A DNA stretch of 64,000 bases, taken from Nitrospirota bacterium. Its GTDB lineage: Bacteria; Nitrospirota; Thermodesulfovibrionia; Thermodesulfovibrionales; SM23-35. Of this stretch, positions 1 through 64,000 are shown one piece after another. The translations under genes were made by a program, and so were the position numbers. The notes beneath the pieces were generated by a model. That model did not search any database. It worked only from the letters and a program-made list of their open reading frames with translations, and had not been told where the DNA came from. Within the stretch, counting starts at the first letter, position 1. The number at the start of each line of letters is the position of its first letter. The stretch is from the NCBI GenBank assembly GCA_040757475.1, contig JBFLWW010000001.1:55769-119768 (forward strand). Direction: 5' to 3'.

Positions 1-67
1 AAAATTAAAAATGTAAAATTAAGGAAAAAAATTAAATTTTGATTTTGTATACAGAGGAGATTTAAAA

Positions 68-1396
68 ATGGAAAGACCAAAAGACAAAAAGGATGTGATG
101 GAGCTTGTAAAAAAACATGATGTGAAGTTCATCAGGCTCTGGTTTACTGATATTCATGGTCAGCTAAAGAGTTTTGCAATTCCTGTAGAGGAACTTGAAT
201 TTGCATTTGATGAGGGCATGGGTTTTGATGGCTCATCAATCAAGGGCTTTGCGAGGATTGATGAGAGCGATATGATTGCAAGGCCCGACCCAACTACCTT
301 TGTAATTCTTCCATGGAGGCCAAAGGAAAGGGCTGTTGCGAGGATGTTCTGCGATATCTATGAACCAGATGGTTCTCCATATAAGGGAGACCCAAGATAT
401 ATCCTTAAGCTAAACCTTGAGAAGGCAAAACAGAAGGGGGTTACCTTTTATCTTGGACCTGAACTTGAATACTTCTATTTTAAATCTGACAAGAGTCCTG
501 ATACCCTTGATGAAGGTGGTTATTTTGATTATCCTACGGATGCTGCAGAAGACCTTAGGCGTGATACTATCTTAGCCCTTGAATCCATGGGTATAAAGGT
601 GGAGTATTCCCATCATGAGGTAGCCCATTCCCAGCATGAGATAGATTTAAGATATGAAGAGGCTCTGACAATGGCTGATATAGTAATGACTCACAGGGTA
701 ATTATGAAGGAGATTGCCAAACAATACAATGTCTATGCTACATTTATGCCAAAGCCAATATTTGGCCAGAATGGAAGTGGTATGCATACACACCAGTCCC
801 TTTTTGAAGGCGACAGGAATGCCTTCTTTGACCCAAAGGACAAGTATTATCTATCAGATATAGCAAAGAAATTTATTGCAGGACAGCTTACACATATAAA
901 AGAGATTACGCTGGTTCTGAACCAATGGGTGAACTCTTATAAGAGGCTTGTCCCCGGGTATGAAGCACCTGTCTATATCTGTTGGGCAAGGCGAAACAGG
1001 TCTACCCTTGTGAGGGTTCCCCTTTATAAGCCAGGCAAGGAGAAGGCAACACGTATAGAGCTCCGTTCACCCGACCCTGCCTGTAATCCTTATCTTGCCT
1101 TTGCCTGTATGCTTCAGGCAGGACTCAAAGGCATCGAGAAAGGTTATCAGCTTCCTGAGCCTATTGAGATGGATGTTTATCACCTTTCTGATGAGGATAG
1201 AAAAAAATATAACATAGACTGCCTCCCTGGAAGCCTTATAGAGGCAATAGAATATGCAGAAAAGAGCGAACTTCTAAGGGAAACACTCGGCGACCATATT
1301 TTTGAACAGCTTATAACCAGCAAAAGAGTGGAGTGGGATGACTATAGAATAAGGATTCACCCTTATGAGATAGAGCGGTATCTGCCGATTCTTTAA
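68..1396 (+). CDS. glnA: glutamine synthetase, type I
   Basis: 442-aa ORF with GS-I motifs (NGSGMHTHQSLF, RVPLYKPGKEKATRIELRSPD). SD-like GAGGAG lies just upstream of the ATG. Confidence 0.95.
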   Translation: MERPKDKKDVMELVKKHDVKFIRLWFTDIHGQLKSFAIPVEELEFAFDEGMGFDGSSIKGFARIDESDMIARPDPTTFVILPWRPKERAVARMFCDIYEPDGSPYKGDPRYILKLNLEKAKQKGVTFYLGPELEYFYFKSDKSPDTLDEGGYFDYPTDAAEDLRRDTILALESMGIKVEYSHHEVAHSQHEIDLRYEEALTMADIVMTHRVIMKEIAKQYNVYATFMPKPIFGQNGSGMHTHQSLFEGDRNAFFDPKDKYYLSDIAKKFIAGQLTHIKEITLVLNQWVNSYKRLVPGYEAPVYICWARRNRSTLVRVPLYKPGKEKATRIELRSPDPACNPYLAFACMLQAGLKGIEKGYQLPEPIEMDVYHLSDEDRKKYNIDCLPGSLIEAIEYAEKSELLRETLGDHIFEQLITSKRVEWDDYRIRIHPYEIERYLPIL

Positions 1397-1435
1397 AAAT
1401 TTTATTTCCTGATTTAAACTGTGGTAAAATTATAA

Positions 1436-1900
1436 ATGAAAGTGGTCTGCCAGAACAGAAAGGCATATCACGATTACCATATTGAGGAGACCTTAGAGGC
1501 AGGCATTGCTCTTTTAGGAACAGAGGTAAAATCCCTGAGAGAAGGGAAGGCAAACCTGAAGGATAGCTATGTGATTGTTAAGGACTCAGAGGTATTTCTC
1601 CTGAATTGTCATGTCAGTCCTTACAGTCACGGAAATATCTCAAACTATGACCCTGTCAGGACGAGAAAGCTCCTTCTCCACAGGGCTGAAATAGAAAGAC
1701 TCAGTGGCAAAACAACGCATAAGGGATATACATTAATACCCCTGAAGATTTATTTTAAGGACAGCAGGGCAAAGGTTGAGATAGGCCTTGCAAAAGGCAA
1801 AAGGCTTTTTGAAAAAAGGGAGACAATAAAAGAGAGAGAGGCCAGGCGAGAGATCGCAAGAGCCATAAAAGGGGGTGAAAGGGCTCGACGGGGGCTATGA
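1436..1900 (+). CDS. smpB: SsrA-binding protein SmpB
   Basis: 154-aa ORF with a typical SmpB N-terminus ([25 protein letters not shown]) and a basic C-tail. The tmRNA gene follows immediately. Confidence 0.93.
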
Positions 1901-2216
1901 GGCTCAGGTGGCATGTCGTGGTTCCATCACCACGCTAAAAGATGGAAACAAACACAAACGCCAATAGTGAATTGGCACTCGCTGCTTAATTAAAGCAGCA
2001 CGCTACCCTGAGATTGCCTGTGTTTCGGGGATAGCGTCGGACAGCAGGCTGGCTACAGGGATTGCCCCTGACCCTGGTGCGAGATTAAGGGGGATGGAGT
2101 CTCAGGGAGCCTGCCTGCTGGCAACCTGAGATTCGAGACTGAGTAAACAGGATAAACATGTAGAAGCCTGAGAGTAGTGCTTTCGGACGCGGGTTCAATT
2201 CCCGCCACCTCCACCA
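1871..2216 (+). ncRNA. ssrA: tmRNA (transfer-messenger RNA)
   Basis: 5' GGGGGTGAAAGGGCTCGACGGGG pairs with 3' CACCTCC-ACCA, forming a 7-bp acceptor stem with G3:U. The T-arm is GCGGG-TTCAATT-CCCGC. An internal tag frame ends ..GCC AAT AGT GAA TTG GCA CTC GCT GCT TAA (ANSELALAA) at 1960-1989 and is followed by the hairpin GCTGCTT/AAGCAGC. Confidence 0.9.
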
Positions 2217-2315
2217 TCCTATTCAGTTTTTCTTCGAATACCTGGTTGAAAAACTCCTTCTATATATTGGAAAATGTATGGTGTCATGATATAGTGAGTA
2301 GCTGAGATTTTTTAA

Positions 2316-2981
2316 GTGAAAAAGGGATTCTTTTTATTTTTAGCCATATCGCTTATAGCAGTTTCCTTGTTTGCTCAGGCAGAGACAGAGGTCTCACTTA
2401 GGTTCAGCAGACAGGAAGGTCAGGTGCGTATTGTGCTTGATGCAGGACACGGAGGCTATGACTTTGGGATTATCTCTGGAGATGTGAAGGAGAAAGACAT
2501 CAGTCTGAATCTAACTAAAGATTTAGGTGCAGTCCTTTCAAAGAAAGGTAAAAAGGTTTTTCTTACGCGTAAGGTTGACCAGTACATATCACTCATTGAT
2601 AGGATAACCCTCGTTAACCAGAAGAGCCCTGAGGTATTTATAAGTATCCATTCTTCAATGTCTGAGAATTTCGTCCTTTACAGTCCTGAGTTTGAAGAAC
2701 AAGGTTCTGATGAAATAGTTGACCTTTACAACCTATCATCGAGACAGAAAAAATATATCGGAAAAAGCAAGGCTCTTTCAGATTGCATTGGAGAGGCAAT
2801 AAAAGATGAGTTCAAGGTAGATGTTATTCGCAGAGAGATGTTTCTTCCTATACTCAATTCTGCTGGTGCACCTTCTGTTTTAATCGAATTCCCTTCACCG
2901 AAATTTGTGGTTTATGACCAGGAGATGAGGGCGAGACTTGTAAATTCGATTATCAATGGAATCACAGCATATGAATATTAA
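2316..2981 (+). CDS. N-acetylmuramoyl-L-alanine amidase (amidase_3 family), secreted
   Basis: GTG start and a signal peptide. Motifs: VLDAGHGGYDFG, EKDISLNL and FISIHSS. Confidence 0.8.
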   Translation: MKKGFFLFLAISLIAVSLFAQAETEVSLRFSRQEGQVRIVLDAGHGGYDFGIISGDVKEKDISLNLTKDLGAVLSKKGKKVFLTRKVDQYISLIDRITLVNQKSPEVFISIHSSMSENFVLYSPEFEEQGSDEIVDLYNLSSRQKKYIGKSKALSDCIGEAIKDEFKVDVIRREMFLPILNSAGAPSVLIEFPSPKFVVYDQEMRARLVNSIINGITAYEY

Positions 2982-3531
2982 AAGGCTATCTGGCATAATA
3001 CTGCTGATATTACTTTTTCTGTGCGGTGCTGCAGGCGGATATTTTTATTTCTCGAAGGTCTTTTCTAAGGACAGGCCCCCTACAGAAGAGATAGTTGAGA
3101 CATTAACTAAGACAGAAGACCTGTTTTCTCTGAGGATTTATTATCCTGTAGGTGATCGGCTCCAGATGGAAGAAAGGAGGATTCTGAGGAGGACTGCACA
3201 GATGGCGATTGCAGAGGCTATAGTAGAAGAATTCCTTAAGGGGCCTGCAGGTGTAATGGTATCAAATATACCGAAAGATGCAAGGCTTCTCGGTCTATAT
3301 AAAGATACAGAGATGATACTCTATGTTGATCTGTCAGACGAGTTTCGTAGGAATTTTCAGGGCGATGCTGTTACAGAGTTCCTCCTTCTTAAGGGTCTGT
3401 ATGAGAGCCTTATTTCAAATATACAGGACATCAAAGATGTAAAAGTCCTTATAGAGGGGAAGGAGATAGAAACGCTCGGAGGCCATCTTTATCTCTCATA
3501 TCCTTTAAAAGATATGGTTTCACATGAATAA
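2956..3531 (+). CDS. GerMN-domain protein (membrane-anchored)
   Basis: N-terminal TM helix. The pattern L.IYYP....L..E.R......A.A.VEEFLKGP...S.IP is typical of GerMN. The ATG at 2971 is an alternative start. Confidence 0.6.
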   Translation: MESQHMNIKRLSGIILLILLFLCGAAGGYFYFSKVFSKDRPPTEEIVETLTKTEDLFSLRIYYPVGDRLQMEERRILRRTAQMAIAEAIVEEFLKGPAGVMVSNIPKDARLLGLYKDTEMILYVDLSDEFRRNFQGDAVTEFLLLKGLYESLISNIQDIKDVKVLIEGKEIETLGGHLYLSYPLKDMVSHE

Positions 3532-4333
3532 GAAAGACAGGCCAATTGGTGTCTTTGATTCTGGGATAGGTGGGCTCACAGTTTTAAAGGAGATAATAAA
3601 GGAACTGCCTGATGAAGGCACTATTTATCTCGGCGATACTGCGAGGGTTCCATACGGGATAAGGTCGCCGGAGACAGTCATTAGATATTCATTCGAAAAT
3701 ACGAGATTCCTCTCTTCGAGAGATATTAAAATCCTTGTAGTTGCCTGCAATACCGCATCGTCTGTCAGCCTCGATGCCATCAAAGGGAGCATCCCGATAC
3801 CTGTTATTGGAGTTATTGAGCCAGGTGCAAAGGCTGCTGTCAGGGCTACAAGGAACAAGAAGATCGGGGTTATAGGCACAGAGGCAACAATAAAAAGCAG
3901 TTCTTATACAAAGGCGATCAAGACTATTAATGAAAATATAGAGGTATTCGGTCTTCCATGTCCTTTATTTGTGCCGCTTGTAGAGGAAGGGTGGACAGAG
4001 GGGGATGTTGTTACCTTGATTGCCAAAAGGTATCTTGAGGGAATAAAAGATAAAGGTATAGATACCCTTGTACTCGGATGCACACATTATCCTTTACTGA
4101 AAAAGGTTATATCCTCGGTTATAGGTGAAGATGTAAGACTTATAGACTCTGCAGTTGAGGTAGCACAGGAGATAAAGGCAACTCTCGAGATTGCTGGTTT
4201 AAAGAGGGAACAGAAGGATGTGCCCCTAAGAGAGTTTTATGTAACAGATTCGCCTGAGAGGTTCATAAAAGTCGGCAAGAACTTTCTTGGACAGAAGATA
4301 GAGCATATAGAGAAAATAGCACTCAACTATTAG
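3524..4333 (+). CDS. murI: glutamate racemase
   Basis: Motifs IGVFDSGIGGLTV, VVACNTAS and LGCTHYP. Confidence 0.93.
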   Translation: MNKKDRPIGVFDSGIGGLTVLKEIIKELPDEGTIYLGDTARVPYGIRSPETVIRYSFENTRFLSSRDIKILVVACNTASSVSLDAIKGSIPIPVIGVIEPGAKAAVRATRNKKIGVIGTEATIKSSSYTKAIKTINENIEVFGLPCPLFVPLVEEGWTEGDVVTLIAKRYLEGIKDKGIDTLVLGCTHYPLLKKVISSVIGEDVRLIDSAVEVAQEIKATLEIAGLKREQKDVPLREFYVTDSPERFIKVGKNFLGQKIEHIEKIALNY

Positions 4334-4368
4334 CTGAAAGCTGAGAGCTAAATGCTTAAAGCTGAAAA
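4334..4368. repeat. heptamer array (single arm): CTGAAAG CTGAGAG CTAAATG CTTAAAG CTGAAAA
   Basis: Five consecutive 7-nt units read directly in the murI-rph spacer. Confidence 0.8.
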
Positions 4369-4378
4369 TGGAGGCTGA

Positions 4379-5110
4379 ATGAGACCTGATGGCAGGAAAA
4401 ACAATGAGATACGTGATGTAAGGGTTCACAGGAATTTCGTAGGGACTGCTGAGGGTTCAGTACTGATTTCGATGGGGAATACAAGGGTAATATGTACGGC
4501 CTCCATTGAGGACAAAGTTCCACCTTTTCTGAAGGATCAGAAGAGGGGATGGATAACAGCAGAGTACTCTATGCTTCCACGGTCAACACCGACAAGGATT
4601 ATGAGGGAATCCAGCACAGGCAGGATTGGAGGAAGGACTCATGAGATTCAGAGGCTTATAGGCAGGGCACTCAGGTCTGTTGTTGATCTGTCAACCCTCG
4701 GCGAAAGGACAATGTGGATAGACTGCGATGTAATACAGGCAGACGGAGGCACAAGGACAGCAGCAATAACAGGTGCGTTTATATGCCTCTCAGATGCATT
4801 GAGATATGCACTGAGAAACGGTCTTGTAGAAAAGATGCCAATCAAGGACTATCTTGCTGCTGTAAGCGTAGGGATTGTCAATGGCGAGCCGATGATTGAC
4901 CTCTGTTATTCAGAAGACTCTATAGCAGAGGTGGACATGAATATTGTGATGACAGGAAGCGGAAAGCTCGTCGAGATACAGGGAACTGCAGAGGGGATAC
5001 CTTTTTCAAAGGCAACATTGGATAATCTTATAAAACTTGCAGAAGAGGGTATAAACAGACTTATAGAGATACAGAAAAGGTTAATAGAGGGTGAACCAAT
5101 CAGTTTCTGA
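4379..5110 (+). CDS. rph: ribonuclease PH
   Basis: 243 aa. Starts MRPDGR..NE.R and contains [18 protein letters not shown]. Confidence 0.93.
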
Positions 5111-5190
5111 AAAAGCTTCCCTAATATGGTAAAATGAAATTGTATGGGCATTTGGTCCTGAACCGCTACTGGTTCAGGATTGAATCTGTT

Positions 5191-5218
5191 TAGAATTTAG
5201 ATATTAGAGATTAGGATT
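5191..5218. repeat. heptamer array (single arm): TAGAATT TAGATAT TAGAGAT TAGGATT
   Basis: Four consecutive 7-nt units upstream of ftsH. The hairpin TCCTGAACC..GGTTCAGGA lies at about 5155-5179. Confidence 0.75.
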
Positions 5219-5239
5219 TGTCTTTCTGGAGGTAATGGA

Positions 5240-7048
5240 TTGAACATTTATAGAAGTCTGTTTGTCTGGTTATTAATTGGAGTGATGATGATACTTCTTT
5301 TCAATCTTCTAAGTGCTCCCAAGAAGATGGAAGAGGAGATAATATTTTCTGAGTTTATGACCAGGCTTGAGGCAGGTGATGTTGAAGAGGTTGTCATAAA
5401 AGAGAACCATATAACTGGCAGATTAAAAGATGGTAAAAGGTTCAAGACATATGCTGCGGAATATCCTGACCTTGTAAAGATCTTAAGGTTTCAGAATGTA
5501 AGGATTACTGCAAAGCCTGCAGAACAGAACCCATGGTATTGGAACCTCTTTTTCTCATGGGGTCCTATAATCTTCCTCGCCCTTGTCTGGATATTCTTCA
5601 TGCGGCAGATGCAGACAGGCGGTAACAGGGCATTATCCTTTGGCAAGGCAAAGGCAAAACTGGTCTCTGAAAAGTCGGTCAAGGTAACCTTTGCTGATGT
5701 TGCGGGAATAGAAGAGGCAAAGGGAGAGGTTCAGGAGGTTATAGACTTTCTCAAGGATCCCCAGAAGTTTCAGAAGCTCGGAGGTAAGATCCCTAAGGGC
5801 GTACTCTTAGTTGGTGCACCAGGTACAGGTAAGACACTTCTTGCGAGGGCTATTGCAGGTGAAGCTGGAGTGCCTTTCTTCTCGATATCAGGCTCTGACT
5901 TTGTGGAGATGTTTGTTGGAGTTGGTGCATCGAGGGTCAGGGACCTTTTTGAGCAGGCAAAGAAGAATGCACCATGCATTATCTTTATTGACGAGATAGA
6001 TGCTGTTGGACGCCACAGGGGAGCAGGCCTCGGCGGGGGTCATGATGAGCGTGAGCAGACCCTGAATCAGCTCCTCGTAGAGATGGATGGTTTTGAAAGC
6101 AATCAGGGAATCATTATCCTCGCAGCCACAAACAGGCCAGATGTCCTCGACCCTGCACTTCTAAGGCCAGGCAGGTTTGACAGGCAGGTAGTTGTCCCAC
6201 AACCCGATGTAAAGGGAAGACTTGAAATACTTAAGGTTCATACAAGGAACATCCCGGTTGATGAGAGGGTTAGCCTTGAGCAGATAGCCAGAGGAACACC
6301 TGGTTTTTCTGGTGCTGACCTTGCAAATCTTGTTAATGAGGCTGCCTTGCTTGCAGCAAGAAAGTCAAAGAGCAGGGTCGAGATGTCTGATTTTGAAGCA
6401 GCAAAGGATAAGGTGCTGATGGGTGTGGAAAGAAAGAGTATGATAATAAGCGAGACAGAGAAGAGGAATACCGCCTATCATGAGGCAGGCCATGCGCTTG
6501 TCGCAAAGTTAACACCAGGCACTGACCCGATACATAAGGTGAGCATTATCCCGAGGGGGAGGGCCCTCGGTGTTACACAACAGCTTCCTATAGATGACAG
6601 ATACACTTATTCTAAGGACTATCTTATGAAGGCCCTGTCGGTTCTCCTCGGAGGCAGGGCTGCAGAGGAGATCGCATTGAAACATATGACCACAGGGGCT
6701 GGCAATGACCTTGAACGTGCAACAGAGCTTGCGAGAAAGATGGTTACAGAGTGGGGCATGTCTGAAAAGCTTGGCCCCCTTACATTCGGGAAAAAGGATG
6801 AACAGATATTTCTTGGAAGAGAGATAGCAAAGCACAAGGATTACAGTGAAAAGACAGCAATTGATATAGATGAAGAGGTTAAGAGGATAGTGATTGAGTC
6901 ATATAATATATCTAAAAAACTCCTCGCAGAAAAACACGACCTTCTTGATGCACTCGCAAAGGCACTTCTCGAAAAGGAGACCATGGATGGGGCTGAGATA
7001 GATGCAATCATCCGTGAAGTAGAATCAAAAAGGACAGTTCAGGCTTGA
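5240..7048 (+). CDS. ftsH: ATP-dependent zinc metalloprotease FtsH
   Basis: TTG start after GGAGG. Two N-terminal TM helices, Walker [14 protein letters not shown], the SRH region and zinc motif HEAGHA. Confidence 0.96.
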
Positions 7049-7890
7049 GGCTTGCCTGGAAAGACTTTTTATTAGACTTTTCTAAAAAGACCTATATCAT
7101 GGGAATCCTGAATGTCACACCTGATTCCTTTTCTGAGGATGGTCTGTACTTGGATAAGTCTCAAGCAGTCAAAAGGGCGCTCCAGATGGTCGAGGACGGC
7201 GCTGATATTATTGATATCGGAGGTGAATCAACAAGGCCTGGCTCAGAACCAGTCACCATCGAAGAAGAGTTAAGACGCACCATACCTGTTATTGAGAGAC
7301 TCGCAAAGGAGATTAAAAACCCGATATCCATTGATACATATAAGTCAGAAGTAGCTAAAAGTGCGCTTGATGCAGGAGCAGCGATGGTTAATGATATAAG
7401 CGGATTAAGATTCGACCCTCATATGCCCGAGGTTGTCTCTGAATATAAGGTGCCAGTTATAATAATGCACATAAAGGGAAAACCAAAGGATATGCAGGTA
7501 AATCCAGTATACGAGGCACTAATCCCTGAGATTATGGATTACCTGAGGATAGGTATAAGATTAGCAATGAAATCAGGAATCTCGGAAGATAAGATTATAA
7601 TAGACCCTGGAATTGGCTTTGGTAAGACATTTGACCATAACCTCGAGATAATTAATAACCTTCGTGAATTCACATTCCTAAGAAAGCCAATCCTGATAGG
7701 CCCATCAAGAAAGGCATTCATAGGAAAGATCCTTGGAGATGTGCCTGTAACAGATAGGCTTGAAGGTACTGCAGCAGCGGTCACCATCTCTATAATGAAT
7801 GGTGCAAATATAATCCGTGTTCATGATGTTAAGGAGATGGTAAGGGTTGCAAAGGTGGCAGATGCAATAAAAAGGGAAAGGGTTAGTTAA
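7045..7890 (+). CDS. folP: dihydropteroate synthase
   Basis: Motifs [11 protein letters not shown] and [13 protein letters not shown]. The gene overlaps ftsH by 4 nt. Confidence 0.93.
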
Positions 7891-9302
7891 TGAGGACAAC
7901 ACCGAGCCCCAGCTACAGCGTAACACTCAGACTTGAGATAATAAATCAGGTTGGTATGTTTGGAAAGATTGGTACTGCTATCGGTGAGGTGGGTGGAGAT
8001 ATCGGAGCTGTTGATATTGTTAGAGTCGGGAAAGGCGTGATTGTGAGAGACATCACTGTTAATGCACGGGACGAGGCGCATGAAAAGGATATTGTTGATG
8101 CTGTTAGAAAGATTGAAGGGGTCAGGGTTATCCATGTCTCAGACAGGACATTTTTACTACACCACGGTGGGAAGATAGAGATACATAATAGAGTGCCTGT
8201 AAAAAACCGCGACGATCTCTCAAGGGTCTATACTCCGGGGGTTGCGCGTGTATGCATGGCAATATATCACGATAAAGAGAGGGCTTACAGGTTCACGATA
8301 AAGAGGAATTCAGTAGCAATAGTAACAGATGGAAGTGCGGTCCTCGGCCTTGGAGACATCGGGCCTGAGGCAGCAATGCCTGTTATGGAAGGGAAGGCGA
8401 TGCTCTTTAAGGAATTTGCAAATATTGATGCCTTTCCGATTTCTCTTTCGACAACGGATACTGAGGAAATAATCAAGACCATAAAATACATCTCACCTGC
8501 CTTTGGAGGTATAAACCTCGAGGATATCTCCTCTCCACGGTGTTTTGAGATAGAGGAGAGGCTCAAACAGGAACTCGACATTCCTGTCTTTCATGACGAC
8601 CAGCACGGCACAGCAGTTGTGATCTTAGCTGCACTTATCAATGCAGTAAAGGTAGTGGGCAAACAACTGGAAAAGCTGAAAATAATTATTTCAGGTGCTG
8701 GTGCTGCAGGAACAACGTGCTGTAAGATACTTAAAGAAGTGGGCATAATAGATATAGTTGTTTGCGACAGGGAAGGTACAATTTATAAAGACAGAAAAGT
8801 GCATATGAATCCTGTGAAGATATGGCTTTCAGAAAATACAAATCCGAGGATGATTAAAGGAAGCCTCTCAGATGCGATGGATGGTGCGGATGTCTTCATA
8901 GGAGTCTCTGCGCCAAACCTTATAACAGTTGATGATATTAAAAGGATGGCCTCTGACCCTATTGTCTTTGTCCTTGCTAATCCGGAACCAGAGATAGTCC
9001 CTGATGATGCATCGCCCCATGTTCGGGTCCTCGCAACTGGAAGGTCTGATTATCCAAACCAGATTAATAATATGCTCTGTTTTCCCGGACTATTCAGAGG
9101 GCTCCTTGATTCGAGGGCCAGAACTGTTAATGAAGAGATCAAGCTTGCTGCTGCGAGGGCAATAGCCTCAATAGTTGATGAGAAGGAACTGAGTGAAGAC
9201 TATATCGTACCGAGTATCTTTGATAGAAGGGTTGTCACAACAGTTGCCGCAGGTGTTTCGGATGCAGCCTATAGGAGTGGTGTAGCGCGGAAGGAGAAAT
9301 AA
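7890..9302 (+). CDS. NAD(P)-dependent malic enzyme with N-terminal ACT domain
   Basis: About 75 aa of ACT-like N-terminus, then the malic-enzyme core (VYTPGVA, VTDGSAVLGLGD, FHDDQHGTAVV, GAGAAG). Confidence 0.88.
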   Translation: MRTTPSPSYSVTLRLEIINQVGMFGKIGTAIGEVGGDIGAVDIVRVGKGVIVRDITVNARDEAHEKDIVDAVRKIEGVRVIHVSDRTFLLHHGGKIEIHNRVPVKNRDDLSRVYTPGVARVCMAIYHDKERAYRFTIKRNSVAIVTDGSAVLGLGDIGPEAAMPVMEGKAMLFKEFANIDAFPISLSTTDTEEIIKTIKYISPAFGGINLEDISSPRCFEIEERLKQELDIPVFHDDQHGTAVVILAALINAVKVVGKQLEKLKIIISGAGAAGTTCCKILKEVGIIDIVVCDREGTIYKDRKVHMNPVKIWLSENTNPRMIKGSLSDAMDGADVFIGVSAPNLITVDDIKRMASDPIVFVLANPEPEIVPDDASPHVRVLATGRSDYPNQINNMLCFPGLFRGLLDSRARTVNEEIKLAAARAIASIVDEKELSEDYIVPSIFDRRVVTTVAAGVSDAAYRSGVARKEK

Positions 9303-9359
9303 TTGAGACCCGAATGTGCGTGTCAAATATCTGTGACTTTGTGATATGATTTTTCTGGT

Positions 9360-10352
9360 ATGCCTGAATTGAGATTAAACCTGATAACAAGGGAGTGGGT
9401 TATTATTGCTACTGAAAGGGCAAAAAGACCTGAAGATTTCAGGCAGAAAAGGGACAAGAAGATATTGCCGGAATTTCTTGAATCCTGCCCATTCTGCCCT
9501 GGCAATGAGCATAAGACACCGAATGAGATAATGAGGATGCCGGATGATGGTAGCTGGCTCGTCAGGGTTATACCGAATAAGTTTGCAGCCCTTTCCTCGG
9601 TGGGTCAGAGGCTCAGGAAAAACGAAGGAATGAAACATCTTGTAACAGGTACAGGCAGACACGAGGTGATAATAGAATCTCCCTTACATAATATGCCCAC
9701 CGCTCTCCTTTCTGTTGGGGATATAGCCAATATAATAAAGACTTACAAAAACAGGTTCGTTGCTGTCTACAATGACCCTTTAATCGAGCATGTCATTATC
9801 TTTAAAAACCAGGGCGAGAGTTCAGGCACATCCATTGTGCATCCCCATTCACAGCTAATTGGAGCTCCAGTTACACCCATTCAGGTAAGAGACAGGATAT
9901 TCGAGGCAAGAAGGTATTTCGACAACACAGGTGAATGTATGATGTGCGCATCCCTCAGAGATGAGCTTGCTGATGGAAGGAGGGTCATATTAAATACAGA
10001 GCACTTTGTTACATTTATACCCTATGCTGCTTTATCTCCATTTCATACATGGATCTTCCCAAAAAGACATACTGCCACCTTTGGAGACATACGCGATGAG
10101 GAAATAGTTGACCTTGCATATAACCTGAAAACAATACTATCTAAACTCCATTATGGCTTGGACAACCCTGATTTCAACTATGTCATACGTTCAGAAAGCC
10201 TTAGAGAATGTGGCTCAGAATACTTCCACTGGTATCTGAGTATCGTTCCCCGCCTTATACAGGCATCTGGCTTTGAACTCGGTTCGGGTATGTACACCAA
10301 TACATCCATCCCTGAGGAGGTTGCAGAGTTTTTGAGAAAAGTTAAGCTTTAA
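9360..10352 (+). CDS. galT: galactose-1-phosphate uridylyltransferase-type (HIT superfamily) nucleotidyltransferase
   Basis: N-terminal zinc motif CPFCPGNE, active site HPHSQ, and a second half-domain with WIFPKRH. Confidence 0.8.
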   Translation: MPELRLNLITREWVIIATERAKRPEDFRQKRDKKILPEFLESCPFCPGNEHKTPNEIMRMPDDGSWLVRVIPNKFAALSSVGQRLRKNEGMKHLVTGTGRHEVIIESPLHNMPTALLSVGDIANIIKTYKNRFVAVYNDPLIEHVIIFKNQGESSGTSIVHPHSQLIGAPVTPIQVRDRIFEARRYFDNTGECMMCASLRDELADGRRVILNTEHFVTFIPYAALSPFHTWIFPKRHTATFGDIRDEEIVDLAYNLKTILSKLHYGLDNPDFNYVIRSESLRECGSEYFHWYLSIVPRLIQASGFELGSGMYTNTSIPEEVAEFLRKVKL

Positions 10353-10355
10353 TAA

Positions 10356-10414
10356 GCATAGAGCTAAGAGCGAAGAGTGAATAGTCAAAAACTCTATGCT
10401 CTTTGCTCTCTGCT
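10356..10414. repeat. two-arm heptamer element (GCATAGA GCTAAGA GCGAAGA GTGAATA GTCAAAA / ACTCTAT GCTCTTT GCTCTCT GCT)
   Basis: It fills the convergent galT/cooC spacer. The right-arm units complement the left-arm units, so it probably also acts as a bidirectional terminator. Confidence 0.8.
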
Positions 10415-10417
10415 AAT

Positions 10418-11185
10418 TCATGGGATATTCAATGAATCAAGGATGCCGAATATAGTCCTTACTGCTGATGATTCATCAGGGAGTTGAAAGATTGGTTTCC
10501 CCTGAAGGTCATAATTAAATATTGTGCTGTCCTGAGGAACAAGACCTGCAACCTGAAGACCGAATCCCTCTGCAAGATTCTTAAGTTCTTCCCCCTCAGG
10601 CCCAGAAATCCTGTTTATAATGAGGACTCTTCTATCAATATCGAGCTTGAGCTCGTCAACCAGCCCATTTATCCTCTTTGCTGTCTGGACACCTCTCTGA
10701 GTTGGATCACTCACAATTAAAAGTAAGTTCACCATGTGAGTCGTCCTCCTGCTAAGATGCTCCATGCCAGCTTCATTATCTATAACGACATATGGATATG
10801 TCTCAGAGAGTCTGTCTGTATATTTTCTTATGATATTATTTGCAGCGCAATAGCATCCAGGTCCTTCGGGTCTTCCCATTACCATCAAATCAAATCCCTT
10901 TGATTCTATAATTGACTGCTGAACCTGGTAGTCAAAGAGCTCTTCTATGGACATACCGCCTGGCCTCTCACTCCCACTTCTTATTGTCTGGAGAGACTCC
11001 TCTCTTAATTTACCTATTGTTGTATGTACATCAACTCCGAGTACCTCATTAAGGCAGTTATTAGAATCTGCATCCACAGCAAGCACAGGCTTCTTTTTTC
11101 TCTCAATAATATAACGGACAGTAAGTCCTGCAATAGTTGTCTTCCCTGTGCCACCTTTTCCTGCTAATGCGATTACAAATGCCAT
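10418..11185 (-). CDS. cooC: CooC/AcsF-family P-loop ATPase (nickel-insertion accessory type)
   Basis: Deviant Walker A GKGGTGKTT at residues 9-17 and the CooC-type C-x-C metal motif GPGCYCAANN. Confidence 0.8.
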   Translation of the reverse strand: MAFVIALAGKGGTGKTTIAGLTVRYIIERKKKPVLAVDADSNNCLNEVLGVDVHTTIGKLREESLQTIRSGSERPGGMSIEELFDYQVQQSIIESKGFDLMVMGRPEGPGCYCAANNIIRKYTDRLSETYPYVVIDNEAGMEHLSRRTTHMVNLLLIVSDPTQRGVQTAKRINGLVDELKLDIDRRVLIINRISGPEGEELKNLAEGFGLQVAGLVPQDSTIFNYDLQGKPIFQLPDESSAVRTIFGILDSLNIP

Positions 11186-11295
11186 TTATTATGTACCTTA
11201 ACTCTTAAGTATAACCTAAACAGAGTCTGTTTTGGTTCATCTCCGAATTAGTTGACGAATTGGGTGGAAAAGCTAAGATACATATGCGACATTAA

Positions 11296-11600
11296 GGATT
11301 AGTGGATCATTATGCAAAAGCATACACCATTTTTCATACGATACGAGGCAGGTGGAAGAGTTTCTTTGGTACCTTACTCTACCCGCTTACGATTAAATCA
11401 TGGCAGTCAGACAATGGCTCGGAAAACCTGGGAGAATTTGATGAACAACTGAAAAAGGATGGTATCCCTCATCTATGATAAACCATTGTTTCATCAAAGA
11501 CTTGCTGATTACCTGGTCTTCTATAATACCCAGAGACCTCATAAGTCTTTAGGATTGAAAAGTCCTATAGAGTATTTGATTGAAAATGGAGGAATGTCGC
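11296..11600 (+). mobile_element. degenerate IS481/IS3-type DDE transposase remnant (frameshifted, internally deleted)
   Basis: Frame 1 reads ..PLTIKSWQSDNGSENLGEFDEQLKKDGIPHL* (the DDE E-region). Frame 2 then reads ..YNTQRPHKSLGLKSPIEYL (integrase-core C-terminus). The roughly 40 aa normally between them are missing, and no terminal inverted repeats are visible. Confidence 0.6.
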
Positions 11601-12525
11601 AAAAGTCTTTAACTTATACACTGAGTTTACTTATGATTCTACATCTGATACTTTTACAGGCCAACTGCCTGATGGAACATCAGTAACTTTTTATGGTACA
11701 CCCCAACCTCAATGCGTAGACAATGATGGTGATGGACATTATGCCCCTACTGCAACCTGTCCACAGGGAGATGACTGTGATGATAATGTCTATGACCCTA
11801 CTGTATATTATGGAGCACCTGAGCTTTGTGACGGGAAAGACAACAATTGTGATGGATATATAGATGAAGGTTGTTATGAGGATGACAGGACTAAAGCCTT
11901 CAAGGAGATGGATGAAAAGTGGAATACATTAAGCTATGAAGACAGGGCTGATATTGTCAAAAATACAGATACCCTCAACAAATTTACAAATAGATATGCC
12001 ACCTTAAGAGGCAAGCGTGTAACAAATATGATTATTAATGTAAAGGCAACAAATCCCGATTATGCAAATATAGATACTAAGCTTGTAGAGGCATTAATCT
12101 TTGTTGAGTCATCAGATAACTTTCTTGCATTGAGTAATAAAGGTGCCCTCGGTCTGGGGCAGATAACAACTGCAGCTGCACAACAAATAGGCCAAGCAAC
12201 TATAGATGCTTATTCCGCTTTCACAAACCTTCAGAGTAACCTTGACTTATCAAGTTTTAAATATCATAACCTTGCCCTTGATAACAGGACATTGCCAGAG
12301 AAAAATGTTGACATGACCTTCAGCTATATCAACTGGCTTTCAGAACGCCCTTATATAGCAGGTGATATAGATAAAATGCTGGCAGCTTATAATTGGAGAT
12401 CGAGAAGATTTAGAAATTGGTTCAAAAAACATGGAGACAAGTGGTTTGAAAAGATACCCCCAGAGAAGAAGGAGGTCCTGGGGTTAAAGAGTATGTCACA
12501 AATATTAAAAAACGTGCAGGTATAA
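11584..12525 (+). pseudogene. 5'-truncated gene: Cys-rich DNDGDG / CDGKDNNCDG repeat region fused to a lytic transglycosylase (SLT) domain
   Basis: The frame is open from 11584, immediately after the IS remnant, but the first ATG is at 11908. It encodes ..CVDNDGDGHYAPTATCPQGDDCDDN..ELCDGKDNNCDGYIDEGC and then the SLT motif IFVESSDNFLALSNKGALGLGQIT. Confidence 0.55.
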
Positions 12526-12534
12526 GATAGGAGG

Positions 12535-12804
12535 TTGTATATGGTAAAGAGAATATTTATGGCTTTTATTATGCTGTTTGCCTCTACTTCTCTGGTGTTA
12601 GCCGAGCATCTAAGAGTAAAAGAAATCCATAATCTTTTTAACGATGACCTTGGTATTTGGCAAAGGATGTTTTATCAAGCCATGGGAAGTATGGGTGGCT
12701 TTTTTGGTGATCCTACATGGTCTCCTGATGGCAAGAGAATAGTGTTTTCTGGGGTATATAAACGTGGTCATGATGCTGATCTTTATGTTATTACTCTTGA
12801 GTAG
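12535..12804 (+). CDS. small secreted protein with a single PD40 (TolB-like) repeat, probably a fragment
   Basis: Signal peptide plus WSPDGKRIVFSG. At 89 aa it is far shorter than any beta-propeller. Confidence 0.35.
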   Translation: MYMVKRIFMAFIMLFASTSLVLAEHLRVKEIHNLFNDDLGIWQRMFYQAMGSMGGFFGDPTWSPDGKRIVFSGVYKRGHDADLYVITLE

Positions 12805-12874
12805 ATATTCTGTTTAACCTACATATTACAACATTTCGTCAAGAGCCATTTTAAAATCTTTTTAGATAGTCATC

Positions 12875-14886
<2,012 letters not shown>

Positions 14887-14996
14887 CTAAAATTTAGCAC
14901 AACAGGACTCATTTGTCTAAATCTCTGTTTTACAATTTATCTAAATCATGATATATTAACGCAATTTTATTGCACTCAAATAGGAGAAAATAATTT

Positions 14997-16499
14997 ATGA
15001 AAAAGGGATGGGGTTCTTTTTTTATTTTGATTTTTCTCTTAGGGGTATGGATTTTACCTGCCATGGCAGCAGACCCATCCACAGAGATAGAACAGCTTAA
15101 AGAAGAGGTAAAAAAACTTCTAAAACGGATTGAGGAGTTAGAAAAAAAGCAGACTGAAAGCGAGATAAAAACAAAAGAGACTGAAAAGAAGGTTGCAGAA
15201 ACAGAGAAGAAGGTATTACAGGCCGGATATGATAAGGGCTTCTATATAAAGACCCCTGATGAAAATTTCACCTTAAAAACCAATCTGTTTATCCAGTTTC
15301 GTTACACCTATCTGGATTTTGACAGGAAGGTTAATACCAACAACGAGAACTGGAGTAATTTCTTTATGCGGCGTGCCAGGGTCTTTTTCTCAGGTAATGC
15401 TCTAAATAAAGACTGGACATATTATTTCCATATCCAGTTAGAGCCTGTTGGCGCTGTTAACCTGCATGATGCATATGTGACATGGAAAAAATATCCTTAT
15501 GCCCAGATTCAGGTTGGCCGTGCCAAGCACCCATACAGCTTGGAATTCTGGCAATCTGCAAGCCAGCTTAATGGAGTAGAAAGAACTATCTTCTCAGGGG
15601 AGACAGATGTGGACGGCAAAGAAGACAGCAGAAAATGGCCTGGTGGTAATGCAAATTTTCAGGTGAGCAATGAAGATAGTGTTACAAAATATCCTGTTGG
15701 TGGTTTTAATCTCTTCAGGTCACAGGGTATTCAACTACAGGGTGACATAAATATCTTCGGTCAGGATGGATTTTTACAATACTGGGCCGGTATTTATAAC
15801 GGCAGAAACACAAAGGGCAGTGTCAGTATTGATAATAACCCTCTTTATGTAGGTAGAATCTCTATAAATCCATTCGGGAAATATAATCTAACCCAGCAGG
15901 GCGACATAGATTACAGCAAAGACCCAAAACTCTGTCTGCTTGTCTCTGGTGTGCAGTATGTAGATAGGTTGACCAAATATCGAAGCACTACTGACACACC
16001 ACCTACAGATGGCTATGGGGATGAGGTAACAGCCACTTATGGTATTGAGGGGACTGGTTATAATCTGGCAGGTCTATTCAGGTACATGGGATTTTCTCTG
16101 GATGCTGAATATGGCTATGAGCGTTTGAAGCAGAAAAGGACAGGTGGGCATACATGGGATAGATTCGGCTACAGGACTAATGTTGGCTATTTCTTCATAC
16201 CAAAGAAATTAGAGATGGTAGTTAGGTATGCATATGTAGAGCGCATTAAAGATAACACGCAGGAGAAATCTCTTGCTTCGGGTCTCGGGCTGGTGAGTGT
16301 TAATGATGGAAGCTACAATGCTATTGAGGATAATCTCAAGGAATACACAATTGGTTTAAACTACTACTTTACCGCTCACAACCTTAAGCTCTTTGTAGAT
16401 TACAGTTATCTGGTGAGGAATTTAACCCCGGTTGGTGTGGGCATGATTAATGACCAGCATGATAATAGATTCAGAACAATGATTCAGTATTTATTCTAA
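14997..16499 (+). CDS. outer-membrane porin, phosphate-selective porin O/P-like, with N-terminal coiled coil
   Basis: Signal peptide, an EELEKK coiled coil, a beta-barrel-type alternating pattern and a C-terminal aromatic residue (..MIQYLF). Confidence 0.72.
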   Translation: MKKGWGSFFILIFLLGVWILPAMAADPSTEIEQLKEEVKKLLKRIEELEKKQTESEIKTKETEKKVAETEKKVLQAGYDKGFYIKTPDENFTLKTNLFIQFRYTYLDFDRKVNTNNENWSNFFMRRARVFFSGNALNKDWTYYFHIQLEPVGAVNLHDAYVTWKKYPYAQIQVGRAKHPYSLEFWQSASQLNGVERTIFSGETDVDGKEDSRKWPGGNANFQVSNEDSVTKYPVGGFNLFRSQGIQLQGDINIFGQDGFLQYWAGIYNGRNTKGSVSIDNNPLYVGRISINPFGKYNLTQQGDIDYSKDPKLCLLVSGVQYVDRLTKYRSTTDTPPTDGYGDEVTATYGIEGTGYNLAGLFRYMGFSLDAEYGYERLKQKRTGGHTWDRFGYRTNVGYFFIPKKLEMVVRYAYVERIKDNTQEKSLASGLGLVSVNDGSYNAIEDNLKEYTIGLNYYFTAHNLKLFVDYSYLVRNLTPVGVGMINDQHDNRFRTMIQYLF

Positions 16500-16555
16500 G
16501 GGCTTTGCACTGTATTAATTGATTTTTTCCTGAGCGGTATTTTATTTTACTCATT

Positions 16556-17545
16556 ATGAATTACAGGAAGATTCTGAAAGAATTTGAAAAGAAGAAGATA
16601 CTTGTCATCGGAGATTTAATCCTCGACCGTTATATATGGGGAAAGGTAAACAGGATATCTCCAGAAGCCCCTGTCCCTGTTGTTGAGGTTACAGACGAAA
16701 ACTTTCTTCTTGGAGGGGCCTCCAATGTCGCAAACAACATAATAGCCCTCGGAGGTCATGTAACAATAGTTGGTGTAGCAGGCAATGATAGGGCTGGGGA
16801 GGTCTTGACGAATATACTGGAGGAGAAGGGGATACAATGTGGGGGTGTCTTTCGGTGCTCAAGACCCACAACAGTCAAGACAAGGGTAATAGCACATAAT
16901 CAGCAGGTAGTAAGATTTGACAGGGAAGATAAAGCTAAGGTTGATGGGAAGATTCTCAGGGGGCTCATGGATTACATAAGCAAGGTGATGTCAAACCATG
17001 ATGCAGTGATTATATCTGATTACAAGAAGGGTGTTGTGTCATCTGAACTGGTGAAAGAGATAGTAAAACTTTCTAAGAAGGAAAAAATCTTTGTCTCGGT
17101 TGACCCAAAGATTGGCCATTTTCACTATTACAAGAATGTTTCACTTATTACACCTAATGTCATGGAGGCATATGCTGCTTCAGGCATAGAAATTAAAGAC
17201 GAGAAATCTCTTATAAATGCAGGCAGGGCACTTTTAAGAAAAATCTCATGTAATGCTGTACTTATTACACGTGGTGAACATGGCATGAGCCTTTTCGAGA
17301 AGAAGAATATAGTGCATATACCTACCGTGGCGAGAAATGTATATGATGTTACTGGTGCAGGAGATACAGTAATAGCAGCTTTTACTCTCGCATATGCAGC
17401 AGGTGCGCGCATGGAAGAGGCAGCAGTTATCGCAAATCATGCAGCAGGTATAGTTGTAGCTGAGGTTGGCACAGCAGTAGCAACAAAGGAACAATTGCGC
17501 AGGTCATTGAGATTAAATCGTGGTAAATTAATACAGGCGCTCTGA
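16556..17545 (+). CDS. D-glycero-beta-D-manno-heptose-7-phosphate kinase (RfaE domain I type, PfkB family)
   Basis: Motifs VIGDLILDRYIWG..RISPEAPVPV and PfkB motif DVTGAGDT. Confidence 0.85.
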   Translation: MNYRKILKEFEKKKILVIGDLILDRYIWGKVNRISPEAPVPVVEVTDENFLLGGASNVANNIIALGGHVTIVGVAGNDRAGEVLTNILEEKGIQCGGVFRCSRPTTVKTRVIAHNQQVVRFDREDKAKVDGKILRGLMDYISKVMSNHDAVIISDYKKGVVSSELVKEIVKLSKKEKIFVSVDPKIGHFHYYKNVSLITPNVMEAYAASGIEIKDEKSLINAGRALLRKISCNAVLITRGEHGMSLFEKKNIVHIPTVARNVYDVTGAGDTVIAAFTLAYAAGARMEEAAVIANHAAGIVVAEVGTAVATKEQLRRSLRLNRGKLIQAL

Positions 17546-17552
17546 ACAACGT

Positions 17553-17660
17553 GATAATAACCAAATTCCAAGCACCAATAATCAAATAATAACCAAGTAC
17601 CAATACCAAACATTACTGGGTGATTGCATCATTGGTTATTGTAATTTGGTTATTGGAATT
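17553..17660. repeat. two-arm heptamer element, CCAATAA/TTGGTTATTG class
   Basis: The left arm is ..ATAACCA AATTCCA AGCACCA ATAATCA.. and the right arm is ATTGGTTATTGTAATTTGGTTATTGGAATT. TTGGTTATTG (17632-17641) recurs at 61071-61080. Confidence 0.8.
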
Positions 17661-17673
17661 TAATTTATATTAT

Positions 17674-18738
17674 ATGGTAAGGGCAGTAGCATTATTCTCA
17701 GGCGGTCTTGATAGCACACTTGCAATTCTCACAGTTTTAAAGCAGGACATCGAGGTCAAGGCAATAACATTCCTGACATATTTCGGGTGTGATATATCTG
17801 ACAGGTCTTCATGCTCGAAAAACCCTTTTCCTGTCGCAGAGAAATTCGGTTTTGAGGTTAAACTCTGCCACTTATCGGATAAATTCATAGAGATAGTAAA
17901 GAATCCTGAATTTGGCCATGGTAAGAATATGAATCCATGCATAGATTGCAGAATCCTTATGCTCAAAGAGGCAAGAGAATTTATGGAGATGGCAGGAGCG
18001 GATTTTATTGTGACAGGAGAAGTGCTTGGCCAGAGACCGATGAGTCAGAGGAGAGATACATTTAATGTTATTGACAGAGAGACAGGGGTTACTGGTTATG
18101 TGTTGAGGCCACTCAGTGCAAAACTCTTGAAGGTTACAATCCCTGAGGCCAGAGGAATTATTAACAGGGAAATGCTCTATGACTTCAGCGGACGATCAAG
18201 AAGGCCACAGATGGCCCTTGCGAGGGAATTCGGGCTTACGGATTATCCCGCACCTGCAGGCGGATGCCTCCTAACAGACCCTAATTATTCATATAGACTG
18301 AGTGACCTCCTGCGACATAATCCTAACCCCTCTCTGAATGAATTACACTTATTGAGGGTTGGAAGGCATTTCAGGGTGTCCCCTTCGTGTAAAGTAATTA
18401 TTGGCAGAGATAAGGAAGAAAACAGCAGAATAGAGTCTCTTTCTGACGGATACGATTATCTGCTTAAAGTAGAGAATGCTGGAAGTCCAATAACATTGTT
18501 GTCAGGGGAAAGGGCAGAAAATTTTTTATCTCTCGCAGCATCTCTATGTGCAAGGTATTCTGATGCAAAGAATCTCTCTGAAGTGGCTGTGACCGTTATT
18601 AATGGAGGTAATTCATATATACTAAGGGTTCCACCTGCAGATGATAACATGATCGCAGTCTACAGGATAGAGAGGAAAGAGAGGGTTACAGCCTTACAGG
18701 AACTCCCCTTAACTTCAGATATTCTTTTGCCTCTCTAA
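17674..18738 (+). CDS. PP-loop ATP pyrophosphatase family protein (MnmA/ThiI-like, probable tRNA thiolation enzyme)
   Basis: PP-loop ALFSGGLDS lies directly after the ATG at 17674, followed by CIDCR...[11 protein letters not shown]. The track start at 17620 lies inside the repeat element. Confidence 0.6.
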
Positions 18739-19525
18739 CAGTATATTCCCTGTAATGGAATATTGATGCTGCAAGGACTGCATCTGCCTTACCATAGACA
18801 AGACCTTCATAGAGATGTTCAAGATTGCCCACTCCACCAGAGGCAATGACAGGAATAGATACAGTCTCGGAAATTGCCCTTGTAAGTTCGATGTCATAGC
18901 CATCCTTAGTACCATCCTTATCCATACTCGTAAGCATAATCTCACCTGCCCCAAGTTTTTGCATCAATCTTGCCCATTTTACCGCATCTATGAGCTTCAT
19001 CTTCCTCCCCCCATGTGTCGAGATTGCCCAAGTCAGATCATCGGCTCGTAGTTTAAGACGGACATCCTTTAGTGAGGGATCATCAAACCAGTCTTCACCT
19101 GTTGCATCAGGCATATGGGTGTACACCCTCCTTGCATCGATGGCGACTACAATACACTGACTGCCAAACCTCTCTGCTGCTCTGCTAATAAAATATGGGT
19201 CTTTTACAGCAGCGGTATTTGTAGAAACTTTATCACACCCTGCATTAAGCAGGTCTCTAATGTCATCAAGGGTCTTTATACCTCCACCAACAGTGAGGGG
19301 CATGAATACATCATTTGCTGTTTTTTCTACCACATCAAGTATAATTTTTCTTTTTTCATGAGATGCTGTAATATCAAGGAAGATAAGTTCATCAGCTCCT
19401 TGCTCATCATAGAATTTTGCATTCTCAACAGGGTCTCCTGCATCCCTTAGATTGACAAAACTTACACCTTTAACAACACGCCCATCTTTTACATCAAGAC
19501 AGGGAATTATTCTTTTAGCAAGCAT
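18686..19525 (-). CDS. hisF: imidazole glycerol phosphate synthase, cyclase subunit
   Basis: Motifs [22 protein letters not shown] and ASGGVG. It carries an insert of about 25-30 aa relative to the usual length of about 253 aa. Confidence 0.95.
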
Positions 19526-20237
19526 TTGCTATCCTTATTGCTTCTCTTAAATCTAACGCCCCTGAATAGATTGCTTTCCCTGTTATCACACCCCAGAGGT
19601 TCTTTATCTTCATCAGATTTTTTATATCCTCAGTGGATGAGACACCACCTGATGCGATTACCGGGATATTGACAGCCTGAACTATCTCCTGTATTGTCCT
19701 GATATTTGGCCCTGTGAGCATACCATCTCTCGATATGTCTGTATAGATTATCCCTGCAGCACCTGATGCCTCTACTGACCTCGCAAGCCCTTTTGCATCA
19801 ACAGATGTCACCTCTTCCCATCCTTTTACTGCAACCTTCCCTCCCCGTGCATCTATACCAACCAGTATCTTGCCTGGATACCTGTCACAGGCCATTTTGA
19901 CAATATCAGGATTATTTACTGCTACAGTTCCGAGTATAACCCTGTTTATACCTGTCTCAATAAGGCTATCAATCTTTTTTATATCCCTTATACCGCCGCC
20001 AACCTCAATGCCGATTGTTACAGATTCTCTTATCCTGATTATTGTATTCAGATTCTTCTGGCTGCCTGTAAGGGCACCATCAAGATCAATAATATGAAGC
20101 AATTCTGCCCCTAAAGATTCCCACTGTTTAGCCATTGCTGCAGGGTCATTTGAATAAACTGTCACTGCCTCTTTCCTCCCCTGAAGAAGCCTGACACACT
20201 GCCCATCTTTTAAATCTATTGCAGGAATAACAAGCAT
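19515..20237 (-). CDS. hisA: 1-(5-phosphoribosyl)-5-[(5-phosphoribosylamino)methylideneamino]imidazole-4-carboxamide isomerase
   Basis: Motifs [25 protein letters not shown] and ASGGVS. It overlaps hisF by 11 nt. Confidence 0.93.
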
Positions 20238-20299
20238 GGATTAATATAACATAAAGAGAGTAACGAGTGACGGGAAGAGATATAAAAAAAATTTAAAGA

Positions 20300-20384
20300 G
20301 CAAAATGAAAAATTACAATTCAAAATTCAAAAATACATTTTTCCTTAATTTTGCATTTTTAATTTTTATTTTTGAATTTTTCAT
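20300..20384. repeat. two-arm heptamer element, CAAAA/TTTTG class, overlapping the start of the DUF3108 gene
   Basis: The left arm is GCAAAAT GAAAAAT TACAATT CAAAATT CAAAAAT and the right arm is CCTTAAT TTTGCAT TTTTAAT TTTTATT TTTGAAT TTTTCAT. The 19-mer TTCCTTAATTTTGCATTTT (20341-20359) is identical to 25397-25415. Confidence 0.85.
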
Positions 20385-21069
20385 ACATACACCCATTGCC
20401 ACACCCTTCAACATACCTGAGAAATTTGAATATGATCTTACATGGAAAGGTATCAGGGCCGGGACAGCATCCCTCGAGATAATAAACGATGGAAATAAGA
20501 TAAGGATTGTTTCGACTGCACGATCAGCAAAATGGATCTCTGTATTTTATACAGTAGATGACAGGGTAGAAAGTACTCTGATAAAAAATGAATCATCATT
20601 TATCGGCCAACCATTAAACTACAGGCTCAAGATAAGAGAAGGCAGACATAGAAGAGATAAGGAGGTCATTTTTAAGCAAGACATTGGTAAAGCCACATAT
20701 ATAGACTACCTTACTAATGAAAAACAAGAATTCGACATACCTTTTTTTATCTTTGACCCAGTATCAAGTTTTTATTATCTTAGAACACTTCAACTTGAGG
20801 TAGGAAAGCCTGTTTATATGACTATTTTTGACAGCAAGAAGGTGTGGAATGTAGAGATTAAGGTTCTGAAAAAAGAGCGGCTGGAGCTTCCTACCGGGGT
20901 TTTCGATACAATACTCGTAAAACCCATTATGAAATCAGAAGGCATCTTTCACAGAAAAGGTGATATACTTATCTGGCTTACAGATGATAAAAGGCGCATA
21001 CCAGTAAGAATGAAGACAAAGATAGTTGTAGGCTCTGTGGTGGCAACTCTTGTAGGAGGAGACTATTGA
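20305..21069 (+). CDS. DUF3108-domain protein (secreted)
   Basis: Hydrophobic N-terminus, then YDLTWKGIRAGTASLEI... and a C-terminal ..IPVRMKTKIVVGSVVATLV pattern typical of DUF3108. Confidence 0.7.
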   Translation: MKNYNSKFKNTFFLNFAFLIFIFEFFIHTPIATPFNIPEKFEYDLTWKGIRAGTASLEIINDGNKIRIVSTARSAKWISVFYTVDDRVESTLIKNESSFIGQPLNYRLKIREGRHRRDKEVIFKQDIGKATYIDYLTNEKQEFDIPFFIFDPVSSFYYLRTLQLEVGKPVYMTIFDSKKVWNVEIKVLKKERLELPTGVFDTILVKPIMKSEGIFHRKGDILIWLTDDKRRIPVRMKTKIVVGSVVATLVGGDY

Positions 21070-21818
21070 TACCCCTGTCTGTTGCCATTATTACAAAAGA
21101 TGAAGAGATTAATATTGGTAATTCGATTGAAAGCGTCAAAGATGCTGCAGAGATCGTGGTCATAGATTCCTTCAGTTCAGATAAAACAGTTGAGATCTGC
21201 AGGAGATATACAGACAGGGTATTTCAGAAAGAATGGCAGGGATATGCAAGACAGAAACAGATGGCTGTGGACATAGCAAAAGGCCCATGGGTGTTAATTC
21301 TCGATGCTGATGAAAGGGTTACACCAGCGCTGAGAGATGAGATTACTGAAATCCTGAAAAACACAGTGTGTAATGGTTTTTATATACCCAGGAAAAACTT
21401 TTTCCTCGGAAAATGGATCAGACACAGCGGATGGTGGCCGGATTACACCCTGAGGCTTTTCAGGAAAGACACAGCATTTATTGAAGATCGTGAGGTTCAT
21501 GAGAAGGTTATTGTAAAAGGCAGGTTAGGATATCTCAAGAACCCTGTGGAGCATTATACCTGCAGGACTATCTCTGATTTTTTACAGAAGATGGAAAATT
21601 ATTCAACACTATCGGCAGAGGAGATGAAGGTGAGAGACTCTATACCCGGTGTATTTTCACTCGTACTACGTCCTTTATTTACATTTTTAAAAATGTTTTT
21701 TCTCAGGCGGGGTTTTCTGGATGGGGTTCACGGATTGATACTATCCGTGCTTTACAGTTATTATACTTTTCTGAAATATATAAAGGTGTGGGAGTGCTCT
21801 AAGGGAACCGAAAAATAG
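21066..21818 (+). CDS. glycosyltransferase family 2 (LPS-core type)
   Basis: Motifs LSVAIITKDEE..I...I.S, VVIDSFSSDKT and ILDADE. It overlaps the upstream gene by 4 nt. Confidence 0.85.
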   Translation: MIPLSVAIITKDEEINIGNSIESVKDAAEIVVIDSFSSDKTVEICRRYTDRVFQKEWQGYARQKQMAVDIAKGPWVLILDADERVTPALRDEITEILKNTVCNGFYIPRKNFFLGKWIRHSGWWPDYTLRLFRKDTAFIEDREVHEKVIVKGRLGYLKNPVEHYTCRTISDFLQKMENYSTLSAEEMKVRDSIPGVFSLVLRPLFTFLKMFFLRRGFLDGVHGLILSVLYSYYTFLKYIKVWECSKGTEK

Positions 21819-21972
21819 AGATAGGAAAGGCTGTCTCAGAATTTTTATAATCGACAGGATTATTAATATGGCAATCGTAAGTGCCTTAAAGATTAAAGGT
21901 TTATTCGTTTACGCCTCAAAGGGTTTTACTTTAAGGTGTCGTATAAAAATTCTTCACCAGCCTTCCCTATCT
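21819..21972. repeat. 154-bp element bounded by ~37-bp imperfect inverted repeats (MITE-like or structured RNA)
   Basis: AGATAGGAAAGGCTG..TCAGAATTTTTATA (21819-21849) faces TATAAAAATTCTTCACCAGCCTTCCCTATCT (21942-21972). The inner pair is CCTTAAAG/CTTTAAGG. Confidence 0.5.
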
Positions 21973-22016
21973 AACCTGATAGTTTTATACATAGGGAATA
22001 ATGAAGGGAGGTCGCT

Positions 22017-23318
22017 GTGCATATAGGGATAATCGGTACTGGCTATGTCGGTCTTGTAACAGGAGCCTGTTTTGCAGAGTTTGGTGTCTTTGTAACATGT
22101 GTTGATAAGGATGAAAAGAAGATAAAATTTCTAAATAAGGGTATTGTTTCTTTTTATGAGCCGGGGCTTGAGGACCTCGTAAGGAGAAATATAAAACAAG
22201 GCCGCCTGAATTTTACTACAAAGATTGCGGATGCTGTTGATTCTTCCCTGGTGATATTCATAGCTGTTGGTACACCACCGAGGGGTAATGGCTCTGCTGA
22301 TCTGAAATATATAGAAGCTGTGGCTAAGGAGATAGCTTCCCATTTAGACGGATATAAAGTAATCGTCACAAAAAGCACAGTACCTGTCGGGACAGGCCAG
22401 AAGCTGAGGGAGATAATATCCAGAAATCTTAAAGAACAGGTGGATTTTGATATTGTCTCAAACCCGGAGTTTCTCAGGGAAGGCTCTGCAATAGAAGACT
22501 TTATGAGGCCAAACAGGGTCATTATAGGTGCAAAGAGTCAACAGGCAATAGCAATAATGAAAGACCTTTATAAACCTCTTTATCTTATCGAGACGCCGTT
22601 TGTTATAACTAATATGGAGACAGCAGAATTGATAAAGTATGCATCCAATTCGTTTTTAGCAACAAAGATTTCTTTTATCAATGAGATTGCAAACCTTTGT
22701 GAGAAGGTGGGAGCTGATGTCCATACGGTAGCAAAGGGCATGGGACTTGACCAGAGGATAGGTGCAAAATTTCTCCACCCTGGCCCTGGCTATGGCGGCT
22801 CATGCTTTCCAAAAGATACAAAGGCTATCATCAACATTGCAGAAAAACACAGAGTTGAACTCAATGTTATTAATGCAGCAGTAAAGGCTAATGAGAGGCA
22901 AAGAGAGTTTATGATTGATAAGGTCAGGACGGCTATGGGAGAGCTTAAAGGTAAGACTATTGCTGTCCTCGGTCTTTCTTTTAAGCCGAATACTGACGAT
23001 ATCAGAGATGCACCCTCTATTTATATAATCAAAAAGCTTTTAGAGTCCGGGGCAAGGATTAGAGCATATGACCCTGCGGCAATGAGCCGTCTTAAGGCAG
23101 TATTACCTGAGATTAGATATTGCAGGGACTCATATGATGCGGTCAGGGGTGTTGATGCACTCATGATTGTGACCGAATGGAACCAATTCAGGAACCTCGA
23201 CTTAGAAAGGATTAAAAGACTGTTGAGACAACCTTACTTTTTTGATCTGAGAAATATATACGAGCCAGCGAAGCTGAAGGAACTCGGATTTAAATATTTC
23301 TGCGTTGGAAGGGTTTGA
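22017..23318 (+). CDS. ugd: UDP-glucose 6-dehydrogenase
   Basis: GTG start after GGGAGG. Motifs IGTGYVGLV and GGSCFPKD. Confidence 0.93.
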   Translation: MHIGIIGTGYVGLVTGACFAEFGVFVTCVDKDEKKIKFLNKGIVSFYEPGLEDLVRRNIKQGRLNFTTKIADAVDSSLVIFIAVGTPPRGNGSADLKYIEAVAKEIASHLDGYKVIVTKSTVPVGTGQKLREIISRNLKEQVDFDIVSNPEFLREGSAIEDFMRPNRVIIGAKSQQAIAIMKDLYKPLYLIETPFVITNMETAELIKYASNSFLATKISFINEIANLCEKVGADVHTVAKGMGLDQRIGAKFLHPGPGYGGSCFPKDTKAIINIAEKHRVELNVINAAVKANERQREFMIDKVRTAMGELKGKTIAVLGLSFKPNTDDIRDAPSIYIIKKLLESGARIRAYDPAAMSRLKAVLPEIRYCRDSYDAVRGVDALMIVTEWNQFRNLDLERIKRLLRQPYFFDLRNIYEPAKLKELGFKYFCVGRV

Positions 23319-23327
23319 GATGCGGTT

Positions 23328-23402
23328 GGGCGATTAGCTCAGTGGGAGAGCGCTGCCTTCACACGGCAGAGGTCGTAGGTTCGAAACCTACATCGCCTAC
23401 CA
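23328..23402 (+). tRNA. tRNA-Val (anticodon CAC)
   Basis: Cloverleaf read by eye. Acceptor GGGCGAT/ATCGCCT, D-arm GCTC-AGTGGGA-GAGC, anticodon arm CTGCC-TTCACAC-GGCAG, T-arm GTAGG-TTCGAAA-CCTAC, encoded CCA. Confidence 0.9.
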
Positions 23403-23426
23403 ACCTTTTTATCGCTATCTCCTTCT

Positions 23427-25345
<1,919 letters not shown>

Positions 25346-25356
25346 TTTATCTCCTT

Positions 25357-25437
25357 AAAATCAAAAATCAAATATTAAAAAATCAAAATTATGGAGTTCC
25401 TTAATTTTGCATTTTGATTTTTGCATTTTACATTTTT
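25357..25437. repeat. two-arm heptamer element, CAAAA/TTTTG class, inside the por operon (porA-porB spacer)
   Basis: The left arm is AAAATCAAAAATCAAATATTAAAAAATCAAAATT and the right arm is TTCCTTAATTTTGCATTTTGATTTTTGCATTTTACATTTTT. Confidence 0.85.
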
Positions 25438-25438
25438 A

Positions 25439-26617
25439 TTACTCTCTCACACCAATATATTCCTTAAAGGTTTTTACTTTTCCTGTCTTTACTATCTCTA
25501 CAAGCTCTGATAAGACCTGCTCTGCATGCTGAGGCAGGAAATCCCTACCACCCAGACCGTATATCTTATTTATCATTGTCGGCCTTTCTTTGAAGGGATA
25601 GAGGGCAGAACTGACCTCCATAAAAAGAGGACCATAAGCGCCAAAGGAGTCTGCCCTGTCAAGGACACAGATTGCCTTGAGATGTTTTAAGACATCACCA
25701 ACCTCTTCATAGGGAAATGGTCTGAAGAGTCTTGGTTTTAAAAGCCCTGCCTTAATACCCATATCTCTAAATTCATCTATAACATCCTTCGAGGTCCCAG
25801 CAGCAGAGTTTAATATCACAATGGCTATCTCTGCATCGTCGAGCCCGTATGTCTCAAAAAGACCATATCTCCTTCCGCTTATCTTTTCGAATTCTGTTGC
25901 AACATCGAGGACTACATCTTTAACCTTCGTCATTACCTCGTGCTGAGCACGCTTGAATTCGTGATAAAGGTCTGGAAGTATCAATGGCCCCATGCTTTTT
26001 GGATGTTCTAAATCCAAGAGTGGATTTAAAGACTTATATTCACCGACAAAGTTTTTGACCCCATCATCCTCCAGATACTCTATCCTCTCTATTGAATGGC
26101 TTATTATAAAGCCATCCAGACATATCATTACAGGAAGCCTTATATCCATATGCTCTGCAATCCTGAATGCCTGTATGGTATTATCATATGCCTCCTGTGC
26201 ATTCTCAGACCATAGCTGTATCCAGCCAGAGTCCCTCGCACCCATTGCATCAGAATGGTCTCCATGAATATTAAGAGGTGCAGAGAGTGACCTGTTCACA
26301 ACAGGCATAACTATCGGGAGTCTCATGCCAGAGGCAACAAAGAGCATCTCCCACATAAGTGCAAGCCCTGGGCCACATGTGGCTGTTGCAACCCTTCCAC
26401 CACCAGCTGCAGCTCCAATACATGCACTCATCGCGCTATGCTCACTCTCAACAAGTATCAGTTCTGTATCAACCTTTCCGTCAGATACAAAGCTCGAGAA
26501 CCTTTGCATCAGGTCTGTCTGTGGGGTAATTGGGTATGCAGCACAGACATCTGGATTTATCTGTCTTAATGCCTCTGCTACTGCCTCATTTCCAGTTACA
26601 GCTACAATCTTCGCCAT
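25439..26617 (-). CDS. porA: 2-oxoacid:ferredoxin oxidoreductase, alpha subunit
   Basis: 392 aa, with GNEAVAEA......AYPITPQT and ESEHSA. Confidence 0.88.
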   Translation of the reverse strand: MAKIVAVTGNEAVAEALRQINPDVCAAYPITPQTDLMQRFSSFVSDGKVDTELILVESEHSAMSACIGAAAGGGRVATATCGPGLALMWEMLFVASGMRLPIVMPVVNRSLSAPLNIHGDHSDAMGARDSGWIQLWSENAQEAYDNTIQAFRIAEHMDIRLPVMICLDGFIISHSIERIEYLEDDGVKNFVGEYKSLNPLLDLEHPKSMGPLILPDLYHEFKRAQHEVMTKVKDVVLDVATEFEKISGRRYGLFETYGLDDAEIAIVILNSAAGTSKDVIDEFRDMGIKAGLLKPRLFRPFPYEEVGDVLKHLKAICVLDRADSFGAYGPLFMEVSSALYPFKERPTMINKIYGLGGRDFLPQHAEQVLSELVEIVKTGKVKTFKEYIGVRE

Positions 26618-26675
26618 TATTTGCCCTCCTCTGGGGCGTAATGGGGGACGTTGTCCCCCTTATGAAATCCCCCTT

Positions 26676-26969
26676 TTATACTGATTCCTCTACCATAACG
26701 ATTGCTTTTTTGCCCTTTTTCCCAAGACATTCAAGGGCACATATACCGCACCCTTTACAGTAGTCATAATTAAAATCTGTTCTTTTCCCATCTTTTACTA
26801 TAACCGCCATATCAGGACAATAAAGCCAGCAAAAAAGACACTGTATACAATTTTCTTCCTTCCATACGGGCCTGAAGGCCCTCCATGAGCCTGTCTTGAA
26901 CTCGACAGCATTCCCTGGCTCCAATATTACAGCCCCTGGTGTAAGCTCTCTCCATCCTTTTAGTCTCAT
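26676..26969 (-). CDS. porD: 2-oxoacid:ferredoxin oxidoreductase, delta subunit (2x[4Fe-4S] ferredoxin)
   Basis: Two clusters: CIQCLFCWLYCP and CKGCGICALEC. Confidence 0.85.
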   Translation of the reverse strand: MRLKGWRELTPGAVILEPGNAVEFKTGSWRAFRPVWKEENCIQCLFCWLYCPDMAVIVKDGKRTDFNYDYCKGCGICALECLGKKGKKAIVMVEESV

Positions 26970-27541
26970 CCTTCCTTTACCTCCCCATATCCGCGCCTTG
27001 TTGCCTCGAGATTGCCGTCTATTATCTTCTGAGAAAACTTCTTACCAAAGCTTTTTCTGACATCCTCGAGGAGGTACTCAAGGCTTACAAGGCCGGTCAC
27101 CTTACATACAGCACCGAGCATAGGAGCATTTGGTAATGCCCTTCCGATACACTCCATAGCTATCTTTGTTGCATCAACCGTAAAAACCTTCTGTCGCGGT
27201 TTTGCATTAAGCCTTGCCCTTATTTCCTCTGGGTCTTTTAAGGTGTTTACGACAAATATTGCATCCTCTGTAGCGCCCTCAGTAACATCAATGCTATCGA
27301 GTAATGTGGCATCAACAACACTGACAACTTGTGGCTGAAGGACAGGGCAGTGCATCCTGAGCTCCTTTGAACTTATTCTGTTGTATGCCCTGAGTGGTGC
27401 TCCAGCCCTCTCAGGACCATATTCAGGGAATGCCTGGACATATCTACCTCCACTTAAACAGGCATCTGCTAAAACCTTGGCAGCTGTCACAGTTCCCTGG
27501 CCTCCCCTTCCATGCCATCTTATTTCCACTGTATTAGCCAT
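26966..27541 (-). CDS. porC: 2-oxoacid:ferredoxin oxidoreductase, gamma subunit
   Basis: IRWHGRGGQG motif. I place the start at ATG 27541, preceded by GGAGGG; the track start is 27556. Confidence 0.85.
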   Translation of the reverse strand: MANTVEIRWHGRGGQGTVTAAKVLADACLSGGRYVQAFPEYGPERAGAPLRAYNRISSKELRMHCPVLQPQVVSVVDATLLDSIDVTEGATEDAIFVVNTLKDPEEIRARLNAKPRQKVFTVDATKIAMECIGRALPNAPMLGAVCKVTGLVSLEYLLEDVRKSFGKKFSQKIIDGNLEATRRGYGEVKEG

Positions 27542-27610
27542 GCTTTCCCTCCACAAAAATTTAGCTGCTAATTGTAGTCAATTATTAGTTTATTTTTCAA
27601 GCTCTCTAAC

Positions 27611-27655
27611 TTTTGAGTCATTGAGTTTGCTCAGTTTACTTAGTTTATCGGGTTT
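27611..27655. repeat. single-arm 7-9-nt periodic array, GAGTTT/GGGTTT class
   Basis: TTGAGTCA TTGAGTTT GCTCAGTTT ACTTAGTTT ATCGGGTTT. The 14-mer AGTTTATCGGGTTT (27642-27655) is identical to 52591-52604. Confidence 0.75.
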
Positions 27656-27671
27656 CCGTGGAGGAATCAGG

Positions 27672-27708
27672 GGGAAATTAAAAAGGGGGACAGTATTCCT
27701 GCCCCCTT
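27672..27708 (-). terminator. rho-independent terminator downstream of atpE
   Basis: Stem AAGGGGG/CCCCCTT (27683-27689 / 27702-27708), followed on the minus strand by TTTTAATTT. Confidence 0.6.
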
Positions 27709-27733
27709 AAAGGACATAAAGTATTATGCGTCC

Positions 27734-28087
27734 TTAACCGAGGAGTTTCCCGAAAGGATTTACAAAGAGGATGATAAGCGCAACAACGAGGGCGTAGATT
27801 GTGAGTGACTCTATCATGGCAAGACCAATAATAAGGGATGTCGTGACCTTACCTGATGCACCTGGATTCCTGGCTATTCCCTCACATGCCTTGCTTGTAG
27901 CAACACCCTGACCAATGCCACAGCCCAAGGCACCAACTCCAACTCCAAGACCGGCGGCAAGTGCAGCCATTGCATAGTACCAGATATTTGACCCTTTCCC
28001 GGCAGCTGCCTCCTCAGCAAAAGCAATAGGCGCTAATACCAACAGAAGTACAAGGCTGAGTAGAAGTGCAACCATGGTTTTCTTCAT
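27734..28087 (-). CDS. atpE: F0F1 ATP synthase subunit c with N-terminal signal-like extension
   Basis: The hairpin core is [19 protein letters not shown]...[21 protein letters not shown]. It is preceded by about 30 aa, [30 protein letters not shown]. Confidence 0.9.
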
Positions 28088-28121
28088 GCTCCTTACTTCC
28101 TCCTTTCATTAAAGAAATTAA

Positions 28122-28820
28122 TTAATGTGCCTCTTCAACGGCACCGGCAAAATAAAGTGTAGACAAAAGTGTAAAGACAAAGGCCTGAACAACGCTGACA
28201 AGGAGACCGAGTGCTAAAATTGTGGTTGGGATAATCCATGGGGCAAGCATTGCAAGAACGAGAAGTAGTATATGTTTTGCTGTCATATTGCCAAATAACC
28301 GTACTGTAAGGGTCAGGGGCCTTGCGAAGTGGCCAATAAGTTCTATAAAAAACATCATTATCATAAGTGGAAGAGCTGGCAAAGAACGTATCGGCCCAAG
28401 ATAATGATTTATGTACTTAATACCATGAGCCCTAAATCCGAAAAATTGATATAAAAGAAAGACCGGTACCGCCATAGCTGCATTTGTATTTACATTAGCA
28501 GTTGCTGCAGTGAATCCTGGTACCAGACCCATGAGATTACAGAGGAGTATAAACATAAATATCGTGCAGATAAAAGGAAAAAGCGTTCTGCCCCAGTGGT
28601 GACCTATATTATCCTCCACCAATTTCAACATTGCCTCAACTATTGTCTCGATAAAATTCTGGATGCCTTTCGGTATCAGTCGGAGAGAGCCTCTTATAAC
28701 AAGTGCTGTAATTATTAAGATTGCCGATGCAAGAAAGGCATGGCTCACATTGTGCGGTATTACCTCAGGATTAATAATGGCATCCATTAAAAGTGTCTCG
28801 TGCAAAGCTTCCACAGCCAT
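28122..28820 (-). CDS. atpB: F0F1 ATP synthase subunit a
   Basis: 232 aa and polytopic, with the conserved LTLTVRLFGNM arginine motif. Confidence 0.9.
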   Translation of the reverse strand: MAVEALHETLLMDAIINPEVIPHNVSHAFLASAILIITALVIRGSLRLIPKGIQNFIETIVEAMLKLVEDNIGHHWGRTLFPFICTIFMFILLCNLMGLVPGFTAATANVNTNAAMAVPVFLLYQFFGFRAHGIKYINHYLGPIRSLPALPLMIMMFFIELIGHFARPLTLTVRLFGNMTAKHILLLVLAMLAPWIIPTTILALGLLVSVVQAFVFTLLSTLYFAGAVEEAH

Positions 28821-28850
28821 AGGTGCCTCCTTAGAGAAAAAATCAAAAAT

Positions 28851-28879
28851 ATATTACATAAGCTCCCCTGAAAAGTCAA
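28851..28879 (-). promoter_or_regulatory. candidate sigma70-type promoter for atpBE
   Basis: The minus strand reads TTGACT-17 nt-TAATAT about 30 nt upstream of AAGGAGG-ATG. Confidence 0.45.
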
Positions 28880-28961
28880 GAAAGAAAAATAAGTTACTGT
28901 ATTTTTTAAAAAGGGAGTTTAATAATCAGAATTAATAAGAGAATTCAAGGTAGGTGAAATA

Positions 28962-29405
28962 ATGAAAAAAGAAAGAATGAAAAGGGAATTTACTGAAGAA
29001 GAAAAAAAGGACATGCCTCTTTATCCCATAGGGATTGTAGCAGAACTTATAGGTACAACTGACCAGACGCTTCGCCTTTATGAAAAGCACGGCCTGCTAA
29101 AACCAGCCCGGAGGAATAAAAACAGATTTTATTCTGAGAATGACATAAAGTGGCTTAGATGTCTGAGAGACCTGATACATAACAGAAAGATCAGCATTGA
29201 AGGCATAAAGAAGCTGCTTGATTATGCGCCATGTTGGGAGATAACAGAGTGTTCAGAGGAGAGAAGAAATAAGTGCTCTGCATATATAGACAGAACAAAG
29301 CCATGCTGGGAACTGAACAGAATAATATGCCAGAGGGAATCAGGCAGGATATGTGAGGACTGCGTTGTATTCTTATCCAAGATTATCAAGAAAAGTGTTA
29401 ATTAA
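28962..29405 (+). CDS. MerR-family (HspR-like) transcriptional regulator with C-terminal Cys-rich domain containing two PCWE motifs
   Basis: The HTH is YPIGIVAELIGTTDQTLRLYEKHGLLKP.R....R.YS..D. The C-terminus is APCWEITECSEERRNKCSAYIDRTKPCWELNRIICQRESGRICEDCVVF, with 7 Cys. Confidence 0.8.
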   Translation: MKKERMKREFTEEEKKDMPLYPIGIVAELIGTTDQTLRLYEKHGLLKPARRNKNRFYSENDIKWLRCLRDLIHNRKISIEGIKKLLDYAPCWEITECSEERRNKCSAYIDRTKPCWELNRIICQRESGRICEDCVVFLSKIIKKSVN

Positions 29406-30795
29406 ACGCTGCTATCACAGCATTGAGTTTCCCTTCGACAAACTCTTTTATTTCCCTGAGAGATTCTTCGTCTTTTGCCTCGAACCTCATCACAAGCGCA
29501 GGCTGGGTGTTTGAAGCCCTAATAAGTGCCCATCCTTTATCAAACTTAATCCTTATACCGTCAATATCATTAAGAGGGTAGTCCCTGAATGCCTCTTTTG
29601 TCTTATCAACTATCTTGAACTTTATCTCATCTGGGCATTCAAATCTTATCTCAGGTGTTGACACACTCTTGGGGATATCTGCGAGGAGCCGCTTTATGGA
29701 ATAGGGTCTTCCGTTCTTTGCAAGTATCTCAAGAAGCCTCAAGCTCGCATATATAGCGTCATCGTATCCGAAATACCTGTCAGAGAAGAATATATGGCCG
29801 CTCATCTCTCCACCAAGCAGTGCGCCTGCCTCTTTCATCTTACTTTTTATGAGTGAGTGTCCTGCCTTCCACATAATGGGATTCCCTCCGAGCCTTCGTA
29901 TCTCATCATACATTACCTGAGAACATTTCACCTCACCCACAAATGTTGGGGGTTTTGAGCTTTGAGCTTTGAGCTTTAGGCTTTGAGTTTCAATGATGTC
30001 CCTTGCAAATATAATCATCAGCCTGTCTCCCCATACCACATCACCATCCCTATCAACAACACCAATCCTGTCAGCATCTCCATCATAGCCGATTCCGAGG
30101 TCTGCACCATGAGCTGATACATTTGCAATAAGGTCTTTTATATTATCCATTACTGTAGGGTCAGGATGGTGGTTTGGAAAATTTCCATCGGGTTCGCAAT
30201 AAAGCTCTATCACCTCGCAGCCTAAGTCCTTCATTAGTTGCGGTGCCAGAAGGCCGGCTGTGCCATTACCCGCGTCAATTACAACCTTTATCCTGTCAAA
30301 TTGAGAGAAATTTCTCTTAAGGTGTCCTATATATTTTGGGATTATCTCATATACTTCGGTTGTCCCTCTCCCCTGAGTAAAATCACCCTGTTCCACTATC
30401 CTCTTTACATCCTGTATCTTTTCTCCATAAAGGGTTTCTTTGCCTACACTGAGTTTCATGCCATTGAATTCAGGAGGGTTGTGGCTTCCTGTAATCATCA
30501 CTCCACCGTCAACAGGGAGATGGAATAGAGAGAAGTACTGAAGAGGAGTTGGGCATATGCCAATATCTACAACATCAATTCCGCTAACAAGGAGCCCATG
30601 CGACAATGCTTCAAGTATAGCAGGAGAACTCAGTCGCACATCCCTTCCAATGCTCACCTTTATTTTTTCTTTTTTGAGGGCGGCCCTCAGATAAACTGCA
30701 AATGCCCTGCCTATCTTTTCTATAACCTCTTCTGTGAGGTCCCTTCCCCATATCCCTCTTATATCATACTGTCTGAAGATTGCAGGATTTAACAC
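29398..30795 (-). CDS. phosphomannomutase/phosphoglucomutase (alpha-D-phosphohexomutase)
   Basis: Active-site loop TGSHNPPEFNGMK, metal loop GYDGDADR and GGEMSGH. Confidence 0.9.
   Translation of the reverse strand: MLNPAIFRQYDIRGIWGRDLTEEVIEKIGRAFAVYLRAALKKEKIKVSIGRDVRLSSPAILEALSHGLLVSGIDVVDIGICPTPLQYFSLFHLPVDGGVMITGSHNPPEFNGMKLSVGKETLYGEKIQDVKRIVEQGDFTQGRGTTEVYEIIPKYIGHLKRNFSQFDRIKVVIDAGNGTAGLLAPQLMKDLGCEVIELYCEPDGNFPNHHPDPTVMDNIKDLIANVSAHGADLGIGYDGDADRIGVVDRDGDVVWGDRLMIIFARDIIETQSLKLKAQSSKPPTFVGEVKCSQVMYDEIRRLGGNPIMWKAGHSLIKSKMKEAGALLGGEMSGHIFFSDRYFGYDDAIYASLRLLEILAKNGRPYSIKRLLADIPKSVSTPEIRFECPDEIKFKIVDKTKEAFRDYPLNDIDGIRIKFDKGWALIRASNTQPALVMRFEAKDEESLREIKEFVEGKLNAVIAAFN
29953..29992. repeat. 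heptamer array inside the phosphomannomutase ORF
   Basis: The minus strand reads ACTCAAA GCCTAAA GCTCAAA GCTCAAA GCTCAAA, translated as ..ETQSLKLKAQSSKPP... Confidence 0.8.
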
Positions 30796-30803
30796 CGCCC
30801 CTC

Positions 30804-33227
30804 CTAATCAAAGTTAAGGTCTGAGGGTTCCTTCCTCTCCATAGTTGAAGAAGACGAAGAATATTGTTTCGGCTGTGTCCCTTCCTTGAAATACTCCTTT
30901 ACAGCACCTGCCTCATTCCTCGCTAAAAGCCCTGTTGCAGGGTCTATTGGATAAGTGACTATACCATCAGGGAAAGAAAATTCTTCAGGCTCTCCATTCA
31001 GGACATTCTTCATGAAAGACACCCAGATAGGAGATGCTGCACGTGCACCTGTCTCCTGAGGGCCAAGAGGTCTCATATCATCAAAACCAACCCAGACAGC
31101 AGAGACCAAATCTAGAGTATAGCCCACAAACCATGCATCTCTGTATTCGTTTGTCGTCCCTGTCTTTCCGGCAACAGGCCTGCCTAATTCCTTCGCCCTC
31201 CACCCTGTCCCGTATTTCACAACATCCTCCATCATCGAGGTTATCAGGAATGCAGTCTGGGGGCTTATAACCTGCTGCAACTCTGGTTCATTGCTTTCAA
31301 GAACCCTTCCCTTTGAATCTGTGATATATTTAATTGCAATAGGTTTTACCTTCACACCATTGCTCGCAAATACAGTGTAACATAAGGCCAGTTCCATCGG
31401 AGTAATGCTCATTGAACCGAGAGCAATACTGAGGTCTCTCGGCATCTCTCCCTGAAATCCTATAGCCCTTGCAAACTCTATCACACTATTTACTCCGATT
31501 GCATCAACCAATTTTACTGTGACCACATTTCTCGAATATGCTAATGCCTCTCTCAGGCGTGTTGGCCCGTAAAATTTATGGTCATAGTTTTCAGGACTCC
31601 ATTCACCCCTCGGGCCACCAGGGTATGTCACAGGCTCATCCTGTATGATACTCGCAGGTGTAAAACCATGATCCATGGCAGATGCATAGATAATCGGCTT
31701 GAATGCAGAACCTGGCTGACGCTTTGCATATACAGCCCTGTTAAACTCGCTCTTTACAAAATCATATCCACCAATAATCACCCTGATGAATCCGGTATTC
31801 GGCTCCAGAGCGACTATTGCTCCCTCTACATCCGGTTCCTGCTCAAGTGAAAGGCGGACATCTCTGCCACGTATACTTTTTATGCTCACCTTCACTATAT
31901 CCCCTGATTTAAGTATCTGTGTCAATTTAAAATCCTTCAAAACCTTATGGGTGCCCTTCTTTGGATTAATAACATTTGAGGCCCATCTTGCATCCTCTAT
32001 AGAAAGTTTTCCTATAATGCCTCTTGTCTTTATCAGGGCCTCCCTGTTGCTGACCTTTAGGACAAGTCCTGAAGAGATATCTCCTGGGTTTGTAACAACC
32101 ATAGTTGTAAGCTCCTTACTCTTCAGCTCTTTTTTAATATCTATATCTTTTTTATGTTCTAATGGCCCGCGCCATCCTCTTCTTTTGTCGAGTTCCCTGA
32201 GCCCTTCCTGTAGCGCCTTCGCTGCCAACAACTGTCCCCTTCTATCCAATGTTGTATATACCTTTAACCCTTCTTTATATACAGTTTCTTCACCATACTT
32301 CTCTTCAAGATATTTTCTTATGTATTCTATGAAGTAGTTATTTGCCTCTATCTCCTTCCTTACACTTGAAAGATAAACAGGCTGTTTCAATGCATTTTCT
32401 TTTTCAGACTTTTTAATGAATCCCTCTTCCTCCATGCGTGAAAGCACAATCTGCTGCCTCTCTTTTGCCTTTGTCAGGTCGTTATATGGAGAATATAATG
32501 AAGGTGCCTTTATGAGACCTGCAATGAGTGCAGCCTCAGGCAGGGTTATATCCTTTACTGATTTTCCAAAATATATCCTCGAAGCCATCTCAACACCATA
32601 TGCTCCATGGCCAAAATAGACCTTGTTCAGGTAGAGCTCAAGAATCTCTTTCTTAGAAAGGTTCTTTTCCATCTTTATCGCAAGAGCTGCCTCCCTTAGC
32701 TTTCTTTTTAGAGTTTTCTCCGGAGTAAGGAAGATCACCTTTGCGAGCTGCTGGGTTATTGTGCTTCCACCCTCCCTGAGCTCTACATAAAGAACATCCT
32801 TTATAATCGCCCTCATTATCGCAAGATAATCAATGCCTTTATGTCTCCAGAACCTTGAATCCTCAACAGCAATTACCGCATTTATCATGTGTTCTGGCAT
32901 CCTATTTATCGGGACGAATATACCTTTTTCTACCTTGAGCTCTCCTATAAGGACATCGTCATCAGCATATATCTTTGTGCCTGTTGTTGGCTTATATTGC
33001 TTCAGCTCTTCAATAGATGGGATACCCCTGCTAATTGCAAAATAGCCTCCTGCAAAAGCTCCAGATGTAATCGAGAAAACTATCAGTATAATGATAAATT
33101 TTAGTCTCACCTGAGAATACCTCTCAATAGTTGGAACATCATATGAAGTTATGAATTTAATTATTATATCAAATTTTACAAAAACTATTTCCGCACGATA
33201 TACACCTTTTTGATAAATCAGCAGCAT
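30804..33227 (-). CDS. mrcA: penicillin-binding protein 1A (bifunctional transglycosylase/transpeptidase)
   Basis: GT51 motifs EDSRFW.H.GID and RKLREA. TPase motifs SAFKP, SRN and KTGTT. The GTG at 33110 (VRLKFIIILIV.. TM helix) is a likely alternative start. Confidence 0.9.
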   Translation of the reverse strand: MLLIYQKGVYRAEIVFVKFDIIIKFITSYDVPTIERYSQVRLKFIIILIVFSITSGAFAGGYFAISRGIPSIEELKQYKPTTGTKIYADDDVLIGELKVEKGIFVPINRMPEHMINAVIAVEDSRFWRHKGIDYLAIMRAIIKDVLYVELREGGSTITQQLAKVIFLTPEKTLKRKLREAALAIKMEKNLSKKEILELYLNKVYFGHGAYGVEMASRIYFGKSVKDITLPEAALIAGLIKAPSLYSPYNDLTKAKERQQIVLSRMEEEGFIKKSEKENALKQPVYLSSVRKEIEANNYFIEYIRKYLEEKYGEETVYKEGLKVYTTLDRRGQLLAAKALQEGLRELDKRRGWRGPLEHKKDIDIKKELKSKELTTMVVTNPGDISSGLVLKVSNREALIKTRGIIGKLSIEDARWASNVINPKKGTHKVLKDFKLTQILKSGDIVKVSIKSIRGRDVRLSLEQEPDVEGAIVALEPNTGFIRVIIGGYDFVKSEFNRAVYAKRQPGSAFKPIIYASAMDHGFTPASIIQDEPVTYPGGPRGEWSPENYDHKFYGPTRLREALAYSRNVVTVKLVDAIGVNSVIEFARAIGFQGEMPRDLSIALGSMSITPMELALCYTVFASNGVKVKPIAIKYITDSKGRVLESNEPELQQVISPQTAFLITSMMEDVVKYGTGWRAKELGRPVAGKTGTTNEYRDAWFVGYTLDLVSAVWVGFDDMRPLGPQETGARAASPIWVSFMKNVLNGEPEEFSFPDGIVTYPIDPATGLLARNEAGAVKEYFKEGTQPKQYSSSSSTMERKEPSDLNFD

Positions 33228-33294
33228 CTATGTAAAACAACCTTGAAACAATAGCGTCTCAAGGCTTATTATAAAATAGAGGGAGATAACATAA

Positions 33295-34047
33295 TTGACT
33301 GTTCTGGCTTACTCAAGGCTAAAACAAAGGGCCCTTAGAATTTCTGAGGCCTTAGGTGAACCGTCTTTTTATACCAATCATAAAAAAGAGATGCAGGTAT
33401 CTTCTGAATCTCTAAGGACAAATTCAATCCTGAAAAAATGCAGGTCTTATCTCGACGAATCTTTGATGGATCCAGGGCACGGGTTGGCCCATGCTGAGGC
33501 AGTAGCAATTGACGCAGGAACCATCATACAGGTTGAGGGCAAAATTCATAACCTGGACAGCAGCACAGTCAACGAGCTTATTATTTATGTGCAGATAGCA
33601 GGACTCCTGCATGATATAAAACGCAAAGAAAAAGACCATACCATTGCTGGAAGCGAGGAAGCTAAAAGGGTATTAAATGATTTTCAGATAGAAGACCGCT
33701 ACAGACGATACATCGTAGCTGCTATCAGAAATCATGAGGCATTTAAAGAGGTCTTAGAATCTGAAGACGAAACAGATAGGTTAATCAGTGATTCACTTTA
33801 TGATGCGGATAAATTCAGGTGGGGGCCTGATAACTTCACCACCACCCTCTGGTTGATGTTGAATTCAGCAAATATACCAATAGAAACATTACATAAAAAT
33901 TTCATAGGAAACATAAAATATATAGAAAGTATTAAGGACACCTTCCGGACCCAGACAGGTAGAAAATATGGTCCGGAAATCATAGACATGGGGATTGCAA
34001 TCGGCCATGCTATTTATAAAGAGATGACAGATATGCGGGGTAAATAA
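33295..34047 (+). CDS. HD-domain metal-dependent phosphohydrolase
   Basis: TTG start after GGGAG, with GHGLAHAEAV...GLLHDIKR (H..HD). Confidence 0.7.
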   Translation: MTVLAYSRLKQRALRISEALGEPSFYTNHKKEMQVSSESLRTNSILKKCRSYLDESLMDPGHGLAHAEAVAIDAGTIIQVEGKIHNLDSSTVNELIIYVQIAGLLHDIKRKEKDHTIAGSEEAKRVLNDFQIEDRYRRYIVAAIRNHEAFKEVLESEDETDRLISDSLYDADKFRWGPDNFTTTLWLMLNSANIPIETLHKNFIGNIKYIESIKDTFRTQTGRKYGPEIIDMGIAIGHAIYKEMTDMRGK

Positions 34048-34049
34048 TT

Positions 34050-34979
34050 ATGGAATTGATAACAGACTCGAATAATATTTCAGGGAAATACAGGGATAGT
34101 ATAATCACACTCGGAAACTTCGATGGTCTGCACCTGGGTCATCAGGCACTTGTAAAAATGGTGATAGACAGGGCAAAGGAGATCAGCGGAACCAGCATAG
34201 TAGTGACCTTTCACCCCCATCCTCTAAAGATATTAGCACCTGATAAATGTCCACCTCTAATAAGCATCTATGAAGAGAAGATAACGATGTTTACAAACAT
34301 GGGTGTTGATGTACTTGTAAAAATTCCCTTCACCTTGGAATTTGCATCGAAAAGCCCAAGAGAGTTTGTAAAAGATATTTTATGTGATTCCCTGAATGTA
34401 AGGGAAATTTTCGTCGGGCACAACTACCGCTTTGGAAGAGGACGTGAGGGGAATATAGAAAGATTAAAGGCCCTCGGCGTAGAGTTAGGTTTCAGGGTAA
34501 ACGAGATTGATTATATAGCAGTTAACCACGAGGTTGTAAGCAGCACAAAGATAAGAGACCTGTTAAAAGATGGTGAGATTGAACACGCTGCAAAGTTATT
34601 AGGAAGACCCTATGCTATCACTGGGACCGTTATACAGGGAGATGGAAGAGGTAAGGCATTAGGATTCCCGACTGCCAATATTGTGCCAGAACATGAAATA
34701 ATCCCTGCCAGAGGTGTATATGCAGTTAAGGTCTCTCTCAGAGGCCAGCACTATAGCGGTATAGCTAACATTGGGTATCGTCCTACATTTGACAAGGATA
34801 TACTCACCACTGAGGCCAATATCTTTGACTTAAATGAAGACATATATGGAGAAAAAATCACCTTATATTTCATCCACAGGATCCGGGATGAAAAAAAGTT
34901 TCCCGATGCAGATGCACTAATTCAACAGATCAATCTTGATGTAGAGAGTGCAAAAGTCTATCTGCAACTACATCAATAA
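34050..34979 (+). CDS. ribF: bifunctional riboflavin kinase / FMN adenylyltransferase
   Basis: Motifs [18 protein letters not shown] and a riboflavin-kinase C-terminal half. Confidence 0.93.
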
Positions 34980-36144
34980 ATTCTTCGGTAAGTGCATATT
35001 TCTCCACAGGTGGCTCTGCAATCAGTTTTAAGTCTTTCGTCATAACACCACCTTCGATAGTATCGGTGACAACTTTTTCTAAGGTTTTTGCAAACTTTAC
35101 AACTTCTGGAGTGCCATCCAATTCCCCGCGCTTAGCAATTGCCCCGGTCCATGCGAAGATAGAGGCAACCGAGTTGGTAGAAGTCGGCTTTCCTTTTAAG
35201 TGCTCGCGATAATGCCGCATCACAGTGCCATGAGCTGCCTCATACTCATATTTTCCATCAGGAGATAACAGGACTGAGGTCATTAGCCCTAAGCTGCCGA
35301 ACCCTGAGGCAACCATATCGGACATTACATCACCGTCATAGTTCATACAGGCCCAGAGCATACCACCCTCGCTTTTCGTAATCTGGGCTACTGCATCATC
35401 TATTAACATATAACGATATTTAATACCAGCAGCATCAAACCGAGCCTGATTAGCCCTAATTTCTTCTGCAAAAATATCCCTGAAAAAGGCATGATATTTT
35501 TTAGAGATGGTATCCTTTGTACCAAACCAGAGATCAACCTTCTCACTGAGGGCATAATTGATACATGATTTTGCAAAACTACGGATTGATGCCTCAGTAT
35601 TATGTATCCCCATGATTACGCCAGGGCCCTTGAATTCATGGACAATTAAAGAAACCTTCTTACCTTCGCCAGACGGAGTGAATACCAGTTCAGCCTTACC
35701 AGGCTCTGATACCTTGTACTCAACATTTTTGTATATATCACCATAGGCATGGCGGCCGATAATTATCGGTTTCTTCCACCTGCGGACTGCCGGAGGGATA
35801 TTTTTAAGGATAATCGGTTTACGAAAGACTGTGCCGCCAAGGATTGAACGAATTGTAGTATTAGGACTCTTCCACTGTTGCTTGAGATTATATTCTTTTA
35901 CACGTGCAGCATCAGGAGTTATGGTTGCACATTTAACACCAATGCCATATTCTTTGATTGCATTAGCTGCATCAACAGTAACCAGGTCATCAGTGTCATC
36001 ACGGTGCTTGATACTTAGATCATAATAACGCAAATCGGCCTTCAAAAATGGGAGGATTAGCTTATTCTTGATCATATGCCAGACGACCCTGGCCATTTCA
36101 TCACCATCTATTTCCACAATAGGATTTTTAACCGCAATTTTCAT
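34930..36144 (-). CDS. icd: NADP-dependent isocitrate dehydrogenase (homodimeric, subfamily II / eukaryote-like)
   Basis: 404 aa, with [21 protein letters not shown] and NYDGDVMSD. Confidence 0.93.
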
Positions 36145-36175
36145 GTCTTAATACCTTTTGGTATTCAAGGTAAGT

Positions 36176-36901
36176 TTAGTTGGCTCTACTGCACTCATAT
36201 TTAGCATCTCGAAATAATCCTTCTTGTCTTAATCTTAAGAGTTCTTGAATGGCAAAATCATCAGCATACTTTTCAACCTCTGAATGGAGGGCCTTAAGCT
36301 CACGCCTTCTACGCACAGTCCTCCTACCACCTGATAAGGAATGATTTACCACAGCAGTGAAGTAGCACTTGTTCCCTGCCCTCCTTGTATGTCCTATTTC
36401 ATGAAGGAAAAGAAAGGTATAAAGCTCATCAGGTTTAATTTCCACCCCTAATTGCTTATTCAGACTCTGACATACAGATTCGCGATCCAGTTCCGGATTA
36501 AGATAGACATCATAACCTCCGTTACATCCCTTTGATAGGGTATTGTAGGCAAGTTTGCCCTTACTCCATTTTCCATCAATATCACCCTCAATGCCTATGT
36601 AGCTGATATTGTATTCATTTGCGTATCTCAGCATTGTCTGAAAATCTATGAGGCTATGAAAGAATTTGATTTTTTCCAGTATCTCTGAAACATGCTTAAC
36701 AAATATACCTTTGTATGTCCTCGGTATTTCAACATCTAAAGTACCTAAAAGGGGTAGTCTGAGCAAGAGCATCCTTTCATCAAGTCTATCTACCTTGATT
36801 CCTTTAAATCTCAGTATAAAATAAACAAAACCTATCCCAATCATTAGCCCAATGATGAGGGTAAAAAGGGGAGAAATTCCTTGTATCATCATAAAAATCA
36901 C
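36176..36901 (-). CDS. hypothetical membrane-anchored protein with HExxH motif
   Basis: One N-terminal TM helix and FLFLHEIGHTRR near the C-terminus. I recognise no family. Confidence 0.4.
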   Translation of the reverse strand: MIFMMIQGISPLFTLIIGLMIGIGFVYFILRFKGIKVDRLDERMLLLRLPLLGTLDVEIPRTYKGIFVKHVSEILEKIKFFHSLIDFQTMLRYANEYNISYIGIEGDIDGKWSKGKLAYNTLSKGCNGGYDVYLNPELDRESVCQSLNKQLGVEIKPDELYTFLFLHEIGHTRRAGNKCYFTAVVNHSLSGGRRTVRRRRELKALHSEVEKYADDFAIQELLRLRQEGLFRDAKYECSRAN

Positions 36902-37009
36902 CTCTTTTTTATAAATATTCCATGGTCAGGGATGTAGCCGCAACCTTTAGGAGGTTATAGATTCGAGAGAAACCCAGGAGAAAAGGTCAGGCAGAGCTAT
37001 TGGTGGCCA

Positions 37010-37381
37010 CTAAAATATTTTAGGCGGAATATATTGATGACCCCCTTCTATAACCTCTATCCCTGCCTTCTCCTTCACAGCCTTCAAGATGTCATCCTTC
37101 CTTGGGCAAAAGTTAACGAGGCACGTCCCCGCATGAATGGCATCCAGAGACTCATTTAAGGCTACAAGCTGTCCCTTGAGCAGAGCCAGACTAAGCACCG
37201 CCCTATTTCTATTCCCCTCACATTCGCCGCAGTCCACTATTCCAACTATCGCTACTTCTTGGCCTTTATACCTCTCGAACTCGCCCTCTCTCCGGTTTAG
37301 TGCCACCAGACATTTCGTATCTGCAGGGCAAAGATTTTTGATTCTAATCATTTGACAGGCTAAAAGAGCTATCTTCTTCAT
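37010..37381 (-). CDS. CGGC-domain protein
   Basis: Pattern KKIALLAC......CP....C.........F..Y...E..IVGIVDCGECEG....IHAGTC....CP...I......G..VIEGGH. The central CGGC is CGEC here. Confidence 0.6.
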   Translation of the reverse strand: MKKIALLACQMIRIKNLCPADTKCLVALNRREGEFERYKGQEVAIVGIVDCGECEGNRNRAVLSLALLKGQLVALNESLDAIHAGTCLVNFCPRKDDILKAVKEKAGIEVIEGGHQYIPPKIF

Positions 37382-37441
37382 TATTTTTCACCTCCTTTTA
37401 GATTTATTATAGCCCATCACAAAACCGATAGTACACCAAAT

Positions 37442-37480
37442 AAAAAGGCCGATCCCGATGTATCCGGATCGGCCTTTTTA
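37442..37480 (-). terminator. rho-independent terminator downstream of hppA
   Basis: AAAAAGGCCGATCC-CGATGTAT-CCGGATCGGCCTTTTT: a 9-10-bp GC-rich stem flanked by A and T runs, so it could act in both directions. Confidence 0.75.
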
Positions 37481-37492
37481 GATGCCCAATCT

Positions 37493-39559
37493 TTACACCA
37501 GCAAAGGAACAATCAAAAGCGCCACAATATTAACGACCTTGATCATGGGGTTCATTGCCGGTCCTGCGGTATCTTTATACGGGTCACCGACAGTGTCACC
37601 TGTAACAGCAGCCTTGTGCGCATCAGACTTCTTTCCACCATACATGCCTTCCTCTATAAACTTCTTTGCATTATCCCATGCACCGCCTCCGCTCGTCATC
37701 GCGATTGCTAAGAAGAGGCCTGTAAGAATGACCCCGATCAGCATAGCTCCAAGGGCCTCTTTCCCAAGGATGAAACCCACAAGAACCGGCGAAGCTACTG
37801 GAAGTAGAGACGGGATAATCATCTCTTTAATGGCACCTTTTGTAACAATGTCAACACACTGTCCATATTGTGGTTTGGCTTTGCCTTCCATAATGCCTGC
37901 TATTTCACGGAACTGGCGTCTTACCTCTTCTACAACACCTCCGGCTGCCTTACCCACTGCTAACATAAGCCTTGAACCATAATAGAATGGTAGCAAAGCA
38001 CCTATAAACAACCCAGATAGAACAAGCGGGTTTGCAAGCTTAAAGTGAAGCTCAATGCCATGTGCCAGAAATTCACGTGAGTACTCAGCAAATAGAACCA
38101 ATGCACAGAGCCCTGCTGAAGTAATTGCATATCCCTTTGTTACTGCCTTTGTTGTATTTCCGACTGCATCAAGCGGATCAAGAACAGTCCCACGGACCTT
38201 CTCATCCATCTGTGACATCTCGGCAATACCAGCAGCATTGTCTGTAACCGGTCCATAGGAGTCAATAGCGACCACGATACCTGTCATAGAGAGCATAGCA
38301 GCAGCAGCAAGACCTATAGCATAGAGACCAATATCTTCTTTACCTGCGAATCCACCACCTAAGGCATAGGATGCAAGGATGGCACCCACGACAACGAGGG
38401 CAGGTGGCATAGTTGACCTCATGCTGACTGATAAGCCAGCAATAATATTAGTGGCAGGACCTGTTGTGCTCGCCTTCGCAATCAGCTTTACAGGGCCAAA
38501 GCCCTTGGAAGTAAAGAACTCGGTGATCGCCATCATAAGCCCTGTAGCCAATAGGCCAACACCGGCTGTTAAAAGCACTGTCCATGGCGTGAATGCCAAG
38601 GCCTCTTTTGAGTCTGGTAAAAATTTTCCGATAAACCAGATCGAGACAAAATAGAATGCTATTGCAGCTAATATACCTGCGGCGGCTAACCCTTTGTAGA
38701 GTGCACCCATGATATACTGCTTTGCACCCAACCTTACGAAGAATGTCCCAACGATAGAGGCTATAATAGAGATCCCACCTAAAAGCAACGGGAAGAATGC
38801 CCAGGTGCTCTCTGCACCAAAGACAGTCTTACCAAGTAGCATTGCAGCCACTATTGTTACTATATAGGTCTCATAGAGGTCTGCAGCCATACCAGCACAA
38901 TCTCCTACATTGTCTCCAACCTGGTCAGCGATAACTGCAGGGTTTCTCGGGTCATCCTCGGGTATGCCTGCCTCAACCTTACCCACGAGGTCAGCACCAA
39001 CATCAGCAGCCTTTGTATAGATACCACCTGCAATACGGGCAAAGACACTCATGAGTGAGCAACCAAATCCAAGACCGACAAGGGCATAAAATGCCTTTTC
39101 TGGCACAATAGCCTTGGCTATAGAATAGTAAACTGCAATGCTCAGAAGAGCCAAACCCACTACCAGGAGACCTGCTACAGAACCACCCCGGAAGGCCAAT
39201 CTAAGGGCGTTTCTTAAACTGGTATAGGCAGCCTGTGAAGTCCTCAGGTTTCCCCTAACAGTAATCATCATTCCGACATAGCCTGCTGTTGCAGAGCCAG
39301 TAGCCCCGAGCAAGAACCCAAAGGCTGCAATCCAGTGCAGAAAGATCCCTATCAGCACAAATATGAAAATCCCGACCAATGCAACTGTCCTGTACTCACG
39401 GCTGAGAAAGGCCTGGGCACCTTCGCGTATAGCAGCAGCAATCTCCTGCATCCGAGCAGTTCCTTTCTCCTGCTTAACCACCCAAGCCGCAGTCAGTATC
39501 CCGTAAAGGACACCTGCAGCTCCACAAATAGCAGCAAATATAATGATACCTTGTTCCAT
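37493..39559 (-). CDS. hppA: membrane-bound ion-translocating pyrophosphatase, K+-independent (H+-PPase) signature
   Basis: 688 aa and about 16 TM helices. Motifs GDNVGDCAG and [24 protein letters not shown] carries the Lys/Thr pair diagnostic of K+-independent enzymes. Confidence 0.95.
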
Positions 39560-39577
39560 TCTTCACCTCCATTTTTT

Positions 39578-39649
39578 AGTTATGAGTGATGAGTTACGAG
39601 TGAGAAGTTAAAAACTATGGACCTTTAAACTTCTCGTTTAACTCGTTAC
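39578..39649. repeat. two-arm heptamer element (TTATGAG TGATGAG TTACGAG TGAGAAG TTAAAA / TTTAAACTTCTCGTTTAACTCGTTAC)
   Basis: Read directly in the qmoC-hppA spacer. Confidence 0.8.
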
Positions 39650-39700
39650 CGCCTTCTTTTGCTACCTGTTACTAAATCTTCCACCTCCCCTCATTTTTTA

Positions 39701-40888
39701 TCATCCCCTTTCAACCTCCCTCTCTGCATGCTTTGCAAAAACCATTGCTACAGCTCTATAAATCATATGTGCCATCTTTGAAAACGGGGCATATGCAAAC
39801 AGGAAAAAAACGAACACCAGGTGAACAAAGTAAACAGGATAAGCCAGTATAGCAATATCTGCAAGTCTTGTTAACTCTGTAAGTATCCCTGTAACTGCGA
39901 TAACAAAGACAACAGTTATGAAGATCCAGTCAAAATAACTCCCACGACCTGCTTTTTCCTTATTATTCACTCTATCTTTAATGACCAGATAGCCACCAAT
40001 TAAAAGTGCTATAGCACCTGCATTTCCAAGCCATTTAACCGGATCAGTCAATGGATATGGTGATTCGCCGAAATGGAAGATCGATGTTGCCTTAATACCA
40101 AAAAATTCATAACCATATAGGTAAACAACTGCCCATAGGGCAGTGATTGCAAGGGCTATGAATCCATAAAACACAAGCATATGAGAAATATACCTGGCTT
40201 TGGTGACATCACATTTCTGAAATCTCTTATGTGTTAATATTTCAGCTATCGTTGCAGTAATAGTTGGTATAAGTGATCCCTTCAACAGCATCTTCTGTCG
40301 AGCCTCCCCAGCACCAGCTACCATATCTTTCCAGTATCTGAAAATTCCTGCAACGAGTACTAACGCAGCAAATGCAGATATACCGCCATAAATAATCTCA
40401 AGGTATATAGCTGGTATAAATTTTGCGTAAGAGATACCGCCATCCTCTCCCCTTGGTATGGCAGAAAGGCTGAGGTGACCAAGCGATGAAAGGAGTAGAA
40501 GAAGGACCACGACAGGAACAGCAAACAGAAGGACAAGATAAGAAGGGCTACCAACTGCCTTTCCAAGAAATTGTGGTATAGAATAATGCTGTATTGACAG
40601 CTTTCTTACCGCATTAAGCACTTCACCTGGTTTCGCACCCCTCGGACAATACACTGTGCAATCACTACACTGATGGCATAGCCATATATCAGGATTGCTG
40701 AACAGCTTGTCCTTCAAACCCCATTGTGCATGTATCATCTCTTTTCTCGGAAATGGCTTATTGTCAGGTGTTACATTACAGACCACCGAACATGTGGCAC
40801 ACTGGAAGCATTTTTTTAACGACTCGCCCCCTGACTTTATAACATCCCTTACAAAACCTAAATCAGGACTTATAACCTCCTCTGCCAT
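39701..40888 (-). CDS. qmoC: quinone-interacting membrane-bound oxidoreductase subunit C (HdrC-like FeS domain + HdrE/NarI-like membrane cytochrome b domain)
   Basis: The N-terminus has CFQCATCSVVC and CHQCSDCTVYCP, followed by about 6 TM helices. It sits directly after qmoAB. Confidence 0.85.
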   Translation of the reverse strand: MAEEVISPDLGFVRDVIKSGGESLKKCFQCATCSVVCNVTPDNKPFPRKEMIHAQWGLKDKLFSNPDIWLCHQCSDCTVYCPRGAKPGEVLNAVRKLSIQHYSIPQFLGKAVGSPSYLVLLFAVPVVVLLLLLSSLGHLSLSAIPRGEDGGISYAKFIPAIYLEIIYGGISAFAALVLVAGIFRYWKDMVAGAGEARQKMLLKGSLIPTITATIAEILTHKRFQKCDVTKARYISHMLVFYGFIALAITALWAVVYLYGYEFFGIKATSIFHFGESPYPLTDPVKWLGNAGAIALLIGGYLVIKDRVNNKEKAGRGSYFDWIFITVVFVIAVTGILTELTRLADIAILAYPVYFVHLVFVFFLFAYAPFSKMAHMIYRAVAMVFAKHAEREVERG

Positions 40889-40904
40889 TATTTACCTCCA
40901 TAAT

Positions 40905-40966
40905 ATTGAGTCAATGAGTCAAGTTATTGGGTCAATGAATTTGGTTAAGTTACTTATTCACTTATT
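40905..40966. repeat. single-arm ~8-nt periodic array in the qmoB-qmoC spacer
   Basis: ATTGAGTCA ATGAGTCA AGTTATTGG GTCAATGA ATTTGGTT AAGTTACT TATTCACT. Confidence 0.65.
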
Positions 40967-40975
40967 TTCTTAACC

Positions 40976-43177
40976 CTATCCCTTATACGGATTAGGGCCG
41001 AATTCCTCCAATTTTTTCATGAAGTTATTTAATATATCTGGTATTTTGTAATACTCAGAGATAGATATCTGTTCCATCTGAACCCTTCCGGACTCAAGCC
41101 TTAATCTGTCCAGTGTTTCTGCAACCTTTGACAATCTTATCTTAGCCAGGTGGCTTCCTGTGGCCATATGACACTGATAATCCTCACCGTATTGACATCC
41201 CAGAATAAGTATCCCATCAACTCCTTTTGAGAGTGCATCTGCTATCCATACAAGGTTCATTGAGCCCGCGCATCTTAAGGGGATTACCCTTACAAAGGAA
41301 TTATATTGTAGGCGATTTATTCCTGCCATGTCCAGTGCTGGATATGCATCATTTTCGCAGGCAAAAACAATAGCCCTCGGCTTCTCATCCTCTTCAGGAG
41401 GAACCTCTATGTTCTTGACCATTGTTCCTATCATGTCAACAGAGTAATTCTTAAAGCTGATAATCCTTTCAGGACATGCACCAAGACAGATTGCGCATCT
41501 TCTGCAGCGAGTCGGATTATAAAGAGGATTGGCCTTTTCATCTTCATTGATAGCTCCGAAGGGACACTCTTCTGTACATCTCTTACACTGGGTACATTTT
41601 TGCATAAAGAAATCTGCATAGGATATATCTCCAGCCCTTGGATGTACTGCCTCACCCCTACCTGTCATTTCAATACACTGGATTGCCTTAAGGGCTGCCC
41701 CTGTGGCATCCTCTATGGTAGAAGGTATATCCATAGGTGCTCTTACAGAACCAGCAGCATAAATGCCGGTTCTCCGGGTTTCATAGGGGAAACAGATGAA
41801 GTTGGAGTCAGGATATCCATTGATTAAAACAGGCACCTCACCACCCTGCCTGTACCCAAGGTTTAAAATATCTGTTTCAATCATAACATATGGAATGAAC
41901 TCATCCCCTGGTTTTACCCCTGGTGGAAGCTCCTCTTCACCTAATGCAGTTACTGGAACTATCCCTGTTGCTAGAACAGCAAGGTCAACATTCACCTTTA
42001 TCTTTTCACCTATCAGGGTATTTTCTATATCTATATTGAGGTTCTTGTTTTCATCCTCTGTGATGCCTTTAACATCTCCTTTCGTCAAGAAAATCCCTGC
42101 ATCATTCTGGATGCCCTTGTAAAAATATTCATAATGACCGGGTGTTCTCATGTCCCTATAGAATATATATACCTTTGAATCAGGATACTGGTCCCTTATA
42201 TATTTTGCCTGTTTGAGAGACTCTATACAGCAGGTCGCTGAACAGTAAGGTAAATAATTCTCATCCCTCTGACCTGCGCACAGAACAAAGGCCACGCTTT
42301 TAACTGGTTTACTATCAGAGGGTCTTACAATCGCTCCCTTTGAGGCAAGCTCTTCCATCATGTAGTTTGTTACCACATTCGGATATTTGCCAAACCCAAG
42401 GTGCTCTATCTTTGTAGCATCATAAGGTATGGTACCAGCAGCCATAACTACTGCCCCAGCCCTAAAGCTCTCAACCTTTCCATCTTGTCTTACTACGACA
42501 TCATATACGCCAGGTCCACCTTCTATCTTCTCTATCATTGAAGAGGTATAAATCTTAACCTTTTGGTTCTGTTGAATCTCTTTAATTAAGTCTTTGATGA
42601 GTGGTTCTTCAAGGTCAGTATAGGGAGGTTCTGTAGGTGCCTGTTTATAAAGTTTTGCCATCCATCCGCCAAGAGAATCATTCTTTTCTACAAGGAAGAC
42701 ATCATATCCTGCCTTTGCTGCTTCATTAGCAGCAGTAATCCCAGCAAGACCACCTCCAACAATTAGTACATTTTTAGAGAGATTCTCTACCTTATAAGGT
42801 TCTGGTGCCTCCATCTTCTGCATCTTGAGGATACCCATCCTTACATAGTCTTCAGCCATCATCTGGGTGTCCTCGTTATTCGGTGGGTGGGTCCAGACAA
42901 CCCCTTCCCTGAGGTTAACCCTTTCCACAAGAGGAATGCCTAAATTGAAGACATCATAATTTACACGAGGCGAGCAGGCAGCAATAACAACTGCGTTAAC
43001 TCCTTCAGTAGCCATATCATTTTTAATGAAATCCATACCTTCCTTCTGACACAAGGCTGGATGGGTTTTGACAACGGGGGCCTTTGTTTTAGTTGCAACC
43101 TTTACTAAACTATCTATATTAAGGGATTTTCCTATCTCACAATCACTACAAATATAAACTCCTATTTTTTTCTCCAT
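40976..43177 (-). CDS. qmoB: quinone-interacting membrane-bound oxidoreductase subunit B (HdrA-like flavoprotein with FeS and MvhD-like C-terminus)
   Basis: FAD fold VLIVGGGLAGITAA, clusters CTQCKRCTEECP and CRRCAICLGACP, and a C-terminal Cys-rich domain. Confidence 0.88.
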   Translation of the reverse strand: MEKKIGVYICSDCEIGKSLNIDSLVKVATKTKAPVVKTHPALCQKEGMDFIKNDMATEGVNAVVIAACSPRVNYDVFNLGIPLVERVNLREGVVWTHPPNNEDTQMMAEDYVRMGILKMQKMEAPEPYKVENLSKNVLIVGGGLAGITAANEAAKAGYDVFLVEKNDSLGGWMAKLYKQAPTEPPYTDLEEPLIKDLIKEIQQNQKVKIYTSSMIEKIEGGPGVYDVVVRQDGKVESFRAGAVVMAAGTIPYDATKIEHLGFGKYPNVVTNYMMEELASKGAIVRPSDSKPVKSVAFVLCAGQRDENYLPYCSATCCIESLKQAKYIRDQYPDSKVYIFYRDMRTPGHYEYFYKGIQNDAGIFLTKGDVKGITEDENKNLNIDIENTLIGEKIKVNVDLAVLATGIVPVTALGEEELPPGVKPGDEFIPYVMIETDILNLGYRQGGEVPVLINGYPDSNFICFPYETRRTGIYAAGSVRAPMDIPSTIEDATGAALKAIQCIEMTGRGEAVHPRAGDISYADFFMQKCTQCKRCTEECPFGAINEDEKANPLYNPTRCRRCAICLGACPERIISFKNYSVDMIGTMVKNIEVPPEEDEKPRAIVFACENDAYPALDMAGINRLQYNSFVRVIPLRCAGSMNLVWIADALSKGVDGILILGCQYGEDYQCHMATGSHLAKIRLSKVAETLDRLRLESGRVQMEQISISEYYKIPDILNNFMKKLEEFGPNPYKG

Positions 43178-43180
43178 GAT

Positions 43181-44446
43181 TTACCTCCTCACCAAAGATT
43201 GAATGGCTTTTAGTGCTGCAGCTGTACCTTCGCGTGCACTGGAATAGACATCAACTGGCTTTGTAACACAGCCAACGGCATACATCCCGGCTGTACCAGT
43301 ATTTGATAGAACAAAGCCATCTGTATCATAAGATATGCTTGTGGGTATCTTCCATTCCTTTGTGACAGGGGCCATACCTGTGGCAAGAACAGCGAGTTCT
43401 ACTTTCTCCTGAATCTTCTTACCTGCCTCTACATCCTCTGCCACCACAGTAAGGTCCTTTGTGTTAGGGTCTTCCTCAATCTTTGCAACCTTACCTTTAA
43501 TAAACTTTATATTTTCATCGCTCTGGACCTCTTTATAAAACTTTTCATATCTCGTTCCAGGCGAACGAATGTCAATATAAAATATAAATATCTGTGCCTG
43601 AGGATATTGCTCCCGCACATAGGTTGCCTGTTTCATAGATGCCAGGCAACAGATATAGGAACAGTATGAGAGATGATTTTCATCCCTTGAGCCAGCACAC
43701 TGGACAAATGCTACTCTTGAAACCTCTTTACCATCAGAGGGACGAAGTATTTTCCCTTTAGTAGGACCATTAAAAGATGCCATCCTTTCCATCATCATGT
43801 TAGTAATGACATTCTGATACTTCCCGAATCCAAGATTATCAATCTTTGCGGCGTCGTATGGATTCCAACCAGTAGCCCAGACTATAGAACCTGCTTTTAA
43901 GGGGATGCTTTGGGACTTCATATTAAGGTCAATAGCGTTATATGTGCAAGCCTCTACACATTTGGCACATTTTTCTTTAGTGCAATACTTCTCATCAATC
44001 ACGTATCTCAATGGGAAGGCAAATTCATGTGGAAGATAAATAGCCTTTGTCTTATCCATACCAAAATTGAATTCATTAGGCCTTTCAACAGGGCATGCCT
44101 CAACACAGGCATTGCAGGCAGTACACTTCTCATTAACATAGCTGGGATTAAGCTTTACTGTTACATCAAAGTCTCCCTCTGAACCAGAGATTTTTTCCAC
44201 TTCTGCTAGGGTGTAAAATTTGACCCTCGGGTTGTTTTTGATTCTCCTGAAATTTATCTCCAGACCGCAGTTTGGTGGACATAACTTTGGGAAATATTTA
44301 TTAAGCTGGGCCACACGACCACCGAGGTATGAATTCTTCTCAATAAGAGTAACCTCATACCCAACCTCGGCTGTTTCTACAGCGGTGGTTATCCCACTTA
44401 TTCCTCCACCTACAACCAATACATTTTTCGATTTCTCTACTGCCAT
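43181..44446 (-). CDS. qmoA: quinone-interacting membrane-bound oxidoreductase subunit A (HdrA-like flavoprotein)
   Basis: Motifs VLVVGGGISGITTA, CTACNACVEACP and CAKCVEAC. Only 3 nt separate it from qmoB. Confidence 0.88.
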   Translation of the reverse strand: MAVEKSKNVLVVGGGISGITTAVETAEVGYEVTLIEKNSYLGGRVAQLNKYFPKLCPPNCGLEINFRRIKNNPRVKFYTLAEVEKISGSEGDFDVTVKLNPSYVNEKCTACNACVEACPVERPNEFNFGMDKTKAIYLPHEFAFPLRYVIDEKYCTKEKCAKCVEACTYNAIDLNMKSQSIPLKAGSIVWATGWNPYDAAKIDNLGFGKYQNVITNMMMERMASFNGPTKGKILRPSDGKEVSRVAFVQCAGSRDENHLSYCSYICCLASMKQATYVREQYPQAQIFIFYIDIRSPGTRYEKFYKEVQSDENIKFIKGKVAKIEEDPNTKDLTVVAEDVEAGKKIQEKVELAVLATGMAPVTKEWKIPTSISYDTDGFVLSNTGTAGMYAVGCVTKPVDVYSSAREGTAAALKAIQSLVRR

Positions 44447-44531
44447 ACTATCCCTCCATAAATGTTTATATAGTTAAAGAATATATGAGAAATTTTGAGC
44501 ATTATTAAGGCGTCTGTTTTAAAGTGCTATT

Positions 44532-44561
44532 AGTTAACACAAAACAGTGTATATTTGTCAA
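44532..44561 (-). promoter_or_regulatory. candidate promoter for qmoABC
   Basis: The minus strand reads TTGACA-18 nt-TTAACT about 85 nt upstream of the qmoA ATG. The -10 is weak. Confidence 0.3.
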
Positions 44562-44616
44562 CCCCAAAATTTAAGTAACCTATTAGCTTTAATATTAACA
44601 TTAATAATATTTATAT

Positions 44617-45153
44617 TTAATCACATTCCGATTTAATTGCGTCAAATGCCAGAAAGATTCTCTTTTCCTTCTCAATCCTTCCTTCTGGTAGCTTTTTAAA
44701 TTCAATTTTCTTAAGGGTTTCTAATGCCTTGGGCTTTTGGGGTATTGCCTCTAAACCTGAGCTGATTACCTCACCAGAGATGGTATTCATAACTTCTGCA
44801 TCCTCTCCATTGGTTATAACAGCAAATGGTATTTGATAAATATCAAGAATCCTTGCACAAGCCAGAACCTCCCTTTCCCTCATGACCAATGAACTACGGG
44901 CACAGCTTATAAGCATGAATCTCTTTCCTTCAACACTTACAATAAGGTCAACCTTTGATCTATTTATTTCATTGTCCACAGCAATCTCGAATTTCGTATC
45001 AACCTCAATATCCTCTTTTGAATAACCTTTCTCTTCAACGAGAAAATGTTCTATTTTCTGCCTGATTCTTTCATCATCTGTATCAATGAATGCTTGCCCC
45101 GTTATAAAATCAGTGAGTGTATCCTCTCCCTTAATTTTACACTTCTCTACCAT
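44617..45153 (-). CDS. HsdR_N-like (type I restriction enzyme R-protein N-terminal domain fold) stand-alone protein
   Basis: 178 aa with pattern ..IRQKIEHFLVEEKGYSKEDIEV......V.......VDLIVSVEGKRFMLISCA.....MREREVLACARIL..IYQIPFAVITNG.. I recalled this family from memory and did not search for it. Confidence 0.5.
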   Translation of the reverse strand: MVEKCKIKGEDTLTDFITGQAFIDTDDERIRQKIEHFLVEEKGYSKEDIEVDTKFEIAVDNEINRSKVDLIVSVEGKRFMLISCARSSLVMREREVLACARILDIYQIPFAVITNGEDAEVMNTISGEVISSGLEAIPQKPKALETLKKIEFKKLPEGRIEKEKRIFLAFDAIKSECD

Positions 45154-45164
45154 CTAATACCCCT

Positions 45165-45947
45165 TTATGCGGGTTCTGGCCTTATTTTTAACTTCAATGT
45201 TTCCTCAAGCATCAGGATATATTTTAGATATTTAAAGCCAAACTTCATAAGTGCAGTCTCATCACCCTTTATCTCCTCAACATCTTCCTTATTGATATCA
45301 ATAACATCAAGGAACCTGCTCTCAAATATATATTTTCTAAATCTGTCTAAATCATAACTTGCCATGTAAATCAGGGGCTGTTTCTTCGGGTCAAGTTTGG
45401 GTTGCCCTATAGCATCCCTCCTCAACTGAATCTCCTTCCACTCCTTGTTCATCTCATCATAAATGTCAACTCCCTGGTCAATCCTCCATGTCTCAATAGT
45501 CCACTCTTTGTCTCCCTGATAGCCAAGGCAATTCGGTTCCCTGATAAAAAAGTAGAATTCCTCATTTACTGGCCCTTTCTCTGAGCCCTTTATCATGAGA
45601 CCTTGACCGACCGGATAATATCGGCAGTTAACAGGCCGGTCTTCATAAATACTACAGCCCTCAGGTGTTACAAAGGGACATCTCCCTTCAGCCTCATCCA
45701 TCATCTTGAGCACTGCATAAGGATGTGAGGACTTTTCATCAATATGAATAGAGGTGTATTTCTTAAGGAACTCTCCTGAAGAGATTCCCAACCTCTTTTT
45801 CATCCTTAAGATGTCATAAGGGGTAAGGAGTATGTCTGTAAGTCTACAGCATTTATTGAAACAACTGATACCTTTATGACACCTGAACTTGAATTTTGAA
45901 TTCAATGTGCGCTCAATTGGTTCTACAAACCTCATATTTTGTAACAT
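45165..45947 (-). CDS. YkgJ/UPF0153-family cysteine-cluster (CxxCxxCC-type) protein, paralog 1
   Basis: FKFRCHKGISCFNKCC..LTPYDILRM...CPFVTPEGCSIYEDRPVNCRYYP, plus a C-terminal extension of about 130 aa. Confidence 0.7.
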   Translation of the reverse strand: MLQNMRFVEPIERTLNSKFKFRCHKGISCFNKCCRLTDILLTPYDILRMKKRLGISSGEFLKKYTSIHIDEKSSHPYAVLKMMDEAEGRCPFVTPEGCSIYEDRPVNCRYYPVGQGLMIKGSEKGPVNEEFYFFIREPNCLGYQGDKEWTIETWRIDQGVDIYDEMNKEWKEIQLRRDAIGQPKLDPKKQPLIYMASYDLDRFRKYIFESRFLDVIDINKEDVEEIKGDETALMKFGFKYLKYILMLEETLKLKIRPEPA

Positions 45948-45950
45948 GGT

Positions 45951-46724
45951 TTAATCCTTCTTTCTTGAGTGTAAGAGCTTATCCATCTCCTTGTCTTTAA
46001 GTCTCATTGTATCTTCCGAGAAGAGATTGAATCTTATCCATCTATAACCAAAACTTAAGAGTTCTTCTTCATCTTCTTTTATCTTTTCGATAACCTCTTT
46101 CTTCACATCATATATACCAAAAAACCTTGTTTCGAAAAGAAATCTCCTGAACTCATTCAGGTCATAACAAGCCGTATGAAGCATCTTCGTTCTTCCTGAA
46201 TCCAGCTTATTCCCCTTCTGAAAATAATCATGGTGGGTAATCTCTTTATAAGATTCGTTCATTTTATCATAGATATCAATCCCTTGATTCTTCTTCCACT
46301 CCTGTATTGTCCATTGTTTCTCCTCTTTTAATCCAAGGCATGAGGGCTTTTCCTCTATCCAAAACTCTTCTTCTTTAGAGGAAACCGGGAATATGGGATA
46401 CATTCTGCAAGACCATGGCCTATCCTGGTAAATACTGCACCCATCAGGGGTAACGAAGGGACAGCTTTTTATTTCATCCTCCAACATCTTGAGTACCACC
46501 AGTGGTAATCCCTCCTCGCCCGAGAGTGCAATGGTATATCTCTTTAGGAATTCTCCGGAAGATATCCAGAGTGACTTTCTCATTCTCAGGACATCATAAG
46601 GTGTGAGAAAGATATTTACATCACAGCAGCAGGTGTTAAAACAGGAAAGACCTTTGTGACATGAGAATCTGAATTTGTCATTTAGAGAAAGCCTTCGTTG
46701 TTTTTCGGTATATTCTTCATTCAT
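45951..46724 (-). CDS. YkgJ/UPF0153-family cysteine-cluster (CxxCxxCC-type) protein, paralog 2
   Basis: FRFSCHKGLSCFNTCC..LTPYDVLRM...CPFVTPDGCSIYQDRPWSCRMYP. It is collinear with paralog 1 over its whole length. Confidence 0.7.
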   Translation of the reverse strand: MNEEYTEKQRRLSLNDKFRFSCHKGLSCFNTCCCDVNIFLTPYDVLRMRKSLWISSGEFLKRYTIALSGEEGLPLVVLKMLEDEIKSCPFVTPDGCSIYQDRPWSCRMYPIFPVSSKEEEFWIEEKPSCLGLKEEKQWTIQEWKKNQGIDIYDKMNESYKEITHHDYFQKGNKLDSGRTKMLHTACYDLNEFRRFLFETRFFGIYDVKKEVIEKIKEDEEELLSFGYRWIRFNLFSEDTMRLKDKEMDKLLHSRKKD

Positions 46725-46743
46725 AAACTATTCTCTAAAATTT

Positions 46744-46768
46744 TGGGGGCGACCTGAAAGGTCGCCCC
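46744..46768 (-). terminator. GC-rich hairpin (attenuator/processing candidate) between aprA and the downstream genes
   Basis: GGGGGCGACC-TGAAA-GGTCGCCCCC, a perfect 10-bp stem. On the minus strand it is followed by AAAATTTT, which is a poor T-tract. Confidence 0.45.
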
Positions 46769-46799
46769 CACATAGATACCTCTCAAGATACTGGCTCAA

Positions 46800-48725
46800 C
46801 TAAATGATAGGGATCATTGGCCTTGTTAATACCGTCCATTCCTTCTTATCCACATCATACTTCACATTTATAAAGTGCCTCTGACCCTCATCCAGTTTCA
46901 GGTAATCGTGCTTAAAGTAATATCCAGGCCATCTTGACTCCTTCCTCGCCAGCCTTGTCCTTGCACATGCCTCGGCAACCCAGTATCTGTGTATCGCCTC
47001 CCATGCCCTCATCAGCTCATGATTGTTCTTCTCAACATTAGTAGCAATCTTCTCTATATCCTCTCCGCAGAACCCTAACTTCCAGATGCCGGTCTCGAGC
47101 ATCTTGTCAGATGTCCCATACAATGTCTCCCATCCACCACAATATTCTCCCATTATCTTCTGTAGCCTGAATAGGAAATTGTGCGGGGAGATATAGTTAG
47201 GATTCACATCCGGGCTTGTTGTATATCCCTTCTTCTCCTCATAGAGGGCAACGGGTCTAAATACTATTTCCTTGAGTTTACTTATTGTGGCATCAGATAC
47301 TGTTGGCTTATAGTCCTTCTGGTCATTGGCGAACCTGACCACTGCCTTTGCTGCAATCCTTCCCTGTACATGTGAGCCGCTTGAGAACTTATGGGCACAT
47401 GCCCCTACACCACAACCTGCTGTGAATAGACCCATGACAGTGGTCATGCAGTTATACTGGGCAGGGAATGCATCCGCATATTCTTTTGGCATAAGGTCTT
47501 CAGCACCACAGGTCCAACAACCACAAGAGCAGGCATGTGAACCTATGAAGACAGAATCTGACAACTGAAGCTCCATAGGTTTTTCCATTGGGTCAATATT
47601 ATGGGCAGCCCAGTTTGTGGCACCTGCGATTGTCATGTCGAGGAAGTCCTCCCAGGCCTCGCTCTCATATTCTTTTATCTTCTTCTTCAGCTCCTTTGGA
47701 TCTGTTATCTCCTTCTGAAACCTTTCTACCACCCTCTCTGTGTGCATGAGGAATGGTGTTTTGCCTTCCTGTGCGCAGAGTATCATCTCATAGTTTCTAA
47801 TAGGAGTCGGACAGGGCTTCGCATGTGCATATGGTGCCCACTTGTCTGTCTGGGATGGATATCCACCAACGTAATCCCCGTCATAAGCATTTTTTGCAGG
47901 TGTCTTAAAGAGAAGGAAGAATGTTCCAACAGGACCGTAGGAATCTTTGAACCTCGGAGGGACGAAGGTACTGTCCATCTGTGTCAACTCACCACCTGCT
48001 AGAAGAGTAAGGGCATAAGTCGAACCTCCTAACCATGGTGGCATCCATGACCTTCCAAAGCCTTCAGCCTGAGACCTTGGCCTGAATACATGGACTGCAC
48101 CACCCATTATAGAAAGGACTACCTTTGCCTTAAAGACATAGAATTTGTCTTCCCTGACGCTAAAACCTACTGCACCGCATACCCTGTTAGGCTCTTTCTC
48201 ATCCTTCAAAAGGTGCGTGATATAGACCCTCTCGATTAACTGGCCCTTATCTCCAAGGGTACCTATAGCGTTCTTTGCTGCCTCTGCCACGATAATCTTG
48301 TAGCTCTCGCCTGATATCATCACCTGCCATTCACCTGATTTTCTCAGATTTCCTGCCTCATCCGTCCATATAGGAAGTCCCCATTTCTGAAAGAGTCTGA
48401 CGGTTCCATCCACATGTCTTGCAATATCATAGACGAGGTCCTGCCTTGCAAGGCCACACTGGTCATTCGTCACATATTCAACAAACCTTTCCGGCATGCG
48501 GGGATTCTCGGTCACCTTTCCATCCATTCCCATATATGTATTAATAGCAGAAAGTCCCATCGCAACAGGGCCACTTCTGTCAACAGCAGCCTTATCCACC
48601 CATGTTACTTTTAAACCCAGTGGCTTTGCCCAGTATGCAGCCTCTACTGCAGCACCACAGCCTGCCATTCCTCCACCGAGTATCAATATATCAGTATCAA
48701 TAACCTCTGTTGTAAATTCTTTCAT
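46800..48725 (-). CDS. aprA: adenylylsulfate (APS) reductase, alpha subunit
   Basis: 641 aa with the FAD fold DILILGGGMAGCGAA. Its length and sequence are characteristic of AprA, and it pairs with aprB. Confidence 0.95.
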   Translation of the reverse strand: MKEFTTEVIDTDILILGGGMAGCGAAVEAAYWAKPLGLKVTWVDKAAVDRSGPVAMGLSAINTYMGMDGKVTENPRMPERFVEYVTNDQCGLARQDLVYDIARHVDGTVRLFQKWGLPIWTDEAGNLRKSGEWQVMISGESYKIIVAEAAKNAIGTLGDKGQLIERVYITHLLKDEKEPNRVCGAVGFSVREDKFYVFKAKVVLSIMGGAVHVFRPRSQAEGFGRSWMPPWLGGSTYALTLLAGGELTQMDSTFVPPRFKDSYGPVGTFFLLFKTPAKNAYDGDYVGGYPSQTDKWAPYAHAKPCPTPIRNYEMILCAQEGKTPFLMHTERVVERFQKEITDPKELKKKIKEYESEAWEDFLDMTIAGATNWAAHNIDPMEKPMELQLSDSVFIGSHACSCGCWTCGAEDLMPKEYADAFPAQYNCMTTVMGLFTAGCGVGACAHKFSSGSHVQGRIAAKAVVRFANDQKDYKPTVSDATISKLKEIVFRPVALYEEKKGYTTSPDVNPNYISPHNFLFRLQKIMGEYCGGWETLYGTSDKMLETGIWKLGFCGEDIEKIATNVEKNNHELMRAWEAIHRYWVAEACARTRLARKESRWPGYYFKHDYLKLDEGQRHFINVKYDVDKKEWTVLTRPMIPII

Positions 48726-48737
48726 TTTCTCACCTCC

Positions 48738-49184
48738 TTATTTTTTCTTTGTCGGGAGTTCCTTCACTCCCATTATATCAGGCTCCCCAAGGAGCAACTG
48801 AGTGGTTAAATCCGCTGCCTTTGCTTCGGGATATCCCTCGAGCGCCTTTATAGAGCCTTCTGCAGTAGTCCTCGTTGCATACTTAAATCTCTTGATCCTT
48901 CCATCCCTGAATGTGATAGTCCACATGATATCCTCTGTTCCTCTCAAAGGAGTTGATGCAGCACCGAGGGGCATAAAGTCTTGATAACCCCTGACATCCA
49001 TAGCCTGCTGTGGACATATCTTTACACAACAGTAGCACTCCCAGCAATAACTAGGCTCCTGATTGTATGCCTTCATCCTCTCCTTATCCAGAAACATCAG
49101 GTCGTTAGGGCATATGTACATACAGGCAGTTTTATCCTGCCCCTTACAGCCGTCGCACTTTTCTGTCATTACAAAACTTGGCAT
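48738..49184 (-). CDS. aprB: adenylylsulfate reductase, beta subunit (2x[4Fe-4S])
   Basis: MPSFV..EKCDGCKG......CMYICPNDLM and CWECYCCVKICP, with the typical C-terminal tail. Confidence 0.93.
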   Translation of the reverse strand: MPSFVMTEKCDGCKGQDKTACMYICPNDLMFLDKERMKAYNQEPSYCWECYCCVKICPQQAMDVRGYQDFMPLGAASTPLRGTEDIMWTITFRDGRIKRFKYATRTTAEGSIKALEGYPEAKAADLTTQLLLGEPDIMGVKELPTKKK

Positions 49185-49203
49185 CTTAACACCTCCTTTT
49201 TAC

Positions 49204-49240
49204 AAAATTTTAAATTTTAAATTTTAAATTTTAAATTTTT
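49204..49240. repeat. (TAAATTT)x5 perfect-to-near-perfect tandem heptamer upstream of aprB
   Basis: AAAATTT TAAATTT TAAATTT TAAATTT TAAATTT, read directly. Confidence 0.9.
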
Positions 49241-49287
49241 AAGACCCCCACCTCCTTTCTTCTCAGGATTTCGCTTCTTTTTAGTCC

Positions 49288-49674
49288 TTATGCAGCCTTT
49301 TTTTGTAATCCAAGTGCTTCACTAATATCAATGTCAGGTACCGGTAATGCCTCTGACTCCTTTGCAGCGAGTTCCTTTATCTTAGGAAGATCTGCAAGGA
49401 CTGCATCAATTACCTCTTTACCGATAGACTTCATAGTCTTTATCTTTTCAAAGAGGGCCCTCTTGAAGGCAATAGGTGCTTCCTCTATGAAGAATCGGGC
49501 ATCTAACCTCGCACCCGGAAGCCCCTCAATTATCTTATTGGTCTGTTCGTCTGGCACCTCCATAATCAATGCCTTTATCGCTCCTCCGAACATATCCGTT
49601 ACCTTACCCTCAAGGGGCGAACCTTTGATATCAGAAAGCCTCTTTGCATCTAATAGCACAGCCAGGTAATTCAT
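49288..49674 (-). CDS. hypothetical acidic protein (128 aa, Cys-free) between sat and aprB
   Basis: The ATG lies 14 nt after the sat stop and follows AAGGGGGTGGAGA. The gene is co-oriented and I recognise no motif. A 112-aa antisense ORF also exists. Confidence 0.5.
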   Translation of the reverse strand: MNYLAVLLDAKRLSDIKGSPLEGKVTDMFGGAIKALIMEVPDEQTNKIIEGLPGARLDARFFIEEAPIAFKRALFEKIKTMKSIGKEVIDAVLADLPKIKELAAKESEALPVPDIDISEALGLQKKAA

Positions 49675-49688
49675 TCTCCACCCCCTTT

Positions 49689-51065
49689 TTATTTAAATTT
49701 AGGAATATCCATTGGAGCCAGATCTATCTCAAGCTCCTTTTCTCTCTCTGTCAGGTACCTCTTGTTATTGAATGGGTAGCCGAATTCCTTCCACCATTTG
49801 ACCACAACCTGATATACCTCTCGCCTCATGATAACCGGTGGTGGGAAAACACCCTCTGCGAGCAAGCTCCTGATAAAGCTACCACTATACCTCTGTAATT
49901 CGTCCTTATGGGTACAGTTTTCGCTGTATGTAACCTCTCCGCAGTGTGGACAGTACCAGAACTCAGCCATGTTCTGTGGCCTCATATACAGTCCCTGAGG
50001 CACAGCATAAGGAGGTGCATCCAGACCAAAGCTTGGAATTCCCTTCTCCCAGAGGATCTGTGCTGCATACATATCATAATATGGTCCCAATGCTGCATGG
50101 TCTCTTCCAAACATGTGATATGAGATACCCATATTCTGCCGGATGATTCCATGTAAGAGTGACTCAATTGGGTTTCCATATCTCATATCCCATAGAGTAA
50201 GGGTTACCAGGTGTCTATTTGGACTGACATAACCTGCAAGGTTTACCATCTCATGAGCTTCAACTATTGCTTCATCCGGATAATCCCCTATCCTCTTAGC
50301 CCCGACTATGCAATTGACAACTATACCATCACATGGTTTTACGTCTCCGATAAAAGCAGCATTTCTCAGTAGGGCCTCATGCCCGGTATGGGGGACGTTT
50401 CTCGTCTGGTGGGCTATTACTGTTGTCCAGCCTCTCTTTTTGAATTCCTCCCTTGACTTGGCAGGTGGATACCAGAACCTATCAAAAGGTTTCCTTAGCT
50501 TGGGCTCATTGATTATCCTGTACTTTCCAGCTAAGATTATTGGGTTGAACGCACTGTATATGGTAAAACCTGGATGCTTAAAATCAAAGGGGACTTTTAC
50601 AACCTCTGGATTATGCTCAGGAGTTCCAAAGGTTCTGGTAGCTACCTCTCCTGGGCTAATCTCATAGACTTCCTCAATATCAAGAATTGCAAAAGGCTGT
50701 CCTTTAAGCCTCAAAAGGAGCGTGTCTCCTGAAGTTACACCAAGCTTTTTGTGATCCTCCTCGCTGATATCAAAAAGCATCGGGTAAGGGAAGACCCACC
50801 CGCTCAGCAGTCTTCTCTTCTCCAATAAACTCTCAAGTTCTGCTGAGGTCATCGAGCCTTCTACAGGGCTGAAGAAGCCGTAACATATAGACATGATCTC
50901 CCTGTAAACATTTCTTACAGGCATGTCCTTGTATAGGGTTGGTTTGATATCATAAACAGCGTCAGCCTTAGCAGCTATCTTTTTCCCGACCTCTGGGTCT
51001 GTGACAATCCTGTTAACCAGAGCTCCACCATGGGGCGGTGGAAGTGTTGTCATTTTTAGCTCCAT
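49689..51065 (-). CDS. sat: sulfate adenylyltransferase (ATP sulfurylase), dissimilatory type
   Basis: Motifs HQTRNVPHTGHEAL and C-terminal zinc-ribbon-like CPHCGEVTYSENCTH. Confidence 0.93.
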   Translation of the reverse strand: MELKMTTLPPPHGGALVNRIVTDPEVGKKIAAKADAVYDIKPTLYKDMPVRNVYREIMSICYGFFSPVEGSMTSAELESLLEKRRLLSGWVFPYPMLFDISEEDHKKLGVTSGDTLLLRLKGQPFAILDIEEVYEISPGEVATRTFGTPEHNPEVVKVPFDFKHPGFTIYSAFNPIILAGKYRIINEPKLRKPFDRFWYPPAKSREEFKKRGWTTVIAHQTRNVPHTGHEALLRNAAFIGDVKPCDGIVVNCIVGAKRIGDYPDEAIVEAHEMVNLAGYVSPNRHLVTLTLWDMRYGNPIESLLHGIIRQNMGISYHMFGRDHAALGPYYDMYAAQILWEKGIPSFGLDAPPYAVPQGLYMRPQNMAEFWYCPHCGEVTYSENCTHKDELQRYSGSFIRSLLAEGVFPPPVIMRREVYQVVVKWWKEFGYPFNNKRYLTEREKELEIDLAPMDIPKFK

Positions 51066-51093
51066 TATAACCTCCTTTCTTTAACTTTTATGA

Positions 51094-51738
51094 CTAACTT
51101 TCAAGAACTGCACAAACATTTTTGAATATTTCATCAATACTGCCTACACCCTCTACTGATTTCAATATCCTCCTTTCCTTGTAGTAATTTATAAGTGGTG
51201 CTGTCTGGGCATCGTAGACATCAAGCCTCCTTTTTATCGTCTCTTCTTTATCGTCATCCCTTTGAAATAGCTCACCACCACATTTATCGCATGTCCCTTC
51301 TTTCTTTGGCGGCGAAAAATATACGTTATACATCTGCTGGCAGTTCCTGCATGTCCTCCTTCCTGTTAGTCTCTTCATGAGGACATCTTTATCCACATCA
51401 ATGAGTAGGGCGGTATCAAGGGGAGCTCCCATTTCAGAGAGCACCCTGTCCAATGCTTCTGACTGAGCTGTATTCCTCGGAAAGCCATCAAGTATATAGC
51501 CCTTCTTACAGTCATCCTGAGCAATCCTTTCCTTAACAAGCCCGATTACAACGCTATCAGGCACAAGCTCACCTTTATCCATATAGGACTTTGCCTCTTT
51601 CCCGAGTGGCGTTCCCGCTGCGACTGCTGCTCTTAAAATATCCCCTGTAGAAATCTGTGGAATCCCGTATCTTTCGATCAGTTTTTTCGCCTGAGTTCCT
51701 TTACCCCCTCCTGGTGCTCCGAGAAGAACAAGTCTCAT
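51094..51738 (-). CDS. adk: adenylate kinase (zinc-lid type)
   Basis: MRLVLLGAPGGGKGTQ directly follows GGGGGAGGA-ATG at 51738. The lid is CRNC...CDKCGG. The track start 51795 lies in a 5'-UTR hairpin. Confidence 0.93.
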   Translation of the reverse strand: MRLVLLGAPGGGKGTQAKKLIERYGIPQISTGDILRAAVAAGTPLGKEAKSYMDKGELVPDSVVIGLVKERIAQDDCKKGYILDGFPRNTAQSEALDRVLSEMGAPLDTALLIDVDKDVLMKRLTGRRTCRNCQQMYNVYFSPPKKEGTCDKCGGELFQRDDDKEETIKRRLDVYDAQTAPLINYYKERRILKSVEGVGSIDEIFKNVCAVLES

Positions 51739-51855
51739 ATCCTCCCCCTCTAAAAGACATTCTCGTTTTAAAAATTTAAGATATATAGAAAGCACCTAAG
51801 GTAAAGATTAGGTGCTAAATGGCTAATGAGAATAACCTTGCGTAAAAAACAAAAC

Positions 51856-51885
51856 AGTATAATCACTATGTTATCTCAAGGTCAA
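51856..51885 (-). promoter_or_regulatory. candidate sigma70-type promoter for adk-sat
   Basis: The minus strand reads TTGACC-18 nt-TATACT about 110 nt upstream of the adk ATG. The hairpin GCACCTAA/TTAGGTGC (51792-51815) would lie in the 5' UTR. Confidence 0.4.
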
Positions 51886-51921
51886 ATTCATATTTCTGAT
51901 AAATAAATAAAATTTACTTAT

Positions 51922-51953
51922 TAGACTCCAATTAGACTCTAAAAATAGACTCC
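51922..51953. promoter_or_regulatory. three direct repeats TAGACTC(C/T) spaced 11 and 13 bp, upstream of the adk-sat promoter
   Basis: TAGACTCC 51922-51929, TAGACTCT 51933-51940 and TAGACTCC 51946-51953. Confidence 0.35.
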
Positions 51954-51977
51954 AAAAATTACAATTTATAAATAAAA

Positions 51978-52577
51978 TTATTTAAAAATTTTTGCTTCTC
52001 TGAGATATTCCCTAAGTTCCCTTAATGCCTTACCTCTATGACTAAAGGCATCTTTTTCCTCACCAGTCATCTCGGCAAATGTCCTGCTTTTTCCTTCTGG
52101 ATAAAATACTGGGTCATAGCCGAATCCATTAAAGCCCCTCGGCTCTCTACCTATCCTACCTTCCACATGTCCAAAAAATGTTTTTACGCTACTGTCTGGA
52201 AATGCTAATGCTATACAGCATACAAACCGAGCGCCTCTTTCCTCATCCACAATTGAGCGCATTTCATATAGCAGTCTTTCGATGTTGCCCCTGTCGCCCG
52301 CACCCTCACCAGCATACCTCGAAGATAATGTGCCAGGGGCCCTATTCATCGCATATACCTCAAGACCTGAATCATCAGCAAGTGCAGGTTTTCCTGTATA
52401 TTTTGCGACAGCCATCGCCTTCTTCACAGCATTCGCCTCAAATGTAGCCCCATCTTCCTCCACCTCAGGACACCCTGGAAAGTCATCGAGCGTCAGTACC
52501 GAGATTGATATATCCCCGATGATTCTCTCTATTTCTTCGATTTTCTTCTTATTTTTCGTTGCAAGAACAATTTCCAT
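51978..52577 (-). CDS. rdgB: RdgB/HAM1-family non-canonical purine NTP pyrophosphatase
   Basis: Motifs IVLATKNKKK..E, EEDGATFE.NA.KKA and FGYDP.F. Confidence 0.9.
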   Translation of the reverse strand: MEIVLATKNKKKIEEIERIIGDISISVLTLDDFPGCPEVEEDGATFEANAVKKAMAVAKYTGKPALADDSGLEVYAMNRAPGTLSSRYAGEGAGDRGNIERLLYEMRSIVDEERGARFVCCIALAFPDSSVKTFFGHVEGRIGREPRGFNGFGYDPVFYPEGKSRTFAEMTGEEKDAFSHRGKALRELREYLREAKIFK

Positions 52578-52578
52578 A

Positions 52579-52675
52579 CTTAGTTTATTGAGTTTATCGG
52601 GTTTGCTGGGTTTCTTAAATTATAACACAAGAAACAGTATAAACTCAAGAAACCCAGCAAACTGTGTAAACTGAG
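52579..52675. repeat. two-arm 7-9-nt periodic element, GAGTTT/GGGTTT class, in the divergent rdgB/RDD spacer
   Basis: The left arm is CTTAGTTTATTGAGTTTATCGGGTTTGCTGGGTTTCTT and the right arm is CAAGAAACAGTATAAACTCAAGAAACCCAGCAAACTGTGTAAACTGAG. AAGAAACCCAGCAAAC is the exact complement of part of the left arm. Confidence 0.85.
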
Positions 52676-52717
52676 CCACTGTTGAAAAATTTAGTAATCT
52701 TCTGTTAACATTTTAAA

Positions 52718-54153
<1,436 letters not shown>

Positions 54154-54155
54154 TA

Positions 54156-54941
54156 ATGCCCAGGAAGAGGCTTCTGCTTTTTCTCTTTATAATCACATCC
54201 CTCAGCTTGATGACTTATCAGAGTAACAGAGAACATCTCCTGCCCCTTAAATTCCTGAGTAACACACTTAACAGGTTTCATGCTATAGCGAATTCTGTAA
54301 AGGACTCGGTTACCTCTCCTTTTAAAAGGATGCTCATCAGGGAAGAGGAAAATATAAGATTAAAAGCAGAACTTAACAAATTATTCAAAGAACAGCAGAG
54401 GTACCAGGAGGCTCTGCTCGAAAATAAGAGACTCAGGGAGATCCTCTCGCTTAAGGAAAAAGGGCAAGGGTATGTTACTGCTGCACGTGTTATAGCAAGA
54501 GGTGCAGACCAGTGGTCAAATACATTTATCCTCGATAAGGGGCTCTCAGACGGGGTTGTAAAAGACATGACGGCTATTACACACAGAGGGCTGGTAGGGA
54601 AGATCTCATGGGTATCTGATTCTTACTCAACCCTGCTTCTCCTCACTGACATAAACTTCTCTGCAGCGGTAAGGCTTCAGGAAAGCAGAAAAGAGGGTAT
54701 AATCTCAGGTACAGGCTTCAGGAAATGCCAACTGAAATACATCCCCTCTGAAGAAGAGGTAAAGACAGGCGATATTGTAGTAACATCAGGACTTGATTCA
54801 CTATTCCCTCGGGGCATCCCTGTAGGCTATGTGTCAAAGGTGGACAAAAAGGGCACAGGGCTTTTCCAGGACATCGAAGTGCTTCCATTTGAGGATAATA
54901 CAAAGATTGAGGAGGTAGCAATAATAAAAAATCAAAGATAA
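54156..54941 (+). CDS. mreC: rod shape-determining protein MreC
   Basis: N-terminal TM helix, the coiled coil ENIRLKAELNKL, and GLVGKI plus IVVTSGLDSLFPRGIPVG. Confidence 0.88.
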   Translation: MPRKRLLLFLFIITSLSLMTYQSNREHLLPLKFLSNTLNRFHAIANSVKDSVTSPFKRMLIREEENIRLKAELNKLFKEQQRYQEALLENKRLREILSLKEKGQGYVTAARVIARGADQWSNTFILDKGLSDGVVKDMTAITHRGLVGKISWVSDSYSTLLLLTDINFSAAVRLQESRKEGIISGTGFRKCQLKYIPSEEEVKTGDIVVTSGLDSLFPRGIPVGYVSKVDKKGTGLFQDIEVLPFEDNTKIEEVAIIKNQR

Positions 54942-55033
54942 AAATTTAAATGCAAAATTGAGGAAATTTATTTTTGAAATTTTGAATTGTAATTTTGTAT
55001 TTTGCTTTTTGAATTTTGATTTTAGTGATTTTA
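54925..55033. repeat. two-arm heptamer element, CAAAA/TTTTG class (mreC-mreD junction)
   Basis: The left arm is AAAAAATCAAAGATAAAAATTTAAATGCAAAATTG and the right arm is ATTTATTTTTGAAATTTTGAATTGTAATTTTGTATTTTGCTTTTTGAATTTTGATTTTAGTGATTTT. Confidence 0.8.
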
Positions 55034-55041
55034 GAGGCATC

Positions 55042-55497
55042 ATGATAGCATACATACGATGGACATCCATAATTCTTTTAACCTTCCTCATACAGGGAAA
55101 GGTATCATTGTTCGATATCCCACCGAACTTCACATCTGTTTTAGCATACTATGCAGGCATAAGGAATGGAGAGACCAAAGGGATGTTTTTGGGCTCACTG
55201 ATTGGAATAATTGAAGATAGCCTCTCAGCTACATTCCTTGGCCCCAGTCTTCTGAGTAAGGGCCTCGTGGGTTATTTTTCTTCCTTCATGTCTGGTAGTT
55301 TCTTCAGATGGACCCCTCTTTTAGGCATCATTGGAATATCAATCCTAACATTAGTAGACAGCATCGTTGTTTTAATCTCAAGGGGTATCTTTGATAGAAT
55401 GCCAGTGAGTATCGGGGCAGCAGTTTTTATAGTCACAATACAGTCAATGATAAACGCCCCTTTAGGGATATTTCTGAGGCCGAAGAATGTACAATAA
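55042..55497 (+). CDS. mreD: rod shape-determining protein MreD
   Basis: A polytopic 151-aa protein in the canonical mreBCD position. I place the start at ATG 55042, because the track start 54958 translates the repeat element. Confidence 0.75.
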   Translation: MIAYIRWTSIILLTFLIQGKVSLFDIPPNFTSVLAYYAGIRNGETKGMFLGSLIGIIEDSLSATFLGPSLLSKGLVGYFSSFMSGSFFRWTPLLGIIGISILTLVDSIVVLISRGIFDRMPVSIGAAVFIVTIQSMINAPLGIFLRPKNVQ

Positions 55498-55572
55498 GCA
55501 GGGTTACTAAGGAGTTCATAGGTAAAACCACATAAGTATCGCTGTAGTATTAGTATTAAAGGTTGGATAAAA

Positions 55573-57426
55573 TTGAAAAGTGAATCTGAAAAGATATTGA
55601 TAATAAGCTACATAGTGATTGCGGTCTTTCTGCTGCTCATAATGAGGTTGTGGCAGCTTCAGATACTGCAGGGCAGCAAATACAGAAATATGTCTGAAGC
55701 TAACAGGCTAAGGATAATGACGATACCGGCACCCCGGGGAATAATATTTGACAGAAACGGTACCCCGCTTGTAAAAAACTCCTCTTATTACTGTGCCTCG
55801 ATAATCCCTGATGAATTTGATAGGGTTAAGGTCGAAATGCTTGCAAAAGTCCTTAACATGCCGGTTAAGGGGATATTCGAAAAAATAAACAAGAAGGAAC
55901 TAAGTCCTTTTATACCTATAAGACTAAAACAAGGGCTGTCTTTCAATGAGGTCGTATATATTGAATCGAGGCGATCAGACTTCCGGGGTCTTATCATCGA
56001 GACTGAGGTAAGCAGGGAATATATTTATGGTGATGTTGGTTCACACCTCATAGGTTATCTTGGAAAACTTAATCCCTCCCAATCAAAAGACCCTGCATTC
56101 AGGGATGTACCACCAGAGGCATTCATAGGGCAGTGGGGTGTTGAGATGCTATTCGATAAATCACTAAGGGGTATACCAGGCAAGAGGGTTATTGAGGTTG
56201 ATGCACTCGGCAGGGAGATAAAACTGTTACAGGAAAAATCTCCAATAAAAGGAGAAGACCTCATGCTGAGCATAGACATTAATCTCCAGAAAGAGGCTGA
56301 GAAAGCGTTTGGAGAAAGGGCAGGTGCACTTGTTGCAATTAAGCCCAACACCGGCGAGATACTGGGATTGATAAGCAGGCCTTCTTTTGACCCCGACCTC
56401 TTCGCAAGAGGTATAAGTCATGATGAATGGATAGCCCTTACCCAGGATAAAAAGAAGCCCATGCTTAACAGGGCACTACAGAGTCAGTATCCTCCTGGCT
56501 CAACATTCAAGATTGTTACTGCAATAGCAGGACTTGAGGAAGGAGTTATTACCCCTGAGACAAAGGTAGAGTGCAGGGGTGGAATTAACTATGGCAGGTG
56601 GCGTTTTGGCTGCTGGCGTAAAAAGGGGCACGGCGTAGTTTCCCTGCATAGGGCGCTGGTAGAATCATGTGATGTATATTTCTACGAGGTGGGTAAACGT
56701 CTCGGCATAGATAAAATTTATAATTATGCCACAAGTCTTGGCCTCGGAAAAGAAACAGGCATTGAACTTGGAAAAGAAAAGCAGGGATTGATGCCAAACA
56801 CAAAATGGAAGCAGGAAAACAAAAGACTTCCATGGTTCTTAGGTGAAACCTTTAATACAGCAATAGGACAGGGATATGTTTCTGCAACACCTATACAGAT
56901 GGCAGTTATGACAGGTGCAATAGCAAATGGTGGGAATCTATACAGGCCAACACTGATTAAGGACCTCCGACCAGTACTTTCAGGAAAGGCGAAGATAAGA
57001 CCCGAGACTCTTGATATCATTAAAAGCGCACTTTCCGGTGTTGTGAATGAGCCCGGTGGGACTGGATGGGCTGCAAAATCACCATTAATAAGCATCGGAG
57101 GTAAGACAGGGACCGCACAGGTTGTGAGGATGAAGATGGGCTTTAAGTATTCCCCAGAGAGATTCAGGGACCATGCATGGTTTGTTGCATTTGCCCCGGT
57201 AGAAAAACCAGAGGTAGCACTTGCAGTATTTGTCGAACATGGCGGACATGGCGGAGGGGCTGCAGCACCAATTGCAAAGAGGGCGATAGAAGGATATATG
57301 AACAGTTCAAAGTTCAAAGTTCAAAGTTTGACTCTGAATCAAGTTCAGGCCAAAATTCAAAATTCAAAACTCAAAACTCGAAACTCGAAATTCAAAAATG
57401 ATACACATAGATCGCAGATTAATTAA
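55573..57426 (+). CDS. mrdA: penicillin-binding protein 2 (elongasome transpeptidase)
   Basis: TTG start and TM helix. The PBP dimer domain is followed by STFK, SCD.. and KTGTAQ. The C-terminal ~40 aa are translated from a heptamer array. Confidence 0.92.
   Translation: MKSESEKILIISYIVIAVFLLLIMRLWQLQILQGSKYRNMSEANRLRIMTIPAPRGIIFDRNGTPLVKNSSYYCASIIPDEFDRVKVEMLAKVLNMPVKGIFEKINKKELSPFIPIRLKQGLSFNEVVYIESRRSDFRGLIIETEVSREYIYGDVGSHLIGYLGKLNPSQSKDPAFRDVPPEAFIGQWGVEMLFDKSLRGIPGKRVIEVDALGREIKLLQEKSPIKGEDLMLSIDINLQKEAEKAFGERAGALVAIKPNTGEILGLISRPSFDPDLFARGISHDEWIALTQDKKKPMLNRALQSQYPPGSTFKIVTAIAGLEEGVITPETKVECRGGINYGRWRFGCWRKKGHGVVSLHRALVESCDVYFYEVGKRLGIDKIYNYATSLGLGKETGIELGKEKQGLMPNTKWKQENKRLPWFLGETFNTAIGQGYVSATPIQMAVMTGAIANGGNLYRPTLIKDLRPVLSGKAKIRPETLDIIKSALSGVVNEPGGTGWAAKSPLISIGGKTGTAQVVRMKMGFKYSPERFRDHAWFVAFAPVEKPEVALAVFVEHGGHGGGAAAPIAKRAIEGYMNSSKFKVQSLTLNQVQAKIQNSKLKTRNSKFKNDTHRSQIN
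57305..57397. repeat. heptamer arrays (GTTCAAA x3; AAATTCA AAATTCA AAACTCA AAACTCG AAACTCG AAATTCA) at the mrdA/rodA junction
   Basis: Read directly. The arrays lie inside the 3' end of the mrdA ORF and end at the rodA ATG (57398). Confidence 0.85.
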
Positions 57427-58519
57427 AAATTTTGACTGGGTAACACTCTCTATCGTCATAATCATAGCATTTATCGGAATTATGACCATATACAGTGCTA
57501 CACGCCCCCTTGCCGCAGAAGAGCATTCAGGGTTCTATATAAAACAGGCATTATGGTTTGTACTCGGAATCATCGCATTATTCTTGATTGTTAGTTTTGA
57601 CTATGTATGGTTGAGCAGATTTTCACTTTACTTCTATATCGCAGGCATTATTTTTTTAATAACCGTGTTTATCTTCGGGAAGCCAGGTATGGGGGCCCAG
57701 AGATGGCTGAGCATCGGGCCTCTTTCCTTCCAGCCATCAGAGTTTTTTAAATTCACATTCATAATAATGCTCTCACAGCAATTGAGTAAAATGAATAGCC
57801 CTGTCAGCATAACATCACTTTTTCGGATATTCTTTTTAATTGTATTTCTTCCATTTCTACTTCTTATTAAACAGCCTGACCTCGGAACAGCATTAATAAT
57901 CCTGACAATCTTTGTCTCTTTAATACTTGCAAAAGGGCTCTACAAAAGGGTTGCAATACTGCTGGTAATTATAGGCTTGATATCTCTGCCTTTCCTCGGC
58001 AATATACTCTGGGAAGGACTCAGAGACTATCAGAAAAACAGGCTGGTTGCCTTTATAGAACCGGAGGTAGACCCGACAGGGGTAGGCTATCACATAAATC
58101 AGTCTAAGATTACCGTGGGCTCAGGTGAGTTCCTCGGAAAGGGTTACCTGAAAGGCACACAGGGGCCATTCAGGTTTCTCCCGGAGAAACATACAGACTT
58201 TATCTTTGCAGTCTTTGCTGAGGAGTGGGGATTCTTCGGAAGTCTCCTGCTTTTATCTCTCTATCTCATCTTAATATTGCGGGGGCTTGATACAGCGAGG
58301 AAGGCAAAGGATGACTTCGGGAGGCTACTTGCACTCGGAATAACATTCATGTTTTCAATCTATTTATTTGTTAATGTCGGGATGACACTCGGCATGATGC
58401 CAGTCGTTGGGATACCTCTACCATTCATGAGCTATGGAGGAACTGCACTCCTGTCAAATCTCCTATCAATAGGGGCACTTATCAATATCAGGACTCGACG
58501 CTTTTACCTCTTTTACTGA
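57398..58519 (+). CDS. rodA: rod shape-determining protein RodA (SEDS glycosyltransferase)
   Basis: 373 aa and about 10 TM helices. Motifs QPSEFFK, LQPDLGTA and PLPFMSYGG. Confidence 0.93.
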   Translation: MIHIDRRLIKNFDWVTLSIVIIIAFIGIMTIYSATRPLAAEEHSGFYIKQALWFVLGIIALFLIVSFDYVWLSRFSLYFYIAGIIFLITVFIFGKPGMGAQRWLSIGPLSFQPSEFFKFTFIIMLSQQLSKMNSPVSITSLFRIFFLIVFLPFLLLIKQPDLGTALIILTIFVSLILAKGLYKRVAILLVIIGLISLPFLGNILWEGLRDYQKNRLVAFIEPEVDPTGVGYHINQSKITVGSGEFLGKGYLKGTQGPFRFLPEKHTDFIFAVFAEEWGFFGSLLLLSLYLILILRGLDTARKAKDDFGRLLALGITFMFSIYLFVNVGMTLGMMPVVGIPLPFMSYGGTALLSNLLSIGALINIRTRRFYLFY

Positions 58520-58553
58520 GCAGGCTTTTTTGTTATAATTTTAAAACCTTTAA

Positions 58554-58581
58554 CTATTCGCTCTTCACTAATCACTGTTTT
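58554..58581. repeat. heptamer array (single arm): CTATTCG CTCTTCA CTAATCA CTGTTTT
   Basis: Read directly between rodA and tRNA-Met. Confidence 0.6.
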
Positions 58582-58586
58582 TAGAT

Positions 58587-58663
58587 GGCGGTGTAGCTCA
58601 GTCGGTCAGAGCATGCGGCTCATATCCGCAGTGTCCGGGGTTCAAATCCCTGCACCGCCACCA
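58587..58663 (+). tRNA. tRNA with CAT anticodon (elongator Met, or Ile2 if lysidinylated)
   Basis: Acceptor GGCGGTG/CACCGCC, anticodon arm TGCGG-CTCATAT-CCGCA, T-arm CGGGG-TTCAAAT-CCCTG, encoded CCA. Positions 1:72 are paired and there is no GGG/CCC in the anticodon stem, so it is not an initiator. Confidence 0.88.
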
Positions 58664-58695
58664 GAACATCTATAATCTCTAACCTTGCAAAAACC

Positions 58696-58725
58696 TTGAC
58701 TTTGTTTTTAGTGAGAGTTTATAAT
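58696..58725 (+). promoter_or_regulatory. sigma70-type promoter for rpmH-rnpA-yidD-yidC
   Basis: TTGACT (58696-58701), an 18-nt spacer, then TATAAT (58720-58725), 20 nt before the rpmH ATG region. Confidence 0.55.
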
Positions 58726-58744
58726 TTTTACTTGGAGAAAGGCA

Positions 58745-58885
58745 ATGGGGACATATACTACATTCCATCCGCATAAAATCAAAAGAAAGAGGACTCATGG
58801 CTTTCTTGAGAGGATGAGTTCTGCAGGCGGGCGTAAGGTACTTAAGAGGAGAAGGGACAAGGGACGGAAAAGGTTGGCCGTTTAG
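58745..58885 (+). CDS. rpmH: 50S ribosomal protein L34
   Basis: A 46-aa ORF that is absent from the track because it is under 60 aa: [46 protein letters not shown]. Confidence 0.9.
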
Positions 58886-58932
58886 AACGCAGAAAATCCC
58901 TGCAGCCCTTAACGAAGAGATATGACTTTGAT

Positions 58933-59253
58933 ATGACCTTTAAACATGGATTTGTCTTCTCTTCAAAATATCTAATCATGTATGCGAGGCCGAATGAACT
59001 CGGTTTCAACCGCCTTGGCCTTTCTGTCAGCAAAAAGGTCGGTACTGCAGTTGTAAGAAATAGGTTGAAACGCCTCTTGAGAGAGGCGATGAGAAGGCTT
59101 TTACATGAGTTTCCTTTGAATTGCGATTTTATCCTGATCACCAGAAAGTCCTCTGTAGAGGCAGGGCTGGAAGATTTTATCAGACATATTAAGAGATTTC
59201 TGTCGAGGATTATTTATGAAAAGAATACTGATATTATTAATAAAGCTGTATAA
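58933..59253 (+). CDS. rnpA: ribonuclease P protein component
   Basis: ..[12 protein letters not shown]......[19 protein letters not shown]. The frame stays open upstream (..[12 protein letters not shown]) and this stretch resembles the conserved RnpA N-terminus, so the true start may be a non-ATG codon near 58900. Confidence 0.85.
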
Positions 59254-59425
59254 ATACATTGTATCACCTTTGTTTCCTGTGAGTTGCAGGTTTACTCCTA
59301 CCTGCTCTACATACTCAATGGAGGCTATAGATAAACATGGCGTTCTCAGAGGGCTCTATCTATCAATAAGGAGGATACTGAGGTGTCATCCCTTTCATCC
59401 TGGCGGGTATGACCCTGTGAAATAG
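59216..59425 (+). CDS. yidD: membrane protein insertion efficiency factor YidD
   Basis: YK..ISP......CRF.PTCS.Y..EAI..HG...G..L...RI.RCHPF..GG.DPV. Confidence 0.9.
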
Positions 59426-59427
59426 AA

Positions 59428-60996
59428 ATGGATACGAGAACCCTTATTGCCATAGCACTCGCATTTGCTATCCTCTTTCTCTACCAGTACTTCTTTATTA
59501 AACCTGAACCACAGCAGGTTCAAAAACAAGCAAAGGTAGAAAAGAAAGAAGAACCTAAACCTGTAAAGCCTGTAGAGGTCACGATAAATAAAGGTATACC
59601 CTCTGAAGAAAAAGAGCTAAGGGTCGAGACTGAATTATATTCAGCAGTCTTTACAACAAAAGGTGGGACATTAAAATACTATGAGCTTAAACCCTATAAG
59701 GATAAAGAGGGCAAAAATATTGTACTCCTTAAAAAGTCAGGCATCCATCCTCCTCTCAGTATAGGGTCGAAAGACGACTTTGATCTGGCTAATGCAAATT
59801 TTAATGTTATCGGAAAGGATATCAAACTCAATAGAGATAAAAAGTCAGATTCATTCATATTCGAATATACAGATTCAGGATTCTCTGTTAGAAGGACATA
59901 TACGTTTCATAATGATGATTACAGGGTTGATATTAAAGATGAGGTTTCAGGACTGCCTGATTACTGGATAACCCTCGGGACTGATTTTGGCATCCATAAT
60001 GATAAAGATAAATCATCGCATATAGGTCCTGTTCTTCTCAAGGAGAGTGAGAGGGTCGAGTTTAATGCAAAGAAACTGAATGAAACGAGGAGCTATAAAG
60101 AGGGCCTGAAGTGGATAGCCCAAGAAGATAAGTATTTCTTTGCCTCACTTGTCCCACTTAACAATATGGAAGAGGCAAAGGCATGGAGGGAGAAGGACTC
60201 TCTTGTCATCGCCTTAAGAGGCAAACCTACTACAAACAGCCTTATTCTGTATGCCGGACCAAAAGAACATGACAGGCTTAGTAAACTCAATGTCGGCCTT
60301 GAGCATATCATTGACTTTGGCTTTTTTTCTATCATAGCAAGGCCACTTTTCTGGCTTCTGAAATTTTTTTATAAGTTCATTGGCAACTATGGATGGGCGA
60401 TAGTCCTTCTTACTATAATTACCAGGATACCTTTTATCCCGCTCGTTAACAAAAGCCAGAAGGCAATGAAGAAGATGCAGGAAATACAGCCCAGGCTGGC
60501 CGAGATAAAAGAAAAATACAAGAAAGACCCACAGAGGATGCAGAGGGAGATGATGGAGCTTTATAAAAAGCATAAGGTGAATCCTATGGGAGGGTGTCTC
60601 CCGATACTCCTTCAGATACCCGTATTCTTTGCACTTTATAAGATATTGTTGATAGCTATAGAATTGAGAGATGCACCATTTATGCTATGGATAAAAGACC
60701 TGTCTGCACCCGACTCTCTTTTTGGACACATCCCTTCATGGTTTCCTTTAATCGGCGACTTTGCTGTAGGTCCATTGCCCATAATCATGGGTATCACCAT
60801 GATAATCCAGCAGAAGATGACACCTACATCCATGGATCCAACACAGGCCAAGATAATGATGCTTATGCCGATTATATTCACATTTCTGTTCCTCAACTTT
60901 GCATCAGGACTTGTCCTTTACTGGCTCATAAACAACATCCTCAGTATAGCCCAGCAGTTCTATGTGAACAGGAAACTCGCAAAGCAGACAGCGTAA
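59428..60996 (+). CDS. yidC: membrane protein insertase YidC
   Basis: 522 aa. An N-terminal TM helix, a periplasmic domain and a conserved C-terminal core (NYGWAI.LLTI..R....PL, GCLP.L.Q.P.FFALY). Confidence 0.93.
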   Translation: MDTRTLIAIALAFAILFLYQYFFIKPEPQQVQKQAKVEKKEEPKPVKPVEVTINKGIPSEEKELRVETELYSAVFTTKGGTLKYYELKPYKDKEGKNIVLLKKSGIHPPLSIGSKDDFDLANANFNVIGKDIKLNRDKKSDSFIFEYTDSGFSVRRTYTFHNDDYRVDIKDEVSGLPDYWITLGTDFGIHNDKDKSSHIGPVLLKESERVEFNAKKLNETRSYKEGLKWIAQEDKYFFASLVPLNNMEEAKAWREKDSLVIALRGKPTTNSLILYAGPKEHDRLSKLNVGLEHIIDFGFFSIIARPLFWLLKFFYKFIGNYGWAIVLLTIITRIPFIPLVNKSQKAMKKMQEIQPRLAEIKEKYKKDPQRMQREMMELYKKHKVNPMGGCLPILLQIPVFFALYKILLIAIELRDAPFMLWIKDLSAPDSLFGHIPSWFPLIGDFAVGPLPIIMGITMIIQQKMTPTSMDPTQAKIMMLMPIIFTFLFLNFASGLVLYWLINNILSIAQQFYVNRKLAKQTA

Positions 60997-60997
60997 T

Positions 60998-61106
60998 CTC
61001 CAATCACCAATAATCAAACACCAATAACCAAATAAGCTCCAATAACCAATTACCAAACTCAAGAAATTGTTTGGTTATTGAAATTTGGTCATTGGTTATT
61101 ACCCAA
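60998..61106. repeat. two-arm heptamer element, CCAATAA/TTGGTTATTG class
   Basis: The left arm is CTCCAATCACCAATAATCAAACACCAATAACCAAATAAGCTCCAATAACCAATTACCAAAC and the right arm is TTTGGTTATTGAAATTTGGTCATTGGTTATTACCCAAT. Confidence 0.85.
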
Positions 61107-61125
61107 TCTGCGTTATACTATAAAT

Positions 61126-62517
61126 ATGTCCACTGACGATACCATAGCTGCGATATCCACTCCTGTTGGTGAGGGGGGAATAGGGATTGTCAGATTGAGT
61201 GGGGAAGATTCTGTAGAGATTGCAGAAAAAATCTTCTACTCTCCAAAAAATAAATTTCTTCGTGATTCAAAATCCTACAGAGTTATCTATGGCTTTATAA
61301 AAGACCCAACAACCGGAGAAGAGGTTGACGAAGTGCTCATTACAGTAATGCGCTCTCCCTACTCTTATACAAAAGAGGATGTCGTTGAGATAAACTGTCA
61401 TGGAGGAATGATTCCACTCAGAAAGACACTCGAGCTTGTCCTGAAAGAAGGTGCAAGGCTTGCAGAGCCAGGGGAGTTTACTAAGAGGGCATTTATAAAT
61501 GGAAGGATAGACCTCAGCCAGGCAGAGGCAGTACTTGATCTCATAAGGTCTAAGACGGATGAGAGCAGAAGGATTGCGATTGAGCAACTTCAGGGCGGTC
61601 TCTCTGAAAAGATAACAGCACTGAGAGACAGGTTGACAGAGCTCTGTGCCCATGTAGAGGCATACATTGACTTCCCTGAGGATGAGATAGAGACAGCATC
61701 AAAACAGGACATGTTAGGGTCAATGAAAGAGATTATCAGAGAACTTCAGGCACTCCTCAAGAGCTATGATGAGGCAAGGTTCTTCAGGGAGGGACTTTCA
61801 ACTGCAATCGTTGGAAGACCAAATGTAGGGAAATCATCCCTCCTCAATGCACTCCTTAAAAAAGATAGGGCAATAGTTACAGAGGTTCCAGGGACAACAA
61901 GGGATGTGATCGAGGAGTATCTGAATATAAATGGGCTTCCACTTAGAATCATGGATACAGCAGGTATAAGAGCTGTACAGGATATTGCTGAGAAGGAGGG
62001 TGTAAGAAGAAGTCTTCAGAGTATCGAGAATGCTGACCTTGTGATTGCCATCTTCGACAGTAGTGAACCTTTTAAAGATGAGGATTTCGAGGTTATGGAG
62101 AAGATAAAGGGTAAGAATGCAATTATTGTCATAAACAAGTGTGACCTCCCATCAGCATTTGATGAAGATACACTCTCATCTTGCATCCTGCATCCTGCAT
62201 CACGTATCTTGCAAATCTCTGCAACCCGAGGCGATGGTCTCGAGGAACTAAAGGACAGGATATTCGATTTATGTCTAAAGGACTGGAGGGAGGAAAGAGA
62301 AGGAGTTGTTATAACAAACCTCAGGCACAAGACCGCCATAGAGAATGCTAAGGCATCACTCGATAGGGCAATGTATGCATTGATAGAGAATCAACCACTC
62401 GAAATCCTTGCCCTCGAGCTCAGGGATTCCCTCGACAGGCTCGGTGAAATCGTTGGAGCTGTCACAACAGAGGATATACTGAACAGGATTTTCAACGATT
62501 TTTGTATCGGGAAATAG
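61126..62517 (+). CDS. mnmE: tRNA modification GTPase MnmE
   Basis: MSTDDTIAAISTP.G.GGIGIVR.SG, G-domain GRPNVGKSSLLN / DTAGIR / NKCD, and C-terminal FCIGK. The track start 61078 lies in the repeat element. Confidence 0.93.
   Translation: MSTDDTIAAISTPVGEGGIGIVRLSGEDSVEIAEKIFYSPKNKFLRDSKSYRVIYGFIKDPTTGEEVDEVLITVMRSPYSYTKEDVVEINCHGGMIPLRKTLELVLKEGARLAEPGEFTKRAFINGRIDLSQAEAVLDLIRSKTDESRRIAIEQLQGGLSEKITALRDRLTELCAHVEAYIDFPEDEIETASKQDMLGSMKEIIRELQALLKSYDEARFFREGLSTAIVGRPNVGKSSLLNALLKKDRAIVTEVPGTTRDVIEEYLNINGLPLRIMDTAGIRAVQDIAEKEGVRRSLQSIENADLVIAIFDSSEPFKDEDFEVMEKIKGKNAIIVINKCDLPSAFDEDTLSSCILHPASRILQISATRGDGLEELKDRIFDLCLKDWREEREGVVITNLRHKTAIENAKASLDRAMYALIENQPLEILALELRDSLDRLGEIVGAVTTEDILNRIFNDFCIGK
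62177..62218. repeat. heptamer array inside mnmE: CATCTTG CATCCTG CATCCTG CATCACG TATCTTG CAAATCT
   Basis: Read directly; it is translated as ..SSCILHPASRILQIS... Confidence 0.75.
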
Positions 62518-62616
62518 TATATATAATATATCAAACATTGGCATTGCTGTATTTTAGGTTCTATGTCTATTTTCAGATAGTTCAGATAGTATGGTAAATT
62601 AGAAAAGGAGGCTATT

Positions 62617-62811
62617 ATGGAATGCATACAGGAAAAATTTAAGAAATACTGTATCTGCACATATGAGCCATGTGAGAGAAAAAGTAGATGCTGTGAATGC
62701 CTCCATTATCACAGAAGAAATGGAGAGCTACCAGCATGCTTCTTCAATAAAGAATATGAAAGGACTTATGAACGCTCTATAGCGAATTTTATACGTATGC
62801 ATAAGAAATAA
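62617..62811 (+). CDS. small Cys-rich protein (resembles the DUF6485 family as I recall it)
   Basis: 64 aa with C.C....C.R...CC.C..YH...G.LPACFF. AAGGAGG SD upstream. Confidence 0.5.
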   Translation: MECIQEKFKKYCICTYEPCERKSRCCECLHYHRRNGELPACFFNKEYERTYERSIANFIRMHKK

Positions 62812-62896
62812 AAAGTTCAAATGTCAAAGCTCAAATTTCAAATGTCTTTGATATTTTGATTTATTTGGTATTTGAATTTTGGATTTTGAATTTGTT
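62811..62896. repeat. two-arm heptamer element, TCAAA/TTTGA class
   Basis: The left arm is GTTCAAA TGTCAAA GCTCAAA TTTCAAA and the right arm is TCTTTGA TATTTTGA TTTATTTGG TATTTGA ATTTTGG ATTTTGA ATTTG. Confidence 0.85.
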
Positions 62897-62910
62897 TTTC
62901 AGGCTAAAAG

Positions 62911-62997
62911 GCCGGTGTGGTGGAACTGGCAGACGCGCCGGACTCAAAATCCGGTGGGGGAAACCCCGTGTGGGTTCGACTCCCACCACCGGCACCA
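62911..62997 (+). tRNA. tRNA-Leu (anticodon CAA)
   Basis: Acceptor GCCGGTG/CACCGGC, anticodon arm CCGGA-CTCAAAA-TCCGG, long variable arm (GGTGGGGGAAACCCCGTG), T-arm TGGGT..TTCGACTCCCA and encoded CCA. Confidence 0.9.
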
Positions 62998-63007
62998 GTG
63001 ATAATTC

Positions 63008-64000
63008 TTAAAACACTCCTCTATCCAGCGTCCTGTACTGAATTGCCTCTGAGACATGGTGGGAGTGAATGTCATCTGAAGATTCCAGATCTGCGATTGT
63101 GCGGGAGACCTTTAGTATCCTTGTATATGCCCTTGCAGAAAGGCCGAGCTTGTGCATTGCGGTTTCAAGAAGTGATTGTGCATCTGGTTTCAACTTACAG
63201 TATTTCTTTATATGCCTCGTCTTCATCTGGCCATTTGAATAAATCTTCTTGTCATCTTTAAATCGTTCAAGCTGAATATCTTTCGCTGCAACAACCCTTT
63301 TCCTTATTTCTTCTGATTTCTCGCCAGAGTATTCGTTAGATAGCTCTTTATATGGAACTGCAGGTACTTCTATATGAATATCAATCCTATCAAGGAGTGG
63401 TCCTGATACCCTCGTCCTGTAACGATGAATCTGTCCGGGTGTGCATATACACTGATGTCTCGGATCTCCGAGGTACCCACACTGACAGGGGTTCATTGCA
63501 GCCACTAACATGAAGCTTGCAGGGTATGTAATGGATGCAATTGCCCTTGATACAGTTACATCTCTATTTTCGAGTGGTTGCCTCAGGACTTCGAGGACAT
63601 TGCGTTTGAATTCTGGAAGCTCGTCAAGGAATAGGACTCCATTATGGGCCAGAGATACATCCCCCGGCTTTGGAATCTGTCCACCCCCAATTAAGGCAAC
63701 ATCTGATATTGTATGGTGCGGTGAACGGAAGGGTCTTGTAGCAAGTAAGGGTTGTCTATCCCTGAGGAGACCGACAACACTGTGTATTCTTGTTGTCTCT
63801 AATGCCTCATCAAATGTCATTCCAGGAAGTATTGTTGGAAGCCTCTTTGCGAGCATTGTCTTACCTGAACCAGGAGGCCCAATCATCAGTACATTATGGC
63901 CACCTGCAGCAGCAACCTCGAGTGCCCTCTTAGCATGTTCCTGTCCTTTAACCTCTGAGAAATCGTCCTCATAGATAGAGTTTTCCTCCATAGCCTTATA
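63008..64000 (-). CDS. YifB/ComM-family Mg-chelatase-like AAA+ ATPase (5' end beyond the window)
   Basis: Walker [12 protein letters not shown], Walker [10 protein letters not shown], and the C-terminal ChlI-like domain. The frame stays open upstream of the track ATG to the window edge. Confidence 0.88.

Follow-up and report, generated by a model that had tools for sequence, protein, structure and literature searches.

Heptamer-unit arrays and two-arm hairpin elements in the transcribed spacers of an uncultured Nitrospirota genome

The window, the whole 64 kb stretch of DNA analysed here, comes from an uncultured sulfate-reducing Nitrospirota and carries ~19 loci made of short tandem units. 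Several of these are tandem arrays between or within genes. The single-arm AGCTGAA x5 array (4332-4368, plus strand; TRF period 7, 5.1 copies, also seen by our detector and in the sequence) fills the spacer from a murI-like gene to rph, up to a GGAGG ribosome-binding site. A single-arm TAGANNT x4 array (5187-5218, plus strand; detector and sequence) lies in the rph/ftsH spacer and is unstructured, as its RNA-fold z is 0.26. Upstream of the POR gamma gene is a single-arm 9-nt AGTTTAYYN array (27624-27655, minus strand; TRF period 9) that has the exact 14-mer AGTTTATCGGGTTT in common with position 52591. Within the phosphoglucomutase ORF, (GCTCAAA)n on the coding strand (29944-29990, minus strand; TRF 4.9 copies, 85% matches) corresponds to a 9-residue loop insertion relative to PDB 2fkf (phmmer alignment). 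A perfect (AAATTTT)x5 array (49199-49246, minus strand; TRF 100% matches, score 70), whose unit is complementary to itself, adjoins the aprB ribosome-binding site on its upstream side (Pfam APS-reductase_C) and shows no differences in the independent assembly L082. The 13-nt tandem array TAGACTCCAAAAA x3 (51922-51959, minus strand; TRF period 13, 3.1 copies), flanked by two minus-strand genes, is a peripheral member with an off-period unit. Further along, AGTTCAA x3 followed by AAAAYTC x6-7 (57297-57403, plus strand; TRF 100% and 90% matches) codes for the C-terminal tail of PBP2 and extends to the rodA start. The tRNA-Met leader is itself a single-arm (A/C)ACTNNT x4-5 array (58545-58586, plus strand; from the sequence), with a promoter-like site at 58512-58539 whose -10 box lies just upstream of it. 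Lastly, a CATCYTG array (62171-62215, plus strand; TRF 94% matches) occupies a variable segment of MnmE, where alignment to PDB 1xzp gave no net insertion.

Other loci have two arms of complementary units. The GCNNAGA/TCTNNGC hairpin (10353-10417; MFE -29 kcal/mol; TRF rows 10360 and 10392) lies between convergent galT-like and ParA-like genes (Pfam). A GAGTNAN/NTNACTC array (39573-39652, minus strand; TRF; fold -19.2 kcal/mol, z = -2.0) had been placed between qmoB and qmoC; it lies instead in the spacer of the qmoC-like and H+-pyrophosphatase (H+-PPase, hppA) genes (Pfam), and its unit class also occurs in relatives L001, L008, L052 and L081. Between the divergent ham1 and RDD genes is a hairpin of 9-nt units (52578-52680, minus strand; MFE -37.7 kcal/mol; inverted repeats I6 and I7) with a promoter-like TTGAGT-18-TATAAT inside it (minus strand, 52648-52619). 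A TCAAATG/TTTGAAT hairpin (62811-62900, plus strand; TRF; fold -23.8 kcal/mol, z = -3.31) lies in the spacer of a DUF6485 gene and tRNA-Leu.

Family A (AAAATNC/GCAAAAT) has 4 copies in the window with a mutual identity of 80-87%. The first is a partial element cut by the window edge (1-61, plus strand; nhmmer family-A profile E = 3.7e-5, alignment A5) in the leader of glnA (68-1396; Pfam). The second (20298-20386; shared 19-mer, alignment A5) lies in the divergent hisF/DUF3108 region and matches the mreC|mreD copy over 84 nt at 87% identity. On the plus strand it codes for a signal-peptide-like N-terminus of DUF3108, by translation and with no alternative start codon; the 254-aa product is called likewise in an independent record. 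The third is the whole porA to porB spacer (25350-25438, minus strand; genes identified by Pfam POR_N and TPP_enzyme_C), with 39-nt arms in inverted repeat I1 (fold z = -2.76), other registers in I9, I23 and I25, and the porB ribosome-binding site at its end. The fourth, a 113-nt element between mreC and mreD (54931-55043, plus strand; family-A profile and alignment), gives mreC a new stop and mreD a new ribosome-binding site and start codon. It is missing in L081 (98.2-98.8% identical), where mreC and mreD overlap by 4 nt, and in most relatives this junction is overlapping or 2-8 nt long and has no element. The element sits in a locally divergent block (~9% vs ~1% relative to L081), and from these alignments its arrival may have been by homologous recombination rather than transposition. 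No clear target-site duplication was found, the sole candidate being an imperfect 10-nt direct repeat, ATCAAAGATAA/ATCATGATAG, at mreC|mreD.

Family B (CCAATAA/TTGGTTA) has 2 copies in the window, 78% identical to each other (alignment A1). One (17550-17662, plus strand), in the spacer of pfkB-family and ThiI-like genes, runs from a CCAATAA-type arm through a loop to a TTGGTTA-type arm and pairs in several registers (I4, I11, I13, I20); a short-read contig breaks within it, at 17561. Its positions 17556-17596 (41 nt, comprising six different unit variants) have a 100% match in L002 (6860-6900), where the site, rodA|tRNA-Met, is not orthologous; proteins of that genome are ~84% identical to those of the window. 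The other copy (60997-61108, plus strand; I2, I16) is in the yidC/mnmE spacer; it is missing in L001 and in L081 has an 18-nt deletion between direct CCAATAACCAA repeats. Beyond these genomes, the family-B arm motif is present in >120 metagenome contigs, whose GC spans 29-60%; this and the 41-nt match are evidence that the family moves around as a unit. One metagenome subfamily has a 60-nt arm in common, with sharp ends (GAAATAACC...GGTTATTTC) and unrelated flanks. The 147 neighbouring proteins match 133 different Pfam families.

Using a detector of lag identity (>=75% over at least 4 units), we found 16 lag-7 arrays in the window, where dinucleotide shuffles averaged 0.15 and never exceeded 1; lags 8-15 gave 0-1 arrays. 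Across 39 spacers (5,095 nt), autocorrelation reached z = 8.3, 5.9 and 4.0 at lags 7, 14 and 21, values equalled by 0 of 300 shuffles, with shoulders at lags 8, 9 and 13. TRF reported ~25 period-7 rows, and arrays cover 6.3% of intergenic bases vs 0.43% of genic bases. The original prediction of a non-random, pervasive class of arrays, with at least 18 loci in 64 kb, is therefore borne out by the lag-7 excess and by our recount; they occur, as it had said, in convergent, divergent and intra-operon spacers and in ORFs. All strings that it quoted sit where it placed them, and the shared 19-mer, 14-mer and 10-mer are exact matches. A window-only artefact is also contradicted, as relatives and metagenome contigs carry arrays. 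The proposed unit design fared less well. Units are mostly 7 nt as described, but those of loci 27624, 52582 and 51922 measure 9 or 13 nt; and no fixed core of 4-5 positions is visible, because mismatches fall over the seven positions as by chance (unevenness z ~0). Unit classes are diverse, with >40 consensus heptamers among 80 arrays.

A complementary second arm is present at about half of the ~19 loci, not at most of them, and what had been called a single family of constant architecture breaks up into several unit classes, of which about half have one arm. The two-arm arrays are the longest inverted repeats of the window, and their arms pair in several registers, as had been proposed. RNA-fold z was -6.65 at 10353, -6.43 at 52578, -6.28 at 60997, -3.3 at 62805, and -2.8 at both 17546 and 25346, and near 0 for single-arm arrays. 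The sense strand folds better than the antisense in 9 of 12 elements overall. In 3 of 4 family-A copies and in the 62805 element this is due to G.U pairs; in family B it is the antisense strand that gives the better fold.

One alternative is that the arrays are selected cis-acting RNA, in which spacer and leader hairpins and A/U-rich arrays would govern how the mRNA is processed, how stable it is or how well the next cistron is translated, similar to REP/BIME stabilisers, RNase III/E sites or S1-binding enhancers. The sense-strand preference fits, as does the span from stop codon to ribosome-binding site at porA|porB, qmoC|hppA, DUF6955|aprB, mreC|mreD and murI|rph. The tRNA-Met leader also has an array in six genomes despite a change of class, and Beggiatoaceae TAACTGA heptamers likewise lie just upstream of start codons, where a translation role was proposed (PMC4679880). 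However, a sense preference in just 9 of 12 elements is reversed in family B, and an arm complements its own partner (mean 31.0) no better than it does arms from other copies (mean 29.7). Arrays also lie in ORFs and convergent spacers, the same junctions are array-free in most relatives, presence varies between 98.5% identical strains, and close species swap classes. We therefore regard this explanation as unlikely, if the best of the alternatives.

Comparison with relatives shows units coming and going. L081 (98.5% identical) has one AGTTCAA unit fewer at the pbp2 tail, with a 583-aa call vs the 617-aa ORF in the window, and the pbp2|rodA junction has other units in L029, L060, L072 and L075. 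A 7-nt TGGTGAT indel distinguishes L099 from L114, two allelic loci from metagenomes. Relative to L001, the mnmE array has moved its register by 3 units (21 nt) between conserved flanks, and the 9-mer TTCAGATAG is duplicated. L001, L003, L021 and L052 have an array at the matching position of the tRNA-Met leader, where L002 has a family-B hairpin instead. The DUF6485|tRNA-Leu spacer, identical in L081, has a GAGTTAC/AACTTTT two-arm array in L001. Presence/absence polymorphism of orthologous spacers, a check that the original prediction had proposed, was seen at mreC|mreD and yidC|mnmE. Array density is 2.9 per 10 kb in L001-L003 vs 0.44 in the other 77 relatives, and 50 of 80 relative loci have none (dispersion test p = 5e-8). 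A genome-wide copy number is an extrapolation, because our counts come from the 64 kb that were all of the genome seen.

Could slippage alone have made every array in situ, with likeness between loci due to shared unit bias rather than copying? Gain and loss of units is directly observed, the window and L029 have an AAATTCA/AAACTCA array that grew out of an A-rich motif already there, the pbp2 tail motif AAAAATTCAAAA of relatives, and unit composition is biased (ACTC in 19 units vs 4.2 expected; AACT in 24 vs 7.8). Slippage was also proposed earlier for bacterial heptamer repeats (Mrazek 2007, as reported in PMC4679880). This explanation is already strained by the 41-nt string of six variants shared between two species at non-orthologous sites, by the 113-nt element where a 98.5% identical strain has a 4-nt gene overlap, and by the sharp-ended 60-nt arm of the metagenome subfamily; spacers sharing 84-nt stretches at 87% identity also speak against it. 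We consider it improbable.

HutP reads UAG-N4 repeats. By analogy, the arrays might form a regulon of single-stranded RNA or DNA platforms read in a 7-nt register by a protein, and the strict periodicity, the TAG-N4 x4 upstream of ftsH and the wide retention of the family-B arm motif would suit this; with the high unit diversity and the chance-like spread of mismatches, we find it very hard to credit, and we know of no candidate protein. Rho-independent, possibly bidirectional, terminators with stems repetitive by chance are equally implausible despite the very stable hairpin between convergent genes at 10353-10417 and the TTTTT right after the 62805 hairpin, as A/T predominates in the stems and most have no U-tract, many elements are intra-operon and immediately precede a ribosome-binding site, and of 15 terminator-like sites between 44 and 64 kb, fewer than the shuffle mean of 17.0, none overlaps an array.

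On balance, we favour a bloom, specific to this lineage, of small non-coding repeats that are prone to slippage, some of which are now REPIN/MITE-like hairpin elements. There are several unit classes, of which at least two, families A and B, are copy-and-paste elements that have dispersed instead of growing where they sit. In the tandem arrays whole units, usually of 7 nt but sometimes of 8, 9 or 13, are gained and lost, consistent with replication slippage. Two-arm elements of ~90-150 nt keep a set order of variant units at unrelated sites and across genomes, and near-identical strains differ in having them; they have therefore been copied or brought in whole, in addition to any local growth. 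The second arm would have arisen by inverted duplication or template switching inside an array, and many-register pairing would rest on class-level rather than copy-specific complementarity. Sites are almost only transcribed spacers, bounded by a stop codon and the ribosome-binding site that follows, or tRNA leaders, and occasionally dispensable protein segments (tails, loops, one signal peptide). Most copies are likely to be neutral or selfish; as side effects they may add hairpins to operon mRNA, uncouple overlapping genes and change protein ends. Against this reading stand the tRNA-Met leader and pbp2|rodA junction, which keep arrays across species while units change, a persistence that could mean selection for a function. 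The better G.U-paired sense-strand fold of family A and the 62805 element also counts against it, as do the search for a mobilising enzyme, which found none, the want of a clear target-site duplication and the possible recombination origin of the mreC|mreD element.

No Rfam family matched the arrays and no transposase was found in the elements' neighbourhood; neither these nor a terminator signal accounts for them. The repeat kind is already known in bacteria, and the window arrays are a further, new example. Heptamers are the most frequent unit of bacterial long simple-sequence repeats (LSSRs), according to Mrazek 2007 as reported in PMC4679880. The earlier statement that no named family fits was too strong, since Xanthomonas has convergently oriented GGGAATC heptamer arrays in 70-75 pairs per genome (PMC4692102). 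The likeness drawn to STRR heptamers and REP/BIME hairpins was apt. The window arrays are best read as akin in kind to the Xanthomonas inverted pairs and to LSSR/STRR arrays, with some as hairpin elements of a type similar to REPIN/MITE.

The heptamer arrays are a real and well-supported feature of this DNA. Every string quoted in the original prediction is present where it was placed, and a detector requiring at least four units with a lag identity of at least 75%, run with 20 dinucleotide shuffles as a control, finds 16 arrays at lag 7 in the window, compared with a shuffle mean of 0.15 and a maximum of 1. The same detector returns 0-1 arrays at lags 8-15, and 0-3 when lags 5 and 6 are included. 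The period-7 excess is also observed in the autocorrelation of the 39 spacers (5.1 kb), where lag-7 identity is 0.339 vs. 0.286 after shuffling (z = 8.3) and the signal recurs at lag 14 (z = 5.9) and lag 21 (z = 4.0); there are also shoulders at lags 8, 9, and 13, in keeping with the occasional units of 8-9 nt that had been described. Arrays cover 6.3% of intergenic bases vs. 0.43% of genic bases, and with weaker and off-period members included the window holds about 19 loci. Details of the original prediction had to be corrected. The array at 39573, which had been assigned to a qmoB-qmoC spacer, sits between a qmoC-like gene and hppA. The "4-5 fixed positions" of each unit are what a few randomly placed mismatches give: a fixed core with drifting positions was rejected because mismatches were spread at random over the seven positions in three data sets (z = 0.1, -1.6, and -0.7), leaving a binding core unsupported.

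The window has a G+C content of about 42%, and its cargo is made up of housekeeping and sulfate-reduction genes (glnA, smpB with tmRNA, rph, ftsH, por genes, ATP synthase a and c, phosphoglucomutase, hppA, qmo-like genes, aprBA, mreBCD-pbp2-rodA, rnpA, yidC, and mnmE). The nearest RodA matches belong to uncultured Nitrospirota and Thermodesulfovibrionales MAGs, with a best identity of 95% and a series down to 57%. Parts of the window are covered by Logan contigs of SRR29635772 at 99.95-99.99% identity, indicating the same strain, and by L081, a contig of GCA_049324155.1, at 98.2-98.8% identity, indicating a sister strain. Since these independent assemblies cover parts of the window, the arrays are not an assembly artefact. 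Exact-protein look-ups found the same strain alone (99.95-99.99%) for aprB, the ATP synthase c subunit, and DUF3108, and no record for hisF and rph.

Arrays gain and lose whole units, grow in place at some junctions, and at others are copied or imported as whole elements. At the unit level, the sister strain (98.5% identical) lacks one 7-nt AGTTCAA unit in the 3′ tail of pbp2 (window 57290-57426; L081 4640-4760), which changes the frame of the PBP2 C-terminal tail and yields a 617-aa ORF in the window vs. a 583-aa call in L081. In the neighboring AAAATTC/AAAACTC array one unit is swapped, and a left arm of the CCAATAA/TTGGTTA type (family B) has 18 nt deleted between two CCAATAACCAA repeats in the same strain. 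Comparison with L001, a related locus with 92-96% nucleotide identity, shows a three-unit shift in the in-ORF mnmE array between conserved flanks and a duplication of the 9-mer TTCAGATAG, and two allelic metagenome loci (L099 and L114) differ by the 7-nt TGGTGAT. At the pbp2-rodA junction, relatives encode the tail "...EGYLKNSK" with AAAAATTCAAAA, a motif that is enlarged to AAATTCA/AAACTCA arrays in the window and in L029, so arrays are able to grow in place; in L060, L072, and L075 this junction is occupied by different units. Across 80 arrays of the window and L001-L081 the unit consensuses are non-random, with ACTC/GAGT in 19 units vs. 4.2 expected and AACT/AGTT in 24 vs. 7.8 expected, a bias reminiscent of the ACTG core that TAACTGA shares with two STRR units.

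The copying of whole elements is seen in two dispersed two-arm families. Family A consists of (AAAATNC)n, a centre containing TTCCTTAA, and (GCATTTT/GATTTTT)n, and its four copies (1-61, 20298-20386, 25350-25438, and 54931-55043) share 80-87% identity over 84-89 nt. Family B consists of (CCAATAA-type)n, a loop, and (TTGGTTA-type)n, with two window copies that are 78% identical over about 115 nt. The ends of the window copies are fuzzy in both families. Within family B, six different unit variants in a row at 17556-17596 are 100% identical to positions 6860-6900 of the related locus L002, which lie in a different spacer (rodA to tRNA-Met) of a genome with proteins only about 84% identical to those of the window. 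Orthologous spacers show presence/absence polymorphism. The 113-nt family-A element between mreC and mreD provides a new mreC stop as well as a new mreD ribosome-binding site and start codon; it has no counterpart in the sister strain or in most relatives, and where it is missing the two genes overlap or lie 2-8 nt apart. The family-B element between yidC and mnmE is absent from L001, whose DUF6485-tRNA-Leu spacer holds another class (GAGTTAC/AACTTTT), and in the 224-nt mreC-mreD spacer of L002 a nested GATACAC/CATCCTG hairpin is enclosed by family-B arms.

The block at 54400-55600, which comprises the 3′ half of mreC, the entire mreD gene, and the 113-nt element, is about 9% divergent from L081 against about 1% for the rest of the 11 kb, a pattern resembling an import by recombination. 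In L002, family-B elements occur in two neighboring spacers (3017-3242 and 3682-3963), and their right arms have a long, nearly identical string in common; a different heptamer hairpin is nested in the loop of one element, and the other contains about 90 nt of unrelated G+C-rich sequence. Each family-A centre (25385-25400, 20335-20350, and 54960-54975) contains an AAGGAA that resembles a Shine-Dalgarno motif and lies on the same strand as the downstream gene; the real ribosome-binding site is a separate one, at the element's 3′ foot. At 21811-21980 lies a conventional MITE-like element in which terminal inverted repeats of 31 nt (AGATAGGAAAGGCTGTCTCAGAATTTTTATA) flank 92 nt; termini like these are present three times in L056 and about five times in L067, and same-strain short-read contigs break exactly at this element (21859 and 21939).

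Most arrays occupy the interval between a stop codon and the next ribosome-binding site inside operons, or leaders. In both the window and L002, the array of the tRNA-Met leader starts about 7-12 nt past a promoter-like TGnTATAAT, and in L002 this leader is a 140-nt family-B hairpin. The promoter-like site at 58512-58539 (+), directly preceding the tRNA-Met leader array, is among the better ones of its region. Upstream of ftsH, TAG-N4 occurs four times (5191-5218), the spacing of the HutP antiterminator binding site (UAG-N4). A few arrays lie in dispensable coding stretches, namely a 9-residue loop insertion in phosphoglucomutase, the tail of PBP2, a variable segment of MnmE, and the N-terminus of a DUF3108 protein. 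At the DUF3108 N-terminus (20305-20400), the A-rich arm of a family-A repeat encodes the Lys/Asn-rich MKNYNSKFKN and the T-rich arm a Phe/Leu/Ile-rich stretch; the two together resemble a signal peptide, and the gene has no start codon besides the one inside the repeat. The protein may thereby have gained a secretion signal from the repeat. Short-read assemblies break at the elements, which also displace the calling of starts and stops (the pbp2 tail, mreD, ThiI, mnmE, and the DUF3108 signal peptide) and create protein-length polymorphism in core cell-wall genes.

In the most likely mechanism, slippage that has a 7-nt preference would create and resize arrays, an idea that has been proposed for bacterial heptamers as a whole (Mrazek 2007, as relayed in PMC4679880). 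The second arm would be made by inverted duplication, and elements would reach new spacers by transposition or recombination, the latter being suggested by the 9%-divergent block around the mreC-mreD element. Most copies would be neutral or selfish, and mRNA structure, gene coupling, and protein ends would be altered as a by-product. No new mechanism is demonstrated by these data.

The main alternative is that arrays are selected for a cis-regulatory RNA role. The original prediction held that most loci have a second arm of complementary units; the arm is real but less general, since only about half of the loci are two-armed (about 9-10 of 19). The longest inverted repeats of the window are two-arm arrays, each with several registers, in agreement with the multi-register pairing that had been proposed. 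Six two-arm arrays fold far better than their shuffles (z of -2.8 to -6.65), three more lie at z of about -2, and single-arm arrays show no structure. Of 59 arrays in related genomes, 15 are accompanied by a reverse-complement partner within 130 nt, compared with 6, 1, and 1 for the complement-only, reverse-only, and direct controls. The preferred strand is mixed: family A and the element at 62805 favor sense folding and family B antisense folding. Regulatory selection gains from the sense-strand G·U pairs of family A and from the persistence of array positions, and is weakened by presence/absence differences at the strain level and by the absence of any sign that arms co-evolve. Among 106 metagenome copies, a copy's own left flank was the best partner of its right arm in only 2, with a mean complementarity score of 31.0 for self vs. 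29.7 for other. Complementarity operates at the level of the unit class, which makes several pairing registers possible. Two observations concern the hairpin at 52578-52680. Compared with window 52578-52653, the sister-strain contig (L081 1-131) has unrelated sequence and a run of eight C joined inside the right arm of this hairpin; the cause is an insertion or else a chimeric assembly at the repeat. The hairpin also contains a promoter-like site (52619-52648, -), with its -10 box in the loop, that is among the better ones of the region.

Known RNA and transposon signatures were sought as well. In an Rfam search of the window, tmRNA and three tRNAs alone reach gathering scores, and no family covers the arrays; at E ≤ 0.5 the sole array match, of mir-137 to the 52601-52662 hairpin, is a chance one. 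A weak fluoride-riboswitch-like match at 33508-33562 (-) (22.1 bits against a gathering score of 34, E = 0.097) is probably also due to chance. The arrays are not intrinsic terminators, which have a G+C-rich stem and then a U-tract: none of those predicted in 44-64 kb overlaps an array, their number is not above shuffles, and array stems are A/T-rich, with U-tracts mostly absent. We found no transposase in the window, nor in the 25 listed of the 133 Pfam families from 147 ORFs beside family-B copies. As for target-site duplications, the mreC-mreD insertion shows only an imperfect 10-nt direct repeat, and none is evident in a metagenome subfamily bounded by GAAATAACC...GGTTATTTC.

The arrays are unevenly distributed among relatives. 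Density per 10 kb is 2.9 in L001-L003 and 2.5 in the window, vs. 0.44 in the other 77 Thermodesulfovibrionales loci; 50 of 80 related loci are array-free (over-dispersion p = 5e-8). L052, L072, and L075 also count among the array-rich genomes. The 23-nt family-B arm pattern GGTTATTGNAATTTGGTYATTGG was found in at least 120 stretches of public metagenomes. Among the matches listed, 102 of 110 non-redundant family-B-type arms lie outside long ORFs, in co-directional (36), convergent (15), and divergent (11) contexts, and the 147 adjoining ORFs match 133 different Pfam families. The GAAATAACC...GGTTATTTC subfamily has a 60-nt arm with sharp ends and unrelated flanks, and also includes half-elements and an interrupted copy. 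Family-B metagenome loci additionally hold two-arm heptamer arrays of other classes, such as G+C-rich units in a contig of 60% G+C. Only 1 match to the arm pattern occurs in 2.9 million viral contigs, so the element is not phage-borne, and a blastn search of a plasmid collection with the family-B element gave no match. Also among the matches listed, family-B arms are conserved across contigs of 29-60% G+C, some of which encode MreB or RodA at only 37-53% identity to those of the window. A bolder reading of this spread, which we consider improbable, is that two-arm heptamer elements form a class of non-autonomous mobile DNA, so far without a name, that moves between phyla, with a dedicated enzyme making and keeping the 7-nt register; this might be a transposase, a primase-polymerase, or a regulator that binds single strands and steps along or reads them seven bases at a time. 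If true, such an enzyme would answer why heptamers dominate the long tandem repeats of bacteria.

Among the papers listed by a literature search, none combines heptamer repeats with Nitrospirota or Thermodesulfovibrio, and searches by STRR unit strings returned noise alone. The arrays are a new form of a known, unexplained kind of repeat, in a phylum without a description in the literature searched. The lineage is unusually informative: many unit classes occur together, single-arm and hairpin forms are both present, near-identical strains differ by single units and whole elements, and clear relatives are array-free. These properties make the origin and function of heptamers testable, and the strain-level polymorphisms and array-poor relatives in particular make the question of "why seven, and who makes them" more tractable.

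Bacterial heptamer repeats have reportedly been known since 1990, when Mazel et al. (cited in PMC4692102) are said to have described STRR, the dispersed intergenic tandem heptamers of heterocystous cyanobacteria. STRR have the consensus units CCCCAGT, TTGGTCA, and CAACAGT, of which TTGGTCA is matched by the family-B units TTGGTCA/TTGGTTA. In family B, TTGGTCA occurs together with TTGGTTA and further variants, and no tandem dimer of any of the three STRR units or their complements occurs in the window. The host also differs from that of STRR, being a Nitrospirota sulfate reducer (closest genomes Nitrospirota and Thermodesulfovibrionales MAGs; aprBA, qmo-like genes, and hppA in the window), and the two-arm design and copy-and-paste behavior fall outside the STRR definition. 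The two-arm elements resemble REPINs or MITEs in behavior. Like REP, BIME, and REPIN sequences, they are intergenic hairpin-forming inverted doublets that are dispersed, strain-variable, and located in transcribed spacers, with four family-A and two family-B copies in 64 kb and 110 non-redundant metagenome family-B arms among the matches listed. However, a REP arm is a single imperfect palindrome of 20-40 nt whereas the arms here are tandem arrays, and RAYT (Y1), the transposase to which Bertels and Rainey reportedly tied REPINs in 2011, was found neither in the window nor among the listed families beside family-B copies. Like MITEs and the Rickettsia palindromic elements, they are small, non-autonomous, palindromic, and nested (as in the L002 mreC-mreD spacer), and may sit in frame in genes. 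They differ in having periodic arms and no clear target-site duplication, and we know of no parent insertion sequence; terminal inverted repeats with defined ends are found in the GAAATAACC...GGTTATTTC subfamily, whereas the ends of the window copies are fuzzier.

Among tandem repeats, the 2007 work of Mrazek on LSSR, as far as it is relayed in PMC4679880 and PMC4692102, makes the heptamer the commonest long tandem-repeat unit in bacteria, over-represented vs. other lengths, mainly intergenic, and taxonomically patchy. LSSR are there defined as tandem repeats of 5-11 nt units whose length or number exceeds the expectation from composition, with 7 nt dominant and a non-coding preference if the unit length is no multiple of three (PMC4679880, PMC4692102); polymerase slippage is proposed as their source (via PMC4679880). 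The arrays share the dominance of lag 7, the intergenic preference, and the patchy distribution, but they are short (4-8 units), imperfect, and of many unit classes, about half have an inverted arm, and some whole elements are dispersed copies. The TAACTGA direct repeats of marine Beggiatoaceae, Cyanobacteria, and Bacteroidetes, one motif in distant phyla whose mechanism of transfer is not known, are likewise short heptamer arrays directly upstream of start codons; they have one unit type and one indirect repeat vs. 169 direct sets (MacGregor 2015, PMC4679880). Because neither TAACTGA nor its complement is present in the window, our arrays do not belong to them. The intergenic GGGAATC/GGGGAYT arrays of Xanthomonas and Nostoc (Rehm et al. 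2015, PMC4692102) differ in length and sequence between close species and keep their position, and each Xanthomonas genome has 70-75 convergent, stem-loop-capable array pairs. Convergent pairs are also found here, in the two-arm loci of the window and the partners in related genomes. Unlike the single G-rich, quadruplex-forming unit of Xanthomonas and Nostoc (PMC4692102), the window units are A/T-rich without G3 tracts, belong to many classes, and include one class common to very different genomes. By analogy of arrangement, the Xanthomonas heptamers are the nearest described system among the repeats compared, followed by STRR, LSSR, and TAACTGA.

Follow-up and report, generated by a model that had tools for sequence, protein, structure and literature searches.

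Several kinds of repeat that lie in coding sequence, or close to it, have already been described. Rickettsia palindromic elements (RPE) are found in frame within protein-coding genes (Ogata et al. 2000, 2002, as summarised in PMC10969869), and some copies of ERIC, BOX and MITE are also in-frame palindromic repeats (PMC10969869). In Neisseria opa, a CTCTT coding repeat encodes the hydrophobic part of the leader peptide (PMC3960869). Arrays of the heptamer TAACTGA occur just upstream of start codons (Beggiatoaceae and cyanobacterial STRR; PMC4679880); the same paper reports repeat-encoded residues at protein ends and does not propose a signal-peptide role for them. In yeast, membrane segments of de novo ORFs come from thymine-rich non-coding DNA (PMC7005711). 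In-frame palindromic repeats, repeat-coded hydrophobic parts of leaders, T-rich membrane segments and heptamer arrays before starts are, on the whole, already known; in the literature we came across no account of a dispersed element that provides start codon, n-region and h-region together and is conserved across an order, which is what we propose here for a gene of the Nitrospirota.

The window analysed is a stretch of 64,000 nt from a member of the Thermodesulfovibrionales (Nitrospirota), corresponding to positions 55,769-119,768 of the forward strand of contig JBFLWW010000001.1 (GCA_040757475.1). On its plus strand, at 20305-21069, it carries a gene whose product matches Pfam DUF3108 (PF11306) over residues 42-250 with an E of 7e-45. 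As judged from the synteny with related loci, the gene heads an operon of envelope-polysaccharide type with GT2, Wzy_C and GT9 genes, and it heads such an operon in related genomes too. The divergent hisA (19515-20237, minus strand) starts 67 bp from the DUF3108 ATG, a synteny kept in all the related loci. The DUF3108 protein sequence found no solved relative in the PDB and no family in NCBIfam. A scan of 20000-20600 for sigma-70 promoters and terminators gave nothing above shuffled sequences, so that a role of the repeat arms described below as promoter of hisA or of DUF3108 is unsupported.

The 5' end of the gene lies in a full repeat element built of heptamers, with an A-rich arm, a core and a T-rich arm, at 20288-20390 on the plus strand (nhmmer profile match 20289-20390, E 8e-24). 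The first-pass annotation of this DNA had described a two-arm CAAAA/TTTTG element at 20300-20384, and the tandem arrays and the 79% complementarity of the arms confirm it, with a true extent that is larger (~20288-20390). The left arm (20288-20335), which aligns with the left arm of a second copy between mreC and mreD, contains a period-7 array of CAAAATT repeated 4.7 times (TRF, 20301-20332), and the right arm (20345-20384) contains a period-7 array of 5.3 units (20345-20381); by the same program, the units are degenerate, with 73-76% matches. The arms are 79% complementary between 20302-20335 and 20346-20379, or 74-79% over 34-39 nt. Between them the core reads ACATTTTTCCTTAATTTTGCA, and a 19-mer, TTCCTTAATTTTGCATTTT (20341-20359), comprises the loop and the start of the right arm and encodes FLNFAF. 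The start codon ATG (20305-20307) is inside the A-rich arm, together with a weak Shine-Dalgarno-like AAAGAG at 20294-20299, and it is kept in the orthologous loci L003, L146, L147 and L148.

The first 28 codons of the DUF3108 gene are, therefore, the element copy itself, which comprises the start codon, the lysine-rich tip and the hydrophobic core of a predicted secretion signal. The left arm encodes the n-region MKNYNSKFKN and the right arm the Phe/Leu/Ile-rich h-region LNFAFLIFIFEFFI, while six codons that do not belong to the element, TPIATP (20389-20406), form the c-region directly 5' of the conserved mature start at F35 (FNIPEK). Codons with A in second position specify hydrophilic residues and those with T hydrophobic ones; for this reason, an inverted repeat of an A-arm and a T-arm read in frame gives a charged segment and then a hydrophobic one, that is, a ready-made signal of Sec type. 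Judging from the sequence, we consider it likely that the 5' end of DUF3108 is a co-opted copy of a dispersed heptamer repeat (A-arm, core, T-arm) read as a Sec-type signal whose function is predicted. Translation would start at the ATG in the A-rich arm and produce the Lys/Asn-rich n-region, the complementary T-rich arm would produce the h-region, and the six ordinary codons would provide the c-region and the cleavage site before FNIPEK.

As far as the RPE are described in the summary cited above, the element resembles them in being a short palindromic repeat inside an ORF, translated in frame and placed in a structurally peripheral part of the protein; it differs in having no sequence relation to them, in its 7-nt units, and in its position at the extreme N-terminus, where it supplies the start codon. 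Moreover, we propose for it a targeting signal, in place of the neutral surface loop of that summary, and its distribution is order-wide and not that of a lineage-specific insertion. The likeness to the yeast de novo ORFs is that T-rich DNA, once in frame, gives hydrophobic helices that cells can use; on the other hand, those ORFs are new, whereas here a pre-existing bacterial gene would have taken its signal from a repeat, and the charged part is given by the A-rich arm.

The window was also compared with loci of close relatives. A near-identical contig (L001) shows no change in the number of units. A second one, L002 (GCA_049324155.1), follows the window colinearly for 16.6 kb (98.3-99.7% identity) and has a single break, at 20269-20344, where the 76 nt of the left arm and the loop have given way to 28 nt, part of them a fragment of another repeat. 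Directly 5' of the right arm, which is intact, stands a new in-frame ATG preceded by GAGG, and the product begins MVYINFAFLIF; the change is thus a replacement of the arm with the frame kept, and not a clean excision. In L004 a different hairpin repeat takes the place of the left arm and the right arm is again kept. Whether or not the left arm differs, L002, L003 and L004 have 90-100% nucleotide identity in the right arm. Since L003 is more distant and yet carries the full element, the state of the window is older than that of L002, and the persistence of the right arm in L002 and L004 indicates that the hydrophobic right arm is what is retained.

The same type of N-terminus, MKNYN[SL]KFKN..LNFAF[LC]I..F.FF, at equal distance from FNIPEK, was found in 28 of 117 DUF3108 orthologues that are 60-82% identical in the mature part. 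At the level of DNA, the element is plain in L003, L146, L147, L148 and L149 (E from 5e-24 to 5e-13), is represented by the right arm only in L002 and L004-L006, and is decayed yet recognisable in L132, L129 and L128. In L126 and L136 the loop contains a (GCTGTCA)3-4 array, with length and frame unchanged, and other orthologues have in the same place (GGGGACA)4, (GGTTCAA)3 or (GGTCAAT)n arrays, or GC-richer hairpins. A profile search of 324 kb of orthologous flanks found this subfamily almost only at the 5' end of DUF3108. Orthologues of the element type occur in nearly every clade of a neighbour-joining tree, and one clade has an unrelated ordinary signal (MKKIRMKILYFILWFLISATSIAYA/DP and relatives); the tree was rooted at the midpoint with no outgroup, so that the polarity 'ordinary signal first, element later' is an argument of parsimony.

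From these comparisons, the arrangement is old and common to many Thermodesulfovibrionales orthologues at the same junction, and the simplest reading would be one old event followed by decay and replacement. An ancestor with an ordinary signal would have had it replaced by the element in a single early event in the Thermodesulfovibrionales lineage, with subsequent decay or replacement in some lines. The suggestion of the first-pass annotation that an element was inserted and replaced the original N-terminus is thus retained, by parsimony, as to the replacement, and abandoned as to a recent insertion in this genome, the junction being shared by 28 of 117 orthologues. The comparison of N-termini that it had proposed gave a mixed picture: the element type in these 28, decayed or replaced forms in others, and a separate clade with an unrelated signal. 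It had also considered that a homologous N-terminus in orthologues devoid of the repeat would speak against the co-option; such homologues do occur, in L132, L129 and L128, and they weigh little, since they are decayed copies of the element.

The presence of tandem units in a leader calls to mind contingency loci, and a first rival explanation is that the heptamers serve slipped-strand phase variation of the envelope operon, the coding of a signal being secondary. The unit length of 7 is not divisible by 3, an envelope polysaccharide operon begins with this gene, orthologues contain perfect arrays, namely the (GCTGTCA)3-4, (GGGGACA)4 and (GGTTCAA)3 mentioned above, PBP4 orthologues described below carry (TTTTGCA)4 or (TGCCTAT)5, and the CTCTT repeats of the Neisseria opa leaders are a precedent (PMC3960869). 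In the window, however, the units are degenerate (73-76%), which makes slippage unlikely, L001 has the same number of units, L002 has exchanged a whole arm with the frame kept, and L126 and L136 keep length and frame. Moreover, out-of-frame alleles were seen in none of 120 orthologues, a count in which gene callers would hide such alleles. We therefore regard phase variation as an improbable explanation of this leader. The two systems are alike in that tandem short units, not a multiple of three, encode the hydrophobic signal part of an envelope protein; they differ in that opa has perfect repeats, whose changing number switches the gene on and off, whereas the DUF3108 units are degenerate with no number variation seen, and in that the A-rich partner arm adds here an n-region and a start codon.

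Returning to the co-option of a dispersed repeat, its other copies in the same DNA are a first line of evidence. The 19-mer TTCCTTAATTTTGCATTTT is exact at 20341 and at 25397 (25397-25415), and occurs with 1-2 mismatches at 8-26 and 54947-54965 on the minus strand, which makes 4 matches versus 0.07 expected in the window. The first-pass annotation had noticed the identical 19-mer of the right arm in the non-coding DNA between porA and porB, and the exact copy at 25397-25415 bears it out. This copy of the element (25358-25433, plus strand, profile E 2e-5) is non-coding, its T-rich side on the mRNA strand abuts the Shine-Dalgarno sequence and ATG of porB, and the FLNFAF frame meets a TGA after six codons. 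The copy between mreC and mreD (54921-55016, minus strand, profile E 3e-19) is 86-87% identical by BLAST to the DUF3108 copy over 84-95 nt (87% over 84 nt); it encodes the last ~7 codons of mreC, ends ~20 nt before the likely Shine-Dalgarno sequence and ATG of mreD, and has ATA at the position aligned to the DUF3108 ATG. A further copy (1-41, minus strand) is cut by the edge of the window and matches the core and right arm with 97% identity over 29 nt, including the 19-mer with 1 mismatch at 8-26. A divergent relative with TCAAATG and TTTGAAT heptamer arms (62800-62895), hairpin-like and upstream of a tRNA, was recognised by a weak profile match and by TRF, and another weak profile match lies at 57353-57400. 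As a whole, the 64 kb contain three clear dispersed copies and two or three that are partial or divergent.

Both sequences in each of these comparisons are of low complexity, and therefore the control against chance was made by shuffling each arm separately, with the dinucleotide content kept, 2000 times. None of the 2000 within-arm shuffles reached the observed score, either for the DUF3108 versus the mreC/mreD copy (z = 9.9) or for the DUF3108 versus the porA/porB copy (z = 5.6). The 5' end of DUF3108 is, thus, derived from a repeat element.

Around 20 period-7 arrays are present in the 64 kb, and most of them lie 12-22 nt upstream of a start codon; in-frame heptamer arrays were also observed, in the same window, inside a phosphomannomutase-like gene and in mnmE. 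The TAACTGA arrays are similar: they have a unit of 7 nt, number dozens per genome, lie a few nucleotides from start codons, sometimes overlap ORF ends and are patchily distributed over several phyla. The unit sequence is different, and the present element family consists of pairs of complementary A and T arms around a conserved core.

To evaluate how far the family extends, an 18-nt core pattern was scanned against one genome per species, and at least 118 loci were found. Many of them are chance matches in AT-rich genomes or a coding gene of Pelagibacter; among the matches listed, at least about 45 are full elements, which occur in Pirellulales, Phycisphaerae, Sedimentisphaerales, Nitrospirota, Nitrospinota, Clostridia, CPR groups and others. 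Their common architecture is (AAAATCA)n, CAAAATT(G/A)TGGAA, a variable insert, TTCCTTAATTTTGCATTTTG and (TGATTTT)n, and the insert is often a genome-specific GC-rich palindrome. One Pirellulales MAG holds three copies (L023, L045 and L083) with an identical palindrome and an identical T-arm, which looks like proliferation within one genome. The copies are mostly extragenic (among the matches listed), and at least 14 of 46 are followed by a long ORF that begins no more than ~80 nt 3' of the T-arm, often after 0-18 nt. Genes preceded in this way include secY (L096) and, in the window, porB and mreD; the secY copy, from a different Nitrospirae MAG, shares with the window the 27-nt string AAAATTACAATTCAAAATTCAAAAATA. 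Among the copies listed, 26 of 44 (59%) are open in the FLNFAF frame owing to composition. An open frame was consequently rejected as evidence of translation, 59% of the non-coding copies being equally open.

The family also shares several traits with REP/BIME and MITE-type repeats, since it is dispersed, imperfectly palindromic and mostly extragenic between operon genes, with genome-specific variants. The 5' motif of REPs is GT[AG]G, and in the Pirellulales copies GTGG precedes the GC palindrome of the loop, a resemblance that we take as a lead only. An AT-rich core conserved across phyla, as in this element, is unusual for REPs. An Rfam search of the window and of eight element-bearing loci gave no match to the element, and no target-site duplication was seen at its ends. 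In a scan of viral contigs, real-looking elements were present in only 2-3 of 18 matches, hence with no sign of a phage vehicle.

The direction of the transfer could also be the opposite, with the DUF3108 leader as an old ordinary signal and the source of the other copies, seeded by duplication or gene conversion. The DUF3108 copy is in fact better conserved than any other, the profile matches almost nothing but DUF3108 5' ends in 324 kb of orthologous loci, and the similarity between orthologous copies (93% to L003) exceeds that between paralogous ones (87%). Nevertheless, a DUF3108 origin would have to account for the core and arms found in Planctomycetota, Nitrospinota, Clostridia, CPR and others, mostly extragenic and often with a GC palindrome in the loop, for the ~20 other heptamer arrays of different sequence in the spacers of the window, and for non-coding copies at the typical spacer position before a Shine-Dalgarno sequence and ATG. 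On these grounds we think it quite unlikely that the leader was the source. In the preferred reading, where the gene took up the repeat, elements normally located just upstream of start codons would be fused to the gene by a small deletion or by a new start codon in the A-arm, after which the old signal would be dispensable, apart from its cleavage region.

The second line of evidence concerns the N-terminus itself. ATG 20305 is the earliest start codon after the stop in the DUF3108 ORF, codons 2-45 include no ATG, GTG or TTG, and the ORF (20305-21069) reads in frame through the whole element into an intact domain that starts at residue 42. The claim that the ORF lacks an alternative in-frame start before its domain is therefore correct, and the element is the only possible N-terminus of this ORF. 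The n-region MKNYNSKFKN has lysines at positions 2, 8 and 10 and no acidic residue occurs before position 24. In the h-region (residues 12-27) the mean Kyte-Doolittle value over 12 residues is 2.6-2.7, as compared with an orthologue median of 2.68, in agreement with the first-pass assignment of the Phe/Leu/Ile-rich hydrophobic segment to the T-rich right arm. A hydrophobic stretch is present in all the 118 orthologues with a scorable N-terminus, with a small-residue site of A-x-[SAP] type before F+1: Ala occupies position -3 in 96 of 118, position -1 is mostly Ser (60), Pro (38) or Ala (17), and 112 have Phe at +1. FNIPEK (from F35) opens the conserved part of all the orthologues, and the T-arm ends six codons upstream of it.

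Some features of the window sequence are less canonical. Glu24 is inside the hydrophobic stretch, which is atypical for a Sec h-region, and the c-region (TPIA/TP or ATP/F) has Pro at -3 or at -1, poor for signal peptidase I; the segment could thus be an uncleaved anchor. In the AlphaFold model (AF2, pLDDT 76), residues 7-27 form a helix, which a linker joins to a beta domain beginning at residue 39. A Foldseek search with the DUF3108 domain retrieved a DUF1849 barrel (6ntr, TM 0.58), a 'putative exported protein with YmcC-like fold' (3fzx) and lipid carriers of LolA, LolB and LprG type. An exported-type fold and an envelope operon lead one to expect an exported protein, and the element is the sole sequence able to carry the DUF3108 signal; from these data we infer the export itself. 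The original proposal, in which the start codon and the n- and h-regions of the predicted secretion signal come from the repeat, is supported by the homology within the genome, by the lack of an alternative start, by the six-codon gap to the conserved mature start and by the separate helix at residues 7-27.

These data bear also on the idea of an annotation artefact, by which the element would be a 5' UTR or regulatory module and the protein would start downstream at a rare codon or stay unexported. Most other copies are followed, 0-18 nt after the T-arm, by the Shine-Dalgarno sequence and ATG of the next gene, the AAAGAG before 20305 is weak, and ATT and ATA codons are available at positions 20, 22, 27 and 31. 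With six codons from the T-arm to the mature start, however, a downstream start would leave no signal, yet all the 118 orthologues have one; the frame is open through the element, the ATG is conserved in diverged orthologues, and L002 gained an in-frame ATG with GAGG immediately 5' of the T-arm. An artefact of this kind seems to us very unlikely. Finally, that an AT-rich signal-coding region merely resembles AT-rich repeats by chance is hardly credible, since neither the low complexity of both sequences nor the composition that leaves this frame open in 26 of 44 other copies accounts for the result of the within-arm shuffles (0/2000; z of 9.9 and 5.6) or for the 27-nt string recurring upstream of secY in L096.

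The co-opted element is more conserved than its protein product demands. In six orthologous loci, the 28 element-coded codons show 82-93% nucleotide identity, versus 63-84% in the mature part, and where the amino acid is unchanged the codon is also unchanged in 79-96% of cases in the element part, versus 32-75% in the mature part. The six c-region codons have just 44-72% nucleotide identity between orthologues. When a background of per-amino-acid rates from hisA, DUF3108 and GT2 was used, the synonymous excess remained in 4 of the 6 comparisons (p = 0.00015, 0.0013, 0.019 and 0.042; 0.11 and 0.23 in the others), p values that are not independent, since the window sequence is common to all six. 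The signal-peptide reading alone does not explain this synonymous conservation beyond the need of the protein. Intragenomic homogenisation was considered and rejected as a cause, the orthologous copies (93% to L003) being more alike than the paralogous ones (87%), and so was a hairpin, on account of its weak fold and lack of covariation: the element RNA folds at -11.2 kcal/mol (z -1.98) with an unstructured centroid, and the consensus of seven copies folds at -3.8 kcal/mol, with many broken pairs, a covariation term of +1.17 and no covariation support. The same values fail to support an mRNA hairpin that occludes the start codon, which had been put forward at the outset. The constraint may come from a tendency of secretory genes in general to use AU-rich codons at their 5' ends, from promoter or operator elements of hisA, which is divergent and starts 67 bp from the ATG, or from a nucleic-acid role that also keeps the core alike across phyla.

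A second gene suggests that the co-option may have happened more than once. In a Nitrospinota MAG (L071), a 529-residue ORF encodes a peptidase of PBP4/DacB type (Peptidase_S13, E 1e-92) that starts MEKFFLNFAFCILHFAFFSSPAFS, encoded by ATGGAA...TTCCTTAATTTTGCA(TTTTGCA)x4. This leader has the same core in the same frame as DUF3108 and a signal-like N-terminus, and its ATG comes from the (A/G)TGGAA half of the core. In an orthologue of 83% identity the leader is MKVSSCKFKVASLKLKILAYCLLPIVYCLFLFSPAFG, encoded by (GTTGCAA/GTTTAAA)n and then (TGCCTAT)x5, and the c-region SPAF[SG] is kept in both; the leaders of further PBP4 orthologues, judged from the protein, look like translations of other heptamer arrays. 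In 1.2 Mb searched for further unrelated genes translating the same element, PBP4 was the only case, and a strict scan for ORFs that open with 45 codons of heptamer arrays returned the two PBP4 genes only. A 42-residue synthetic query for element-coded N-termini in other proteins gave one weak match, and a 30-residue query from the N-terminus in the window, against 1.84 billion representatives, gave none. With no other cases in the broader searches, the recurrence rests on one extra gene family, PBP4.

A wider reading, which we put forward tentatively and hold as a possibility rather than an expectation, is that the multi-phylum family of A-arm/T-arm heptamer elements would be a reusable signal-peptide cassette, repeatedly co-opted (DUF3108, PBP4), with arrays that turn over fast on site and with a second role of the co-opted copy at the level of nucleic acid. 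Since the complementary arms translate into hydropathically opposite halves, a copy in frame at the 5' end of a gene can replace the n- and h-regions of a Sec signal. The second role, if true, would explain the conserved synonymous sites and the same AT-rich core in Planctomycetota, Nitrospirota, Clostridia and others. The question that is raised by the family is, in fact, the reason for one AT-rich core of 20 nt common to distant phyla.

For the annotation of repeat-rich MAGs, these findings mean that many N-terminal 'extensions' are translations of repeats, on whose starts gene callers disagree: NCBI places the PBP4 start too late by 12 codons, and for other DUF3108 orthologues the called start is too early by dozens of codons. 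The cassette, if general, would provide a simple and testable rule for the renewal of signal peptides. For DUF3108, the co-option would represent a concrete route from a selfish or structural repeat to a working part of a protein, here a whole targeting signal, including its start codon, that has been kept for a long time across an order.

Tandem repeats of period 7 predominate in the window, and heptamer arrays were found translated at the ends of genes as well as within them. The PBP2 ORF (55573..57426) carries heptamer arrays at its 3' end, at 57304-57397, where its final ~40 codons (NSSKFKVQSLTLNQVQAKIQNSKLKTRNSKFKNDTHRSQIN) are the translation of two arrays, (AGTTCAA)x3.6 and (CAAAAYT)x6.7; the C-terminal tail of PBP2 is probably made of repeats. 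The same two arrays immediately precede and overlap the start of rodA, whose ATG is at 57398. At the mreC/mreD junction (54921-54941 and 54958-55040), it is a copy of the dispersed element found at the DUF3108 N-terminus that supplies the final ~7 codons of mreC and its stop. The mreD ORF, as called mechanically, starts at a TTG within this copy; the true start of mreD is likely the ATG at ~55035, which is preceded by AGAGG.

Heptamer arrays were also observed in frame inside two genes. In the phosphomannomutase/phosphoglucomutase-like ORF 29398..30795 (-), a (TTTGAGC)x4.9 array at 29954-29987 adds the loop TQSLKLKAQSSK, an in-frame insertion which resembles the Rickettsia palindromic elements (RPE), and in mnmE (61078..62517) a (CATCCTG)x3.6 array at 62177-62213 translates to SSCILHPASRILQ. 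Five further period-7 arrays, at 4332-4367, 10360-10414, 39578-39610, 49205-49239 and 60995-61056, precede start codons by 12-22 nt or occupy a spacer between convergent genes; their unit sequences are unrelated, and one of the five is a perfect (AAATTTT)x5. The RNA genes of the window, a tmRNA gene at 1871-2216 (Rfam match, 186 bits) and three tRNA genes at 23328, 58587 and 62911, are ordinary.

Other repeats are translated within or ahead of the DUF3108 orthologues P0004, P0006/P0007, P0027 and P0057, and in the locus L129 at 9900-9990. Their leaders include the repeat-derived strings PPFTKGGKGG, KQSQ...RDCFASLAMT and LSAVSCQLSA, and one loop among the orthologues holds an internal in-frame insert, NENNPP.PPFSKGGKGGFSGE. 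The called N-terminal extension of P0027 is the peptide (MAIVSALKIKGLFVYASKGFTLRCRIKILHQPSLSNL...) of a small ORF of the window, which is found at 21868-22026, flanked by the genes for GT2 and UDP-glucose dehydrogenase, and belongs to a repeat family other than the element of the DUF3108 leader. Over-extension of the ORF probably accounts for many of the N-terminal extensions in the gene calls. For the Nitrospinota PBP4 (L071 56-1645 (-), compared with the protein P0122), the NCBI annotation places the start at an internal TTG (MHFAFFSSPAFS...), from which the predicted leader is too short for a signal; starting 12 codons further upstream, at an ATG, yields a putative leader of full length.

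Among the matches listed, the AT-rich core of the element has the same sequence across phyla, and in the Planctomycetota copies (L023, L045, L083, L053 from the Pirellulales MAG CAZYWY01, as well as further loci of this phylum) a genome-specific, GC-rich palindrome separates the two conserved AT-rich halves of the core. GTGG is found 5' of this palindrome, and in this arrangement the Planctomycetota copies resemble dispersed palindromes of the REP type.

Follow-up and report, generated by a model that had tools for sequence, protein, structure and literature searches.

A translated heptanucleotide repeat inside the phosphomannomutase/phosphoglucomutase gene of a Nitrospirota bacterium: a probable frame-filtered product of replication slippage

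Tandem repeats whose unit is not a triplet should not persist in essential coding sequences, yet one of them survives in a catalytic domain of a core enzyme encoded in the 64,000-nt stretch of Nitrospirota DNA analyzed here (the window). How did it come to be there, and is it a device or a by-product? The original prediction located a heptamer array in frame inside a phosphomannomutase gene, at 29953–29992. The array is indeed present and in frame, at 29954–29988, i.e. within a few bases of the predicted limits. The best explanation, to which we assign a probability of roughly 0.75, is a slippage-generated, translated heptanucleotide repeat, filtered for reading frame by purifying selection, which represents a by-product of a genome-wide process and no dedicated regulatory device. 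The host gene and its landmarks are:

29398..30795, minus strand: gene of the phosphomannomutase/phosphoglucomutase (PMM/PGM, AlgC/ManB-type phosphohexomutase), 465 aa, intact
30475..30492, minus strand: TGSHNP loop with the catalytic phosphoserine Ser104, residues 102–107
30067..30084, minus strand: DGDADR metal-binding loop, residues 238–243
29920..29934, minus strand: conserved EVKCS strand directly after the array loop, with V289, K290 and S292 invariant in 60 homologues
29794..29811, minus strand: GEMSGH sugar-binding loop of domain III, residues 329–334, downstream of the array
29500..29520, minus strand: RASNTQP phosphate-binding loop of domain IV, residues 426–432

All four Pfam domains (PGM_PMM_I to IV) were detected above the cut-off in the gene product, which aligns with PMM/PGM from P. 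aeruginosa with an E-value of 3e-132 and 45% identity, and whose AlphaFold model (pLDDT 89.7) was matched by Foldseek to the structures of the same enzyme (1K2Y and 4IL8 in the PDB, TM 0.89–0.90). The protein belongs to the alpha-D-phosphohexomutase superfamily as an AlgC/ManB-type PMM/PGM, with a predicted mutase activity on mannose and glucose phosphates; the original assignment to AlgC/ManB-type enzymes is borne out by the domain search, the AlgC alignment and the fold match alike. All four catalytic motifs are present and invariant, T102, G103, S104, H105, N106 and P107 are invariant among 60 homologues, and the phosphoserine role of Ser104 is carried over from pSer108 of the P. aeruginosa enzyme (PMC5509744). 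The gene order PBP1A-PMM-MerR-atpB-atpE is conserved, and the neighborhood is of the housekeeping type and no surface-antigen locus.

The array itself and its immediate surroundings comprise the following elements:

29944..29988, minus strand: 45 nt coding for the loop between the codons of Glu269 and Phe285, translated as TQSLKLKAQSSKPPT, 9 residues longer than the AlgC loop
29954..29988, minus strand: array of five recognizable units, ACTCAAA GCCTAAA GCTCAAA GCTCAAA GCTCAAA, in frame in the PMM/PGM gene
29954..29974, minus strand: perfect core (GCTCAAA)x3, 21 nt, coding for one heptad AQSSKLK
29947..29953, minus strand: ACCCCCA; orthologues show ACCCCTG, ACCCCCA or ACCTCCG at the equal position

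On the minus strand the array reads in its context GAA ACTCAAA GCCTAAA GCTCAAA GCTCAAA GCTCAAA ACCCCCA ACA TTT, and its translation, ETQSLKLKAQSSKPPTFVGEVKCS, is the one given in the original prediction. The perfect (GCTCAAA)x3 core is its most slippage-prone segment, while ACCCCCA may be either a degenerate sixth unit or a leftover of ancestral N-P-G codons. Tandem Repeats Finder delimits the repeat at 29954–29987 (period 7, 4.9 copies, 85% matches, score 54). Matches at lag 7 peak at 24/28 at nt 812 of the gene, all other lags from 3 to 12 staying at or below 16/28, and perfect lag-7 identity extends over 24 nt at most, i.e. the array has no long perfect tract of the kind expected of a contingency locus. 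With at most 2 mismatches allowed, the window contains 8 copies of GCTCAAAGCTCAAA (0.9 expected), a number reached in none of the 100 shuffles. The NNTCAAA unit is stop-free in all three forward frames, the reverse orientation being closed, and the array consists, as in NeuO-type repeats, of tandem 7-nt units on the coding strand of an ORF with no stop in any of the three frames.

Could such a periodicity be due to chance, or to an artefact of assembly? Assemblies of metagenomic origin (MAGs) may mis-assemble repeats, and this A-rich sequence has low complexity, but the Tandem Repeats Finder, shuffle and lag statistics oppose chance, the gene is in frame with its motifs all intact, and more than 13 other assemblies have homologous arrays. 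The array recurs unchanged in a second MAG of the species that was assembled independently, which excludes an error of assembly, and we consider this explanation extremely improbable.

A role of the in-gene array in mRNA structure was considered and rejected, as folding of the RNA yielded no predicted structure (z = -0.4), and so was ribosomal -1 frameshifting, as the repeat unit lacks the X XXY YYZ form of a slippery heptamer.

What does the array add to the protein? Alignment to P. aeruginosa PMM/PGM places a 9-residue gap exactly at the array, at the junction of the first helix and the first strand, in the opening of domain III. AlgC (1K35 and 1K2Y in the PDB) resembles the window protein in all catalytic loops and in the fold of its four domains (TM 0.9; 45% identity), but where the latter has 9 extra, repeat-encoded residues it has a short linker, ..SRNPGADIIFDVKC. 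The short linker expected in homologues was thus found: in AlgC, as in about 60 homologues with short loops, nothing more than ..NPGA(T/K)II precedes the (D/E)VKCS strand. In the AlphaFold model the first heptad forms a regular extension of the helix, which reaches residue 275 and is followed by a loop (276–283); residues 271–280 have a mean pLDDT of 68, and the array loop shows the lowest confidence within domain III of an otherwise confident model. The model of an orthologue with 3 heptads exhibits simply a longer helix and a longer loop. The array is therefore predicted to lengthen the helix by about two turns and to continue as a flexible surface loop that leaves the catalytic motifs untouched, in line with the suggestion that the enzyme tolerates a repeat-derived surface loop. 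Alleles one or two units longer or shorter were computed to encode a protein truncated at 282–293 aa, within 6–10 codons, in which both the GEMSGH and RASNTQP loops are lost.

The PMM/PGM array has many companions. Period 7 is the sole tandem period enriched in the window (5–7 arrays versus 0–1 for each of the remaining periods between 4 and 12); Tandem Repeats Finder reports about 20 period-7 arrays in 64 kb, and the stringent count is five to seven. Two of the loci deserve listing:

57304..57397, plus strand: arrays (AGTTCAA)x3 and CAAAATT/CAAAACT x6.7 in the C-terminal tail of PBP2, translated
62817..62893, no strand assigned: intergenic member of the family, inverted pair GTTCAAA TGTCAAA GCTCAAA TTTCAAA / TTTGAxx, hairpin between convergent genes (z = -4.1)

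The units GTTCAAA, TGTCAAA, GCTCAAA and TTTCAAA occupy 62817–62846 (GCTCAAA itself 62829–62835), and ACTCAAA and ATTCAAA units are found at 57351–57397 (ACTCAAA at 57365–57378). The original statement that the in-gene array shares the architecture of the intergenic ones holds for the unit, which belongs to the same NNTCAAA family, as in STRR-like repeats, with GCTCAAA in common; it fails for the inverted partner and the RNA structure, both of which the in-gene array lacks, unlike many intergenic arrays. Units vary from array to array (NNTCAAA, AAATTTT, CCAATAA, CATCCTG and others), with no single dominant one. The Rfam scan of the window identified tmRNA and tRNAs only and no RNA family over the arrays, and in the literature searched we found no account of heptamer repeats in Thermodesulfovibrio or Nitrospirota. 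Beyond the window, flanks of array-bearing PMM/PGM loci contain 0.124 period-7 arrays per kb versus 0.026 in the others (p = 0.002), and L003 and L004 differ in array content although their PMM sequences are more than 90% identical. Further in-frame arrays reside in PBP2 and MnmE of the window, at three places in the PMM gene of L027 and at two in that of L026; such a distribution fits indiscriminate colonization better than a targeted switch.

Comparison with a sister strain (about 99% identity to the window, 99.2–99.6%) revealed that heptamer arrays are length-polymorphic within the species, as STRR-like repeats are. The sister strain is contained in the sequencing runs SRR29635773 and SRR32167787. 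Over 15.5 kb there are four indels longer than 1 nt, all four in or spanning heptamer arrays, and three of them fall within 11.3 kb of the sister MAG. In the 52.6–64 kb stretch 3 of the 6 arrays differ, by a 7-nt unit, an 18-nt indel and the presence or absence of 113 nt, and the one-unit change in the first PBP2 array frameshifts the C-terminus (617 versus 583 aa). The PMM/PGM array, in contrast, is identical in the sister strain (99.6% identity across the gene), i.e. no copy-number variation was seen, in a comparison of just two strains and hence of low power. The proposed hypermutability is thus a property of other arrays of the genome and was not observed at the PMM/PGM site. The L204 and L205 MAGs, with identical PMM proteins, differ by runs of N and a synteny break, none of which involves an array.

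These data bear directly on the possibility that the array is a phase-variable contingency switch, perhaps also an activity tuner, of the type described for NeuO, the polysialate O-acetyltransferase of the E. coli K1 CUS-3 prophage with its poly-psi heptanucleotide repeat (PMC3046976). A one-unit change would then turn off PMM/PGM and hence the surface polysaccharides dependent on GDP-mannose and glucose-1-phosphate, while three-unit changes would keep the enzyme on with an altered number of heptads, providing reversible variation against phage or stress. The architecture is NeuO-like (a 7-nt unit in the ORF, ON at a net length divisible by three, one heptad per three units), the ACTCAAA/GCTCAAA units lie one base from the NeuO unit AAGACTC (ACTCAAG if read from ACT), and TQNSKLK resembles TQDSRLK (PMC3046976). 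A one- or two-unit change truncates the protein almost at once, between strains sister arrays of the genome do gain or lose one unit, the array of the orthologue L001 has 8 nearly identical units, and PMM/PGM supplies the synthesis of LPS and exopolysaccharide in P. aeruginosa (PMC5509744). However, the array has just 3 perfect units, compared with 2–93 copies in NeuO and 8–14 units in the intragenic tracts of H. influenzae; it is unchanged in a sister strain in which half of the six arrays elsewhere changed; at least 13 array-bearing orthologues are all in frame; like arrays occur in PBP2, MnmE and three places of another PMM gene; and the neighborhood is that of a conserved housekeeping locus. 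An exact look-up of the products of slipped alleles (-2, -1, +1, +2 and +3 units) found none on record, a weak negative, and with the orthologues all in frame no out-of-frame (OFF) allele came to light; nor did the 90% protein cluster of PMM/PGM contain a length variant. On balance, a switch appears unlikely. We are equally skeptical of its broader form, a genome-wide evolvability or contingency system of heptamers that reaches housekeeping genes both in these uncultured Thermodesulfovibrionales and in MAGs of a separate lineage of 'Deltaproteobacteria'. Were it real, slippage in PMM/PGM would toggle the supply of surface-polysaccharide precursors and the heptad number would tune the enzyme, PBP2 would alternate its C-terminal tails, and free-living subsurface anaerobes would use NeuO-like phase variation at core cell-envelope genes; if the array switches, the biology of contingency loci would extend past host-adapted pathogens.

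Where did the array come from? NNTCARA-type arrays are found at the same codon in orthologues from three well-supported clades, all of those in the other assemblies are in frame, and every one begins in one register, directly after the same codon. Units are uniform inside one array and different between genomes: L001 has AGTCAAA x4 followed by ACTCAAA x4, L202 AGTCAAA x4, L003 ACTCAAA x4, L002 TCTCAAA-type x5, L203 and L026 AGTCAGA x3–4, and L005 and L095 NNNCAGA x5. Lag-7 identity amounts to 0.63–0.92 in the array loops versus 0.09–0.48 in short or GIxEKP loops. L202 and L003 differ by the identical G/C change in all four units, and L001 carries both blocks side by side, which points to concerted evolution of units within arrays. 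Because perfect identity of units runs across three codon phases, selection on the peptide cannot be its source. Among the matches listed in a scan of metagenomic DNA (degenerate flanks, variable gap) only L088, L090 and L095 were relevant, and 101 aa including the loop, used as a protein query, returned short distant fragments alone and no catalogue of loop variants.

The loop lengths are informative. The nearest relative, L001, has a loop of 66 nt versus 45 nt in the window, a difference of +21 nt or exactly three units (one heptad), which is a comparison between species (88% identity) and not between strains; the deduction that the length must be a multiple of 3 is upheld here, with one- and two-unit changes truncating the protein. 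An array-type loop of 45 nt occurs in 10 loci or genomes spread over the three clades, and five further array-type loops span 36–75 nt. As lengths of 36, 39, 54, 60 and 75 nt occur, non-unit indels contribute and the process is not pure unit slippage. The commonest loop of close relatives, E-x-Q-K-A-E-G-I-x-E-K-P, has 36 nt and is 6 residues longer than the ancestral one, and non-array relatives with this GIxEKP loop hold a 2-unit proto-repeat at the site (AGGCAAA AGGCAGA). The array therefore looks like an in-place expansion inside an already extended loop, and not like a clean addition of 9 residues to a short linker. The step from 36 to 45 nt, 9 nt, is not made up of entire units. That 45 nt recurs in three clades may be due to a structural optimum, i.e. 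some selection on loop length.

In a bootstrapped tree calculated with the loop columns left out, the array-bearing sequences form three separate clades with 100% support and short-loop lineages between them, which suggests that arrays originated repeatedly at this site; alternatively, loop segments may have been recombined or transferred among co-occurring lineages. A related idea is that a finished array was imported, with an intergenic array or the PMM gene of another lineage as donor and illegitimate recombination or gene conversion as the mechanism. The same genome does have identical intergenic units (the GCTCAAA and ACTCAAA copies listed above), a 113-nt array-bearing segment is wholly present or absent between strains, and P0082 and P0003 have nearly identical loops in different clades. 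Nonetheless, the common register of all arrays, the proto-repeat already seen in non-array relatives and blocks such as the 4+4 of L001, typical of local expansion, speak for growth in place, and since the same unit in the same frame gives the same peptide, convergence is expected. A ready-made origin is accordingly regarded as improbable.

Perhaps the peptide itself has been selected, as a Lys/Ser/Gln-rich heptad protrusion on domain III (for contact with a partner or membrane, for solubility or for thermostability), the DNA periodicity being no more than a vestige of the loop's formation? The 15-residue loop (45 nt) recurs in three clades, one clade of 100% support retains the long loop throughout, the first heptad is modelled as regular helix, and heptads of NeuO raise its catalytic efficiency (PMC3046976). 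Against this, the peptide is not conserved: its composition tracks the DNA unit, its charge reverses, being Lys-rich in some loops (SQKSKVK) and mixed or acidic in others (QKSEVRSQKSE, QKAEHRMQNAES), some loops are Pro/Leu-rich, and proteins more than 90% identical have different loops. The nucleotide identity of the perfect units indicates recent turnover at the DNA level, and the loop is the least confidently modelled part of domain III. We find such selection doubtful.

The preferred explanation, a slippage-generated and frame-filtered repeat, would operate as follows. Replication slippage would have enlarged a simple-sequence repeat of the NNTCAAA family within the coding sequence of PMM/PGM, probably from the 2-unit proto-repeat, in the sole orientation without a stop codon in any frame, with three 7-nt units (21 nt) specifying one heptad of the form x-Q-x-S-K-x-K. 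In this lineage an unusually active or unusually tolerated genome-wide 7-nt slippage would expand, contract and homogenize arrays, while in PMM/PGM only alleles with a net length that is a multiple of 3 would survive; hence survivors that differ by whole units only would differ by three, as the window and its nearest relative do. The loop is assumed to be functionally neutral. One site is occupied in three lineages, and the clearest length difference between orthologues is the three units that the frame dictates. If our interpretation is correct, it provides a natural example of a genome-wide mutational bias that writes new surface loops, as heptads, into conserved proteins; the arrays would mark permissive insertion sites in the PMM/PGM fold (three in one orthologue), and the lineage would be suited to the study of the poorly understood dynamics of heptamer repeats inside and outside genes.

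Among known systems, the poly-psi repeat of NeuO is the closest analogue. Both have translated 7-nt units in an ORF that is full-length only if the frame is kept, with three units per heptad; the units are almost the same, the heptads resemble each other (RLKTQDS in NeuO, TQNSKLK/AQSSKLK here), and the peptide is flexible or unresolved in structures (here, in a predicted model). However, the NeuO array lies 2 nt past the start codon, encodes an N-terminal extension and has 2–93 copies, and its phase variation and activity scaling are documented, whereas the PMM/PGM array lies in the interior of the gene, where a catalytic domain of a housekeeping enzyme passes from one secondary-structure element to the next, has 5 units (3 perfect) and is invariant in two strains. 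The intragenic heptamers of Haemophilus influenzae, (AATTTTG)14 in hmw1A and (AACAACC)8-13 in a HI1369 homologue (PMC2651432), likewise reside within ORFs, where unit changes frameshift the gene, but these tracts are long, occur in a host-adapted pathogen, in genes for surface proteins or receptors, and are considered contingency loci, while the PMM/PGM array is short, belongs to a gene of core metabolism in an environmental anaerobe that is uncultured, and keeps the frame wherever seen. In many prokaryotes no class of long repeats is more over-represented than heptamers (relayed in PMC4679880 and PMC4692102), and genome-wide families include the cyanobacterial STRR (Nostoc GGGGA(T/C)T), GGGAATC of Xanthomonas (PMC4692102) and TAACTGA of Beggiatoaceae (PMC4679880). 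With these the window shares a lineage-specific excess of 7-nt arrays, mostly intergenic, sometimes in inverted pairs and often near start or stop codons. In those families a single unit dominates each genome, and under-representation in coding regions has been reported, whereas in the window the units differ by array and conserved genes contain several in-frame arrays.

The original prediction of an in-frame heptamer array in the phosphomannomutase gene of this uncultured Nitrospirota/Thermodesulfovibrionales bacterium was essentially right: the array is real. The gene and the array are:

29398–30795, minus strand: PMM/PGM ORF, 465 aa, all four PGM/PMM Pfam domains
29954–29988, minus strand: heptamer array, five recognisable 7-nt units, the final three perfect

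The sequence of 29940–29995 on the minus strand, GAA ACTCAAA GCCTAAA GCTCAAA GCTCAAA GCTCAAA ACCCCCA ACA TTT GTG GGT GAG GTG AAA TGT, is translated as E-TQSLKLK-AQSSKPP-T-FVGEVKCS. Tandem Repeats Finder scores the array at 54, with a period of 7 and 4.9 copies, and a scan along the gene gives 24/28 matches for lag 7 at the array and at most 16/28 for lags 3–6 and 8–12. The two-unit pattern shows an eight-fold excess in the window, the observed count being reached in 0 of 100 shuffles, and 7 is the sole period with tandem arrays there. Another MAG of this species, assembled independently, carries the identical array. Artefact and chance are excluded as its origin.

The enzyme matches P. aeruginosa PMM/PGM (AlgC) with E = 3e-132, its AlphaFold model, with a pLDDT of 89.7, aligns with 1K2Y/4IL8 at a TM of 0.9, and the catalytic loops TGSHNP, DGDADR, GEMSGH and RASNTQP are all present and invariant across a 60-sequence alignment. 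The gene order PBP1A-PMM-MerR-atpB-atpE, a housekeeping context, is kept in relatives. The linker that was expected to be short in AlgC-like enzymes is so indeed: when aligned, AlgC lacks 9 residues precisely where the array lies, and about 60 homologues (60–68% identity) have the short version, x-x-N-P-G-A-T-I-I-G-E-V-K-C-S. Mapped onto the model, the first helix of domain III extends to residue 275, through TQSLKL, and is followed by a loop (276–283) and the next strand (284–288), with a mean pLDDT of 68 over residues 271–280, near the protein minimum. In the orthologue P0002, one heptad longer, the helix reaches residue 278 and precedes a 12-residue loop (pLDDT 72–84). We infer from the topology that the loop lies at the distal end of the strand bearing the conserved VKCS motif.

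When the DNA between the Glu269- and Phe285-equivalent codons of the orthologues is cut into sevens, all long loops fall in one register.

Heptamer units at the PMM site in the window and in orthologous loci (L numbers), with loop length
window: ACTCAAA GCCTAAA GCTCAAA x3 ACCCCCA; 45 nt
L001 (88% aa identity): AGTCAAA x4 ACTCAAA x4 ACCCCTG; 66 nt
L202: AGTCAAA x4 AGTTAGA ACCCCCA; 45 nt
L003: ACTCAAA x4 AGTTAGA ACCTCCG; 45 nt
L002: TCTCAAA-type x5; 45 nt
L005, L095: NNNCAGA x5; 45 nt
L203: AGTCAGA-type x5; 45 nt
L026 ("Deltaproteobacteria" MAG): CAGAAGT x4; 45 nt

The lag-7 identity is 0.63–0.92 in array loops and 0.09–0.48 in short and non-array loops. The nearest relative, L001, differs from the window by exactly three units (21 nt, one heptad). 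Keeping the frame demands such a step, in agreement with the prediction that the inserted length must stay a multiple of 3. Non-unit indels occur too (loop lengths 36, 39, 54, 60 and 75 nt). In the protein cluster (90% identity) that contains both L090/L007 and L095, the former have 15 nt of non-repeat sequence (..SLRP(I/M)G..) interrupting the array, which makes their loop 60 nt long against 45 nt in L095. Units are uniform inside one array and different among genomes; all four units of L202 are distinguished from those of L003 by the same G/C substitution, and L001 carries both versions as adjoining blocks. Such homogenisation represents concerted evolution via repeated expansion and contraction. 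Selection for the peptide itself is improbable, as the loop peptide is variable (SQKSKVK, TQNSKLK, SQISNLK, QKSEVRS, QKAEHRM), its composition tracking the unit, and the perfect nucleotide identity of units is not explicable in this way, because successive units are read in three codon phases.

A neighbour-joining tree (100 bootstraps, alignment without the loop columns) gave 100% support to three array-holding clades: the main long-loop Thermodesulfovibrionales clade, a second one in which short-loop proteins (P0097, P0099, P0100) are mixed with array or long-loop proteins (P0073, P0082, P0066, P0115), and the L026–L028 lineage. Short-loop lineages stand between them, and therefore arrays were gained at this site at least three times, unless lineages exchanged loop segments; acquisition of the array through recombination we regard as unlikely. 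In the main clade the commonest loop, E-x-Q-K-A-E-G-I-x-E-K-P-I-F (36 nt), is probably ancestral because its sequence is conserved, and it already holds a two-unit proto-repeat (e.g. AGGCAAA AGGCAGA). Array loops appear to have been derived from it several times, and proteins >90% identical can have unlike loops (P0005, ACTCAAA x4; P0122, GIxEKP-type). Thus, the array does add residues relative to AlgC, as proposed, but rather than "inserted" it is better described as an in-place expansion of an already lengthened loop.

Tandem Repeats Finder identified about 20 period-7 arrays in the window, mainly intergenic, with units differing from array to array and many of the NNTCAAA type. Those with a distinctive placement, and the indels relative to the sister strain, are:

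10360–10414: inverted-pair intergenic array, hairpin z = -5.5
62817–62893: the same, z = -4.1
25357–25436: the same, z = -3.0
20301–20381: the same, z = -1.6
4332–4367: single array 10–25 nt upstream of a start codon
39578–39610: the same
49205–49239: the same, perfect (AAATTTT)x5, upstream of an aprB-like gene
60995–61056: the same, CCAATAA array
62177–62201: in-frame array in MnmE (ORF 61078–62517), CATCTTG CATCCTG CATCCTG CATCACG TATCTTG (CATCCTG x3.6)
57304–57397: two arrays in the PBP2 tail (ORF 55573–57426), (AGTTCAA)x3 in the window and x2 in three sister-strain contigs
54931–55043: 113-nt segment in the mreC-mreD gap with an entire TTTTGAA/TTTTGTA... array, missing in the sister strain
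57304: indel of one AGTTCAA unit
61021: indel of 18 nt inside the CCAATAA array

The inverted pairs fold as long hairpins with a mismatch at every seventh base, and two of them, between convergent genes, look like bidirectional terminators made of heptamers; the PMM array is without an inverted partner and has no predicted RNA structure (fold z = -0.4). A tmRNA gene and three tRNA genes lie at 1871–2216, 23328–23399, 58587–58660 and 62911–62994, the last just past the hairpin at 62817–62893. The period-7 call at 1790–1805 (GCAAAAG GCAAAAG GC and a T run) is probably not a family member; it resembles an ordinary terminator hairpin upstream of the tmRNA gene. The MnmE array, SSCILHPASRILQ, lies between the G4 (NKxD) and G5 (SAT) GTPase motifs and is the same in the sister strain. 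In PBP2 the final ~40 residues are array-encoded (..SSKFKVQS..AKIQNSKLKTRNSKFK). In the orthologous loci, L027 has arrays at 3096–3154, 3420–3444 and 3833–3864, L026 at 954–982, 2072–2091, 3420–3447 and 3841–3874, and L028 at 2071–2104; the PMM gene of L027 holds three in-frame arrays at three different loops and that of L026 two. This "Deltaproteobacteria" MAG lineage has PMM arrays such as (CAAGTCA)x6 and further arrays in neighbouring genes, and therefore heptamer arrays inside several genes. Every in-gene unit is stop-free in the coding orientation; reversed, NNTCAAA is closed by TGA. Other period-7 arrays are denser in the flanks of array-bearing PMM loci than of array-less ones (0.124 vs 0.026/kb, p = 0.002).

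Comparison of 11.3 kb with the sister-strain contigs (GCA_049324155.1 and two Logan assemblies; 98.8% identity) revealed, besides the array indels, one 1-nt homopolymer change, and in the longer Logan contig another heptamer-like sequence stands in place of the (AAATTTT)x5 array. In this genome, indels are concentrated mainly in heptamer arrays. The mreC-mreD array is a presence/absence polymorphism and the PBP2 tail a natural one-unit frameshift polymorphism: the window ORF has 617 aa and overlaps the rodA start, while the sister-strain protein stops after YMNSSKFKV*, and its 583 aa are the normal length of orthologues. The suspected hypermutability thus holds for other arrays, but at PMM the two strains have the same array (4.9 kb, 99.2% identity, 40 SNPs, a single 1-nt indel). 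As predicted, unit gain or loss would frameshift the gene: one or two units more or fewer would cut the enzyme short at 282–293 aa, ahead of the loops that bind sugar and phosphate, and purifying selection would therefore explain the constancy.

The best-supported account, to which we assign a probability of about three in four, is that slipped-strand expansion and contraction of the 7-nt repeat, a genome-wide propensity towards heptamer arrays and a reading-frame filter acting in a structurally permissive loop together would have shaped the PMM array. The most interesting rival is a phase switch like that of NeuO, the E. coli K1 polysialate O-acetyltransferase with a translated repeat of AAGACTC, in which three units make one heptad and the protein is ON only if the net length is a multiple of three (PMC3046976). 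The two architectures are strikingly alike, and the NeuO unit read from ACT, ACTCAAG, is one base off ACTCAAA. However, the PMM tract is short and does not vary between strains as its sister arrays do, a look-up of slipped-allele products found no out-of-frame allele, and similar arrays are scattered over unrelated housekeeping genes, so a switch seems doubtful.

Among the papers searched, none reported heptamer repeats in Thermodesulfovibrio or Nitrospirota. The start-codon-proximal arrays resemble the Beggiatoaceae TAACTGA repeats in placement, and in many prokaryotes, as relayed in PMC4679880 and PMC4692102, no other class of long repeats is as over-represented as heptamers. Earlier examples of heptanucleotide tracts that are translated or lie within genes are NeuO, Haemophilus hmw1A and an HI1369 homologue (PMC3046976, PMC2651432). 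What is new here is the placement of such an array inside a catalytic domain of a core enzyme, its presence at the same site in each of three clades, the three-unit step between orthologues, and its occurrence alongside several further in-gene arrays.

What the first reader, a model, noticed from the sequence alone, without database searches (positions are those of the whole stretch)
37493..52577. 15-kb co-oriented block containing the complete sulfate-to-sulfite module plus both by-product enzymes
Reading the minus strand from 52577 down to 37493, the order is rdgB | adk, 28 nt, sat, 14 nt, orf128 | aprB-aprA | CxxCxxCC x2, HsdR_N-like | qmoA-B-C | hppA.
- Sat forms APS and PPi.
- The membrane PPase removes the PPi while conserving energy.
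- AprAB convert APS to sulfite and AMP.
- Adk recycles the AMP.
- Qmo connects AprAB to the quinone pool.
Linkage of sat-aprBA-qmoABC is established knowledge for sulfate reducers and for green sulfur bacteria. Having adk translationally adjacent to sat, and hppA directly after qmoC in the same orientation, makes an unusually complete stoichiometric module. The window has no dsrAB, dsrC or dsrMK, so I cannot tell whether the pathway runs in the reductive or the oxidative direction.
Basis: partly seen in the sequence, partly recalled or inferred. Interest (0 to 1): 0.55.

Follow-up and report, generated by a model that had tools for sequence, protein, structure and literature searches.

The report
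Extended sulfate activation gene cluster
An uncultured Nitrospirota bacterium keeps the genes for turning sulfate into sulfite in one block with the two enzymes that clear the by-products (AMP and pyrophosphate), and its relatives keep this layout even where individual genes were swapped for foreign versions.

Summary
On the minus strand, 52577 down to 37493 reads rdgB | adk-sat-DUF6955 | aprBA | two CxxCxxCC genes, HSDR_N-like | qmoABC | hppA, with the stated 28-nt and 14-nt spacers.

The window matches an NCBI Nitrospirota MAG (locus tag AB1348_). Its closest named relatives are Thermodesulfovibrionales and Dissulfurispiraceae MAGs.

- adk-sat and qmoC-hppA recur in all nine relatives read in full, whatever lies outside the block.
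- Neither adjacency occurs in 36-37 testable apr loci from other phyla.

Inside the fixed frame, sat occurs in three unrelated types and aprBA in two. Five of the six combinations were seen, which points to cassette replacement in place.

HppA carries the K+-independent, H+-pump signature. rdgB is a neighbour, not a member: it has its own terminator-like hairpin, and a conserved promoter follows it. Several transcription units are likely.

Direction (sulfate reduction or sulfite oxidation in disproportionation) cannot be read from this window. It holds no dsr genes.

This is an extended variant of the known sat-aprBA-qmoABC cluster, implicit in published locus tags but not found discussed. Interest is moderate. 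The more novel side findings are a ~260-aa CxxCxxCC protein linked to aprBA across phyla, and DUF6955, a confident model with no solved structural relative.

The parts
51978..52577 (-). rdgB (Ham1-family XTP/dITP diphosphatase). An upstream neighbour that is probably a separate transcription unit and not part of the module.
   Evidence: PF01725 at 227 bits and NF011397 at 246 bits. It is followed by a terminator-like hairpin at 51791-51816 and a promoter-like site. It lies next to adk in L086, L121, L158 and L162-L164, but is absent in L165-L167.
51879..51899 (-). Conserved promoter element TCAGAAATATGAATTTGACCT upstream of adk. It includes the -35 hexamer TTGACC; the matching -10 TATACT ends at 51856.
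   Evidence: The promoter scan scores it 10 of 12. The element is almost invariant in the window, L162, L086 and L158, although their sat genes belong to different types. Function is inferred, not shown.
51094..51738 (-). adk, adenylate kinase (214 aa) with a Cys4 metal-binding lid. It converts AMP + ATP to 2 ADP, and the reverse.
   Evidence: NF001380 at 333 bits, PF00406 and PF05191. The start is at ATG 51738 behind a GGGGGAGG site. The sequence is identical to MEW6674507. Cys at ORF positions 149, 152, 169 and 172.
49689..51065 (-). sat, sulfate adenylyltransferase (458 aa) of the Archaeoglobus/Caldimicrobium type.
   Evidence: NF003166 at 455 bits and TIGR00339 at 406 bits. It is 63-65% identical to the Archaeoglobaceae Sat in L007 and L029. 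It is only 26-39% identical to the Sat found in the same slot in most relatives.
49288..49674 (-). DUF6955 protein (128 aa, no Cys), function unknown. Homologs 47-52% identical lie between sat and aprB in two Archaeoglobaceae MAGs, the position of the uncharacterised 'ORF2' of the A. fulgidus Sat-ORF2-AprAB operon.
   Evidence: PF22271 at 91 bits. Homologs sit between sat and aprB in L007 and L029, and in Caldimicrobium thiodismutans. The operon name comes from PMC3949148; identity with A. fulgidus ORF2 itself was not tested. The AlphaFold model has pLDDT 88 and no PDB fold match, the best being E = 3.
49205..49239 (-). Five exact copies of AAATTTT in the 103-nt spacer upstream of aprB. This is an AT-rich, promoter-like region.
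   Evidence: Tandem Repeats Finder score 70 with 100% matches. Promoter-like hexamers lie at 49207-49242. Its role is inferred.
48738..49184 (-). aprB, the APS reductase iron-sulfur subunit (148 aa).
   Evidence: TIGR02060 at 204 bits; PF12139 matched over its full length.
46800..48725 (-). aprA, the APS reductase flavoprotein subunit (641 aa).
   Evidence: TIGR02061 at 769 bits. The best solved relative is A. fulgidus AprA at 704 bits. It is 78-90% identical to AprA of Nitrospirota, Dissulfurispiraceae and Syntrophobacteraceae MAGs.
46745..46769 (-). GC-rich hairpin GGGGGCGACC-TTTCA-GGTCGCCCCC directly after aprA, followed by AAAATTTT. A possible attenuator or partial terminator.
   Evidence: RNAfold of the 75-nt spacer gives -28 kcal/mol. 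Function is inferred.
45951..46724 (-). CxxCxxCC (YkgJ-type) cysteine-cluster protein 1 (257 aa).
   Evidence: PF03692 at 39.8 bits. It travels with aprBA: 60-81% identical copies sit directly after aprA in L002-L006 and L082-L088.
45165..45947 (-). CxxCxxCC (YkgJ-type) cysteine-cluster protein 2 (260 aa). It is a paralog of protein 1, with 8 conserved Cys.
   Evidence: PF03692 at 41.6 bits. It is 48% identical to protein 1. Full-length homologs 35-55% identical lie next to aprBA in many phyla.
44617..45153 (-). HSDR_N_2-like protein (178 aa). A D...ExK motif is visible by eye, but the function is unknown.
   Evidence: PF13588 at 69.6 bits. It sits in the same slot at 58-76% identity in L083-L088, L139 and L162-L164. 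No defence-system model matched beyond weak domain-level hits.
43181..44446 (-). qmoA (HdrA-like flavoprotein).
   Evidence: Pfam FAD and Fe-S domains, HdrA-family hits below their cut-offs, and its position before qmoB and qmoC.
40976..43177 (-). qmoB (HdrA-like, with a C-terminal MvhD/FlpD domain).
   Evidence: PF02662 at 135 bits plus FAD and Fe-S domains. The spacer after qmoA is 3 nt.
39701..40888 (-). qmoC, the membrane subunit linking Qmo to the quinone pool.
   Evidence: NF038018 at 476 bits against a cut-off of 300. Hydrophobic segments begin at residue 110.
37493..39559 (-). hppA, a membrane pyrophosphatase with the K+-independent signature. It is predicted to pump H+.
   Evidence: PF03030 at 853 bits. 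The best solved relative is 8b37, the K+-insensitive H+ pump, at 518 bits, against 444 bits for the Thermotoga Na+ pump. The motif reads [10 protein letters not shown] with K and T where the K+-dependent enzyme has A and G.
37438..37474 (-). Intrinsic terminator after hppA (GGCCGATCC-loop-GGATCGGCC, then TTTTTATTT). It marks the 3' boundary of the block.
   Evidence: RNAfold of the spacer gives -37 kcal/mol. The same hairpin is picked up on the + strand by the terminator scan at 37455-37472.

Best explanation
The block is an extended form of the dissimilatory sat-aprBA-qmoABC cluster.

Proposed mechanism, reductive direction:
- Sat makes APS and PPi from sulfate and ATP.
- AprAB reduces APS to sulfite and AMP, using electrons passed from the quinone pool by QmoABC.
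- Adk, encoded immediately upstream of sat, returns AMP to the adenylate pool.
- HppA, a K+-independent membrane pyrophosphatase encoded immediately after qmoC, removes PPi. This pulls the unfavourable Sat reaction forward and recovers part of the energy as a proton gradient.

All four reactions are reversible. The same gene set could therefore oxidise sulfite to sulfate during sulfur disproportionation, with Adk supplying AMP and HppA making PPi.

Selection keeps the genes together in this lineage. The frame adk-[sat]-[aprBA]-qmoABC-hppA persists while sat and aprBA are replaced by foreign versions.

What is shown: gene identities, order and spacers; conservation of the frame; the mosaic origin of its parts; the K+-independent signature.

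What is inferred: co-regulation, the transcription units, H+ pumping, and the direction of flux.
For: Gene identities rest on curated models above their cut-offs.

Frame conservation:
- L162 (Nitrospirota GCA_040753955.1) has the same order as the window, including DUF6955.
- L163/L164 (Dissulfurispiraceae GCA_052144475.1) have rdgB-adk-sat-aprBA-CxxC-CxxC-HSDR_N-qmoABC-hppA between unrelated flanks: rpsO-pnp on one side and a transposase on the other.
- L165, L166 and L167 were reached through Adk alone (80-86% identical). Each has different upstream genes, and all read adk-sat-aprBA-qmoABC-(CBS)-hppA.
- Metagenome loci L082, L086, L087, L095, L121, L132, L133, L149, L153, L155 and L158 show one or both adjacencies.
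- Controls from other phyla give 0 of 36 for qmoC-hppA and 0 of 37 for adk-sat.

Mosaicism, measured as identity to the window:
- Adk 71-90%, QmoC 41-69%, HppA 44-71%.
- Sat falls into three types: 97%, 38-39% and 26-27%.
- AprA falls into two types: 75-89% and 45-48%.
- Five of the six type combinations occur.
- L095 carries two sat types in one block. L006 carries two aprBA types in tandem. These look like intermediates of replacement.

Other support:
- The promoter element upstream of adk is conserved across loci with different sat types.
- A strong terminator follows hppA.
- HppA has K and T in the [10 protein letters not shown] motif and its best solved match is the K+-insensitive proton pump 8b37.
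- adk and hppA also lie near aprBA-qmoABC-sat in Acidobacteriota (adk divergent in L019 and L046; hppA convergent in L046). This hints at independent recruitment.
Against: - There are no expression data.
- Spacers of 103, 75, 170 and 141 nt, a hairpin after aprA, and promoter-like sites suggest several transcription units. adk and hppA could therefore be regulated separately.
- The qmoC-hppA spacer is not conserved.
- All clearly positive loci belong to one lineage (Adk at least 71% identical), so part of the conservation could be shared descent.
- adk is normally a housekeeping gene. I could not check whether the genome has a second copy or a soluble PPase.
- Cultured Thermodesulfovibrio is reported with sat, aprAB and qmoABC but a distantly encoded soluble PPase (PMC5165239). 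hppA linkage is therefore not required for the pathway.
Confidence: 0.72

Rival explanations
1. Historical accident. adk and hppA are ordinary housekeeping genes that came to lie beside the sulfate cluster in one ancestor. They stay there only because the lineage is young and rearrangements are rare. There is no functional coupling.
For: - Every fully positive locus carries an Adk at least 71% identical to the window's, so all belong to one lineage.
- rdgB, which has no obvious link to sulfur, is also conserved next to adk in six loci.
- Separate promoters are likely.
- The adjacencies are absent from other phyla.
Against: - Genes outside the block differ between loci, while the block is kept.
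- Genes inside the block (sat, aprBA, qmoAB) have been replaced, some more than once, without breaking the frame. This is hard to reconcile with mere lack of rearrangement.
- QmoC and HppA have diverged to 41-45% identity in L166 and L167 and are still adjacent, so the link is old.
- adk and hppA also lie close to apr in some Acidobacteriota.
Confidence: 0.18
2. The block mainly runs in reverse, as a sulfite-to-sulfate, ATP-yielding branch of sulfur disproportionation.
- AprAB oxidises sulfite with AMP.
- Sat makes ATP from APS and PPi.
- Adk supplies AMP from 2 ADP.
- The K+-independent H+-PPase works as a PPi synthase driven by the proton gradient.
For: - The closest named relatives include Dissulfurispiraceae. 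The cultured member of that family grows by sulfur disproportionation (PMC12998232).
- The same 458-aa Sat plus DUF6955 pair occurs in Caldimicrobium thiodismutans, which from my own knowledge is a disproportionator.
- From my own knowledge, K+-independent H+-PPases include the reversible Rhodospirillum rubrum PPi synthase.
- A need for both AMP and PPi would explain why both adk and hppA are linked.
Against: - The same genes serve sulfate reduction. Related rice-paddy Nitrospirae express them under sulfate-amended conditions and carry dsrD (PMC5812927).
- The window has no marker of disproportionation such as the YTD cluster.
- The energetics of PPi synthesis in these cells are unknown.
Confidence: 0.25
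3. The cluster belongs to a sulfur oxidiser and works like the sat-aprBA-qmoABC cluster of green sulfur bacteria, running oxidatively with reverse-type Dsr or Sox.
For: From established knowledge, Qmo-linked AprBA of the sulfate-reducer type also serves oxidation in Chlorobi. The gene set alone therefore does not exclude this reading.
Against: - All close homologs come from anaerobic Nitrospirota/Thermodesulfovibrionales and Syntrophobacteraceae-like MAGs.
- Related genomes are reported to carry reductive-type dsrAB with dsrD and no oxidative sulfur genes except sqr (PMC5812927).
- The window holds no sox or dsrEFH genes.
Confidence: 0.04

Closest known systems
The sat-aprBA-qmoABC cluster of sulfate reducers (Thermodesulfovibrio, Archaeoglobus, Thermodesulfobacteria, many Desulfobacterota)
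   Same: The core genes, their order and their orientation are the same. QmoC is a full membrane subunit. The Sat-DUF6955-AprBA arrangement also occurs in two Archaeoglobaceae MAGs and in Caldimicrobium, and matches the layout of the A. fulgidus Sat-ORF2-AprAB operon.
   Different: Here adk precedes sat and hppA follows qmoC. Two CxxCxxCC genes and an HSDR_N-like gene are inserted between aprA and qmoA. Thermodesulfovibrio is reported to use a distantly encoded soluble Mn-dependent PPase (PMC5165239). Caldimicrobium has neither adk nor hppA next to the cluster.
Candidatus Sulfobium and related rice-paddy and groundwater Nitrospirae bins (PMC5812927)
   Same: The lineage is the same or closely related. 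Consecutive locus tags in Table 2 of that paper place hppA next to qmoC-qmoB-qmoA-aprA-aprB-sat in several bins.
   Different: The paper lists the genes but does not discuss the linkage. It does not mention adk, the accessory genes, or the different origins of sat and aprBA.
K+-independent H+-translocating membrane pyrophosphatases (for example Pyrobaculum aerophilum, PDB 8b37)
   Same: The match runs the full length of the protein at 518 bits. The Lys/Thr signature in GNTTKAxTKG is present.
   Different: Ion specificity and reversibility are untested here. The deposited record calls the protein 'sodium-translocating pyrophosphatase', but NCBIfam gives that name to every one of its models for this family.
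aprBA-(CxxCxxCC)-qmoABC-sat loci of Acidobacteriota and other newly recognised sulfur-cycling phyla (PMC6018796)
   Same: A CxxCxxCC protein of about 260 aa lies between aprA and qmoA. In some of these loci, adk and hppA lie within a few kb (L019, L046).
   Different: sat lies after qmoC. adk is divergent and hppA convergent, not co-oriented. There is no DUF6955 and no HSDR_N-like gene.

Membership tests
Dissimilatory sat-aprBA-qmoABC cluster | ATP sulfurylase of the homo-oligomeric Sat type | tested here: met
   NF003166 at 455 bits (cut-off 387) and TIGR00339 at 406 bits (cut-off 323).
Dissimilatory sat-aprBA-qmoABC cluster | AprB and AprA equivalogs, adjacent in the order B then A | tested here: met
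   TIGR02060 at 204 bits (cut-off 136) and TIGR02061 at 769 bits (cut-off 642). The spacer is 12 nt.
Dissimilatory sat-aprBA-qmoABC cluster | QmoA, QmoB (with MvhD/FlpD domain) and membrane QmoC downstream of aprA | tested here: met
   QmoC matches NF038018 at 476 bits (cut-off 300). QmoB carries PF02662 at 135 bits. QmoA and QmoB are HdrA-like. No dedicated QmoA or QmoB model reached its cut-off, so these two rest on domains and position.
Dissimilatory sat-aprBA-qmoABC cluster | DsrAB, DsrC and DsrMK elsewhere in the genome, and their reductive or oxidative type | not testable with these tools
   No dsr gene lies in the 64-kb window. The rest of the AB1348_ MAG could not be read.
K+-independent H+-pyrophosphatase | Full-length H_PPase fold | tested here: met
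   PF03030 at 853 bits, covering profile positions 2-645 of 645.
K+-independent H+-pyrophosphatase | Lys in place of Ala and Thr in place of Gly in the GNTTAAxGKG motif | tested here: met
   The query reads [10 protein letters not shown]. The K+-insensitive 8b37 reads GNTTKATTKG. The K+-dependent 4av3 reads GNTTAAIGKG.
K+-independent H+-pyrophosphatase | H+ rather than Na+ transport, and reversibility | not testable with these tools
   Inferred from the signature only. The annotation name is uninformative.
Adenylate kinase | Equivalog-level match with a lid domain | tested here: met
   NF001380 at 333 bits (cut-off 251). PF05191 lid domain with four Cys.
Adenylate kinase | Being a dedicated paralog rather than the only, housekeeping adk of the genome | not testable with these tools
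   Whole genomes could not be searched. The Adk tree follows the lineage rather than the cassette types, which fits vertical inheritance of a single copy.
DUF6955 | Pfam PF22271 match and a position between sat and aprB | tested here: met
   91 bits against a cut-off of 27. The same position is seen in L007, L029, L162 and L169. A. fulgidus has a Sat-ORF2-AprAB operon (PMC3949148), but homology to that ORF2 itself was not tested.
CxxCxxCC / YkgJ family (PF03692) | Pfam domain above its cut-off | tested here: met
   39.8 and 41.6 bits against a cut-off of 23. Eight Cys are conserved between the two paralogs.
Anti-phage defence or restriction system (considered because of the HSDR_N_2 domain) | A match to a defence protein model together with partner genes such as a methyltransferase or specificity subunit | tested here: not met
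   Only weak N-terminal domain-level hits were found: PADLOC MTase_II at 24 bits and NCBIfam MAD2 at 32 bits against a cut-off of 720. No partner genes lie nearby.

The most novel reading that the evidence does not exclude
The conserved frame is a selected 'supra-operon' in which foreign sat and aprBA cassettes are repeatedly swapped in place. Three uncharacterised proteins that travel with these cassettes are real, undescribed components of the sulfate activation and APS reduction machinery:
- the pair of ~260-aa YkgJ-type cysteine-cluster proteins linked to aprBA;
- the small PD-(D/E)xK-like HSDR_N protein;
- DUF6955, linked to the 458-aa Sat.

The cysteine-cluster proteins could, for example, act as maturation factors or redox partners between AprAB and QmoAB. 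In addition, the K+-independent H+-PPase may let the whole unit run backwards as an ATP-yielding sulfite oxidation branch in disproportionation.
Probability: 0.3. Interest if true: 0.62.

Novelty: new variant of a known kind. Interest (0 to 1): 0.4.

Why it matters
The energy budget of sulfate reduction turns on what happens to the PPi and AMP produced when sulfate is activated. A lineage that keeps a proton-pumping pyrophosphatase and adenylate kinase physically tied to sat, apr and qmo, even while swapping the core enzymes, is comparative evidence that recovering this energy matters. These Nitrospirota live in energy-limited subsurface and sediment habitats. The arrangement also points to a good cultured system for experiments: Dissulfurispira and its relatives.

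Two side findings could matter more than the module itself:
- sat and aprBA behave as replaceable cassettes inside a fixed frame. This bears on the use of aprA and sat phylogenies as taxonomic markers.
- A CxxCxxCC protein family is linked to aprBA in many phyla, and DUF6955 is linked to one Sat type. Neither has been characterised. How AprAB is matured and how it receives electrons from Qmo is still only partly understood, so these are candidates worth testing.

Tried and rejected
- **Rfam scan of the whole window.** It found only tmRNA and three tRNAs, with nothing in the block. No known riboswitch or leader explains the long spacers.
- **PADLOC and NCBIfam scans of the HSDR_N-like and CxxCxxCC proteins.** They gave only weak domain-level hits. 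I rejected a defence-island reading of the insert between aprA and qmoA.
- **AlphaFold model of CxxCxxCC protein 2.** Only its paralog was available as alignment. The model reached pLDDT 43.6 and is unusable, so no fold search was run.
- **PDB sequence searches.** The CxxCxxCC pair and the HSDR_N-like protein found nothing meaningful.
- **Foldseek of the confident DUF6955 model against the PDB.** The best match was E = 3 with TM 0.26, so no function could be transferred.
- **The 13-nt direct repeat upstream of adk (core GGAGTCTA).** The core occurs nowhere else in the window and is at chance frequency. Only one copy is present in L162. I did not treat it as a regulon motif.
- **The qmoC-hppA spacer.** It shows no conserved element across four loci.
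- **Literature searches.** These found nothing on adenylate kinase together with aprBA, pyrophosphatase and gene cluster; on CxxCxxCC or YkgJ together with apr or qmo; or on DUF6955. The library is open-access only, so this is not proof of absence.
- **The genome-contig scan.** It therefore served as an out-group control rather than an in-group survey. The in-group came from metagenome contigs and exact-protein look-ups.
- **One script error.** A negative index produced a useless long alignment. The comparison was redone cleanly.

Full report
**What is in the sequence**

The minus strand from 52577 to 37493 carries 13 consecutive ORFs.
- rdgB (Ham1 family)
- adk
- sat
- a 128-aa DUF6955 protein
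- aprB and aprA
- two paralogous CxxCxxCC (PF03692) proteins
- a 178-aa HSDR_N_2-like protein
- qmoA, qmoB and qmoC
- hppA

AprA, AprB, Sat, Adk, QmoC and RdgB all exceed the curated NCBIfam cut-offs. The adk-sat spacer is 28 nt and the sat-DUF6955 spacer is 14 nt, as reported, and every gene has a GGAGG-type ribosome-binding site.

The only correction concerns adk. It starts at ATG 51738, not at the GTG of the mechanical ORF. This gives the 214-aa protein deposited as MEW6674507.

The rest of the window is housekeeping: glnA, smpB and tmRNA, ftsH, folP, tgt, hisAF, pyruvate:ferredoxin oxidoreductase, atpBE, penicillin-binding proteins, ribF, icd, mreBCD-rodA, yidC and mnmE. It contains no dsr, sox or sulfate-transporter gene.

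**Source**

The proteins are identical to those of an NCBI Nitrospirota MAG with locus tag AB1348_ and a 120.6-kb contig. Its accession numbers run consecutively from hppA (MEW6674496) to adk (MEW6674507). The nearest AprA and Adk homologs are labelled Nitrospirota, Thermodesulfovibrionales or Dissulfurispiraceae.

**Likely transcription units (inferred from sequence only)**

- A terminator-like hairpin and a promoter-like site (TTGACC, 18 nt, TATACT) lie between rdgB and adk.
- The 21 nt around the -35 hexamer (window 51879-51899) are almost invariant in the window, L162, L086 and L158, even though these loci carry different sat types. A different but equally conserved promoter region precedes adk in L166, L167 and L095. 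adk therefore looks like the first gene of a conserved unit, and rdgB looks like a neighbour.
- An AT-rich (AAATTTT)x5 tract precedes aprB.
- A GC-rich hairpin follows aprA.
- A 170-nt spacer precedes qmoA.
- A 141-nt spacer with a hairpin but no T-tract separates qmoC from hppA.
- A strong intrinsic terminator follows hppA.
- No Rfam family matches inside the block.

**Is the arrangement more than chance?**

1. *Out-group control.* An AprA-profile scan of one genome per species returned 80 loci, almost all from other phyla: Desulfobacterota, Acidobacteriota, Bacteroidota, Gemmatimonadota, Chloroflexota, Bacillota and Archaeoglobi. In none does hppA follow qmoC (0 of 36 testable), and in none does adk precede sat (0 of 37 testable).
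2. *Metagenome contigs.* A QmoA scan of metagenome contigs returned 80 loci. Nine of 40 testable loci have qmoC-hppA, and six carry adk directly before sat. L086 repeats the entire window order. L121 and L158 read rdgB-adk-sat-aprBA-qmoABC-hppA.
3. *Exact-protein look-ups.*
   - Nitrospirota GCA_040753955.1 (L162) has the same order and the same mre flank.
   - Dissulfurispiraceae GCA_052144475.1 (L163/L164) has the full order without DUF6955, between rpsO-pnp and a transposase.
   - Three loci reached only through Adk homologs (L165-L167) have three different upstream contexts. All read adk-sat-aprBA-qmoABC-hppA, two of them with a small CBS-pair gene before hppA.

The adjacencies are therefore conserved in this lineage while the surroundings change.

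Published data already contain part of this. Table 2 of the Candidatus Sulfobium paper gives consecutive locus tags for hppA, qmoCBA, aprAB and sat in several Nitrospirae bins, without comment (PMC5812927). Cultured Thermodesulfovibrio, by contrast, is reported with sat, aprAB and qmoABC together and a distantly encoded soluble PPase (PMC5165239).

**A fixed frame with exchangeable contents**

Identities to the window proteins are strongly discordant.

| Protein | Identity to the window across frame loci |
|---|---|
| Adk | 71-90% |
| QmoC | 41-69% |
| HppA | 44-71% |
| Sat | three unrelated types |
| AprA | two types |

The Sat types in the same slot are:
- Type A, Archaeoglobus-like, 458 aa and followed by DUF6955: the window and L162. 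It is 63-65% identical to Archaeoglobaceae Sat.
- Type B, 38-39% identical to the window and grouping with Desulfofundulus and other Bacillota: L086, L088, L132, L149, L153 and L158.
- Type C, 26-27% identical and Desulfobacterota-like: L095, L121 and L163-L167.

The AprA types are:
- Type 1, 75-89% identical, and also 78-82% identical to Syntrophobacteraceae-like MAGs L002-L006.
- Type 2, 45-48% identical.

Rough neighbour-joining trees agree with these groupings. Five of the six possible combinations occur: A1, B1, C1, B2 and C2. sat and aprBA were therefore replaced independently.

Two loci look like intermediates:
- L095 has a type C sat after adk and a type B sat after hppA.
- L006 has a type 1 aprBA-CxxC-CxxC cassette inserted ahead of a second, different aprBA-qmoABC.

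AprA is usually more conserved than Adk. An Adk at 86% identity beside an AprA at 45% (L165) cannot be vertical divergence. The trees come from tblastn fragments and are approximate, but the identity gaps are too large for that to matter.

**The pyrophosphatase**

HppA matches the K+-insensitive proton pump of Pyrobaculum (PDB 8b37, 518 bits) better than the Thermotoga Na+ pump (444 bits). Its motif reads [10 protein letters not shown], with Lys and Thr where K+-dependent enzymes have Ala and Gly.

From established knowledge of the family, all characterised K+-independent enzymes pump H+, and some work reversibly as PPi synthases. The deposited name, 'sodium-translocating pyrophosphatase', is the generic name NCBIfam gives to all its models of this family. 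It carries no information on ion specificity.

**The unknown genes inside the block**

*DUF6955*
- It occurs in only 41 protein clusters, almost all Nitrospirota, plus Caldimicrobium thiodismutans.
- Homologs also lie between sat and aprB in two Archaeoglobaceae MAGs. That is the position of 'ORF2' in the A. fulgidus Sat-ORF2-AprAB operon (PMC3949148). I did not test homology to the A. fulgidus ORF2 sequence itself.
- In every locus where I could see the neighbours it follows the 458-aa Sat type.
- Its AlphaFold model is confident (pLDDT 88) but has no solved structural relative.

*The two CxxCxxCC proteins*
- They are 48% identical, with eight conserved Cys.
- Full-length homologs of about 260 aa and 35-55% identity lie between aprA and qmoA in 29 of 68 out-group loci.
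- They lie divergently upstream of aprB in 19 of 35 Desulfobacterales-like metagenome loci.
- They lie after hppA in type 2 frames such as L132 and L158.
- I found no paper linking this family to APS reductase.
- Structure prediction failed for lack of an alignment.

*The HSDR_N-like protein*
- It is conserved in type 1 frames at 58-76% identity. Weaker homologs (36-49% identical) lie upstream of aprB in some Desulfobacterales-like loci.
- It does not look like part of a defence system.

**Mechanism and direction**

The best-supported reading is a functionally linked module. Sat and AprAB carry the sulfur chemistry, QmoABC supplies or accepts the electrons at the membrane, Adk balances AMP, and HppA balances PPi while exchanging its energy with the proton gradient.

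All four reactions are reversible, so the direction cannot be read from the window:
- Related Nitrospirae are reported to express these genes under sulfate-amended conditions and to carry dsrD (PMC5812927).
- The cultured member of Dissulfurispiraceae grows by sulfur disproportionation (PMC12998232).
- The same Sat-DUF6955-AprBA-Qmo set occurs in Caldimicrobium thiodismutans.
- A reverse mode, with HppA as PPi synthase and Adk as AMP supplier, would explain rather neatly why both genes are linked. It remains an inference.
- A classical sulfur-oxidiser reading is unlikely given the lineage.

**Verdict**

- Corrections: rdgB is not part of the module, several transcription units are likely, and the layout was found in every relative of this lineage that I examined.
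- It is an extended variant of a well-known cluster, present in deposited and partly published data but, as far as I could search, not described as such.
- I score interest as moderate (0.40).
- The more novel content lies in the cassette replacement inside a conserved frame and in the uncharacterised proteins that travel with aprBA and sat.

Noticed in passing
L002-L006, L014, L019, L028, L031, L036, L041-L048, L050, L052, L055, L061, L065, L071, L073, L076, L077, L080; L094-L161 (many): A CxxCxxCC (PF03692, YkgJ-type) protein of about 260 aa is linked to aprBA across phyla. It lies between aprA and qmoA in 29 of 68 genome loci, and divergently upstream of aprB in 19 of 35 Desulfobacterales-like metagenome loci. 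I found no literature on this link.
   Followed up: partly
L095 15322-18648; L006 9253-15908: L095 carries two different sat types in one block: one after adk and one after hppA. L006 carries two different aprBA pairs in tandem, the first with its two CxxCxxCC genes. These look like intermediate stages of cassette replacement.
   Followed up: partly
L166 19538-19978; L167 19366-19806: A 146-aa protein made of a CBS domain pair sits between qmoC and hppA in two Nitrospirota loci. CBS pairs usually bind adenine nucleotides, so this may be an adenylate-sensing regulator of the pyrophosphatase or of Qmo.
   Followed up: no
L019 11942-12274; L046 11945-12280: Acidobacteriota loci have a conserved ORF of about 110 aa between aprA and the CxxCxxCC gene. 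The two copies are 60% identical and carry CPHC...CFND(E/D)CP motifs. Only a weak Ogr/Delta zinc-finger hit was found.
   Followed up: partly
L019 8102-8734; L046 8106-8756 and 20865-21872: In two Acidobacteriota/Holophagae MAGs, adk lies divergently about 800 nt upstream of aprB. In L046, hppA lies convergently about 1.7 kb after sat. This may be independent recruitment of the same two helper genes.
   Followed up: partly
window 51922-51959: Three direct repeats of 13 nt (core GGAGTCTA) lie just upstream of the conserved adk promoter element. L162 has one copy. The core occurs nowhere else in the window.
   Followed up: yes
window 49205-49239: Five exact copies of AAATTTT lie in the spacer upstream of aprB. 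This may be a curved-DNA or UP-like element for a strong aprBA promoter.
   Followed up: no
window 37493-39559: The deposited annotation calls HppA 'sodium-translocating pyrophosphatase', but the sequence has the K+-independent (H+-pump) Lys/Thr signature. NCBIfam uses the sodium name for all its membrane-PPase models.
   Followed up: yes
window 37010-37381 and 36176-36901: Two co-oriented genes lie downstream of the hppA terminator: a CGGC-domain protein (123 aa, 7 Cys) and a 241-aa protein with one N-terminal hydrophobic segment and no family match. Distant CGGC homologs lie near apr in L044, L048 and L063, but not in close relatives.
   Followed up: partly
L162 12825-15393: In the closest named MAG, two extra genes are inserted between the two CxxCxxCC genes: a 173-aa ORF on the opposite strand and a 520-aa protein with a weak VWA_2 domain hit.
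   Followed up: no
window 27734-28820: Only the ATP synthase a and c subunit genes are present here, next to pyruvate:ferredoxin oxidoreductase genes. The atp operon therefore appears to be split in this genome.
   Followed up: no
window 1436-2216: smpB is immediately followed by the tmRNA gene (tag peptide ANSELALAA). This is an ordinary arrangement.
   Followed up: no
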